The position numbers and the translations under genes are program-made. Under the pieces are notes generated by a model that was not told where the DNA came from, made no database searches, and saw only the letters and a list, made by a program, of their open reading frames with translations. Positions 1 through 64,000 of a DNA stretch of 64,000 nt are shown piece after piece. Origin of the DNA: Perna viridis (lineage: Eukaryota); contig CM074518.1 of the NCBI GenBank assembly GCA_037379345.1, positions 744,001-808,000 on the forward strand, given 5' to 3'. Within the stretch, counting starts at the first letter, position 1. Each line of letters begins with the position of its first letter.

Positions 1-389
1 AACAGGGTTATGTTGCTACAAGATTGAAGTCATCACTACAAAAGTTTTATGGTCACCAACATGAAATCGTGGATCATTACGGTGTATCCATCTGTGCCAT
101 GAAAACTGATTGGTTCAATGTGTCATACCTCTTTCGTCTACCCAGGACTTGACTTTTTATGAGCAACTCAGCAGGTGTTTCTAGAAAAGCAGAGGACACT
201 TACCCTACCGGTGCACTTGGTCCATGCTCCCAGTTTTTAGTGGAGTCCGAATTGCTCATTGCTGTTGTTACTTTGTATGTATGATTTTAGTTACTTTATG
301 TTCTTTGTTTTGTATGTCGGTTTTCCATGTCCGGTCTTTGTACCTGGATTACATTCTTTTCGCTATAACCTTTGTTCCCTTGATTACTC
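1..389 (+). mobile_element. Penelope-like element (PLE) 3' fragment, copy A (RT C-terminus + 3' UTR)
   Basis: Translates QGYVATRLKSSLQKFYGHQHEIVDHYGVSICAMKTDWFNVS, matching the RT C-terminus of the copy at 59533-61475. The 3' UTR is near-identical to 62415-62651 and ends in the shared terminus ...CTTGATTACTC. Confidence 0.85.
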
Positions 390-1849
390 TTTCTATCTAG
401 GGTTCTTTGACAAGTACCTGTCATTCCTTCAGTATGGACTACTTCAGGACCATAACTTGACAAACTGACAGAAAACAAATCCTGTGTATGGTAAGCCTGT
501 TGATAAGTACAGGTAGATACAGGTGCGTTTGAATGATCATCAATCTATATTTAAAACACTGATACAGTAGGCAGATCAAAGCGCAAATAAATCCAGGAAT
601 TATGCATGCTTCCAAATATTTCATTCTAAGTCTCCATCAACCATTAGTAAATAAAAACATTTAGTTTACTTATTACAAGACATTCTTAGCAGATTGATCA
701 AAATAAGTAATCCTTATGTATATTGAGAAATCATTGCTGCAATTGGAATGGAGCAATCTTTGATCTGTTTATAAACATTAAAGAAGTAAAGATCTAAATA
801 GGTTAGTGACACATTACTTGCCTGACTAAAAACAGGTTTATAGCATAGTAACATGTATGTACCAGATAAACTCAAGAACATAAAAATCATTTAAATGTGA
901 CTTTGAATGATAAGCAGTAAGTGGAATATCCTAATCTACTCTCTAATGAAACCAATCATAAATCAATGATTCATTTTTCAAAATTGCATGACATATTTTA
1001 GCATCAGCTGTTGATAAGAAAATGAACAATTTTTAATCACCATTACACATGCTAAAACTGGTTCCCAGAATCAAACATTGCCAGCCAAAGATGATTTTTA
1101 GTCTAGACTGTTTTAAGAACCTTAATAGGGGACAGAGAAATATATATGTACAGAAATCAGAAGAAAAAACCTTGAATGCCTAATAGCAAGAAGTCAAGGC
1201 ATAAAATACTGTAAATGTACTTAATTGACAGGTATTCGAACATTTCCCAAGAATTTGAGTTTGTGTTATGTTGAAAGTTACCATATGCCTAATTAATGTA
1301 CATATTTTTGAATAATAACTGATCACTGGATTCATGAAAATAAGTGTGATAACAGTATGTTGTAATATAAATATTCATGAATATTCAAAGATATAAAGCC
1401 TTAATCACCTTAAGGGAAGTGAATTTAATTAAACAAAACAATAATATATACACCCAAGCTATTCTTATACTCATCAAAATTTAATTTGAAATTCCATTAG
1501 CAAAATTAAAATATCATTTCCCTGATGCCGATGACAGAGATCACAATTAGTTATCTTGTAATAGAAATGGTCAATACGTAACAACTTTAATCATAAGAAA
1601 ATTAATTACTTAAAGAAGTTTTACAAAAGTAAATAGTATGAAATAGCATTAAATAATGTATAATAATTGCAGAAAATTACCACTTATTTTGACTGTTCTT
1701 ACCATTATACATTAACATTATAACTCCAGTATAAATTAGGGGAGCACTTGACCCTAAAAATAAGTCTCTGTACTTTACAAATCAAGGGAGCACTTGATTC
1801 TTCAGAGTCAGGGAGCAATCATCCCTTGTACTTCTTAAATCCAGGGAGT

Positions 1850-3770
1850 GCTTGACTCTATTACAAAACCAAAGGAGGGCTTGACTCTACTATCACAAAT
1901 TCAGGTAGGGCTTGACTCTTAGCCCGTGACTCTACTATCACAAATTCAGGTAAGTCTTGACTCTGAGCATATGACTCTACTATCACAAATTCAGGAAAGG
2001 CTTGAATCTGAGTCCATGACTCTACTATCACAAATTCAGGTAAGGCTTGACTCAGAGCCCATGACTCTACTATCACAAATTCAGGTAGGGCCTGACTGTG
2101 AGCCCTTGACTCTACTATCACAAATTCAGGAAGGGCCTGACTGTGAGCCCTTGACTCTACTATCACAAATTCAGGTAGGGCCTGACTGTGAACCCTTGAC
2201 TCTAATATCACAAATTCAGGTAGGGCCTGACTGTGAGCCCTTGACTCTACTATCACAAATTCAGGAAAGGTAAGACTCTGAGCCCTTGACTCTACTATCA
2301 CAAATTCAGGAAAGGTAAGACTCTGAGCCCTTGACTCTACTATCACAAATTCAGGAAAGGTAAGAGAAATGCACCATCACTTCTATGTTTTAAGCAGAAT
2401 ATCAAAACTCCTCTTTTTAGACTTGCATATAACTGTTAACTGTTTTAGAGTTTACTGACTATTCATTGACAATTTGATTCTTATATTTCAATCTGATATT
2501 CAATAGATACTCTATGTTTTTTTTTCAAAATAAATGATATTGATTCTTTTATATAGATATACTCTTTGCGTACATTTCCTAGATTTTTTAATAAACGTTC
2601 TATGCATTTTAGACAGCAATTTTATGTAATGCTAATTATTATTCTTGTTTTCCTTGTTTTTAATTTCATATAAAATATCTTAGTATGACTAGCATATTTT
2701 CTAAAATTTTAATTTTTATTGTGATTTTTATTATTTTTAAATTGGTTTATTGAAACATTTAACTTTCTACTCAATTCATTTTAATGAAACTTTACATATT
2801 ATTTTACATACATATATATTTTATATTTATATATCGTACTTGTAATTTATTATTATCATTGTTTATACATAAGCCTATGTTAATAGTATATACAGCGTGT
2901 ATGTGTATATGTGTGTGTGTGTACGCGTGTGCATGTTTTGTGATAGCGGCTATTGGGTAAACGCGTGTATGTGTTCGTGAGTGTGTAATGTTAAGCACTT
3001 AGTGTAATATTTAAATGTGTTAGATAAGTGCAATATAAAAACTTAATAATATTAATAATAATAACTCTGAGCCCGTGACTCTACTATCATAAATTCAGGA
3101 AAGGCTTGACTCTGAGCCTGTGACTCTACTATCATAAATTCAGGAAAGGCTTGACTCTGAGCCTGTGACTCTACTATCATAAATTCAGGAAAGGCCTGAC
3201 TCTACTATCATAAATTCAGGAAAGGCTTGACTCTACTATCATAAATTCAGGAAAGGCTTTACTCTGAGCCCTTGACTCTACTATCATAAATTCAGGGATG
3301 GTAAGACTGAGCCCTTGACTCTACTATCATAAAGTCAGGAATGGTAAGACTCTGAGCCCTTGACTCTACTATCACAAATTCAGGAAAGGCCTGACTCTGA
3401 GCCCTTGACTCTACTATCACAAATTCAGGAATGGTAAGACTCTGAGCCCTTGACTCTACTATCACAAATTCAGGAATGGTAAGACTCTGAGCCCTTGACT
3501 CTACTATCACAAATTCAATTAGGGCTTGACTCTAAGCCCGTGACTCTACAATCACACATTCAGGTAAGGCTTGACTCTGATCCCTTGATTCTTACTATCA
3601 AAAATTCAGATAAGGCCTGACTCTGAGCTATTGACTACTATCACAAATTCAGGTAGAGCTTGACTCTGGGCCCTTTACTCTGCTATCACAAATTCTGAAA
3701 TTCAGGTAGGGCTGGACTCTGAGCCCTTGACTCTAATATCACAAATGCAAGGGATCCACTTGACTCTAAG
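1850..3770. repeat. 45-bp minisatellite (TGACTCTACTATCACAAATTCAGG...), split in two by an insertion at 2366-3063
   Basis: Tandem copies seen directly. The 15-aa periodic ORFs on both strands are artefacts of the repeat. Confidence 0.95.
2366..3063 (+). mobile_element. 5'-truncated L2/CR1-group LINE 3' end inserted into the minisatellite
   Basis: Interrupts a unit at GGTAAGA|CTCTGAGCCC. It starts with SLLCFKQNIKTPLFRLAYN (resembles the L2 ORF2 end 'FK..LKTHLF') and ends with a GCACTTA...TAAGTGC stem, AATATAAAA and an (AAT)n tail. Confidence 0.65.
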
Positions 3771-4349
3771 GGGCTTGTATTGTATAGGTATTGATTAGAA
3801 CATCAATCATGTTAATCAGATTTCAGCTAATGAGATAAAATCTAATCTTGTTTTCTCGTCAACAATAGTTGTTATAAAGATATTTGTGATATTGATGAGT
3901 CTGTTGGTGGAAAAACTTGCTATGGTGGTCAACAGTTTTGTTCTAATTTTCATTTCTTACTCCTATGATTTAAAATAATTCCTTATGTTTTACAAAATTA
4001 GCTAATCATTCAAAGAAGACTACATATATAATATCGAAGGAATAAAAAAATCAAAATTGTTTTAAGCTTTAGTAATTCCACAATTTGTAAAAATAAGCAT
4101 AATACATATAAGCCATGCCAATACTAGAAGCTCCCTTTATCACAAAGCTATAAAGCATTGAGACATGACAGCATGAAACTCAGAACCAAGTCAGAAAGAT
4201 CTATTTCAAGTTTGCTTCATGAAAAATTGATGAGTGGAAAAAAATCCTCAGAAAGATAAATGGCCATGACATCATGTAATTGTTAATTGTTTCAAGTGGA
4301 TCAATGATTCTGAGAACAGTATCTCGATAGAATGAAACATGTTGTCAAG

Positions 4350-4915
4350 CTACAGTGGTGTTCATACAGTTTGTACAGTGGTGTCCATACAATGTTTTGT
4401 ACAGTGGTGTCCATACAATATTTTGTACAGTGGTGCCCATACAAAATTTTGTACAGTGGTGTACACAAAAGGTTTTGTACAGTGAAGCGCATATAAAGTT
4501 TTGAAAAAGTTTTGTACAGTAGTGTCCTAAAAAAGTTTTGTACAGTGGTGTCCTGAAAAAAGTTGTGTACAGTGATGTCCTGAAAAGGCTTTGTACAGTG
4601 GTGTTCATATAATGTTTTGTACAGTGGTGCCCACACAAAGTTTTATGCAGTGGTGTCCATACAAAGTTTTGTGCAGTGGTGTATATACCATGTTTTGTAC
4701 AGCAATGCCCATACAGTTTTGTACAGTGGTGTCCACACAAAGTTTTGTACAGTGGTGTCCATAAAAAGTTTTGTACAGTGGTGTCCTTAAAAAATTTCAT
4801 ACAGTGGTGTTTTGTACAGTGGTGTCCATACAATGTTTTGTACAGTAATGCCCATACAGTTTTTACAGTGGTGTCCACACAAAGTTTTATACAGTGGTGT
4901 CCATACCATGTTTTG
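4350..4915. repeat. ~27-28-bp minisatellite (TTTTGTACAGTGGTGTCCATACAA)
   Basis: About 20 diverged tandem copies. Confidence 0.9.
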
Positions 4916-6900
4916 TTCTTAAGTTTGAACCATATAATTTGATTCCTGACACATAATTAGCAATATGTTACAGACATTATTTAAACAACAGGATCATTTT
5001 GAGTTCAGGAAGGCATGCAGTACTTATAGAGAAGTGTTTGACTTATCTGATTAGAAAATCAATGGCCATTGTCTTGTATGGTTCCTACTTGTGTGTAATA
5101 CATATATGCTGTATATATTTATCATATGACAGTGAATTTAAACATTTCATATATACAACATCTGTTACAACATTCTTAAATTTGATTATATTTCTATTTA
5201 TCAACTTTGTGTTAAATCAATCCAATTTATTAATTTTATTACATTAGTTTTTTATGTGTATTTAAATACAATAACAACAGCAAGAGAACAATTCTATAAA
5301 CACTTGTACATGTAGCTAAGTATGTAATTCATTGGACACTTCAAATGTAATTCTTTGTTACCAGGCAAAACTTTACTTTATATATTTTAATATTATAATT
5401 CAAGAGTGCTTGAAAAATAAGCTCTAGTACCAGTGGCACCTGTAAATCAATGAATGAAAACAAAACTGTCAATATTCCCTTTTGATATTTCTCCATAGAT
5501 ATTTACAATTCACTTAACTACCATGAAGATGAAACTTCTTCAAGTTCCGCTTATTAGATACACCCATTTCATTAAGTCATTCGCCATTTACCTTCTTCAA
5601 AATATGAACTGAATGCAACTATCTGTCAAAACAAAATCTATGATTCCAAACCACAAAGATGATCAATGATGTTATTTCTGCTGTTCTTGTTTTACACATC
5701 TTATCATATGGTTCGCACATCAATAGACAGATTTCATGTTTCCCCAAGGACAAAGGAATAATAGTATATTTCTAGTTTTTCCACCCACCCATAGAATGGA
5801 CAAATTCTAGTCAGAACTACTCTAACAGTCAGGATTCTACAGAAACCAACTGGTACTCAACATACTTATTTCATTATTTTTTAAAAAGAGTCTACATTTT
5901 ATTACACTATGTTTTTTTCACTCCACATCTCTATTTTAAAATAGATCTTAATTTTACAATAAAGTTAATTTTGCTACACAGAGTTTTTTTTTTTATAAAA
6001 GAAGCGGATAAAGTTTTGCACTAATTTCATCCTCTGAGAAACCAAATTATGAAGAGGTCAAAAGCATTCGTACTATAATCACCTATGGTTAACGAGATGT
6101 TTTAACATATAATATTACTTGGCTTCAAATTCTTCTCCTTAAATTACATACATTTAACAGATTAACTTGTTCTTTGCTTTATTTGTTAATAGTAGAAAAA
6201 GCAAACAATCTTCTAAAACCTCACAAAATATTGGCTGAATGAGAGAGTAAGATACTAAGTCATATTACATGGCTAGGAAGCTGTAACTGATGGCTGGTGG
6301 TTTCATTAATCAAAACTTTGGTCAAAGAAGGCTTAGGTTAAGATAATTTTTATTTCTAAATACTAATGGCACTTAATTGAAGAAGTGGTGCACATGCGCA
6401 GTACAATATAGTCTCTATAGGACTTTTCTGACCTGTCCGATTAAATCTGCCTTAGAAGTTCAATGATACTGCACAGCCAGTTCAATTGCTCATAAAGTTA
6501 TATAACACTATAATTCATACCCATAATGTATTCATCAATTTTCTTTAACAGACTGCTAAAATGGAAATGTCATAAGGTTTATGTCTGAAATATTCAAATC
6601 CAATGATTGTGCATTACATGACTAATTCAAACACCCTAATAAAGAATATTCATTGTGGTTCACTTTTATATAACAGATCTGTCATGATACAGACAATAAC
6701 TACAGTCTGAGGGATTCACTAGATGGTACCATATCCTCATGATACTGTATTCATATTTATCTCTTCACCAAATGAATAATTTAGTTACAAAATTAAGCAA
6801 AATTTAATTGACAATAATTATTGACTATGAAACTTTGTATCAATTGTTAATTTAAATGGTGTGTTTTGCCCTGCATGAAAATGGTTTATAAGTGTGGTCC

Positions 6901-7117
6901 ACAATACCATGGAAACAGTCATAAAAACAATACCATGGAAGCAGTCATAAAAACAATACCATGTAAGCAGTCATAAAATCAATACCATGGAAGCAGTCAT
7001 AAAAACAATACCATGGAAACAGTCATAAAAACAATACCATGGAAGCAGTCATAAAAACAAAACCATGGAAGCAGTCATAAAAACAATACCATGGAAACAT
7101 GTCATAAAAACAATACC
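6901..7117 (+). repeat. 26-bp minisatellite (ACAATACCATGGAAGCAGTCATAAAA), ~8 copies
   Basis: Tandem copies; reverse complement of the array at 10535-10712. Confidence 0.95.
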
Positions 7118-8694
7118 AGTGAAGACACTGGTAGACAGTTTCAATAAGTTGTTAGAACCCAAGTTGATACAATACTAAATACCTATATATCACCATTTAT
7201 AACTTATAGATCACCTAAAATATTAGATCAATTTCTCTTTGATCTCATACTACTGTTTTCATCAGGTTGGACACATCTTGTTGATTATTTTTTATAGATT
7301 AAATCGTTTTTTATATTTTATCACCTTCAAAATATTTAAATGAGTTTTAGTTTTATCTTTTTGAATGAAGTTCCCATATTTATCAACATGAAGGGTTGAC
7401 ATTATCACATTCTAAAGAAACAAAATGTTTTGATAAAACCTTCCAAAGTGTCAATTCCTTCACACTTTAATGATATTATCTGCTTATATTTATTTCCTCT
7501 CTCACTCTCTATCTGTCATTCAGATCTTGAAAAAACGATTTTATTTTTTACTTAATTGAGGGAGAGCCTACCTCCCCTGCTGTAATGATTATAAATGGTC
7601 ATACAATTGCCTGAAAGTTAAGAGAATTGTAAAAGTACTTTTATTTGAATCAAATTTAATGAGGCTGCTTATATGAAAGTATATTTAAGATATTTAGAAA
7701 TAACTAAACCATAAAAGCTACAGTAATGGTGGAATTCAATCTACAACTTTTAAATATAAAAAGAATTAATAAAATTAATAAATGTCATCATAACTGAGTT
7801 AAAAAAAATTACAGATTCCAAAATTATAATATCTACCAACCAGCCAAAGAATAGTTCTGCTGGTGTAATTTTAACACTGTTAAATAAAAATGACTCCAAG
7901 GTTTTTCAAAGGGCATTTCATTATTACTGTGAAGATGCTTTCATGCTAGCACTTAGATTTGAACACATTAGGACAAACAGTTATCTATATGAACATGTAC
8001 ATGTAGATTTATAAGTTACAAAACACACTGATGACAGTAATATAGAAACATTCATATTGCCCATTCTACTAATTCTATGCACGGCTGAAAGCATTGCTAT
8101 AATGCTCCATTAAAGCTTAAGTCATATGCTAATTTATCATTAGAACTCCTACACAATGTGGATGTAACTAAAGAAATCAAATAGGAAGAGATATTACATG
8201 TACATGAAAGGATGGGTTAATAATCTGCTGGATCAAAGCTGGGAGATTCTCTCCATCTTAGTTCTATAAGATCATTCCTTATCAGCCTAGTCAATACAGT
8301 TTTTAAAATATTCCTTAGCTAAGAAGAATTCCCATGTTGGGTATTAAAGTCAGATTTTGAAAGATGAAAGTGACTAAAATCTTTTGTTATTGAAATTTCT
8401 AAATGTGATCTTCATAAAAGAGCTAGTAAAATACAATATTAATGGCTAACTCATCCTTCTATCAATACTTTGTATAGCAGCCTATTTATGAAAATAGAAA
8501 ATGGCCATTCCTTTGAAGTATGTGGGGGGTAAAATGTGGAAAATGTTGGGTGTCAATTATTGAATATGATTGTAGTTTTAAACAGATATGAAATACAACT
8601 TAGTCCATGTGTCCATTGAATGAGATGATACATCTCAGTTGACGATGTAAAACATCCTATTCTGTAGGGATTTTTTCACCATCAATTCAAAACA

Positions 8695-9085
8695 GACTAT
8701 CCCCTCACACTAGATTTCAAAGTGTATCTCCTCCTGTAGATTTATCTTCATCTGCTGCACATTTGACTTCAAAGTGCATCCCCTCCTGTAGATTTATCCT
8801 CATCAGGGAAACACTAGATTTCAAAGTGATCCCCCTCCTGTAGATAAATCCTCATTTGGGGTACACTAGACTTCAAAGTGTATCTTCATCTGCTGCACAT
8901 TCGATTTCAAAGTGCATCCCCTCCTGTAGATTTATCCTCATCAGGGAAACACTAGATTTCAAAGTGATCCCCCTCCTGTAGATAAATCCTCATTTTTCGG
9001 TACATTAGACTTCAAAGTGTATCCCCTCCTGTAGATTAAACCTCATCAGGGGCACATTAGACTTAAAAGTGTATTCCCTCCTATG
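8695..9085. repeat. ~50-bp minisatellite (CACTAGATTTCAAAGTGCATCCCCTCCTGTAGATTTATCCTCATC) with a higher-order block duplication
   Basis: About 8 copies; the block starting ATCTTCATCTGCTGCACATT recurs. Confidence 0.9.
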
Positions 9086-10534
9086 TTCATCAAACAGAAC
9101 CAATTAAAGTAAACATCTACAACTGATATCCTTTACTTCCGACTGGATTCTACTTGGCTTCTATCATTGACTTAATATCATATAATACAATATGGTTACA
9201 AACTTCCATTGTCACACGTGATTTTTGAGCTATAATCTTTTATGCTAATTTCTAATTTTTTTCTTTGTGTTGAAAAAATGAATTATAGCATGAAAACATA
9301 GCTGTCCCATTGGGATTTTTGCACAACTGTTTTGTGCTATTCTTTAACTAGGAAACTTCTCACACAGTTCTGTTTTCAGGCGATTTTTTCTGACCTAACT
9401 GGTTATATCATGGAACCCTGATATGATACTCTAATTTTTTTCTAGTTGATTAATTAACACAGAACAACTTGATGTTAAGTTGAGCAATTCATCACAGCAT
9501 TTATACATTAGAAATGATCCTAGCATTACCATTTTCCTAAATCGTTCATTTCTCTTCCAATGCCATATCAGCTGATTTCTATGACACAAATTTCATAATC
9601 AACAAGGAGAAAATGGTGTCTTATTAAATTACGCAAAAGTTGATATGACTTGAATACCGATTCAATAAGCAGAAAATGACATTCTTGTGTGCTGCATAGA
9701 GCTTGCCATGGGGAAAGTGGGGGAGGCTTTGACATGAATATTATAAATTCTTTTTTAATAAATCGTATATTTTTATGTGAAATAAATCCTACAGTTCAGG
9801 AATAAATAAGAAAATAATGACTTATTTTTAACCAAAAGTGAAATATCTGACTACAATTATGATGTCATTGAAACAAAACAAATAGTTGAAATTTTCCTCA
9901 TTCAGGGCAAATTTTCAGCTATTCCTTATACTTTGACTGTATTTATGACAATGTACATTAGCACTGGCACCAGCATTCTTATTAATATCTGGATATATCC
10001 ATTCACTAATCCAGACTGCAGTCATGAAGATTATCATATTAGACAAGAACTCCTATAACTACATACCAACAGTGGAGGTCACATTGTTATGTTGTGTTAT
10101 ATAACCATATCTTCCTCAACTCAGCATTTCACATGTATAGAAATTGTAGTTACCAGTAGGGAACCAGAAGTTACTGGTTCAAGATATTATTAAAAGAGAC
10201 AGGCATGCTGCATATTAATAAGGAGTGGGATACAGTTTACATTCCCATGATTCCAAAGCTGATGTGAAGGCATATTTAGTTATGTTAATGTTGTTGATTG
10301 AGTGAGTCTTTGTGAAAAAATAAAATATTACCTCAAATTAATGTAGCAAGACATAAATCCTTCAATGAACAGTAACAAATTCAGATATACCAAAAAGGCT
10401 TTGACCTAAAAATGTATGGAAAGTAAATGCCAATAGCTTCAAACTTTGGAAACGAGAATGTAAAGCCTTAGCAGAAGCTAAAATGTTCTTACAAGATGCC
10501 AGTTTGTAGATGGTTTAACAGCTATATAAGACAT

Positions 10535-10712
10535 CCATGGTATTGTTTTTATGACTGCTTCCATGGTATTGTTTTTATGACTGCTTCCATGGTATTGTTT
10601 TTATGACTGTTTCCATGGTATTGTTTTTATGACTGCTTCCATGGTATTGTTTTTATGACTGTTTCCATGGTATTGTTTTTATGACTGTTTCCATGGTATT
10701 GTTTTTATGACT
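10535..10712 (-). repeat. 26-bp minisatellite (CCATGGTATTGTTTTTATGACTGCTT), ~7 copies
   Basis: Period 26 (CCATGG at 10535 and 10561); inverted copy of 6901-7117. Confidence 0.95.
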
Positions 10713-12075
10713 AGATATTATGACAAGCCTTGGTATGTTCTTTATGTTTTTAAAGAGAAAATAAATGTTGGTTGTCTTGTTAGCTGGGAAACCAATCATG
10801 TGACCACAATGATGATTAAAGTGGTGCATGCTGGGAAGGATTGTCAGTCTAGGATACAATAATTGTTTCTCCATGCTTTTGGTCAGATCAGGTTCCTAAA
10901 TGATCTGTTGTTCTAATGGTATGACTAACATGGCTAATTGAGCTACAATATAAGAGGGTGCATTTAGGGTACTGGGTTAGTTTTTAGTTGTTTCAGAAGA
11001 AAAAATATCTTCGTATATGTGCATTATGGATATGACAAAAGAACAAACTTACTAAACCATAGTTCACAAAGACAAGCAAAAGCTCATGTTTTCTTTTAAA
11101 GAGTGCACTTCCCAAAGCAATATAAATATTTTATAAACAATGTCAACCTAATGCCATTAAGGAACAACTTTCTCAATGTATCAAGTACAGTAATTAAAAA
11201 TATTTGGAAACAGACATAAACTTTGATGTAATCAAGTTTAAACATTGTATGGCAGTCAAAAGTATTTGTGCTCTGGTAATTGACAGTGAAAATTTAAATT
11301 TGGATAAATTTCAACGTAATTACATTACTTGATAGAAAATGTTAGAATAATTTACTAACAAAGTAAGCTTATTTCCAGATTTCAAAATTTATTACTAGTA
11401 ATCATTGACAGTGATAGACTTAAAAGGATTGTTGCTATCAAAGTGGAGGCTTCCAGTGGAAACTTAATTAGCTGTCATTTTGTCTATTCTAAATGTGCTC
11501 TGCAAAGTTAAGTAATGAAAACTAGGAAATTCAAAAACAATTGTTACTGTTTAGAAAAAAGTCAATTCTTTTCTCATATTTATAGTAATTCAAATCTTAT
11601 ATTAAATAAATGATGGAAACTTACACCTCCAAGGTCCTTCAAGAATAACTGATACTTATAATAGGGAAGAAGTTCCATATAGAACAGCATTAATGTCACA
11701 TTGACTTCTGTTGTAAGTTTCAATTTGTTGACAGTTTAATGTGAGCCATCATCAAATGTTCCATAAAAGTGTAGAATTAAGGTGCGAAATTTCAGAAAAA
11801 CCTGTTAATTTAGTAATTACAAGCACTAAGGAATGGCTTTATGGACGACAGGACAATATTCTTTGAAAGGATTTCAATAGTATTATGTTTTTGATGCAGT
11901 GTCAAATCACACCCTTAATTATATAAATACCAAGTTTCTGATCATGACTTCAGTATATCTGTTACAAGTAAAGGGACAAAAGAAAATTATCTTTTCGAAC
12001 TTTCCTAAGTTAGCATACTACTGCAGAAAACATATTAGATAATAACTTCATTGGCCAGATTACTTGGATACCTCT

Positions 12076-13107
12076 AAACACACCATCTAGACTACCTGGT
12101 ATGACATACAACAACAAACATACCATCTAGACTACCTGGTATGACATACAACAAACATACCATCTAGACTACCTGGTATGACATACGACAAACAAACGCA
12201 CCATCAAGACTACCTGGTATGACATACAACAACAAACATACCATCTAGACTATCTGGTATGACATACAACAAACAAACATACCATCTAGACTACCTGGTA
12301 TGACATACAACAACAAACACACCACCTAGACTACCTGGTATGACATACAACAAACAAACATACCATCTAGACTATCTTGTATGACATAAAACAAACAAAC
12401 ATACCATCTAGACTATCTGGTATGACATACAACAAACAAACATACCACCTAGACTATCTGGTATGATATACAACAGCAAACGCACCATCTAGACTACCTG
12501 GTATGACATACAACAAACAAACATACCACCTAGACTACCTGGTATGACATACAACAGCAAACATACCATCTAGACTACTTGGTATGACATACAACAGCAA
12601 ACATACCATCTAGACTACCTGGTATGACATACAACAAACAAACATACCATCTAGACTACCTGGTATGACATACAACAACAAACATACCATTTAGACTACC
12701 TGGTATGACATACAACAAACATACCATCTAGACTACCTGGTATGACATACAACAACAAACATACCATCTAGACTATCTGGTATGACATACAACAAACATA
12801 CCATCTAGACTACCTGGTATGACATACAACAAACATACCATCTAGACTACCTGGTATGACATACAACAACAAACACACCATCTAGAATACCTGGTATGAC
12901 ATACAACAAACATACCATCTGGACTACCTGGTATGATATACAACAAACATACCATCTAGACTACCTGGTATGACATACAACAAACAAACATACCATCTAG
13001 ACTACCTCGTATGACATACAACAAACATACCATCTAGACTACCTGGTATGACATACAACAACAAACATACCAACTAGACTACTTGGTATGACATACAACA
13101 GCAAACA
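12076..13107. repeat. 37-41-bp minisatellite (ACCATCTAGACTACCTGGTATGACATAC + variable AAC/AAAC tract)
   Basis: About 26 copies with a constant core and a slippage-length linker. Confidence 0.95.
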
Positions 13108-14332
13108 ACTTTTGGTGCCAACATGAACTCCAGAGTCCAATATATACTTAGTAACCCCTCTAGAGTTATCATTGGTTAGTGGTGATTGTTACTCATGATA
13201 TCTCTATACTTATCAAGATGACCTGGTACCATACTTGTCCAGGAGATACTAAGTTATATATCACCTGCTATATAACACCTTCTGCATAAATGGCTGTCAC
13301 AGAGATCACCAGCTTAATAGTTCTGAGTACATGTATCATATTAACAGATTTTGATACATTTGTTGTATCTGTATAATGATCAGGTACAAACTGAAATTAA
13401 ACCCTTAAACCTGACACAGCACAAGGGTGAAAGACATGTAATTTTGTTCTAAAACCCATCACCAAAACAAATAAACATGGCATTATGTCCCATTGTATTT
13501 ATGTTCCTGGTCAAAGACTTCAAATCTAAAACAAAATCTATAGACAGAAGCATACTCCGTCCTGAGTTTATAAATCAATGTGTATTAACACATGCCAATC
13601 AGACAATCGACGAAGGATATACTGTTTCCTATCGTGGCTGATCCACGATAATCCTCTCTGATCTCTGTGGTATGAATAATATGTAGCTGATTTACATAAA
13701 TGGCTGTATTACAAGTCTACCTTACATTGCACAGTTATAATTAAATTGTGTTAACTGTTAAAATATAATGTTGTGTATAGAATTGTTGAAATGCTGTACT
13801 ATGGTAATTAGACGGTAGGTGGGCTGCTAACTTTCCGCTATAGTATCCTAATTCTTTGGTAGAAAGTCTTTATTTGCATTCTGGAATTGAAATGTCTGTT
13901 TTGATAATAAACCACATGGTGGGTGGTGTCGTAGAGACAGGAAGTCTATTTACATCCATATATAATCTATTCACTTTGTGTATATTTGTATCAAAATAGT
14001 TTTGATTAACTGATTTATTTTTTTTTTGGGAGGGAGATTATTTCCATTTGTTAACATGAAGTACAATGCACTTTGAATTATATTAAAGAAACAGAATTCT
14101 TCTGCATTAAATATCGTTCCTTGGACTGAGCTTTTCATTGTACCTAGCCACAGCTAGGTTTATCAAAGTGACGTATGTTCTAAAATCCTACTTCAACACA
14201 AACTTCTAGCAACCAGAGATGAAGTCAAAGATGTATACATAAACTGTTGTGCACTGGTTAAATGCTTTAAATAATACTTCAAAGTTTACCTTTTACCAAT
14301 TACATTTCCAAGTTTTCTCCTTATACCAATTC

Positions 14333-14791
14333 TACAGATCCTAGACATGACACAGATCCTAGACATGACTACAGATCCTAGACATGACTACAGATCCTAG
14401 ACATGACTACAGATCCTAGACATTGCTACAGATCCTAGACATGACTACAGATCCTAGACATGACTACAGATCCTAGACATGACACAGATCCTAGACATGA
14501 CTACAGATCCTAGACATTGCTACAGATCCTAGACATGACTACAGATCCTAGACATGACTACAGATCCTAGACATTGCTACAGATCCTAGACATGACTACA
14601 GATCCTAGACATGACTACAGATCCTAGACATTGCTACAGATCCTAGACATGACTACAGATCCTAGACATGACTACAGATCCTAGACATTGCTACAGATCC
14701 TAGACATGACTACAGATCCTAGACATGACTACAGATCCTAGACATTGCTACAGATCCTAGACATGACTACAGATCCTAGACATTGCTACAG
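14333..14791. repeat. 19-bp minisatellite (ACAGATCCTAGACATGACT), ~24 copies with a higher-order pattern
   Basis: Variants CATGACT, CATTGCT and an 18-bp CATGAC form. Confidence 0.95.
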
Positions 14792-15472
14792 TAGTGTGTA
14801 AGAAAGCTACAAATGACTACATACAGTACATGAACCAAACTACATGTATAATTATGATCGGTCATCGATTAGTTACCAATCAGTCATGGATTTGTCAAAC
14901 AGATCCGTTAAACTGATGATTGCATCCACTTTTTTGGCGAGGATAGGTTCATGGATTGTACTAACTGACCAGGCAAAATTGACATGCCATTCAATGATAA
15001 ACTGCTATCAAACCCATACAACAACACAAGAAGTACATTACCATGAAGTAAGGCTTCATTTATGAATTTGAAATCGATGTTTTTCATCCTTAAATCAAGA
15101 GTCTAAAGAGAGATATGATGTGTCTGATCTCAATTATAGACCTGAGAAGACCATGTTTAATGGAACAAAAACAGTATACATAAGGAAGTCTGCCACAAAA
15201 GCCTTCAAACTAAAATAAAACAATGGCTGTGTTTCCAATAATTTTTTTAGATTTTACTAAACAATAAATGTCACACTTACAGAAATCTAATTAAGCTAAA
15301 AATTTGTAAAGAAGCAGAAACAAGAAAGTCCTTTAAATTGAGTGTTATAATTACATGTACATGCATTAATTCTAATTCTGTTGGGTAATTACTCTTTATG
15401 AAAACTACTTTGCCATTTTTGCCAGTTTCTCAGGAACAGCATTAACCCTAAGAATGCCATTCTTGCCTGAAT

Positions 15473-15647
15473 GAGTAATCACAGCAACCACAGTTATAGC
15501 GGTAATCAAAAGAATGTAATCCAGGGACAAAGCCCAGACATGGAAAACAGATATACACAACAAAGAACATAAAGTAACTAAAATCATACAAAGTAACAAA
15601 AGCAAATGAGCAACTCAGACTCCACTAAAAACTGGGAGCATGGACCA
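15473..15647 (-). mobile_element. PLE 3' UTR fragment, copy B, with 5-bp target-site duplication TGAAT
   Basis: Reverse-complement match to the 3' UTR of copies A, C and D. TGAAT lies at 15468-15472 and 15648-15652. Confidence 0.85.
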
Positions 15648-17604
15648 TGAATCTCAGGAATAAATTACCCTTAATTATGCAATTCATGCCAACATTATCC
15701 CTGAGCTTGCCATACTTGCCACTTTTTAAAAAACACATTTATTTACTATAAAGTCAATGTTGTTTAGAATGATTTTAGAATCGTCCTTGACAAAATCCAA
15801 GGAAATTAAATTTTATTAAAGGTTTAGGTAGGTGCCATATGCTGGACTTAATTTCCATTTGGCAAAGTGATTTTCAACTGACAGATCAACGTAAACTATT
15901 TTGACAATTTTATGAATTAAACACATTTTCCAAATTTAAAGTAAGAGGATCACTCAAAGAATGAAGATTGACATGCAACTGACAATGCAGAATGAAGATT
16001 CGATTTGATCGACAATAATTGTGGTCTGTAATCACTGAATTGCATGATAAAATCCAGTGCCAATTGACAATCGCTAAAATCTTTGAATTCCTAAACCTCC
16101 ATATTGTAACCATGATTGAGTAAACAAGACTGGAAAACACTTAGTAAATGTATGTTTTGGTTACTGTAAGATACATGTGATATTTTCCAGTGAGAGTAAT
16201 GATCCACTGGCGCCACTTGTTGGTCAATACAGAGTTCAAAACTAATGACCATATCTGAATAATGCATAAGTGTTTGTGGCACTCTACCATCAAACCATCT
16301 AAACTTGTCACTGAAATATGCAATCAACTCAGTTTCACCATTAGGAAGCTGTTAATTTAAGCATCTAAAAGACCAATAACTAAATCATTTAAATGTTTCT
16401 AATAACTTGTTGCCAAAAGCAGACATTAGAAAAAACGGTTGTCATTTGTCTGGCATTAGGTATAGCCCCATTAATATAGACACATAGCATTAGATTATAC
16501 CATGAGAGCTTCGAAGAAATTTCATTAAATTTTCTAATTTCCAGTTCAATACTAGAGTTAATGAAGGGTAGCATCCAGATAATTATTGGTTATTGAATAG
16601 AAGGTCGTTTTTTACACGTAAATTCACATACACACTTATGTCCTACAGAGCAACATTAATTGGTATGGCTGTGTGATCTTTTAACAATAACTGCATAGGT
16701 TCAATTAAAATATGATTCAGGAAAGTTCACCACAGATTAGTTTATATAATTCTTGACGGGTGAAATTCAATCAGCAATTATGTAAATTCCGAACAAATCA
16801 GATAATGCCACACTGGGCTTCAAAACTTTAGGTACATGGCTTGAGATAAGTCTAAAGAGTCATCGATTTTCAGCAAGTGTCAGTGATTGATTTGGTAAAA
16901 GGTTTTAACTTTATTACATCATTCCAACAGACTAATAATGGTAAAATAATGATAGTCATCCCAGAATCAGGGACAAGAGACACAATGCATGTGGTCACAG
17001 ATTGAGGGTAACCAAGTATAGACAAGTCAGGGCATTATTGAGATGGAACTTGATTAATGAGAAATAAATAACACACAACCAGCATTGAATGAGTGAAACT
17101 CAAATATTGAAAATTCATAGTAGACAGATTCACATACAATATATACAATATCTGATAACTAACTAATGGATTATCATCAGTTTTTTTCTTAGATTGGTAG
17201 CTCAATAATGTACTGAATGACTACTTCCAAATTTCAATTAAATTCCATAAAAAAGCTAAATCTGATATTTCAAATGCGTTAAATTTTGACAATTTGACAC
17301 ATTTAATGAACATTTTGTATTAAAATTTCCATTAAAACCATAAAATATTACTGTTATAATATATTCAATCTTATATGGCCCAGCTGATAATGGATTAATG
17401 TATGTTTGCCATAGGCAGATGACTGTACATTTTGCCACTGGACCATCGCTGATAAAACATTACACCATGCTGCTCACAGTACTGGAGATAAAAATACCAT
17501 TTGTGGAAGTATGGAGATTTTATCTTGTACATTGCCACCAAAACCCTTCATAAAGTACTAATGTCTACCATATTAACAAAGGGAGCTATAAACCAATCAT
17601 CAAC

Positions 17605-17722
17605 CTGACCATTGTATAATGGGGAATGTTCAATGTCACAAACTATGGTACAGGTTCTACTAACCATTGTATAATGGGGAATGTTCAATGTCACAAACTA
17701 TGGTACTGGTTCTACTGACCAT
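17605..17722. repeat. 55-bp tandem duplication
   Basis: ACCATTGTATAATGGGGAATGTTCAATG... at 17608 and 17663. Confidence 0.9.
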
Positions 17723-18758
17723 CATATCCCACAGATTTCTATCAATACTGTCACTGATTTCCCAAGCTGGTCATAAAATACTACATTAATGACCGACATT
17801 ATTTGCATAATGACAACAATTATAAAGTTCCATGATGAGGAATTAAGGTATAATCAGTTCCGGGATTCAATGAATTTTGATTTCCCATAACCTTGGAAGC
17901 TTCTGAAGCTCAATAACATAGTGTCAAATTATAGACTGACATGTAAAAATCTGACAAGTCTAGAACTGATATGTAAATATGGAATCTAGAAAATTGACAA
18001 GTCTTGACCAGGAAGTAGAAAATAGGTCTATTTTAAACCGAATAAGGACTAATAAATATGTGTACCTAAACACTATTTCTGGGTCCTACTTTCACTATCT
18101 GGGGGAGAAGTTTTTACTAGAAGTAACATTTGGTTAGTAACCATCACTCATCACCTCTGGGAGGTAATGGTCATATGGGAAGATATAGATAGCAGAAGTC
18201 TACATTTTATATTTGATACAACTTAAGCTACATCCTGTTTTACCAATATAGATCACAGATACGTACCAGAAAACAATAGATAGCTATTAAATAGTGTATA
18301 AAAGATTCATTTCAATAACACTCTTTCTGCACTATGGTTTATATTCAAATTCTCAAATACTTCAATTGGAAAAAATAGCTCTTCAATCCACTAAAGCTTT
18401 AACTGTAACAACTAAAGATAATGTTTTCCTGCCTATACTTGTGTTAAATTTCAATGTGAATTCAATTAAACGGTAGTTATAGGGGAAATTGTTCATTAAT
18501 GATGCATTTAGGATTGAAATAAAGCTAACTTAGCCAATTCTGTTGTAAATAGGTACTTTATATTAAGTTAAAAAGACACAAAAATGAAAGTAAAACTTTG
18601 TAAGAATGTACTTCAATTTAAATCTAATTGTATTATTCACAGAGGAAAAAGGATTGAAATAATAATGCAACAGTTGAACAAATTGTACACTCTTTACTCT
18701 TTTATTTTATTTTGTTTACAAATTCTTACATTCTTTTTTTTTCCTTTCTGGGAGTTTA

Positions 18759-18948
18759 CAGTGAAACCTGTCTATATCAAACCCTGTGCATTGTAGACAG
18801 GTGTTAGGTTTACCAATCAAACCCTGTTCATTGTAGACAGGTGTTTGGTTGACGAAGGTTCAAAATACATTAAATCTGTTATAACAGACTATAAAATGTG
18901 TCTCATTCTGATAAAAGTTTTTCCAAGTTTTGTTTAGATAGGTTTCAA
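18759..18948. mobile_element. Degenerate MITE-like element (CAGTGAAACCTGTCTA ... TAGATAGGTTTCA) with an internal 40-bp duplication
   Basis: Imperfect terminal inverted repeats preceded by TA. A related degraded copy lies at 23699-23856. Confidence 0.45.
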
Positions 18949-19300
18949 TAGATTTGAAAAATTATGGAGAGGGCTCGTAAGTTCTGAATTGTGAGCAATC
19001 TACAGTAATAGCTTCTACACATAAATAGCTAATGTTCCACAAATAAACTTAAAACAACTCTATACAACATGAACAATTACAATTAGCTATAATTGTACGG
19101 TACAATATTCTATCACAACTGAATGGACACTTGATACCATGTCAACATATCAGAACAAATCTTTATATCAGTATTGTCAATATTTGGTGTGTTATCATAG
19201 AGCACAATATAAACAGAATTACTGCAGTACCATCAACAATTCTCTGTATTTATTGTTTCTTTACAAAGCTTATACAATCAATATCAATTATATAAATATG

Positions 19301-19576
19301 CAATATTGTCAAACTGTTCGATACTGATCGGCCACAATCATTATCAATATTGTCAAACTGTTCGATACTGATCGGCCACAATCATTATCAATATTGTCAA
19401 ACTGTTCGATACTGATCGGCCACAATCATTATCAATATTGTCAAACTGTTCGATACTGATCGGCCACAATCATTATCAATATTGTCAAACTGTTCGATAC
19501 TGATCGGCCACAATCATTATCAATATTGTCAAACTGTTCGATACTGATCGGCCACAATCATTATCAATATTGTCAA
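19301..19576. repeat. 44-bp perfect minisatellite, ~6 copies
   Basis: Identical copies of CAATATTGTCAAACTGTTCGATACTGATCGGCCACAATCATTAT. Confidence 0.95.
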
Positions 19577-20920
19577 GCTATTCAATAAATATCATTCACT
19601 TTTTAATTGAATACCAGTAATGGTACTTTCAAGGGTCACAAATTTAATGCCAAAATTAATGAGGTGGTAATATAATCAATTATTTTTTTTGTTCTTAATC
19701 TGTTTTGGCAGAGACTATATAATGAGTTGTGGGTGTTAAAGTAAAGACTTGGTTCTTAGACAACATATATATCAATCTAATAATGTGGTATTATCTTCCA
19801 ACATAGCAAAAGAGTTATATTATAAGAGCTGAATTAAGTACACAAATTATTACAATGGTTCAAATATCAAGTTAGGGAAGACAAATTCTCCAAAATCAGT
19901 ATTTTCTAAATACATAAATGGGTGATTAGTAATCTATAACACCTAAATCAATCTTCATCAAGGGACAATAATAAAATATCAAATATCATAACAGTTTAGA
20001 GCTACCAAACATTATAAATGTTGATTTTAATACTGATCTGATGAATGGACTATTAAATTCATTGAGACCTTACTATACAGCATGATAAATAAAATGTCTA
20101 TAAAACTTGGCCAACTGTTTCTATCACTGATCTTTTTGACAATATATGGTCTTCCCTCACATATTCTTTTGATCTCCACCGCTAAACTTTAAAGCAATAC
20201 TCAAGAAATCTGTGTCTTGGCCAATAACTTCAGCAATAAAATTCACTTTTCAATTAAAACTGTGCATGTCGAAGAAGCAGTTTTCCCCCATTTTTTCATA
20301 AAGCACTTGTTTTTTATGCTGAGAAGTCTTTGTTCTTGTATGCTTGATATTTTTCTCTGGAACCAACAGCAAAGTAAATGTCAATATTGACAAAAAATCT
20401 CTCAGATATCAAGATCACACGATGAAAATGAGTTGAAAGCAATTCAAATGCTTAACAGCAATTACGTGACAAAGAGATATCATCCATTGTACACTGTGTT
20501 TCCGCAGGCAAGCGTCAATCTTGTTGTTACTATATGTAAACAACCCATTTATGACCATATCGGTAACATCAAGGGCAGATAAATATCTTAGTGATGTAAA
20601 ACATATGCATGCTAAATACGTTAGAGGGAAACATTAGCGATCATTTGTCGCAACATTGTCAACCATTATGTAAAGTTGAGTTCATCATTATGACATCATT
20701 AGTCAAAAAAATGATCTATCTGCACTGGATAACTAGAACTGGAAACATCAAAGCTGGTTAACCTTAAGTAGAACAATTCTGCCTTAAAACCTTCTGTAGT
20801 AAAAGATTGAGTGAACAGTGATCAGTTTGAGAGTGCATGTTTTATACTCCCGCCATTGTTCTTATTTGTTTATGTCACATCATTGAATTACTCTAGAATT
20901 CAAATTGTCTCTTTTTTCAG

Positions 20921-20955
20921 ACTACACAAGTTATTTACTACACATATTAGGAACA
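20921..20955 (+). CDS. Candidate 35-nt micro-exon of the + strand gene (LHKLFTTHIRN, last base A joins TG of the next exon to make ATG)
   Basis: Strong acceptor TTGTCTCTTTTTTCAG and donor GTAAGT. The frame that joins exon 21084 is open. It may be coding or 5' UTR. Confidence 0.5.
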
Positions 20956-21083
20956 GTAAGTCTTAAAAACATTAGTGTTTGTGTCAAAGTTCAAATTATC
21001 CTTTAGTATTGTAACATTTCCACAAATTCATAATAGCAGCTTTGAGCTATTTTATGATTTTCATTTTTTTTTTAATTTTGCAG

Positions 21084-21170
21084 TGAAATTTGGATTATGG
21101 AAGAAACTACCTCGAACATCACATGAAGCTGAACGAAAAGGTTATCACAGAGTTAATGATATTTGTAAAA
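21084..21170 (+). CDS. Exon of uncharacterised extracellular protein (KFGLWKKLPRTSHEAERKGYHRVNDICK)
   Basis: TTTTGCAG acceptor and GTGAGT donor; phase 1/1; joins 33157 in frame. Confidence 0.8.
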
Positions 21171-21256
21171 GTGAGTACCTTTACATTAAATTTTGTGGAT
21201 ATCTAATGGGCAAACCAATACAACATATACAAGTACAAAACCCATCCGAACCAACA

Positions 21257-21470
21257 CCTCATATCAGTAACCAGTATATGTACCTTCATATCAGTAACTA
21301 GTACATGTACCTTCATATCAGTAATTAGTACACGCACCTTCATATCAGTAACTAGTACATGCACCTTCATATCAGTAACTAGTACATGTACCTTCATATC
21401 AGTAACTAGTACACACACCTTCATATCAGTAACTAGTACATGTACCTTCATATCAGTAACTAGTACATGC
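21257..21470. repeat. 27-bp minisatellite (ACCTTCATATCAGTAACTAGTACATGT)
   Basis: About 8 copies; source of the spurious VLVTDMKVH ORF. Confidence 0.9.
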
Positions 21471-21499
21471 ATGTACTGTTGACATATATGACATATGTC

Positions 21500-21808
21500 A
21501 TATGACAGTTCAGACATGTGGCACTGTACATGACTCATATGACAGTTCAGACGTGGTGCACTGTACACGACTAGTATGACAGTTCAGACGTGTGGCACTG
21601 TACATGACTTGTATGACAGTTCAGACGCGGTGCACTGTACATGACTTGTATGACAGTTCAGACGTGGTGCACTGTACATGACTCATATGACAGTTCAGAC
21701 GCAGTGCACTGTACATGACTCGTATGACAGTTCAGACGCGTGGCACTGTACATGACTTGTACGTCAGTTCAGATGTGTGGCATTGTACATGACTTATATG
21801 ACAGTTCT
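21500..21808. repeat. ~37-bp minisatellite (TATGACAGTTCAGACGTGGTGCACTGTACATGACTCG)
   Basis: About 8 copies. Confidence 0.9.
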
Positions 21809-23357
21809 AAATTGATGATATTCTACAGAAATCAAGAACAGACCAATATCATCAATGATAAGTTCCCCTCAAAGTACTGACAAAACTTTCAATTCTAAAA
21901 CTAGACTTACAAAGAGTATTCATGGCAGATTGTAAATAATTCCCTCATTATCAGTGGTCAATAAGCTGTAACTTAGTAATGACATCATAATTAACAAATA
22001 ATTGGACAGTTATAACAACAATACCTTTAATGTATCAAATCATGCCTGTCTAAAACAGTCATGCCAAGCAGGTACATGTATCTAATAACTCAGGTCTAAG
22101 AGTACCTGCCACAGACTTATCTTTAGTACACTGGCTAGATCTGGGTTCATGCCAAGCGGTTACATGTATCTTAAATCATTCTGGTCTAACCACAAACTAA
22201 TCTATAGTTTGGTGACTTTAACAGACAAATCATAGAAATTATCTTGAAAAAACTCAGACACACAAAATATAACTGGTAAATATATTCTACATCTGTTGGA
22301 GCTGTATAAAGAAAGCAAACAATGTTATCTGTCCCAGGGGTGTGTTAAGATTGAGATAGACTATATTATGACATTGACTGACATAGTTAAAGACACAGAT
22401 CTGTCTGAATGAGAGACGCTGTCATTCCTCACACCAAACTAATGCAAGGCAAAATATTTTAAGTGCTGTTACAATTTTTAGAAAGATTTTTTTCACAAAA
22501 CATTTTCATTTAAGAGTTTGTAAGAATGTAAGAATGATAAAAAAAAAAAATTTGTTGAAATAACAATTCTGTAAAACACAAACATGATTTTTTTTTACGA
22601 GCCTGTGATAATAAGTAAGTAAGTTTACAGTTGCTTCTATCACTTCTGTGGATAGCAAATAACTTTTACCCAAATTTACAACATTCACTCAAAGAGTACC
22701 ACCAACCAATGCATTGATTTTCTAACGGTACTAAATATTATTATGATAGGAGGCGATGCTAAAATAATGATCATAAAATGGTATAATGATACACATTATC
22801 GTTATCAATACCTGCAAAAACCCATATAGACTTTCTATTGGCAATAATTAACACAATTAAATCGGTTTTTCATAATCAGAGAAATCAATGATTAGTTCAG
22901 AAAGTGGTAAATGCTTCATTATCAGGTTAATGTACTGCAAAGCTTTAATATCATACTTCATATAAAATTTTACATTTTTTCATTGGTTAACAAAGATGAA
23001 TTATTCTGGTATACCACCCACTTGAACCGAAAATTTGTTTTATCCTTTCTGTTTCGTTGTCCATTTTTCATACTTTCACCGCAATCAAAGATATCACACA
23101 ATGTATAATTTGTTAAATAAAAATGAGTAAAAAAAAATGAAGAAAAAAATATGTGATAATAAGGGTGCAAAGAAGACACAACAATTGTACAAAGAGGAGT
23201 GAGGTTGTTCTGTACAAAGAGAAGTAAGGTTGTTCTGCACAAGGTGGAGTGAGGTTGCACCATTGTCATAACAATGAACTAATGCAAAAAAAAAAACATT
23301 AATGTTCATATTATGTATATATTTGTCTGTGTATAGGACAATGTTTATTTGGTGCAA

Positions 23358-23478
23358 ATATTCATATCCTAATGGCCCTTCACCTTCAGTGAAGTTGTAA
23401 GTATTCATATCCTAATGGCCCTACACCTTTAGTGAAGTTGTAAATATTTATATCCTAACGGCCCTTCACCTTCAGTGT
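23358..23478. repeat. 43-bp tandem repeat, ~3 copies
   Basis: ATTCATATCCTAATGGCCCTTCACCTTCAGTG repeated. Confidence 0.85.
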
Positions 23479-26400
23479 GTCTACTGTTGTAAAATAATAA
23501 TAATGATAATAAAATCTTTATTTCAAGAGGGTTACACAATTAGTTTACAAGCTAATCTTGCCTGAGGCCCTCACACACAATCAGCCTATAACCCAGTGTA
23601 AAACCCAGTCTACAACTAATCAGCCTTATGATAACCCAGTGTAATAAAACCCAGTCTACAACTAATCAGCCTTATGATAACCCAGTGTAATTTTTTCACA
23701 GTGAAACCCTGAAAATTTGTCTAAACAAGATATATTTTAAAGTCTCTTTATCTCATTAAAAACGCATAATTCTGAATATTGGTAATTCAAATACCTGACT
23801 TATAAAGAAACCAATTTTAAAGTCCAAAAGAGGTTCTATTTAGACAGTGTTTACTGTGGTATAAGTACATTTAAAGAGTGTTAATTTCTTGTACATCCTT
23901 TCAGCAGTACATGCCAAATACATTACATCATCTGTATTTGATATTAGGGGATTTCTTGTAAAACAATTAAATTTCTGTAATCCTTTTTAATGGATTCCTT
24001 TTTCAATGGCTTACTTCTTACTATTAAAATCTCAAAAACATATGTGGACTAATTGGAATTAATGAATAAAATAACATCTGGAAGCTTTGATATGAGGGCG
24101 GAATTAAAATTTCAAAAACAGAAGAAACCAGCTTCTGATGGCCCCGAGGGAAAAGATTTGAAGGAGAGATTTCTCCAATTAATATCTCTCCCTGACCAAA
24201 CTAATAATAAGCATTAGCCATTTAACATGAAAAAAATGTCAAACGGTTGTCACAAAAGGCTAATATTAAACAACATTATGCAAATTAGTTCCGATGATCA
24301 TGTGACTGGGAACAGAAAATGAGGTCTAACTGTGACATCTAATTGAACATGATATTGCACAATTTTTATTGAGAGCTAAAATCAAACAAATGGACAATTT
24401 TTAACATCTGGTAACATAAAACTGGTTCCCTGTCAAAATAAGATCCACTATTATAAACTATACCATTGAGCAAGGCTCGTCTCAACAACTGTAGTAGTGT
24501 AAAATACTTTTCTAAAATAGACTTCCTGAAAAGGGAAAAAAATAATAATGGGTCTATATAACAGACAAGGCAGGCTCTTTAATAACTTTGTAACAGAAAA
24601 CCTAAATAAAACTCATTGAAATACCATTGTCAGAATAGTACATGTGCACATCTAAAACCCCCTCATATAACAAAGAAAATAAAATTCTGCTGATCAATAA
24701 AGATATCAAAAGTAAAACCACGCTTTTCAAATTGTGTATAAAAATTATCTTCTGAATAATTTCTGCATTCAAAATGTAATTTGTTCTCTTTTTGATCAAG
24801 TAAGCCTTAAAAGATCTAAAAATAATTGTGATATGAAACTTTGTCAAAGACAGAAATATGAAATTGAGGATGAAAAAGTATCTTCATTAGCCTTCAAACA
24901 CAATCAGCTCCAATAGACCATGTGACATAATAGGATTATATCAAGGCTTTTGATCTCCGACAAAACGTGAGGCACAGATATTTTCCTATTAAGGACTTGA
25001 TGTTTTCATCACAACAATACAAATTTGCATACAATAAAAATGACTAAAAACCTGCCATATGACAGAAGAAAATATGAAGGATCTGACTGTGTAATGTGTT
25101 TCCTAGCATGCATCAGAGTAATTGGGATACATCTCTTGTCTTAATGAAATTATAATTTTCCCCACTGACAGAGGTATTTAAGTTTAGTTTTTTGTGGAAT
25201 TCATATTTAGATATTTCATCCATTTCTCATATTGAAAAAATGAACAGATGTACTCAGAGATGAGAATATTCAAAACTGATTAGTTGCAATAAATTGTGAA
25301 TGCACTTGCTCTCACTCTGGTTTGGATAACATGCATGAATTCACAAGGTACACATCAGGACAGTACAACTATTACAGGGTCACCAAATACTAAATGAAAG
25401 TCAATGTAGTTCCCAATAAAAATGGCCATACTCTCAGTCTGAGATTCAATGATACCACCTAAATACCAAGCAAATCAGGATAATTGAAAGATAAAAACTG
25501 ATTACACTAATTAATTCATCTATTTATTTCTCTTAAAATATGACCATGAAGTAAGAATCAATGGATGGATTATGACAATGATTAAATGGACAAGGCAAAG
25601 AATAGTCTCATTAATCAATACACAGCACTCACTCCTGAGTCAGTTGGTTCTTTCACCTGCAATCTCTAAAGAATTCAACTGAAAAAAATTGTCTCATTCA
25701 TACAGACACCTGGAAAAACCAGGTATAAAATCATCTATCAGAAACTGGAGACTTGCGCCTGTCATCAATATCTGTAGTTAGAGATTAGCACAGATTTTTA
25801 CTGTTAGTTAAATAGGTTCCTGCTTGGAGATTAGAAGCTATCACAATGCACTGTAGCGTTGTAAACCCTCCCCTCTGATTAACGAATAATATACAACTTT
25901 ATGGGAAGCCTATTGTAAAAAAGAAATGATGCATAAAAGTAAATTTATTCTAAATTAGGTATAAATCGTTAAATAATGAATTAATTGGTGCCAACTTTCA
26001 GAATTGACAATAACTACAGAACTTTCACATTTCAGCTTTAAAGGTTCACCTAGAGCAGAAGTAACCATTTATATAGAAACATGCGACTCTTGTAAAATCG
26101 TCATAATGAAATTCAATATAAAGTTGTTTCTATAAACTAAGGTGGTGATTAACAAATTAAAATTTTTCAAATGAGGAAATTATCTGTATAGGGAAAGTTT
26201 TTCTATTAGGCTTCATGTCTGAAACTGAATTAAATTTTGTATGCTGTCAGTAGTAGCAGAATAAGCAGAGAATAGTTGATGAAATTCCCAAAGGCTTATT
26301 CAAGTATAATGCTACATTTGAAGCAACTGTTTGATTTCAGTAGAAATGATCAAATAAACAGGCTTCAAATTGTGCTGATTTATTATTACTTAAAACACAC

Positions 26401-26646
26401 TACCTTACACATAGCTTACATCTCTACAGTATAGCATTAACCACACAAAATTCTATTAAAAAATTGTACTTTTGAAGTGATTTTTTTTTATATGTAATAA
26501 AAATAAAAAGTCATAATGTTTTGTTGAAACCACTATTCTAAAACTGGTAAAAAAACAAAAAGGTAAATACATGATCTCTAAACTGATGTGTCAAACTTAC
26601 TTTTCAGCAAGCCTAATTAAAACTTCATATAAACCCCAGAAATATC

Positions 26647-26905
26647 ATAGACTGTACATTCACCCACATTCATAACAGACTGTGCATTCACCCACATTCA
26701 TAACAGACTGTACATACACCCTTCATTATAATAGACTGTCCATACACCCATCTTTATAATAGACTGTACATACACCATTCTTTATGATAGACTGTACATA
26801 CACCCATCATTACAACAGACTGTACATACACCAATCTTTGTAATAGACTGTACATACACTCATCTTTATAATAAACTGTACATAACCCCATATTTATAAC
26901 AGACT
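26647..26905. repeat. ~28-bp minisatellite (AGACTGTACATACACCCATC...)
   Basis: About 9 diverged copies. Confidence 0.85.
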
Positions 26906-28915
26906 AAACGGCACATATTGGTCAAGTACTGAAGAATAGCCAAGTTCAGACCTACTTGGGCTAAACAAACTTAATGATAACATGGTCATATCAGTAATAC
27001 TGTTACTAAGAAAACTCCAGGAACTTATAGATTATAGAAAACAACTTTCACAGAAATACCTTACATAACATTGATACAGACAACAAGTCAACCATGTCTG
27101 GTAAAGGTTAATAAGTATAGTGTCAGGTATAACAACAGTCAGGGTTGCTGGGTGCAGGGATTAAACATATTATTTTATATGTCACAGTATAAATCATTAG
27201 TCTATGTCAACATTGTAATCATTACTCTAAAATAGATCAGACATTTGCTTTCAAAACATTATGTGTTTTCAATAATTTAACTTTTATCCAAAAAAAAATA
27301 AAATAAAATGTAATAAAATACATGTCTATAGAGACTTCATCCCTTTAATCAAAGCTCAGCTCATCCACATTTCTTCCCTGCATATATATAGGTGGTTTGT
27401 TCATCACCAACAAACAAGAAACAATCCAGCCTAATTAGCACAGAAATAATGTAGAAACCATTTATCTTCACAATTTTGTTTAAATCATTACAAGTGTCTG
27501 AAATCCATTAAAGAAAGATGAAAAACCATACGTTGTGCAACATCTGCAGGGGTGGTGCACTCCGACCCTTTAAAAACGCATATAATTATGTTGTAACATT
27601 AGAAATGTACAAACTGAGCCATGCCAAACTTTGATGGCATCTTCTAAGTTTTAATGAGGCATGACATACTCTATAGAAAACATCTAAATAAACAATATCT
27701 CCATGGAACAGATGTCGAATTCATTTACACTTTTTTTTCTAAAACATAGGCGCTTTGACTGTATCTATGAATTTTGTGCTGACTGCTGGACCAGAGCTGA
27801 CTGACTGCGCCTTGACTATATGGATCTGTCATTTCTGACCAACGTCAATGGTTTTAATCAAAAACAAAATTAGAGTCTTCTAAGCTATGGTGTGCCATAA
27901 ACCTTTCATATCAATATTATAAATGATTCCCTCCCAAACAAATCTGTTAACAGTTATCTTTTACAAGCCTGTAACAGTCAGATCAGAAGCTTTTATTGGA
28001 TACTGGACATGGGCTATTCTACTGAGTAAATTGACCATCCCATTTAACCATTATTATTGATGGCCATCTGTAGAATCATGAAGCAGGTTTTAAGGGCATT
28101 CTGTGAAATCTTTTTTTATTGGAATGGTTTTGTGGAATGATGTACAAATGTAATTACAGAACTGGAGGCCAGACACTTAATATTGGCCAGACCAATGCCT
28201 TTCATCTGTTCACTGTTTAGATATGCATGCATGATGAAATTAACTTCATATCTTAAAGACTTCATAGATTTGTACAGATTGCCACTATAAAATATAAGGG
28301 ATCAAAAAGTCCTACCATACTTCAGAGTATGCCATTTTGAATGGTCAACATCTGTATAATAAATGACCCCTACTGAATATGTTATATGGTCCATGCTGTG
28401 ATTAAATGAGTGATTTCTTCCTTGTGAGTCTATTAATTCAGAATAAATCACAGTTTTTCTCCTCTTTTCTGTTCATTATTTTAATGACCACACCAAACTG
28501 ATTATCTCCTAGTATAAACTAATCAATCATTAATCATAGTTTTGATAACAAATCAATTGATTATAGTAAGTTTATAGTCTATTAATTATGGTCAGATGTG
28601 AAAGATATTTATTTAGCAACCTTCAATTCTTAAAGACTTTTTAGTTTAAGAAAGCCCCCCCCCCCAAAAAAAAAAAAAACCTTTTAATTTCTCATAAATA
28701 TTAAAGAAACTATCAAGTTTCAAACTGTATAAGAATCAGGCAAAGGGTGGCACATCATTAGTCTCATTTTGGTCTTTCTTGCCTCAAATATATTCAACAT
28801 ACCTAGAAAACAACCAAAAAGCTATTCAGAAATGTGACAGATATCTTTTGACTGCTTATATAGGGGAAAGGTGAGGGATAATTGTCAATACCTTGATAAA
28901 CATGACCAACACTTT

Positions 28916-29075
28916 GATGGTTATTTCTGGAGGCTATGAGGTATTTACTCAGATGATGGTTATTTCTGGAGGCTAGGAGGTATTTACTCAGATGATGGTT
29001 ATTTCTGGAAGCTATGAGGTATTTACTCAGATGATGGTTATTTCTGGAGGCTAGGAGGTATTTACTCAGATGATG
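28916..29075. repeat. 39-bp tandem repeat x4
   Basis: GATGGTTATTTCTGGAGGCTA(T/G)GAGGTATTTACTCAGAT. Confidence 0.9.
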
Positions 29076-31954
29076 TACTTCTTCATGTGATTTATAAACA
29101 ATTTGCCTGATTCTTAGAAAAAGAAGTACTTAAAATGTTACACATCAAGAAAATTTCATTCTGCAAAAAAAATTTAAAGTGGAAACAATATCCTCCCTCT
29201 ATTCAGGAAATTATTTGTATCCAATTAGAGTTTTAGCTATTGTCTGCCAAGGAATAGTGACACATTATAATAGAAAGAGGAAATAAAGGAAAAAACCATG
29301 TTAAAACACAATGACTGAATATAATTACATGAAAGTGATGATAGTTTTAATCTAACCTTCTCCATTGTCATCCAGAGATATGAATTAAATCGTTGACTTC
29401 GAGGGCTTCTTCTCTTAATTAACGACCTCCTATCACAATGCTTGCATCAGAATAAAAAAAATGCAGTGGACCATCAAAGCAGGAATGTTTTTGACAGACA
29501 AAATAATGTTTTAATTATGCTGGAGACCTATTAAAAAGAGGAAAACTCAACTCAAGTACAGTTGATAATTAAACCTAAAGTGTCTCAGATTCTAATTTAT
29601 CTATATCCTATTATCCAAAATAATATACTAAGATGACCAATTGATTTTTTTTTAAGCCAATAATTTACTGATTTACTGGTACAAAGTGAATCACTGTTTT
29701 TGTTTTATATAAAAAATGGTTTTACAAAATGTGAAGCCTAATATTCCTTACCAACCAATTTATCCAAAGACTGAATTCTGAGGGCTGAGTTGATGCTTTG
29801 TCAGAGAAATACTTTAATTCTTATTTATTCATTTTGCAGTTGATAGTAATGATTCAATTTGCTTATATTTACCTGATATTTACTAACAATTAAAGACTTG
29901 GCATTTTTTCTTACATTTCATCAGATAAAAGTAAATAGTTCAAAATTTCATTGACAAAAACAGATGAAACAAGAGAACAGGCTGAAACTCAATGAAACCT
30001 GATAAGGGTAGAGTTAATAGAATTCAACCACATAACTCGTCATTAAAACCATTATAACAATTCCATAGAAGACCAAACTAAGAACTTCTCCTGCTTCCAT
30101 TGTCTCCTGATACTGCATGCCAACCGTGCGATGACAGACTTGCTGACAAATGGATCCCACGTCTAATGGGCTGTGTTCTATTGTGAAATGGACTTATTTG
30201 ATCTGAGTTACTGTTGATTAAATCTCCTTTGTTCTCAGGAAAAAGATGGAATCCAATGTTAAAATTTTGACACTGATCCAATGAAATAAAGCTTTTGCAA
30301 TGATAACCAGGAAATCTTCAATTTATACAAATGCAATTTTTAGGAAAGATTTTGTGAATTTATTCAATATTTGTTCTTTTAGAGTAAATTAAGTGATTTA
30401 AGAACCTTTTGTAAAGATATCAAATAAATATAATTTCCAATTGACAGATTCTCAAGAGTCAATTTACTCAACAGAAGTTTGTATTGTGGAATAACTATTT
30501 TGGAATACATTATATCAGCATTGAATTTCCATTTAATTTTTCACAATAACAATTTACTTAACGTTATTTATCTATTATTTGTTATGTATAAATAATTTGA
30601 TCTCCATAAACCTAACAGCTCTTTATAATAATTGTAACTGCACCATAAGAAAAACCAAATTACTGAATATTTTTGGATGTCAAAATTAACACTAATTTGA
30701 TCCATACCTTAGAAATAGAAATCGTAAAACTTATTCCCTTATGAAACAGGTGTCATAAGAAACAAATTAGGTCTGAAAAAATAAATATTGACTTTCTTCT
30801 ATCAAGATATAATACCAGAACTTCAGCAATTTACTAATTGCAGCTATCAAGCCATAAAATATCCTTGCTGATTTTTTTCTTTATTTACTCAGGCAAAGCA
30901 ATCAGAATGAATCATGTTTCCTATTGTTTTAATTTCTATACATTTTAAGATTTAGTTTTATATTGTTTGTTTTGAAAGCTATCCCACATGATCATGTATT
31001 CATTCTGAAAACTTATCTAATGGAATAAATCAATAAAAATTGTTACAATTCTCTGTTTTATGGAAATCTTTAAATTCTTTTAAATGGCATAATCCCATCA
31101 ATAAGAGTGTTTGTAACCATGAAGTGTCATCATTATACCTGTCTCATACCTGCCTGTATGGTAATGATATTGTGTATAGCTACCGTGACTCATAATGCAC
31201 GTGAAAATTATTAAGAAAGATTTGACATTTGGTCTCAAAAGGCGATAACTTTTATGTACCAGTCTGTTTGCCTTCATGCATGCATTATGTTAGATTAAAA
31301 ATAGCTTTATTTTTCTTTTGAAGATAATTAAAAAATGAAAAACAAGATTACATGGCTTAAGTCCATCAATAAATAGAAAACAAATGGATCCTATAAATCA
31401 ATATAATGGCACTCAGAATTTTTATTGATTCTAAAACATTCATACATGTTCTTTTCAAAAGACAGATTTGAGAAAATAACACAGTTTAAAACATTTCATT
31501 ACAACAGTTATGAATTCCAAAGCTTTTAATAAAACAGCGCCCATAAAGATGACAGATTACTATAGGAAAACAGGTCCAAGACAGGATATGTATGTAGGTT
31601 GTGATTCTTAATTTAATCTAGTTTATAGAAATACATGTACTATTTTAAGGTTCTATACTCATAACACGATGCCATTGCTCGTCCAAACTGCCTACAGCTA
31701 TCATAGAACAAAAACCTAGTACAATAAAGTATAGATGAAGATCCCATGGGGGTCTACCGAAGATTGATATAGATGAACAATATTGATAAAGATGACAGAT
31801 TGGCTGTAAAATATTGAGACAAGTACTGTCTTAGGTAGTCAATTGTCCATAAAAAGTAAACCATGTTTTCACAGGTTTCAAAGTCTGAACACGTATACAG
31901 ATTTTTTTGTGCTAGGCAATTGTGAAGGATGACCAGCTTATAAAAAGGAAATGC

Positions 31955-32430
31955 TTCTTCTCCCCTTGTGTATGGCAGGAGTCCTCTTTTTCCCCTTGTG
32001 TACTTCCTTCACTGGTGTTTGGAAGGAGTCTTCTTTCTCCCCTTGTGCTTGGCAGGAGTCTTCTTTCTCCCCTTGTGTATAGCAGGAGTCTTCATTCTTC
32101 ACTAGTGTTTGGAAGGAGTCTTCTTTCTCCCCTTGTGCTTGGCAGGAGTCTCCTTTCTTCACTAGTGTTTGGAAGGCATTTCTTTCTACCCTTGTACTTG
32201 GCAGGAGTCTTCATTTCTTCACTAGTGTTTGGAAGGAGTCTTCTTTCTCCCCTTGTGCTTGGCAGGAGTCTTCTTTCTCCCCTTGTGCTTGACAGGAGTC
32301 TTCATTCTTCACTGGTGTTTGGAAGGAGTTTCTTTCTCCCATTGTGTTTGGCAGGAGTATTCAGTCTTCATTAGTGTTTGGAAGGAGTTTTGGAAGGAGT
32401 CTTCTTTCTCCCATTGTGCATGGCAAGGGT
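31955..32430. repeat. 33-bp minisatellite (GGCAGGAGTCTTCTTTCTCCCCTTGTGCTT...)
   Basis: About 14 copies with two alternating variants. Confidence 0.9.
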
Positions 32431-33156
32431 AGTCTGATCTTGACACAGAAAGCTCACTGTACATTACAATACCAATCTGTGAGCCTGACAGTATGAAATG
32501 ATTTTACTCAGATAATATGCTATAGAGTCACCATCAACTGTCATAGGATATCCCAATGCCATGTCTGGCAATAAGTAAAAAAATGACTTTCTGATTCATC
32601 CACTGATGGCTTGTAATCAGATAAATACATTATGGAAATCTGAGGAAAATTTCTCTGCATCCTTAGAGATTTTCACTATGACTTACATATGAAAATTGTC
32701 GGAGACTCTATCTAACGAGCCAATACATGGACTTTCTCTTCCTGTATCTATAAGACACGCTGGTATCATTACTATAGACAAATGTATAGTAATCTCATCC
32801 TATGAAATCATTATACGTAGAGAGACATTTAAATTACTATAGTGGACAGTATATGGTACTACAATGCTAATTCTACCCTAGAGAAAGATTTCTAAATTAC
32901 TTTATTTGGATAAAACTTGCATGGAATCAATGTTGATTTATAAAGCATGTAAATTCACTCCATAAAAATTAACTTGAAGATAAATCTGTCTGCACTAGAA
33001 ATTCATGAACCCTTACAATTAGAAACTTAAGGACTAAATGATCAAACAAAAACATTAATCTTTATCCTAATGATTGTATACAGTTTTAGAACCAAGCTTT
33101 CTGAAAAGGGGGCAATGTTGCAGCTGTAATTACAATTTCTTTGTCTTGTATTTCAG

Positions 33157-33254
33157 CTGACAGGTATCATGGATTCCTATACAGGAGACAAGGAGATACC
33201 AAAGATATTCCAATTTATGATTCTAATGGCTGGATAGCTGGTATACAGGCTATG
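33157..33254 (+). CDS. Exon (T-DRYHGFLYRRQGDTKDIPIYDSNGWIAGIQAM)
   Basis: TTGTATTTCAG acceptor and ATG|GTAAGT donor; phase 1/0, consistent with both neighbouring exons. Confidence 0.85.
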
Positions 33255-33627
33255 GTAAGTCAGCTTTGGTCTGGATAGCTGGTATACAGACCATGGTAAG
33301 TCAGCTTTGGTCTGGATAGCTGGTATACAGGCCATGGTAAGTCAGCTTTGGTCTGGATAGCTGGTATACAGGCCATGGTAAGTCAGCTTTGGTCTGGATA
33401 GCTGGTATACAGGCCATGGTAAGTCAGCTTTGGTCTGGATAGCTGGTATACAGGCCATGGTAAGTCAGCTTTGGTCTGGATAGCTGATATACAGGCCATG
33501 GTAAGTCAGCTTTGGTCTGGATAGCTGGTATACAGACCATGGTAAGTCAGCTTTGGTCTACAGGCCATGGTAAGTCAGCTTTGGTCTGGGTAGCTGGTAT
33601 ACAGGCTATGGTAAGTCAGCTTTGGTC
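33230..33627 (+). repeat. 41-bp minisatellite made from the exon 3' end + 5' splice site (CTGGATAGCTGGTATACAGGCCATG|GTAAGTCAGCTTTGGT), 10 donors
   Basis: GTAAGT at 33255, 33296, 33337, 33378, 33419, 33460, 33501, 33542, 33570 and 33611. Confidence 0.95.
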
Positions 33628-36600
33628 CAACACAGATCTTTATCTTTAGAAACATTTTCTATAACAATAATGTATGAAATTGGACCATTGTCAGTATACT
33701 GATGTTGATAATCATAGTTCAGTTCACTAAAACACTTTCTCAAAAAAAAAAGACTCAAATTGTGTTTAAACATCATCTATATGTTATCATAAAACCTTTA
33801 ACATTTACTTTATAAATAATAATTTAATTTTAATAAAATATATGATATGTATAAATATCTAATATCAAAATAAACAAAGCAGTTTCTGCTTGCTGTAAAC
33901 ATAAACTTGCTATGTCACCATTTTTTTCCATCTATACATTGATTTTGTAAACTTTTACTATGATCATGAAAGAAAAATTTAGATGTAAATGAATATTTTA
34001 CATTTCAGAGATTATTTTATCAGATAATTTGCATAGCATGTTTTCAGATAGCTATCCACTCATGAATAAGTTTTCCATTCTCTTTGAATTTGGCTTTGGT
34101 TACAAGAGGGTTACAGAACAATAACTATTTATTCATATTTTATTACCTTTAATTTGTGAATCTTTGCACATGACGTAAAAGTTTGAAGTCAAAAAGAATT
34201 ATCTAGAGCATCAATTGTGAAAACAATTTAATTATTTCTAAAATTTCTCATATTTATATCAATTCTATCTGGTTATTGCAATTTACATCCATATTAGGAT
34301 AATATTTCTTCATTAGTCAGAAAGTCAATACTTTTCCACCTCCAAACAGAAGAGCAGGAATTTTCTATTTGTTCAATACTTTTCTCTCCTCTTTACAAAA
34401 GAGTGCTATAATTTTGTTTGCCCTTCATATTTTTCATCCTCAATATCATGGAACTTTGTGGTGTTTACTATCTGAACACTAGCAGACCATTAAAGAACTT
34501 GAAATGAACGATTCCAACCAGTCTGACACTTCCGTGAAACATACAATATTCTTGTCATTTTGTGTTGGTTTCCAACAAATACAACAGAATCAATATTTCT
34601 TAATGTTCATTTTTTTTTTTGATGAATTACAAGTAAATTATATACACAAATTTGACACTATACATGGAAAATTGCCTTGAACATTTGATCTAAACATACA
34701 TAACGACAGAGTGCTGTGAAAAGCTTTTATCAAGGAAATTCACAATGAAATTCCATGTACATCATTCTTTATAATGATTTATAGTACTCAAAGAAATTGG
34801 AAGAAATTTAAAACAATACACAGTAATGTTAAATCACTAAATTCTTTAAAACTAAAAATTGAAGACTATCCCCTTCCAAACATAATAAAAATACTCTCAA
34901 GACATTAATATAAAGGTAGATGACTACAGAAACAAATGTCTACATACATGTTACAAAGTCTAACAGGAAACAGAGCATTTGACAATATGAAGCATTAATG
35001 GACCCACAGAGAAATACTCCCTTTGTCATACAACAAATGAATTTTGCATCCATTAAACTAATTATTTGAAACATGGACAAAGTGGTAAAACCTAAACCAA
35101 AGCTTTGGGACACGGTGAACTTCTACCGGTAACAATCCAAGCCATTAGTAGGACTAACACTACACATACAGAAATCTTCGAGCAGTTGCCCTGCCAGTTA
35201 CTAATTGTCACCAAGTTCTGACCCATAGATGTCCTTATCTCTGATTACAATATGATGTTTAATGTGATAATGGGCCCCTGGAGATGCCACCAACAGGACA
35301 TCATGATAAATGTTTGACCATTAAAAGTCATCTATAGGGACATCAATGCTGAGCACATGAACAATGTTTAACTGCAGGGACTTGTACCAGTGTCAATTAT
35401 GAAAATACTTAAAACTTTATTTTAATTAAGCAAAAGAGTTTAGCTTTGATAATGAGAAGAAAGGATAAAATTCAACTTGGTTTGGTCTTCATCAGAAGTT
35501 AATGGTATAAACTTATGGATGTGTAATGTATTGGTTTGGTTGTAAGTATCTCCTGGACATCAAAAACTCAGCAGATGTTTCTTTAAACATCACAGGAACA
35601 GCTTGTCCCAAGTATGTTTTGGGGTGGTAGACAGAGGGTAATTGTGACTGTCCTTTGGTTTCCACCAATGGAGTTGCTCATTCATTGACTTATTTTGTTT
35701 CTGTGGTAGATTCAGTTTTTAAGATTATATCACTTTGAATCAAATGATTTTACCAGACAATTACAAATATTTATTTAGTTATAGTAATGTTTTGAACTTT
35801 GCATCTAACAGATGTACATCCTAATCTTACAGGCATACATCATATGAGAGGATTATCTTCATTATATCTGTCGTTTCATTTCTTAGTACGAAAATATTTT
35901 AGATGGTCACCATAAACTTCCTACTGAAACAATTCAGTACAAGAAATGATAGAGGAAACACAATTTCAGGTGGTCTGCCTTGAACCATAAATTATTCTCC
36001 AGATTAGCTTCTAATCTCTTTAACTTTATCACTCTAACTGCTCAAAATTCAGATAAAGAGACAGTCTGGCAGATATTAAATGAAATAAAATACCATTTTT
36101 GAGATTATGATGAATCTTATTTTCATTTGATGGGTGCACCAAATTCAACTAGATGGTGGGTGTGATGCAAAATAAAAAGCTGAATAAACAATTTTTTTTA
36201 GTTTATTTGAAGTGTCAGTGTATGTTTCCATTATCCTCAAAATTGCTATATCATAAAACATGGTTTTTTCTAGGAATGGATAGAAGGAATGCACTAATCT
36301 TTGTTAGGCTAAATCATGGTACAAAGATGTTTTCTACATTGAACTGTTACAGAGCTGTTTTCTGTATTTTAAACTATCTTTGTCAAAATCTTAACATCAT
36401 AGTTAACTTGATTTCACTCTTTTGCATAAATACCCAGACTCAGCAAAATGAGTTGGACCAAGTTTTACAATATGTATAAAATGTAGTGCAAAGATGAACC
36501 TATTAATAATGGTCAGTGGGATGACAATAAATAATCAGTTTTTGTTTGATTTATACTTTTATTAAACAGGCAAAAATTGGTCTGTCTGATTTGGAAATGA

Positions 36601-39349
36601 GCTATTATAGATAAAATCTAGCTACTGTTGACCAAGATAGGTCAAAGGTTAAATTATTCATTTATATTACACCCAGTAGTGCATGATAGATATATGGGTT
36701 AGCATATGTAAAAAAAAATCATCTCTCTTAATGAGACTTACTCAAACTGTTGATTAATTTTAAATGGAAGCTTATGCCTACTTTAACATTATTTCAAAGG
36801 TTATTTTTATTCTATCATTTCTGTTTCAAGAGGAGTTACAACAAATTAAAAAAAAAAACACTGAGGCAAAAACTTAAAAGACTATTAATCAAAATACTAA
36901 AGAAGAACATAAGAATATAAGGTTACATGTTTGGGCCCCAGGGTTGAGTCTCCATAACTTGATACATAAAAAATTGACAAACTGATGTCCTCAATATGGT
37001 ATAATAGGGGCAAAATTATCTAAATCTGATTAGGAGTACATTTGTAAAGTCAATATCAACATTGGTAATGTTAAATAATGAAGAGTTTATCACCAAATAA
37101 AACATTTTTTCAGGCTTTCAGCAAGTTTTATTTTAATGCTGTCTGAATTTACAGGAAGTGTCATTTCTAAAAAAAAAAATTTCCTAGAGCACAAATATTT
37201 GTGACTATTTTTGTTTATATCAGTAAGACTTAAGCAGACAGGAACTGAGCCAAGATGATGGCAGAAAATTGTGATCTAAAACTGTCAACAGGAAACAGTC
37301 AAAACTTAAAAAAATCATTTCTCCCACAGCAGTGCCAATAGTCAAAACTTAAAATCATTACTCCCTACCAATCTTTACAAACCAGAGGTTCAACAGTTGT
37401 ACACAAGTTGTTTTAAAATATTTAGAAGTCTTACTTATGAAAAAGTGAAAGGCTTGAGAAAAAAACAAGACAAATGAACAATTATTTTATGATTTCTCTT
37501 AAAAGTAAAAGCAAAAATCAAAAGAGAATGATAAAAAATCCTAAGATAGAATTGTACTTTGTCTAAAAGCTGCCTCTAATTGGAAGCAATATCCCATCAT
37601 AAGCCATCGATTTTTTCCTCCTTTTGTTGTATAAGATATAAATAACATAGACATTGCTAGTATTTAATACAAGACTTAACAATTCAATATACAAAATAAT
37701 ATCACTGCCTCTAGCTTCTTAAGTTTGATGTATGGAAGTTCCATTATTGTTTGAGCTAGGGAAAGGATGTTCTAAATTAATCCTCACAACTGGCTTAGTA
37801 TTGCTCTAAAAATGAATAGAAAGTGAAACTATTGTTTAATTAATAAGGCAGCTAACTAAACCATAGTCATTCTTCATCATGACTTTTGCTTACCAAATTA
37901 TTAACTGTACAAATTGCCAGCTACTAGTATATATGGACATTTTATAACTGAGCCTGAGTGACAACATATATAACTCCATTTAAGCAAACTCCAGCAAACT
38001 TGTAGTCAATCTTTCTAAGATGTTCTCAGACCAATATCAAGCTAGCAATAAATAAGAAAGAGAAGCCAGGAAAAACCGTGATTTAAACAGTAACAGTTGA
38101 AAATAAGTTCCGTGATCATATCACTCAAGACAGATCATTGAAAGAACCACTGCTATCAATATCTGCAGAAAGTTTATCAAAATCCTCATTGTCGTAATTA
38201 AGCAAAGAAGAAAACTGGTAATCAAATGGAGAAATCTTAATGAATATCTGTTGCATGCAGTAAACTGCTAACAATCAACTTAGATAAAATATGGTTTAAA
38301 ACAAAAGCTGGTAATTTGCTCATTGATTTCTGTACAGCCATGATACACTGTGTTCACTACATGCAATGGTGGATAGAAGTTACAAAATTAAATGAAAACC
38401 AATTCTAACACTTTAAAATATCATTCTGTCAATTTGCACTGCAATTCTAACAGATTTTAGATGCAGTGTTTTGAACCCTCAGAGAAATAAAGTAAAAGTA
38501 TATTCACTTCAATAAAATCAATCTATCTGATTTAGGTGTCAATTAATTCAGATATTGCCCTATACAAGTAATACATGTAATGGACTTCAGTGTAAATATT
38601 TTTAAGCTTTGTAAATTGAAAATGTCAGAACAATTAATCCATTTTACTCTCTCTTGTTCTAGGACCATTTTATTCAGTATTGTTTCTGATTTATGGACAG
38701 TCAGGTGACAAAGTATTGTAAAGTCTATAGCATGTGGGAAAATGTTGATGAAAACTTTGTACTTTAAAATATAGGTAAAATAAATGTTTGATGAAACAAG
38801 ATATTATATCAAATCCTAACCTTGTTTTTTTTTTTTTTAATTCTTGAAGTTTGTGTTTTTGAATCAATAGACTGAGGGAGAATATATTTATGACTGTTTA
38901 GAATGAAATAGAATCATTTCTCTCATTAACCATGGATTAAAAGATAAAAAGTCCAGAAGCATACATCTCATATTTTGACAAATCATCAATTTTCATTACA
39001 AACATGCCAGCAGTATAGTAAATGATGCATAGTTATGTTCCATAGGCTTTCTATTGCACAACCTCACACATTTAATCATGGTGAAAGCTATGGAAATCCA
39101 TTATAAACCCTCCATGGATCCATCAATAAAATATATGTCAGAACATTAAGCAGTGTTTTACAGGTCTCCTGAGACAGAGAAATCAAACTTCGACCTTTTG
39201 CAGATATTTTACATAAAAAAATTAATACCTATAAATTCCACCTTTTTTTATCATCCATTGACGTACTGCTTTAATCATCATTAGTAACTGTTATCATTTA
39301 ACTTGTGATATGAAACAGAAAAAATGTCAATTCAGTCACACAAAAATCT

Positions 39350-39728
39350 GTTTTTACCTTCCATAGTGGCCTCTAAGTCAATTTTTACCTTTAATAGTGG
39401 CCTCTCAGTCAATTTTTATCTTTGACAGTGGTCTCTCAGTCATGTTTGACTTTTGATAGTGGCTTCTCAGTCAATTTTTACCTTTGATAGTGGTCTCTCA
39501 GTCAAGTTTGACCTTTGATAGTGGCTTCTCAGTCAATGTTTACCTTTGGTAGTGGCTTCTCAGTCAATTTTTATCTTTGATAGTGGTCTCTCAGTCAAGT
39601 TTGACCTTTGATAGTGGCTTCTCAGTCAATGTTTACCTTTGGTAGTGGCTTCTCAGTCAATTTTTACCTGTGACAGTGGTCTCTCAGTCAAGTTTGACCT
39701 TTAATAGTGGCCTCTCAGTCAATTTTTA
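39350..39728. repeat. 30-bp minisatellite (TTTACCTTTGATAGTGGCTTCTCAGTCAAT)
   Basis: About 12 copies. Confidence 0.9.
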
Positions 39729-39934
39729 CTTGTACATTTGAGTAAGAATTCAATGTTAAGCATCTATAGTACACATCTCATAGATTTCTACTAGTATACA
39801 CAATGATAAGTTGTATTGTTTACATCAGTAACTGCAGCATAGTTCTTGTAATGACAATAAATACCAAGAAGATAAATATTCCTGAAACAATCTGGTGAAT
39901 TGACCAAATCAATATATTATAATGTGTCTTTCAG

Positions 39935-40064
39935 ATTCCTGCATATATGAAGGGATTTAACTCATTAAACCAGACAATAACTTTACCACCATATGAGATT
40001 ATGCCCCCTGTTTTAACTGGATACGACCCTGAGGAACCTGGAAGAACATTTTATACAATAACAG
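39935..40064 (+). CDS. Exon (IPAYMKGFNSLNQTITLPPYEIMPPVLTGYDPEEPGRTFYTIT)
   Basis: GTCTTTCAG acceptor and CAG|GTATAC donor; phase 0/1; open frame. Confidence 0.8.
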
Positions 40065-40350
40065 GTATACTTAAAAATAGAATAATTAACTAAATGAATC
40101 AAGCACACTGCCGTGTCTGTCCAAGGTACACACAGTTTCCTGATATTAGGAACATAAGATTTTATATTTGTTAGAAGGATCAAAGCTACAATCCTAAGGG
40201 TTACATATCTCATCATTGTTAGTATGGGTAGCAGATAAAATTAAAGTCTATAAATACATTTTTTATAGTCACAAATATCAAAGGTGTTTCAATCACCAAC
40301 AATATTGGTCATAGGCATTGCTTCAAATATATGTTTTTTTTCTATTTTAG

Positions 40351-40527
40351 CATATTTCAAACATCCAAAATTGGTTTGTAATCCTATAGCTGTGCATCAC
40401 ATACACCCAGGTAAAGGACTTTATATACAGATGGGGCCAAACCCAGTGACAACTAGTATATCTATACCATTGGAATCAAAGGATCTTGGTCCAATGTGGG
40501 TACAAGGCACCTGTGTCCCAAGAATGG
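40351..40527 (+). CDS. Exon (A-YFKHPKLVCNPIAVHHIHPGKGLYIQMGPNPVTTSISIPLESKDLGPMWVQGTCVPRM)
   Basis: TTTTTCTATTTTAG acceptor and G|GTAAGT donor; phase 1/1. Confidence 0.88.
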
Positions 40528-43500
40528 GTAAGTCAATTCAATTCTTCCTCAAAATCAAATTAGGGCAAATATTTATGGGTAAAGATGCCATAGGAAATAA
40601 TCTTATCAAAACTGAAGGTATTTACCTTCTAAGAAATAACAAGATCTGCTAAATGTATGTACTCCATCTTGACTACATGAGATAAATAACACCTTTTGGA
40701 TTTTGTTTGGTTAAGAAAAAGTTAAAAATTCATTTGACTTGATAAAGCGTTTAGATAAGACAAGTTTTTGGATTATTCAGGGTTGGGTTTATGCAGGTTT
40801 CAATATATTTCTTAGAAGATGAAATTGCATGTTCATTTCAATTTAAAATTTAACATTAATACATGTATGAAAATGATCACAATAAATGTCACGGTTTTAA
40901 TATGAACCCAATCAGTGGTTAGATTCCCTGAACTTAATTTTGCTTTAAATATTTAAATATATCAACTCCTGACAGATTAAAACAACTATCAGGAAGTCTC
41001 CTAGTCTTTCATGCTGAGAAAACATATGGTAAAGAAAACTTATCTTTGCTGTGTTTAAATTATGTGTCAAATACAGTTAAAATGTTTCTATGTCCATGTT
41101 CAATGGTAATTTCAGTGATGTATGTCAAATGGAGAACAGTCTTTAAACTGAAGAGCAGAAAATTGTTATCCATGTCACTGCAGGTGCTCAGCAGGGCTGC
41201 CCATTATGTCCTTTGTTGTTCAATGAATATAATGATATTGACTTTTTCTGGATTTCCATGATAGGATATTTTTACCTTTTATGTTACTCTGTTCAGATCA
41301 GGCAGAAGTAAACTGTAATTATTATTGTGTACTAACAGCTTAGATCACAGAATCTACAATGAAGCTGTAGATGACAGCTGTGATCTATCAATGGGAAATG
41401 AAGGTCGGATCATTTTTGTATTAAAATAACTTTGTTAATATTTTTACAAATAACTTCAAAAAGTATTGAACAAAGGGAGTTTTATCATTCAATACCCAGT
41501 CACAGAAATCATCAAATAAGTAATAACCATACAATTTACATGTCTTCCTCAATTCTTTATTTCAATGCAAGTATGAGTATATAGTCCACACAATGAAATA
41601 AATCAGGTGTATCAGACTAATTATGTAAATTAAACATTAAATCATTAGATGTGTAACACAAAATGATCTTTCTGAACAGCTTTAGGGTAACATTGAAATT
41701 ACAAAAGAAAAGTTTAATCATCATCCATCAACTGCGGGGGGGAAAAAAAGAATCCATGCTATAATTAAATTTTAAAAAGAAACCTATTTGCTAGCAGGTT
41801 TGATCTGTTTCTTTGTTTTAACACAGCCCATATTTTGTGAATCCATGATGATGCTAAGGGAAATGATTACAGAATATCTACAGATTTAAAGATTAATCTA
41901 TGCTGAAACGATGTATGATCATAGGTGTTGCGTTTGATAATCCTTGAAATGTCCAGTATCACAAAATAAAATATCAGTTTGTCATGACAGTAAATCACAT
42001 ATTAAAATAATCTCTCCTTAAAACCAAAACAATACAATGGTAACCCCCTAATGAAAGGACAATATGAAATGCCAAGTTAACATCAAAAACGACCACTTGG
42101 CATCAAGTAGACAGAGACAAATCTGTTGACGATGTCAAATATAATTTACAAACTGATTGAGGTGGTCACTTTACACAAATTGATTCAAACTTTCAAATAG
42201 AACAAAAAGTTTTATAAATGTGCCCTTAAAACATAAGAGTCATTGAAAATAATGATATAAATGATATGAATCGATTCCATTGGTGACTTAATAACAGTTA
42301 TTAGAGCCAATAGCACCTTATAAAGCATTCACAAGATTTCAGAACCAATGAAAAACTGGATGAGATATCAATTACAAATCATACAGCTGCCATTAGGATT
42401 TTTAAAAGTCATCTTTTACACGGTCCTTCATACATGGCCTTAAATTAATTAGTTCCATCTAATTACTACGCAGCCATCTGCCTTACACGGCAAAGTGATA
42501 TAGTAAGTGACAATTCATTGAATGTACCCCAGCCTTCATCACAATGCTCTGGTCAAACTGAGTATAAAAGGCTTTTCCCATTAACCATGTCATCTTGTCA
42601 ATTCTTATAAAATCAAATGTTTCTAAAGACTTGAACACATGAAAGTTTTCAGAAATTAGGTCATATTTTATATATTTATCATATACTGGTATGGTAATTC
42701 CTTTTTTGTAAATTTAATTGCTATCTTATTAACAAACTATAAGTTAATTGAATCATCATTAATAGACCAAAAAATCAAACCTTCTCAAACATTTACATTC
42801 ACTGAACTAGGAAAGCTTAAAGTCAGCAGAAATTCCTCAACAATGTAACTTCTGATTTTTTCAATTACCTAAATTCACAATAAAAAATCATTAGTTGTAC
42901 CTGCCTAACAAGCCACCATAAAGTAATAATACCAGATAATGACTGTGTACCAGTCAGGTTAATGTCTTATATCATTCACCATGATAATCTAATGTAAAGA
43001 AAAATATCAATACCCAAAACCAGTAATATTCTTACTTTAATGTTGGATGGTAATGAATTTTAATATTTTATGAAGCTAATTAGTCCAAAAAGCAATTAAA
43101 CATCATCATCAAGATTTACCTTATCAGTGGAGAGGAATCCCTGTAGGTTAAAGTCATCATTCTGAAGCAAGATTAAATGAGTTTTGGAAGGCAAGATTGT
43201 AAAACAATATCCAAGAATGAACATGGATGGAAGTTACAACACACAATATCATATTTATCAGGTGTTCGTAGTACTGTCCTGTTTCCTGAATGTTTACTAA
43301 AAAAGTAAAATATATAATAATTTAAAACTTGTTAGGTACACCAAGTAAGGAATTTGCTTCAACTTATAATAAATTTATACCTGAAAGAATATTTAGTAAA
43401 ACAGTATAACAATGTGTATCATTTCATTCTGTTTTGAACAAGAGCAATTGGCACGGGCAATTGCCTTGAACAACCTCATAAAAAGGTCAGTAGGAAATAA

Positions 43501-43534
43501 ATTGTCTTGTAGGGACCTAGTAATGGGTAAAGCA

Positions 43535-43647
43535 AGTACCACTGACATGGTAGGTGCTGTATCAACCACAGGAATGGTTGGTGCTGTATCAACCACAGAC
43601 ATTGCTGGTGCTGTATCAACCACAGGAATGGTTGGTGCTGTATCAAT
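43535..43647. repeat. 27-bp tandem repeat x4 (GGTGCTGTATCAACCACAGGAATGGTT)
   Basis: Direct repeat; source of three spurious ORFs. Confidence 0.85.
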
Positions 43648-46197
43648 AATTTTTGATGGTACAGCATGCTGTACCTAACATTCTTGTAAAAAAAAATTAA
43701 AGGGGTATTTTACTCGGTAATTAATTAAGGCAAGTTCAAACCAATGTGTTAGTAACTTCTGCCATATCAAACTTTGGGAGCTACACCTCTGTTTTGCAAT
43801 CATGAAATAAGATGTGTATTATTTTCTGAGGTATCTTCAACTTTTGACTCATCTGAAATCAATCACCAATAAACCAAAGTAAAATTAGTAAAGAATCTAC
43901 ACCTGAGCCTTGCACATTATTGCCCCTAAGTTTCTCCTAATCTTACTGGGGGACAATAAAGGGAGCTAAATCCTTCATTAATGATAGAAACAAGAAGGAT
44001 TACTTTTAACAATATATGGAAGATTATCTGTTTATTTGAAACATTATCACCGACAATATCACCCCCAATATTTTTTTCATGACAACATACCCCCAATAAT
44101 TTTGTAGTAAAATCTCCCACTTTTATAACTGTACTTAAAATTTTCAGTTTTTTTATTCCTGCATAGAAAATTAGATGTAGCTTAAGATTTAGTAAACTGT
44201 CATATTTTATGACATCTTGGTTATACTTTTACATATGTCTACTGATAATCCTATTGTTTATTATGCTGTCATTTTTATCATAAAATTCTCAATGATTCTG
44301 AGATTTATGTTACTAATTCCTCTCTGGCAATAAAGTCCATCCCTTTAGTCTTCAACAAAAATCATAAAACCAAAGCTTATTATCCATAAAAGATCAGCAG
44401 TAAAATAAATCTCTTCAGTATAAAATTCAGATTACAGAAAAAGACATTAAAAATATCTAGAATTTCCCATATATTGAGACAAGAAAAGTTCTTAAGAGAT
44501 CAGAACCTAATCATTTTCTCAATAATATCTTACTTTTACAACCACATAACAAAAGATTGAAGTTCTTTACATATGAAAGGATCGGTTGGTAATCATCATC
44601 TGATGAAGGTTTTGGTCTATATGTCTTCATCAATATGTAATAAGCATCTTAATGACACTGATGACTCACCCAGAGTTCATTTTTTTCAATAAACTTTCTA
44701 AGAAAAGTCTAATTAGTCACGGTGTAATTCTAGGCTAAGAGTACATATTGTTTTATTTCCTTTTTTGTAATCTAAGTCAAGTCAATGCTCAACATAAGAC
44801 ACCTAATGACAAGAACTGACTATTTGTCAATTTACTAGCCTCATTCTCAGCAAATTAAATTGACTAATTAGTAATAGTCATTAGTGTTAAATGGTTTTAC
44901 TAAACTTTTCTAAATATGAACAGAAATAATTACCATAAAACTCTAAGTCCTGTAATACATGTATCATCTAGATTTTGTTAGTATTTTAAATACTTGATCA
45001 GATAATTTTCTTGTGTCTAATGCAATAATACTTTACAAAATATTCAGCCAAAAATTGAGGCCAAATAGCAACTATTATGCTTTATAATGACAGTAAAGTT
45101 TAGACAATGATCACTAGAATTAAATTATAAGATATAGTGTAGCCCAGAAGCCTACCTAAGAGGGGATATTGAGAATGTTTATCAATGTATAATATCATTC
45201 TCAATCCTTTGAAGTTGGTATCTCATTATTTTATAGAATCTCAAATCATGACAATAAACCCATTACAGGAGGTTTTGTCACCAATAATTCAGAAAGAAAA
45301 CTTAGCCTAATCGCAGTTTTCAGAGTAATTTCAATAAATTCATTGTTTTTCATATATAATTCATGTAACTACTAAGAAATAGAAGACATGGAGCTTATTT
45401 CCCACAGGCCAATACCATAAATCATGATTTCTTGCAATACTGGGTCTAGATTAAACTCTTTTTCAACCTATTTATCATCAATGCAAAATGTCTCAGAAAA
45501 CTGAATTCTCAGGAATTACCAACATTACTTCATGCACAGCATACATAATTTTTCAATATTTCATAAGAACATATCTGTCTCATATTGAATGTATATACAC
45601 CAGAGACACTCCATTACATAATATGATCCTCCTATAAAGTGTTGGATTCATCAAATAAGTTACAGGATATGTTTTTTGTTTTACTGGCAAAGGGACACAC
45701 TTTCCAGACATTTCCTTCTATTAAACTTTTCATTGGTTTCTTCCTCATCTTTTCCAAACATAATTCTCTCATAAATACAAAATATTCATGAGGACTTTTA
45801 AGAGGTCTAAGTATCAGTCTCAGCCAGCACACTTTGAACATATATGTCATCGATATACAAGTAGATGAGAAATTCAGACAATAAAAATAAATGTCATCAA
45901 ACAAAATACAAAATGTACATATGTTCAGTGTTATATTGAATCAAATGCTTTGTGGGAAATCTCCCTATTTATGAAGTCCAAAAAATGAGACATATATAAC
46001 AATTGAAAATGGAGCTAACACCAATAGAAATAAACTATGTGTGTATTTTCTAAAGTTTTGTAAAAGTGGGTGCAACTACTATTACCGTAAGTTAGAGTCG
46101 GAAAACTGTAAAATTCCTCTTAATGTCTGGCCACAGATTAATAGAAAGAGACAATTCATCCACATTTCACTAAAACTGTTGGCAGCATTATTGACTT

Positions 46198-46373
46198 ACT
46201 TTGAAAGTACTACTGTTCATTGGGTACAAATTTTCATGGTTATCAACTAAAAGGAGATTTCCACTGATGTGTATACTGAAAACCTCAGAACCACAAATTC
46301 AAGAATCCTCGAATTTGTGTTTCTTCCATAATCCACGAAAATTGGTATCCATGAATTAAAGTACTTTCACAGT
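46198..46373. mobile_element. Degenerate MITE-like element (ACTTTGAAAGTAC ... GTACTTTCACAGT)
   Basis: 13-bp imperfect terminal inverted repeat; subterminal CCACGAAAATTGGTATCCA motif. Confidence 0.5.
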
Positions 46374-46518
46374 GAAAAGTGTGAGTGATGGATAGATGGA
46401 CTGACAGACACAAGTATACCATAATATGTACCATCTAAAAAGACAGGCGTATATAAAAGAAAATCATATACTCTACTTAAAATTTTCTTTACATCAATTC
46501 TTGCTTTTTTTCCCATAG

Positions 46519-46697
46519 GTACACACTATTTTTACAATCTGTCAAGAGAATTACCGTGTGAGAAAATTTATCCAGTTTTCCTAATGTATGACTCTGAAGG
46601 TAAACTGGGTGCATTTGGTTGGTCATTCCAGGGATTTGCCTTAGACATGAGTGGATCAGATTTACCCTGGTTCAATTTAAAACCAGAGACATATCAG
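46519..46697 (+). CDS. Exon (G-THYFYNLSRELPCEKIYPVFLMYDSEGKLGAFGWSFQGFALDMSGSDLPWFNLKPETYQ)
   Basis: TTTTTTTCCCATAG acceptor and CAG|GTAAGC donor; phase 1/0. Completes the C-V-P-x-M-G-x-H-Y motif across the intron. Confidence 0.88.
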
Positions 46698-46737
46698 GTA
46701 AGCTAGAGAAGTAAAATTATTCTAAATTGGGGACAGT

Positions 46738-47113
46738 AACAAAGAGTTTACTAGGGCTATGTTTGGGGTAGAAACAAAGAGTTTACTAGGGCTATGTTAG
46801 TGACAAAAGCAAAGAGTTTACTAGGGCTATGTTAGTGACAAAAGCAAAGAGTTTACTAGGGCTACTTGACAATAGAAACAAAGAGTTTACAAGGGCTATG
46901 TTGGTGACAGTTACAAAGAGTTTACTAGGGCAACGTTGGCGATAGAAACAAAGAGTTTAATAGGGCAATATTGGCAATAGAAACAAAGAGTTTACTAGGG
47001 CTATGTTAGCGATAGAAACAAAGAGTTTACTAAGGCAATGTCAACAACAGTATCAAAGAGTTTACTACCACAAGGGCTATGTTGCCAATAGAAACTAAGA
47101 GTTTACTAGGGCA
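46738..47113. repeat. 35-bp minisatellite (AACAAAGAGTTTACTAGGGCTATGTT...)
   Basis: About 11 copies starting 40 nt after the exon donor. Confidence 0.9.
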
Positions 47114-47470
47114 ATAAATATTTTGTTAATTTTTTATCATTTATCTTTTATCTATATAACCATTCATTGTTTTATTATATGACCAAACATTCAATTGAGG
47201 ATTTTTCTGTTTATGGTAAGTCAATTCTCATTAAAAACTTGATAGACTAATTGAATCGAGATTGTTTAAACTTCACTGGTAAAAACATCAACAAAATAAA
47301 CTACATCCTTGTCATCATCAGTGGAAAACATTATTTTTAAGTCTGATCTTTGAGAAAAACTGAACAAAAATTAGTTTTAATCTTTTGTCAGGGTAATATG
47401 TCATTATATTAATTTTTTGATTCACCTGTTCAATGAGAAATTCCCTTTATATTTTTTTTTTTGGTTTTAG

Positions 47471-47773
47471 TTCACCTTCGACACTAGCAAGTTACCTCCA
47501 TGTATGTTCAATGAGAAATTTGAAGTGTTTGGTATACATATATGGTTAAAGGACCCAGACTCTGAGACAATGTTGTGTAAAATTGTCAGCAAACCAGAAG
47601 AAAAGCCATTTACAACTAGAGCACCACCAAAAGTGACTTATAAAACTGGCTATAGAAACCAACAAATTATCACAGCCAATAAGAATAGAAACAATCGTAA
47701 CAGCTTTAATTTGTCTTTAATTATTTTGTTGATTTTAACAAACTTAATTTCCAGAAGGTATTTTAATCTATGA
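47471..47773 (+). CDS. Last coding exon (FTFDTSKLPPCMFNEKFEVFGIHIWLKDPD...FNLSLIILLILTNLISRRYFNL*), hydrophobic C-terminal tail
   Basis: T-rich TTTTAG acceptor; phase 0; 100 codons then TGA. AATAAA candidates at ~48136, ~48251 and ~48334. Confidence 0.85.
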   Translation, partial: FTFDTSKLPPCMFNEKFEVFGIHIWLKDPDSETMLCKIVSKPEEKPFTTRAPPKVTYKTGYRNQQIITANKNRNNRNSFNLSLIILLILTNLISRRYFNL

Positions 47774-48380
47774 CCATACTACAGTTGAAATACATTGTTT
47801 TCTTATTTTCCTTTGTCTTCATTGTTATACTTTCATTATTATTAGAAAATGGGGGAAGGGTTAAATATATTCTTACTGAAAGAGCTATGTTTATGGTATT
47901 TATCAGAATTTGTTATGATTACCAACTTTTATTATAGATGTTATAACTTATTCATTTATTGTATACAAATACAGTATGTTTTCATTTTCTAATGATGACT
48001 TTGATTGTTTGCAAGTGAAGGGGCAGCAACTCTAAATGCTCTCATCAACTTTAATTTGCATTTAGAGTGGCCTCCCCTTCAATTTCCATAGTGAGAGGTA
48101 TCATTTTTGTCAAACTTAACTTAATTGGCTAATTACAATAAATTTTAATTGATTTCTTAAACAAATTTCCAAATTTTTCACCAAGAAAGATTCAAGTGAA
48201 GAATCAAACTGTAACTAAAGAATCTATACCAACTGTCAGTTTTAGAATTTAATAAACCTCTTTCTTTTAAATTTATTCTCACAATGAGCATCAGTTCAAC
48301 TGCAGAAATATCTGTATTGTCAGGAAAAGATAAATAAATAAATCCTAGTTCATAAAGTAATTATATGTCTAAAAGACTGA

Positions 48381-48537
48381 GACTTTCTTATTCACTCCAT
48401 CGGAAGGATGAATTGGCTTAGACTTTCTTATTCACTCCATTGGATGGATAAATTGGCTGAGACTTTCTTATTCACTCCATTGGATGGGTGAATTGGCTGA
48501 GACTTTTTCATTCACTCCATTGGATGGGTGAATTGAC
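48381..48537. repeat. 40-bp tandem repeat x4
   Basis: GACTTTCTTATTCACTCCAT at 48381, 48421, 48461 and 48501. Confidence 0.9.
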
Positions 48538-50651
48538 TGTCAAGAGTATGTCATTCTCTTCCAGAAACTTTGTTTAATAAATATGTTATTTCAACTATTT
48601 GAACCACAAATGCTGCTAACTGTTTGGACAAAAATAATAGAATACTGACACAAGTAGTATTAGTTATTGTCATGTGATCAAAATCATTAATGTTTATGTA
48701 TATTTAATGGTATCATTATTTTCACACATTTATCATGACAAAAGAACAGGTCATGTAGGAAGCAGACATAACACATAGTGAAGGATGATGAAAGTTAAAG
48801 AATTAGGTCATGACTTGTTAAAGTTCACTGTTTGAGCTAAAGCTATCATTTCATTAAAAATATAACATGGTGCTTAATACACTTCTCTAGACTACTGTTG
48901 CACTGTAGATTTTAATTAAGTTATCTCCCCTTCCAAGATGATACTGACCAATTTAATACCTTAAAGTAATAAGAAACAACAGGAAATGATAGTCAATTAA
49001 CCATTTTTGCTTTTGAATTCATCTCACTGTAAAAAGAACTAGAGTGAAAAGTTTAATGGGATTCATTGTTTTGATGTAAAAATTATAAAAAGAAGTTTAG
49101 ACTTCCTTCTAGTAATATAAAACATATGAACAGTCCACAATTATTAAGAGTAATATCCAAAAGGTTAAACTGCAATCACCTTCACTGGAAACAAGATCAC
49201 ACAGAAAGCTTAGTCTTTATGTATATGTAAAGAATAGTGTTCAAAAACACCAAAACAATTGTTACCTAAATCATGTTGCATCTTTCTTTAATTCTATTAA
49301 TAAAAATAATCCAAAATACTGCAAAAAAGGTAAAAACACCATTACTGGCTTCATCCTTAACAAGTATATATAATCCATGTCATTTTGGCAAGGGGAATAA
49401 CTCTTTAAATTAAGCTTTTCATTGATACATGTAGTGTAGTGCAACATATTAGAAAATGTTTTTTCTTTATTCCTCAAGTGCCCTCAAAAGTTTGTTTGTG
49501 CTCACTTTTATAAAATGATACACAGTTTTATCCTATGCATAATATTGTTATCATCAACAAAATTGGATTATCTTTCCTTGGAGGGGGTCTGAATGGGGTC
49601 CATATCTTCATCTACACTGTACCTATAAAATGGCTACCAAACATCCCCTAAAATATCTGAAGTAATTCTAATTTTAGAAATCATACATACATATGGTAGT
49701 GTTGTTCATACAATGTTAATATACAACAGAATTAAACCATTATACTATAGGCAATGATACAAATTATAGACAGAAAGCATAACAAAAGAAACATGATTTC
49801 CATTTGTTTATCATTGTTTTAATCTCATGGTTTGCCAAGTCAAGAGTATTTTACACCAGGGTGAAACAACACAGATTTCATCAATCATAAATAAGAGACT
49901 CTATTCACATCCCCTCAAATATGTGTATTCCATTCAAGTGTTTTTTTTCTGAGTGTCTAACTATAAAATGATTTTGTGAAAGGCTAACAGTGGTTTTTTT
50001 TTGTTCCCACACATCAAATCTGTAGCTTTGAATTAGTAAATTTTCCCAATTAATACTCGAGTTCAGTAAGAGTTAACAAATACCTGTAGAAAACATTACC
50101 CTCTGTAGACTCCTGTAATCATGTTAACAGTTAAGTGTATGCTCAAGCTGATTAGAGTGAATACACACTTTGTTTTACATGGTGTGCAGAGTACAACTGA
50201 TGAGTGGGAATAAATGTTGGTGTGATATGTGTGATAATACATGAACAGATGTAAGTGTGAGAGGTTGCTAGACTGTCAGAAGAATGAGGTTTCAGAGTGT
50301 ACAATTTTGTTATTGTATATTTGTTTTGAAATTTGTACACATTTGTGAAAAAATGTTGTAAATGACAAAAGATTCAAGTAAAATATATCATTGATTCTGT
50401 ATTAGTCTTTTCATTTAAATACAGTACATGGGGTTCTAGTGTGCATGTCTAAACAAGTGGTCATTCACTAAACATTAACAGCAAAGAAGGAAAACTACAA
50501 AGAATATGGCAAATGATCAAATCAAAAACAAAATGGCAGGCTTTCTCACTTTCCTGATGACCATATGGTTTTTGGTGGCAAAAATCAGTAAAATATAGAA
50601 AGTAAAATTACCAAAGTCTAAAAATAATAACCAAAATGAACTATTCAAATT

Positions 50652-50765
50652 ACAATACACATGCCAGACATATTCAGTCCATTCAGTATATCAGGTTTCT
50701 GTCATCAACAATACACATGCCAGACATATTCAGTCCATTCAGTATATCAGGTTTCTGTCATCAGC
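50652..50765. repeat. 56-bp tandem duplication
   Basis: ACAATACACATGCCAGAC... at 50652 and 50708. Confidence 0.9.
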
Positions 50766-51050
50766 AAACTTCAAATAATCATTAAAAGCAACCTATGTTT
50801 CAACTTTATAAGAATCAAATAATGCATTTTCAGAGGAGGGGTTGGTGCATTCATCTTTAGGGCACAAAGCCAATATCTATATTTGTCTGGCACCTATTTT
50901 CACTCCACTAATAACTTCATGAAAATTGGCAACTGGCAATATAATTTGCCACAATATTTAGGTCATAGTAATACCTGACATTTCTTAATTCTAAATCAAT
51001 GTAAGATAGATTTAAATAATGGTAATCAAATGAATAATAATAAGGAAAGC

Positions 51051-51267
51051 CAGTGTTCTAGGATTCCTATTTCCCATTACTCGGGGCAAGTGAAATTTGG
51101 GTCAGGGAAAGTTAGGTACTTAGTTCTACTTTCCTGCGGCAAGTTGAAAACTTCATATGCTGTAAGGATTTGTTTTGTTAGGAAAGCGGTCATTGACTGT
51201 GGGAAAGTTGATTTTATATGGATTTTTCCCGAGGAAACCTTAATTTTTTAAAAATCCTAGAACACTG
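51051..51267. mobile_element. MITE, possibly hAT-derived (TIR CAGTGTTCTAGGATT)
   Basis: Perfect 15-16-bp inverted repeat at 51050-51065 and 51253-51268. The flanks GAAAGC/GAAGC are only an imperfect TSD. Confidence 0.7.
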
Positions 51268-51646
51268 GAAGCCCTAAAACTATTAAACAAGGATTTGGAT
51301 TAGAACCATTCATCACATTCCAGCTGAACAAATTCTGCTTCAATAAGAATTTTTACAAAGATTGTTAAATAATGGCCTATTTTTGAAAACAGCATATTTT
51401 CAAAATCTTAATCACAATCATTGATTAAAAGAAAAATTGTAATCACAAATATGTCTGCCATCAGTGGAAACTTTGCAGATAAAATATTCCTCCCTGCTAC
51501 AATGTCATCCATGGATAACCCAAGGCAGAATGCACTTCATACAGCAAAACAATTGAAGTGCTGTCAATGAAAAATACAGTGAAATCAAGCTGATAATGGA
51601 TTAGGGCAACTTCAGATGACAGCACACACAATGTTAACAATCCTAC

Positions 51647-51738
51647 CTTTTGCCTTGTCAAACTGTTATAAAGCTTGAGCTGTGGAACCTCTGAACCCTC
51701 TGGGGGTGTCCACTTTGGTTGGGTCTTTTTCACTTTGG
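51647..51738 (-). CDS. CARS1: Exon of cytoplasmic cysteinyl-tRNA synthetase (KVKKTQPKWTPPEGSEVPQLKLYNSLTRQK)
   Basis: QPxWxPP...LxLYNSLTRxK is the characteristic N-terminus of eukaryotic cytosolic CysRS. Acceptor CTCTTTCAG and donor AAG|GTAGGA; phase 1/0. Confidence 0.85.
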
Positions 51739-51841
51739 CTGAAAGAGTTGTTTATATAATTGTATTATCCATCAAAAATATAAAATTGCATTGAAAACTA
51801 TGATTGTTTTAAAACTATTACACTTGAACCTTTCATAATAA

Positions 51842-52627
51842 ATTACCTAAGTGGAAATGCGAATAGAAGTTTTACTGTTGGTTATAATCTATTACCTAAG
51901 TGGAAATGTGAATAGAAGTATTACTGTTGGTTATAATCTATTACCCAAGTGGAATTGTGAAAGGAAGTTTTACTGTTGGTTATAATCTATTACCTAAGTG
52001 GAAATGTGAATAGAAGTTTTACTGTTGGTTATAATCGATTACCTAAGTGGAAATGTGAATAGAAGTTTTACTGTTGGTTATAATCGATTACCTAAGTGGA
52101 AATGTGAAAGGAAGTTTTACTGTTGGTTATAATCTATTACCTAAGTGGAAATGTGAATAGAAGTTTTACTGTTGGTTATAATCTATTACCTAAGTGGAAA
52201 TGTGAATAGAAGTTTTACTGTTGGTTATAATCTATTACCTAAGTGGAAATGTGAAAAGAAGTTTTACTGTTGGTTATAATCTATTACCTAAGTGGAAATG
52301 TGGAAGGAAGTTTTACTGTTGGTTATAATCTATTACCTAAGTGGAAATATGAATAGAAGTTTTACTGTTGGTTATAATCTATTACCGAAGTGGAAATGTG
52401 GAAGGAAGTTTTACTGTTGGTTATAATCTATTACCTAAGTGGAAATATGAATAGAAGTTTTACTGTTGGTTATAATCTATTACCGAAGTGGAAATGTGAA
52501 TAGAAGTTTTACTGTTGGTTATAATCGATTACCTAAGTGGAAATGTGAAAAGAAGTTTTACTGTTGGTTATAATCTATCACCTAAGTGGAAATGTGAAAA
52601 GAAGTTTTACTGTTGGTTATAATCTAT
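51842..52627. repeat. 49-bp minisatellite (ATTACCTAAGTGGAAATGTGAATAGAAGTTTTACTGTTGGTTATAATCT), ~16 copies
   Basis: Highly homogeneous tandem copies. Confidence 0.95.
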
Positions 52628-52749
52628 TTCACAATTTCCTTCTACTACATGTAGGATCTTCATGTGGTATAAGAAATATTTATGAAGTCCAACTTCTTTG
52701 ACTAAATGATTAAGTGCTTATATATGTTTATATTTTATGCGGAGGGACA

Positions 52750-53023
52750 ACATAGTCAGGGTGAATACCATCATCGCATTATAATGTATAACCACAAACT
52801 GCCTGCGATCAACATAGTTTAGTATAGTCAGGGTGAATACCACCATCACATTATAATGTATAACCACAAACTGCCTGCTATCAACATAGTTTAGTATAGT
52901 CAGGGTGAATACCACAATCGCATTATAATGTATAACCACAAACTGCCTGCGATCAACATAGTTTAGTACAGTCAGGGTGAATACCACCATCACATTATAA
53001 TGTATAACCACAAACTGCCTGCA
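52750..53023. repeat. 69-bp tandem repeat x4
   Basis: Direct repeat; the 23-aa periodic ORF is an artefact. Confidence 0.9.
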
Positions 53024-53279
53024 TTGTCCTTGTTTAAATTGGATTACACAATAAGTAAATACAAGAGCAGGTGACACTTTCTTATACTCATTGTCTTCAC
53101 TCAAAAAATGCTAATTTGTGGAAGAAAATGTAAATGTCACATTCTATATGTCATATTTAAAATAAATAAAGTTGAAAGTCTGAATATCAGTTGCATATGT
53201 TTTAAACAGAAGTACACAGTATTTCAATTTTTTTCCATACAAAATAAACATTAAGTTCATACCTCAACTCCTACAGGAA

Positions 53280-53630
53280 GTTTGCATATCGAAAAGCAAC
53301 CAATATTGGTTTCAACATGCGTTATCTACATGTATATGGAACTGCACACTAAATTTGAAATCAATCCATCAATTGGGAGCTGAGATTTTTGTAATGAAAA
53401 TTTTCTATATTATTCCATATAGTGAAAAATGGCGAAGTCCCACAAAGCAGGAAGTTGGTATCCAAGAACAACCAAAATGGCTTACCACATATGCCACACA
53501 CTAAATTTGAAATCAATCCATCCATTTGGAACCGAGACAACTGCTACAAAAATTTGGATGGAAGGATGGACAGAATGACAGACAGACACACATGGTGATT
53601 CCAACATACCACCATGAGTAGGGGTGTAAA
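53280..53630 (+). mobile_element. Possible non-autonomous Helentron/HINE (pearl/CvA-like) remnant
   Basis: Two ~150-bp monomers (CACACTAAATTTGAAATCAATCCATC twice), a GGA(T/C)/GACA microsatellite and a short terminal imperfect palindrome. A similar end lies at ~46385-46457. Confidence 0.4.
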
Positions 53631-54486
53631 TGATGTGTCTACTATTCCTAAGCCATCACTATGGAGGAACACATAGGAACAGATGATAAATTGAGTAGTT
53701 TGAGTTTATACATGTAGCTGAAGAGGTTCCGGCATTTAAATGTTTATACAAACATATGATTGATACTAATGATTGATCTAATTCAGTAGAAAAGGGAACA
53801 GATATGATGAAATGCAACAAATACACCATGGTATAATCAGTGTCAATATGAGAAATCAGGAGGTCTGTAAAAACAACCACATTGATATGTACTAAGGCAC
53901 AAATAAATATCACAGATAAAGCACAGTTTCCATGAAAATATCAATACAATTCAAATACTCAGTTATACAACGTTTTTTTGACGCAGTCGTAATTGCTTCA
54001 CTTTTTACCCTTTGACCTTAAAGATGCTCTTCTATGGAAACTCAAGTCACTGACTGCAATCCTGCTCTCTGATTGGCCAAATACTGATAATTTAGTGGCA
54101 TTGGGAAAAAAATGAATTGAACATTGTGTGCCATGTGTTAATGTAGAAAATTATAAGTAACAAGAACAAAATTTTACCATGTCAGCTATCTTTTTTTTAT
54201 AGATAGTACTTGTATTTAATCATTTTGATTCATTTTTTTCATATGTTTCGGAACCATACTCACTAGCCATTGAAGATGCCTGAAGGACTTGAATGACTGC
54301 TACTGTCTTATGGTTGATATTGCACTGATATTGATTGAGGGCCTTCAATAAAGGTCTATATAATGCCATCCAATGATAAAACTATCAATATCTGCAAAAG
54401 ACAAACAAAATTATAACAAACTGATGCATAGAAAAACAAGGAAAACAGAAAACAAGACTCACTAAAGGAAACCAAAGCTCACCATC

Positions 54487-57400
54487 TTTTAGATTAGATT
54501 TATTCTCTAAACACTATTACAGTACAGAGAAAGTAATACATATTATAAATAAACATTATGCGCATGACAAGAACATTATATAAACTACCAATTATTTTGG
54601 TTAGAAGTTAACAAGTTAATCGATAGTGACAGTGTTTCGGAACAACCTTGAGGAACTACAGAAGTACATTTACTTCATTATTAATAAATCTAATGAGTTT
54701 ACACAGGTTACTTAATTGAAGTCTACCTTTTAATTGGAATAAATCTTTGAATTTCAAAACATTCACTCGCTGTAAATACCATTTGTTCAAAAATTGTTTT
54801 CTAGCATTCAAGAAAAAAGAACATTGAAGCATGAAATGAAATTCATCTCCTACTTCTCTATCGTTACACAAAGTACAAAATCGCAAACTTTTATCTAAAT
54901 TTTGCCAATGTCCCGTTTCGATTGGCAATCTATAGTTGCCTACTCTAAATCTACATAGGGTAAAGGCATCCTTTTCGTATAAGATATCTAAATACTTTTC
55001 AAATGCAAAATCTTCTTTGAACAGTTTGTAACAAAAGCCTTAGGCGAGTTTTCAATATCAGATCTCCATGTTTGTTGAAATTGGTCTTTTAATTTTCGTT
55101 TCAGATTAGTTGTTAGTTAATCTGAGTGAAATCCTCCATTAAATTGTACATGCCAAATATTCCCAAAACCACAATTGTTTAAAATATTCTTAATGAAATC
55201 AATCCATGGAGATTTGTATCTGTTTTGACTTTATAACTCATACATATATCTATATAATACATTATAAAGTTTAAATCTTTACCAATAATAAATTTTGTCC
55301 AATAACTCACCATACAATACTTTACGTGAACGTGTAAAGGATATACACCGAGCTCACCATACATCATAAAATTTGGTGTGGTCTTTTTAAATTCAGTAAT
55401 GGTTTGCAAAATTTGAGGTGAACCCTCTCTATAATATCCAAATTAGTGGACCCCCCTACCTCAAAACTACATATAGAATGGGTTTAACAATTTTATCAAA
55501 TAAAGTCATATTGGTCTCATATAGATAAGTATGTCGTATATAGCTCTATTGGCTTTTTTAACATTTATTTTTTTCGCTTCTGAAAAATTACCTGATCTTG
55601 TAAATAACATACTAAGGTATGTGAATTCTTTGACAATTACAATAGGATTTCCATAAAAAATTAATATTATTAGGGGCACGGCCCACAGAAAATACAATAA
55701 CTTTTGTTTTATTCGTGTTAACATGGGGTTTCCATTGATTGCAGTATTCCTGAAATCTGTCTATTTGGAATTGTAAACTCTCCTTAGATTCTGCCAATAG
55801 TACCGTGTCATCAGCATATAAAAGCAAAAATAATTTGATAAATATATTGAGATGCTCTTCAATCTCATCAGATAAACATTCTAACCCCTGTACACCATTA
55901 TCCTCAAAAAATTGTTCCAGATCATTCAGGAATAGTGCAAATAGGAAAGGTGATCAATTCTCACCCTGATGGACTCCAATATTACACTAAAAATATTCTT
56001 ACATTTGTCCATGGTAAGCTATTCTAGACTTTATACCAATATACATATTATAAATGACATGGTAAATTTTGCCATTAATATTGTTAAGTAACATTTTATT
56101 CCAGAGACCAACTCGCCAAACTTTATCGAAAGCTTTTATCAAAATCAATAAATAAACAAAATAACTTTTTTCTCTTGTACTTTTTTATGAGGTCTATAAG
56201 TGAGGTAAGTACAAAGAGATTGTCTATGGTTGAATATCCAAGATGAAATCCTGCCTGGTTTTCACAAATCAAGTTTACATCTTCTGAAAAGTTGTTTAAT
56301 CTATTATACATAATGCTGTCTAATAACCATTCGTCAGGATCAATGCCACTATCAAAAATAAGACTGAAAAGTTTTACATAAATATCAGACATAACAGAAA
56401 AAGAATGCTTTAAATATTCATTCACAATATTATCATTCCCAGATGATTTATCATTTTTAAACGTTTATTAGATTGTTCAAGTTCTTCCATTGTTATATGT
56501 TGATTAATTTGTTCATTAAGAACATTTACTTCAGGTAGATCAAAGATATCATCGTGTGGGTTCGTATTAAGTTCCTTTAAAAAAATCAAAAAATCTATCT
56601 GGTGACTTTTTGTGCTTATCTCCTTTAATATTTTCCAATATTCTTTTGGATTATTGGATTTTAAATTATTTAATTTGCGTATAAGTTGCTGCATATGTAT
56701 TTTAATATTATTATCCATAGTCGATTTGTATTTCTTTTCTAGTTGCTTTGTTTGACTTTTTAAAGCATCTGTCTTCCACATCTGAAATTGACATTTAGAA
56801 CGCCTATATCTTTTTCTTGCCAATTTACAGTCAGCATTGAACCAAGGCATATCGTTTGCCTTTTTGGCCTTTCGTCCAACCGATGGCATATATGAACCAA
56901 ATGTATTTTCAGCAGCATCTGTTAAAATTCTCTGAACAAGGCTATTTATTATATTTTTGTCAATATCATTCATGCTAACATTTTCAATATCTTCTAACGT
57001 TATCAATAAAATGGCGATTACGATTGTTTTTAAAGTCACCGGATTTTTCACTTTCCCACCGTTTTATCTTTTTATTCATAAGCCTTGGCTCTTCCGCCAT
57101 AATATCAACATGTTTATCTTTGCATTCTAAGGTCAGATAAATAGGTGAATGTACATCTGAATATAATTTACTAGTTTCTAGTAAAGAAAATTCTTGTATA
57201 ATTTTAAAAAATATTGGAGAGCAAATAACAAAATCAACAACACTAGACCCCTTACAAGTAAACAGGCCAATATCCTTATCCTCTCCAACTCTATCATTTG
57301 CTATAAATGAAATATTATTCTTGCAAAATTCTAAGAGCAAGTTCCCAAAATTGTTCCTCTGTCACAACTAGTTCTGTTCAGTGGTACATTTAGTTGGCTA

Positions 57401-57800
57401 AGTATATCTGACCCATTTATCTGATCCCCTAACATGCCTGAGAACTCATCATACATAATTTCATTAAAATCGTTTTCTTCAGCAACTCTAGAATTAAAGT
57501 CACCCAATAAGCAAATATGGTCAAAATTGTCACTGAATCGTATATATTCATTTTCGATTTTGTTATACGAATCAACAATACAATATGATGAGTTCTCGGG
57601 TGGTACAAGTATATATATAATTCCACACAAAACATTTTCATTCATTTTCAAAATACATTTGTGAATTTGGAACCATAAAACATATTTACTATCTGATTCA
57701 ATATATTTAATGTACCTTTCAATAGTTTTTTTTATAAGCCAGAATTATACCCCTTGATCGTATCTTCCGAAAAGCAAATCTATTTTTCATAATAACTGAC
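54487..57800 (-). mobile_element. Degraded APE-RT LINE (RTE-X/CR1-type), multiple frameshifts and stops
   Basis: Endonuclease motifs GDFNSR, SSVVDFVI and SDVHSPI; PWFNADC; QAGF..GYSTIDN; FIDFDK; LLYADDTVLL; C-terminal PIETG..W...CxxC...DEFHF..xC. The 3' end has AATAAA + (TCTAA)n. Confidence 0.9.
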
Positions 57801-58622
57801 CCTTGAGAAACTTTCATCAAGACAAAACACTACGCAATATATAGAGTCTTTTGAAATTGTCAAAAAAGGCTACATACACAAAACATTTCAAAGACATCAA
57901 TGTCATTTGATTGGAACTACTCTGACATTTTCAAAATGCTACTTCTGTTTAAGAGATCATGATAAAACCCTTCTTTCTATGCATGCTAAACCCAGAACTG
58001 ATTGACCAATAATTTAACAAATATCTGGAATGTCTATGGTTGGCTCAACTGATGAAATATCCTAATCAAACTCAGCAAATATGGCATGAAGTCTAAAACT
58101 TTAAAAGGAAAATTAGTCCATTCACTCACACTTAAGGCCAATGCCTATTCATAACTAACACATATGTCAGATTACATTTTTTGTACATTGTACTATAAGA
58201 CAACATTCAGTAATGTAGTGTGAAATCAAAGCTCAGTTCTGAAATAAATTTATCAACTTACCAAAACTACACGATTAATGGTGCAATAAGTATTTTATTT
58301 TTTTTAAAATAGCTGATAGAAAAAGGCAACAACAGATTTGTCAGAATTACAGTCTGTCAAGGTGAAAAAACACATATTACTTTCATTAGTCAGTATTGAT
58401 TAAGTACATGTACACTAAAGTGAATTATAAATAGAACTCAATCGTTTACTTGGTGCTTTGTAACATATACCATTATATTGGCATATAAAACTCTAAACAA
58501 AGTTACTTACGTGGACTTAAAAAAATTCGTCTGCTCAATATTGATGAAATAAAAACACTCCTTGAAGAATTTAGTGGGTTCCATTTTTCAACAGTATACA
58601 AATATGAAACAAACATACTTAC

Positions 58623-58662
58623 TTTTAGAGTCAGCCGCTACTGTCCTTATGTAAATGAACAT
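58623..58662 (-). CDS. CARS1: Probable first exon of CARS1-like gene (MFIYIRTVAADSK + phase 1)
   Basis: Consensus donor GTAAGT at 58622-58617; 40 nt from ATG gives phase 1, matching the 51738 acceptor; next to promoter-like sequence. The start codon is uncertain. Confidence 0.5.
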
Positions 58663-58664
58663 AA

Positions 58665-59070
58665 AAGAGATCTTTATATACTAGCAACAAGTTGGTAGTG
58701 GGCCTGCAAGCGTGATGAAATACAGGAAGTGGAGTAAGTAACTGCTGTACGCGCTGCGAATTCTACAATTTGAATGTAATTTTTCGGAGAAACTTATAGC
58801 CTCTAGATGAATCAAAATAGCTTGAAGTGCTTGAAACAAAATGAAATGACAGAATTTATTACTTTTTTATACTTTCGTTCTCTCAAAACCTTTAAAGATT
58901 AGCACAATATTTCAATACAGAAACCGGAAGCAGCATGCACTTCAAAAACCTTTCACGGAAGTGTTCATTTTATTTATATGCAGTATGATATTTTGCCGGT
59001 ATAAAAAGATCCCGTTTGCTTTTCCTATAGAATGTAAAATGAACGAAGCAGAACGGCCGAACGTGAAAAT
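58665..59070. promoter_or_regulatory. Housekeeping-type promoter region with ETS (GGAAG) sites
   Basis: CAGGAAGT ~58723, CCGGAAG ~58924 and ACGGAAGT ~58955. CpGs are locally retained against a CpG-depleted background. Confidence 0.55.
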
Positions 59071-59532
59071 TTAAATAGCATTAAAATAGAATGAAATTAA
59101 AATAACTTGAACAATAAATTTGAAGTAATGTTTAAATGTGATCCACTATTTTTACTATATCATTGTTCTTTGAATTTCATTTTTATATAGCCTAATCACT
59201 GAATTTTTATCTGAAATTTCCACAGTTAATAAGAATTTTATTTGCAGTTACAGAATAAAAAAAATCAATTATCTTTAAAAATTATCATCCAATGCTTTTT
59301 TCCAGTCTTTCACCAAGAACTCTCCTATATTAGTGTTCTTTAGTATGTTCTAATTGTATTGATTTTATCCATGCCATAACCATTTATTAAATTATTTGAT
59401 AAATATTCTCTGTTGTCTTTTGTCTATTTTTTACTAATAAAAGTCACTTTCTTGAATGAATGAACTGCTATATAAACATTAATAGAGTAAATATCCAATT
59501 TTAAATGAACACATTTGTTATATTTTGATTAA

Positions 59533-61475
59533 GAGTAATCAAGCTGAGGGAGCCAAGATTCTAATGAAAATCAAAATAATGTAATCCAGGGACAAAGACC
59601 AGACATGGAAAACAGACATACACAACAAAGAACATAAAGTAACTAAAATCATACTTACAAAGTAACAAAAGTAAATGAGCAACTCGGACTCCACTAAAAA
59701 CTGGGAGCATGGACCAGGTGCACCGGTAGGGTAAGCGTCCTCTGCTTTTCTAGAAACACCCGTCGAGTTGCTCATAAAAAGTCAAGTCCGGGGTAGACGA
59801 AAGAGGAAAGGAAAGGAAAACTATGACCCGTTGAATAAATCAGTTTTCATGGTGCAGATGGATACACCATAACGATCAACAAATTCATGATGACGACCAT
59901 AAAATTTCTGTAGTGAAGGATCTAGCTGAAGGTATGTTGCCACAGATATAAGGAAAGTTAACAATTCTGAATGAAAAGTCATCGCGTTTGTCGTAAAGTT
60001 TGGTCTATAGTTTCCCTTTACCATCGATTTCTAAGCGTAGGTCAAGATATGACGCTGACTTTTCACAATGTCTGTAGTATCCTTTATCTCAAGTTATTTG
60101 GGGTAGATGCAATGTATCAAATCCCAAAAATTAGGATTGTTTAAAGATAATACGTTATCTGTATTGCGGAAACTGAGATTAAAGGATCTAGCTAAACGAT
60201 ATTCTTTCTTTCGGATCAGATCAGCTATAAGGTCAGCCTCATAAGAGTGAAGAAATAGGTCAGCAAGTAGAGGAGCACAATTTGTTCCCATTGGAATACC
60301 GACCGTTTGTTGAAAAATACGTCCACCACACTGGACAAATATGTTGTCGATTAAAAATTCCAGCATTTTGTAAACAACTTTCTCTGTATATTTGGAAGAT
60401 GATTTGGAATTATTTCTTACAAAGTATGAGGAATCTCTACCAAGAACTATATATTTGTATCTAGGTGTACCATCTTTTTGGGAAAAACAACGATGTATAA
60501 TGTTTTTAAGTCGGGATTTTAACTGAGTATGGGGGATAGAAGTATACAGTGTTGAAAAATCATAGGTTTTAATGCTATTATATTCAGATAATAGTCTTGA
60601 ACTGATTGTCTCCAAAAGATCTTTCGAATTTTTCAGAATCCACATTGAGTTAATACCACTACGGGAGTAACAGGTGTTGTGGTAGGACTGTAGACCCTCT
60701 TTGACAGTTGTGAGTATAGAAGTTAAAAGTTTTGAAAGAGGTTTGGTGGTACATTTTGCAGATCCAGCTATGAAACGTTGTTTGTATGGATTCTTGTGAA
60801 GTTTAGGAATCCAGTACATAGACGGTAAATCACAATCACCGTCCTTGGTAGATAGACCAAAAGAGGATAGCACAGATTTATGGTTTTCCACAATCTCTTC
60901 TTTGGAGAGAGTGGTAGCAGTATAGGTCTTATCACTACTATTATTTTCTACGTCTAACTCTGATAATAAACATTGGATATGAAACGTTTTGCAGACAAAA
61001 ACAATGTTGTTTTGGGCTTTGTCTGCTGGTACGACAACATATTTGTCATGTATAGTAGACAATGTATTTGCTACATCGGGGTCTTTGAAAACTGATGTAG
61101 CCTTGGCACTCATTGACCTACTTAAAACTTTCATTCGTTTCAAAATTAAAGACCACTCTGACAGAATCAATGTCTTCTTGTTCTCGTTTTATCCATTTTC
61201 TTCCATAGTCCTCGACGGCATCCATAAGAACTTTTAAGTTATAATTCCAATTTATGGAGCGTGGTTCACGGTACTTGGGACCTTTAGAAAGGATATTACG
61301 TAGAGATTCGTTTTCGATAATGGTTAAATGATTTGGAATTATTTTTTTACAAAGTATGAGGAATCTCTACCAAGAACTATATATTTGTATCTAGGTGTAC
61401 CATCTTTTTTTTTATTTATTTATTTTGAAAAACAACGATGTATAATGTTTTTCGGGATTTTAACAGAGTATGGGG
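59533..61475 (-). mobile_element. Penelope-like retroelement copy C (RT at C-terminus, Naiad-type architecture inferred), inactive and 5'-truncated
   Basis: Motifs LSKGPKYREP, VVPADKAQNN, YWIPKLHK, YDFSTLYT, GIPMGTNCAP and TKLYDKRDDF. Catalytic YIDD has decayed to NTDN; stops and an internal deletion are present. No GIY-YIG follows the RT. Confidence 0.85.
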
Positions 61476-61538
61476 TTCAAATTACTCGGAATTAAAGTAT
61501 GAAATATAGATAGTTTAATTCAACGATCAAAATAATAA

Positions 61539-62002
61539 GGCCAAAAAAAATATATCTGTTTAGGGTTACAGTCTTCCCAAAAAATAGGGTAGGTCAGTCG
61601 GCATTTTCATTTTATTATTATTATTATTTTTTTTTTCGAGACTAAAGTTGAGCCTATATTAGTAAAATAGCATCATGTTTAAGTCATGAAAGTGTATGGT
61701 TTTAAGTAGAAAGTTTAATTTTTAACATACACACCTATTAATCATGTCTTTTATTACAATACACTTATTTTTTGTAGGAATTTTCAACAAAATATAAGTA
61801 CACTGTATATAAATCTCCTATTCAAACGCTATTGTGACCTGGTTTTTAACGTACTTTCGGTTTTACCGTAAATGATCCGTATTATACCGGAAATTGGCGG
61901 AAATTACCGATTTTTTTTTTTAATTTTGGAGAAAAAATGTATTAGGGTCGGGAGAAAAAAATAGGGTCGGTCGGGAAACCCGAAACAGACATTTTTTTGG
62001 CC
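61539..62002. mobile_element. PIF/Harbinger-type (Tourist-like) MITE, 464 bp
   Basis: TIRs GGCCAAAAAAAATATATCTGTTTAGGGTT / AACCCGAAACAGACATTTTTTTGGCC. TAA TSD at 61536-61538 and 62003-62005. Confidence 0.8.
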
Positions 62003-62365
62003 TAAGAGCCTATTATTTTAAATACATTTAGTTGCTGAGATGCCTTCCTGCAGATAACACTGATATGATAATCAAAATTTAACTGACAGTCAATCTTTAT
62101 TCGTAGTAATTTCACCATTGTTTAGCAAGTGAGGACTGAATTTTGATAGGATTTTTTCTCAGATGTCTTCTTCCCCACTGCAAGAATTTGAAATTTATTA
62201 GGGTCTGCCTGCATATTATTAAACTGAATCAATCTATCAAAACTTGAGACTTAGATTCAAGAGTAGAGTTTAACCTATCAAAATCATGGTTACAAAAAGA
62301 CAAGGTATTATCGTTTGCATAATTATCCAATATCAAATTTTAGCTATACAAAATATGCCGAAAAT

Positions 62366-62651
62366 TGTATATCACAACTCATACGTTATTCAACGGGTCA
62401 TGTCATAGTTTTCCTGAGCAACTCGGCGGGTGTTTCTAGAAAAGCAGAGGACGCTTACCATACCGGTGCACCTGGTCCATGCTCCCAGTTTTTAGTGGAG
62501 TCCGAGTTGCTCATTTACTTTTGTTACTTTGTATGTATGATTTTAGTTACTTTATGTTCTTTGTTGCGTATGTCTGTTTTCCATGTCTGGTCTTTGTCCC
62601 TGGATTACATTCTTTTGGTTACCGCTATAACCTTGGTTCCCTTGATTACTC
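62366..62651 (+). mobile_element. PLE 3' fragment, copy D, internally deleted
   Basis: Begins with RT thumb ISQLIRYS, jumps to the 3' UTR, and ends CTTGATTACTC. Confidence 0.85.
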
Positions 62652-63725
62652 TTTGAGTATTCTTGTAGCCGTGCTCTGTACGTTTTCTATTTGTACCGCT
62701 ATTTTATTGTTTATGGCCGACCATATTGAGCTCCCTTACTCTAGATAGGGACGCACTACATTCTTATAAAGCGCAAGAAACATATTTTTATCTATATACT
62801 TGAATGTTCTGTTGATCATTCCTGATTTTTGGTTGGCTTTTTTTAACTTGTAAGTTAGTATGAACCTGGAAATATAATTTCCCGTCTATAGTTATGCCAA
62901 GGTCTTTTTCTTGTGTAGTAGTCTCAATGATTTCTTTGTTCATGGTGTATTGTGCTCCGTTATCTTGACCTAGGTGGAGATGCTTACATTTTGATTTGTT
63001 GAATTTGAGAAGCCATTTATCCGACCAGTCCATTAGGCTATCAATATCACTCTGCAAGCTGCTCTGATCGTCGTTTGTATTCACTTTTTCGTAAAGTTGT
63101 GTATCGTCCGCAAATAGCTTTGTTATATTTTCGATTGCATTTGGGAGGTCATTGATGTAGATCGTAAACAGGATAGGACCGAGCACACTCCCCTGTGGAA
63201 TGCCACTTGTGACCTGAGTCCATTCTGAGTGTTCACCATTGAGTACGACCCGTTGTTTTCTATCTGACAGAAAATGTTCTATACATTTCAATAGTTTCCC
63301 AGAAACATTATAACTCTTTAATTTGTGAATAAGACGCTGGTGCGGAGCTGTATCAAAAGTCTTCTGGAAATTGAGGTATATACAATCTAAATAGCATTTT
63401 GTTTATCTAGCTCTTCCGTCCATTTTTCCCATAACTTCTATAAGTTGAGTGACACAGGATCGACCTTTTCTGAAACCATATTGGTGCTTGGTAAAAAGTT
63501 TGCTTGTTTCCATATAATCTACCAGTTGGTCCCTCACTACTTTCTCTAAGGTTTTACAGATGATTGAAGTTAAGCTTATTTGTCTATAGTTGGAGGCTTC
63601 ATGTTTTTGACCCTTCTTGTGTATCGGTGTGATATTGGCGGTTTTCCAAACTTCAGGCAGTTTACCGGTTTCTAAAGACATTTTGAATATGTTTGTTACT
63701 GGTTTGGTAATGCTATCTACTAACT
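62652..63725 (-). mobile_element. CR1-clade LINE RT fragment, frameshifted
   Basis: WKTANITPIHKKG, NYRQISLTS, QYGFRKGRSCVTQL, SGIPQGSVLGPILF and LFADDT. Truncated at the PLE copy D junction. Confidence 0.9.
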
Positions 63726-64000
63726 ATCTGCTAACTAAATAACAAAATGTTTAGAATACAGTGTGATGTTGACTCCGCAAGATTTAAGGAACTAATTGAC
63801 TTAGGCAAACCGTCAAACTTATGGAAATACGGTCTCCTTTCATCTTTGTGCTTGCAAACAGCCAAGAAAATATCAAAACTATGGACTTTATCAATCACAT
63901 CCGGGAATTGTCAGTTATGTGCTTCATATTCAAATGATATATTACTGCATCAAATTTCAAACTGTCCAGTCTTAAATGACAATCGACAATTAATGAACGG

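Follow-up and report, generated by a model that had tools for sequence, protein, structure and literature searches.

A spliced gene with its first exon upstream

The window analysed here is a stretch of 64,000 nucleotides from Perna viridis (GenBank assembly GCA_037379345.1, contig CM074518.1, positions 744,001 to 808,000 of the forward strand), and positions given without a prefix are counted from its first letter. It contains a real, spliced gene that is expressed as a transcript over its exons 2 to 7. Six + strand exons, located between 21084 and 47773, are bounded by AG and GT, agree in phase, and yield upon splicing and translation 324 codons with a stop at the end only. All five introns between these exons are skipped exactly by contigs of four out of four runs, which come from four studies. 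The four runs are RNA by guess, none of them being recorded as RNA, and the splice joints themselves constitute the transcript evidence. Thus, the preliminary description of a stop-free product of about 324 amino acids from six GT-AG exons is borne out by phases, translation and contig joints, and the introns that it proposed are all found as joints in contigs of the four probable RNA runs. The motifs quoted in that description all lie on the + strand of the window, some of them spread over splice joints. The features are:

G000:C8:720194-720287: exon 1 (signal peptide), 94 coding nucleotides, 23.7 kb upstream of the window.
21084-21170, + strand: coding exon 2, phase 1 to 1; repeat 1 begins here, with the first Cys; the joint 21170-33157 is present in contigs of 4/4 runs.
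33157-33254, + strand: coding exon 3, phase 1 to 0; encodes His65 and the core strands of repeat 1; contig-supported.
33230-33627, + strand: 41-bp tandem array that duplicates the last part of exon 3 along with the donor.
39935-40064, + strand: coding exon 4, phase 0 to 1; long clade-specific loop with the NQT sequon; contig-supported.
40351-40527, + strand: coding exon 5, phase 1 to 1; repeat 1 ends here (His141, Cys146) and repeat 2 starts (Cys191, Met195).
46519-46697, + strand: coding exon 6, phase 1 to 0; His198, the NLS sequon, Cys209, and Phe247-Asn248 in place of the Glu-His of the family.
47471-47773, + strand: last coding exon; Cys266, His278, Cys291, stalk, hydrophobic tail and stop.
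47774 to about 50397, + strand: 3' untranslated region; contig cover continues past 49000, and the end is estimated from a 3696-letter contig, letter 768 of which lies at 47469.

The tandem array presents ten GTAAGT copies between 33255 and 33611, and the contigs splice only at the first of them. At the 5' side, the preliminary description had started the gene at 20921. The frame of the corresponding 35-nucleotide candidate exon (20921-20955) is open, yet it is unlike the N-termini of the orthologues and is joined to 21084 in none of the contigs; because of this, the candidate was rejected and the coding start in the window is set at 21084.

A signal-peptide exon had not been located before and is indeed absent from the window, but it is present further upstream. 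Searching the same genome with the closest orthologue identified it at G000:C8:720194-720298, with 89% identity over 35 residues. Intron 1 would then span about 44.8 kb, and the phase-1 donor of exon 1 allows an in-frame join to exon 2, which results in a predicted protein of 355 residues encoded by seven exons in total. We infer the joint between exons 1 and 2 from the continuity of the orthologues, from the phase and from the contigs, which extend 98-168 letters further at the 5' end.

Layout, internal repeat and family of the predicted protein

The 355 amino acid product starts with a hydrophobic segment (residues 1-19, from the upstream exon), which is called signal-like by its hydropathy, and contains six Cys residues (C59, C146, C191, C209, C266 and C291), sequons at 105, 202 and 335, a stalk rich in K, N, T, P and R, and a hydrophobic tail. 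The cysteines, the NQT and NLS sequons, the stalk and the tail are all present as noted earlier, and the extracellular features of the protein are supported.

Compared in HHalign, one half of the family alignment matches the other with 91.3% over 103 columns, compared to at most 0.73% in 20 column shuffles; these values stem from single comparisons without a structure term. P0002, the closest orthologue with 80.7% identity over 353 positions, was modelled by AlphaFold2 with 119 sequences at a mean pLDDT of 84.8 and a pTM of 0.77, with low values only in the stalk, while a fold prediction with 6 sequences reached a pLDDT of 38.4. The P0002 model displays an alike series of strands in each half, followed by a disordered stalk and terminal helices. 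The proposed two-fold repeat therefore holds at the profile level, and its strand pattern recurs in both halves of the model. Foldseek searches of PDB and viral libraries returned no match at E≤0.001, and VIA-align returned nothing at Z ≥5.

A profile built from six sequences of the mollusc clade retrieved 452 clusters at E≤0.001 among 1.84 billion representatives, many of them matched across both repeats. The best 150 of the 452 clusters were listed, and 119 sequences were aligned. Named members include proteins of Branchiostoma, Strigamia, ticks, Elysia, Magallana, Actinostola and Stygamoeba, and the latter, an amoeba, removes the restriction of the family to invertebrates that had been assumed. 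Orthologues of the window protein are found in Mytilus, scallops, oysters, clams, unionids and many gastropods. In a FastTree phylogeny of 139 sequences (141 input rows, of which 2 were dropped for gaps), the window protein groups with 33 relatives in a single clade that has a support of 1.0 and a long stem. The relatives outside this clade are generally tail-less: 94 out of 106 end within 10 residues after the last Cys, and a hydrophobic tail is present in 3 out of 106. The same genome also encodes four typical tail-less paralogues on G000:C3, in which GxHYW, EHP and TxH are intact.

No above-cut-off Pfam match was obtained for five frames of the window or for 6 orthologues, and no Pfam family was matched by more than one of the 119 family members. 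NCBIfam matched 0 of these 119 members, and a sequence search of the PDB with the eukaryotic family alignment gave nothing below E 0.9. In the ESM Atlas, the matches were unnamed clusters only, with an Actinomycetota cluster at 0.89 as a lead only. A literature search covering the main texts of openly accessible papers turned up nothing on the family or its repeat, nor on the mollusc variant or the link to prokaryotes. Thus, the family is uncharacterised, as had been suggested, with no Pfam, NCBIfam or solved relative, and the Pfam, NCBIfam, PDB and Foldseek searches provided no confident match to any well-characterised family.

The C-terminus of the window protein contains an 18-residue uncharged run, with 7 residues beyond the hydrophobic window. 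A long tail is present in 34 out of 35 clade sequences, one sequence with a 21-residue tail being excluded from the count, and all 34 long tails are hydrophobic. By a rough pattern, an omega-like triplet precedes the tail in 26/34 clade sequences versus 13/86 stalk control windows; the same pattern detects no such triplet in the window protein or in its two closest orthologues, P0001 and P0002. Several gastropod tails extend 19-76 residues past the hydrophobic stretch and are long, basic and transmembrane-like. Judged from these sequence features, membrane tethering of the window protein is likely, and the chance that the anchor is specifically GPI, as initially proposed, is perhaps two in three: the count across the clade speaks for it and the missing triplet in the window protein against it.

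Candidate ligands and possible functions

Several residues of repeat 2 are of a type that could coordinate a metal. Met195 is conserved in 34/34 clade members and in 99/106 other relatives. The two histidines that had been pointed out as a potential metal or ligand site are widely retained, i.e. His198 in 32/34 clade sequences (Leu in 2/34) and 104/106 others, and His278 in 21/34 (Arg in 12/34) and 103/106 others. Glu247 is found in 103/106 other relatives and in 0/34 members of the clade, and the adjacent His248 in 74/106 and 8/34, respectively. His141 displays the opposite distribution, being present in 34/34 clade sequences and in 6/106 others, and falls by the repeat alignment in the other repeat from Met195, His198 and His278. 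The window protein itself carries Met195, His198, Phe247, Asn248 and His278. In repeat 1 of typical relatives, Arg and Thr occupy the positions that match the first and the last His of repeat 2.

Residue type and conservation suggest that Met/His/Glu/His/His may form one metal site in the family. As the mollusc branch is devoid of the Glu-His pair, the full metal site is probably weakened there, and a metal site common to the whole clade is not expected because His278 is replaced by Arg in 12/34 and His198 by Leu in 2/34 sequences.

Based on these sequence patterns, we consider it possible, with a probability of roughly 0.4, that the window protein is tethered to the surface and binds a metal ion or small ligand in the repeat-2 pocket, rather than acting as a catalyst, and that it descends from a putative metalloprotein of the secreted kind, having gained the tether and lost Glu-His. 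A single β-sheet domain would have been duplicated to give the two-repeat family, in which the ligand-like residues (Met195, His198, Glu247, His248, His278) would have been kept in repeat 2 only; the tail-less relatives would therefore probably be secreted metalloproteins. One mollusc copy would then have gained the tether, lost Glu and mostly also the next His, and fixed the new His141, and by these changes a probable catalytic site may have turned into a binding site. The Met/His/His remnant in the mussel would fit a soft metal, for instance copper, by analogy to the His2-Met site of peptidylglycine monooxygenase.

Part of the same evidence could also be read as the signature of a metal-independent surface receptor or adhesion protein, in which the pocket is a relic and the long loop, His65, His141 and the glycans bind protein or glycan. 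The loss of Glu throughout the clade (34/34) and of His278 in 13/34 members, the long stem and the new fixed residues would agree with such a role, and stalk and anchor would provide a receptor-like layout. However, Met195 and His198 are held in the clade as strictly as in the family, which might be structural, and we regard the receptor function as rather doubtful. If Met195, His198 and His278, perhaps together with His141 or His65, formed a rebuilt site, the protein could be an active surface-anchored metalloenzyme that acts on a small-molecule substrate in mucus or seawater; the invariance of the new His141 in the clade would agree with this. Catalysis by a His2-Met site is known from copper monooxygenases. 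This activity is nonetheless improbable, because the most conserved acid of the family is gone, Arg replaces His278 in more than a third of the clade (12/34) and His141 belongs to the other repeat. Metalloenzyme-like pockets predicted for TTHB210-like proteins, as described in a preprint (10.64898/2026.10.18.759936), would be in line with an enzyme.

Conserved Met and His residues could in principle serve as axial ligands of a heme-binding surface protein, and the structure searches produced weak matches to LolA/ependymin-like sheets (Z ≤2.9). Met/His heme ligation occurs in the cytochrome domains of cellobiose dehydrogenase. In the window protein, however, Met195 and His198 lie at the same strand end with a spacing of three residues, and no cytochrome or DOMON fold was among the structure-search matches, which makes heme binding highly improbable. 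Of these readings, the tethered binder with an eroded repeat-2 site is the most probable.

Prokaryotic look-alikes and comparison with known families

The motif pattern of repeat 2 occurs in at least 120 prokaryotic stretches, and among the matches listed, 45 are in-frame ORFs, of which 36 belong to one unnamed family. This prokaryotic MGxHY family (A3) consists of single-domain, mostly signal-bearing proteins from actinomycetes, acidobacteria and a haloarchaeon. Beyond the search pattern, its members have A..GY..C on the upstream side, LHxW further on and a Cys at the terminus, and the resulting order A..GY..C..MGxHY..P..L.Y..L..E..LHxW..C agrees with one repeat. Out of 50 members, 47 contain His-1, 32 Glu, 45 His-2 and 35 Met.

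By HHalign, a first prokaryotic set, which had been selected with the repeat-2 motif, matched repeat 2 with 85% and repeat 1 with 33%. Masking the seven motif columns reduced the match to repeat 2 from 85% to 0.3%, and gave 30% for repeat 1, with shuffles reaching up to 8.3%. A second set of 50 loci was gathered with the A3 profile, after exclusion of two genomes that are unpublished, two loci that the profile already contained and two loci that overlapped; it matched repeat 2 with 93.2% over 52 columns, compared to at most 0.71% in 12 shuffles, and repeat 1 with 14%, and it inherits the first selection. The similarity is thus not independent, because a motif of repeat 2 had served to retrieve the prokaryotic family. 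The eukaryotic profile matched 0 of 301 actinomycete genomes, and a repeat-2 HMM run against 1687 ORFs from the prokaryotic loci reached an E-value of 0.15 at best.

The prokaryotic family itself has no Pfam or NCBIfam match above cut-off, and its sequence search against the PDB revealed nothing below E 0.25. No common context was detected among 81 neighbouring ORFs, for which there was no control set. Single SCO1, YHYH, nickel-responsive and cupin genes were observed among these neighbours, as well as two di-haem peroxidases on one contig.

A further, weak connection leads to TTHB210. Three prokaryotic sequences with the GHPGV.EPHY signature of TTHB210-like proteins link the prokaryotic MGxHY family (98.8%) with TTHB210 (79.7%), and the direct profile match between the repeats and TTHB210 is weak (3.6-5.9%). 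PF18197 was not matched by any of the 119 family members at E≤0.1, and an exon-wise search of the mussel's own genome gave no match either. The links of the window family to the prokaryotic family and, weakly, to TTHB210 are suggestive. A much broader proposal is that the window family, the prokaryotic MGxHY proteins, TTHB210/DUF5602 and DUF1264 all belong to a single metal-binding superfamily, so far undescribed and spread over every domain of life. The eukaryotic proteins would then be a fusion of two domains with a single working site, and molluscs would have tethered one copy to the surface as a pseudo-enzyme for sensing or capturing a metal or small molecule. We put this forward tentatively, with the odds leaning against it.

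The main value of the analysis lies in the family, which comprises hundreds of secreted eukaryotic proteins with conserved Met/His/Glu/His/His and has no Pfam or solved relative. The small prokaryotic look-alike is easy to express, and the intact form (the four paralogues) and the tethered, eroded form occur together in one mussel genome, where the two invite a side-by-side comparison in search of the activity. Should copper or another metal bind at the site, this would bear on metal handling at mollusc surfaces and provide a common, testable chemistry for several families without known function.

Among the known systems, TTHB210-like proteins (DUF5602; PF18197; PDB 3VG8) provide the top structural match. 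VIA-align ranked TTHB210 first, with repeat 2 only, at Z 3.8 (rmsd 5.3 Å) in one comparison and Z 4.2 (rmsd 4.9 Å) in another, each over 82 aligned residues, a Z in the common-fold range. In these proteins, the His of MGxH is absent (Leu in 118/121), and His residues occur at other places. According to the preprint, two TTHB210-like proteins and a DUF1264 protein have predicted metal sites, which may be binuclear, and 3VG8 contains no metal (10.64898/2026.10.18.759936). Three sequences of DUF1264/OBAP (PF06884) match the prokaryotic MGxHY family with 81% over 49 columns, while the direct comparison of DUF1264 with the two repeats of the window family gave 0.2% and 0.7%. Different from the window family, the prokaryotic MGxHY proteins have one domain, and their Glu is located on a different strand.

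Much closer are the mollusc orthologues. The gene had been described as hidden, yet its orthologues are already annotated in Mytilus and other molluscs, and as a gene model already predicted in related mussels it is ordinary by itself. Mytilus LOC143082289 (XP_076114026.1) and the other mollusc orthologues have the same layout with six Cys and fall into the same clade, the Mytilus protein being 76.7% identical over 352 positions. This 'uncharacterized protein' is the species orthologue, and the source listings give neither a function nor a family name for it. The gene is accordingly best filed as an ordinary orthologue of annotated uncharacterised proteins, and what appears new from the sequences is that these would represent a tethered, site-eroded variant of an undescribed family. 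With the secreted two-repeat proteins of this family (about 270 amino acids, 31-32% identity), the window protein shares the repeat, the Cys pattern, MGxH and the final His, but where the secreted proteins keep Glu-His-Pro, the window protein has Phe-Asn-Leu.

Donor array and repeats around the window gene

The final codons of exon 3 and the donor that follows them are duplicated as a 41-bp array (window 33230-33627), in which GTAAGT occurs ten times; six of the nine copies downstream of the first are out of frame. In the contigs from four probable RNA runs, which drop rare forms, exon 3 is spliced at the first donor alone. Further repeats and LINE-like frames are distributed as follows:

1845-19587, 21259-21807, 46727-47114 and 51835-53022: many minisatellites with periods of 19-72
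48377-48539: 40-bp array inside the 3' UTR of the window gene
54656-57744, 60094-61188 and 62788-63723, minus strand: fragmented, LINE-like reverse-transcriptase frames, 3' of the window gene

Several minisatellites lie just 3' of exons, and RVT_1 was matched in four of the eight frames scanned. In each of the four runs, contig depth summed to very high values over two intronic segments (45816-46606 and 28689-29135), which are probably dispersed repeats present in many other transcripts.

Tail-less paralogues and tailed relatives

Four tail-less paralogues, which represent the typical secreted form of the two-repeat family, are clustered elsewhere in the genome:

G000, C3:23605890-23741292: loci L008-L011

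All four retain the repeat-2 motifs GxHYW, EHP and TxH intact, and their exon edges look similar to the window gene's at two places, following MG and preceding the final exon. Hydrophobic tails are also found in three relatives outside the mollusc clade (P0056, P0067 and P0085), which suggests repeated gain of the tether.

Prokaryotic MGxHY proteins and TTHB210

L014-L132 and L137-L191 (alignment A3): common, unnamed prokaryotic single-domain family
L012:38296-40735: TTHB210 locus, Thermus plasmid pTT27

Met, His, Glu and His are conserved in the prokaryotic family, which matched 21/251 and 38/301 genomes in two phyla; no relative of it was found in Pfam, NCBIfam or the PDB. On pTT27, genes for an ECF sigma factor, an anti-sigma factor and a ferritin-like protein adjoin TTHB210, and a di-heme protein and an iron ABC transporter are encoded nearby. 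Three sequences (L187, L189 and L190) have the layout of the MGxH family and also carry GHPGV.EPHY, the signature by which TTHB210-like proteins (DUF5602) are marked.
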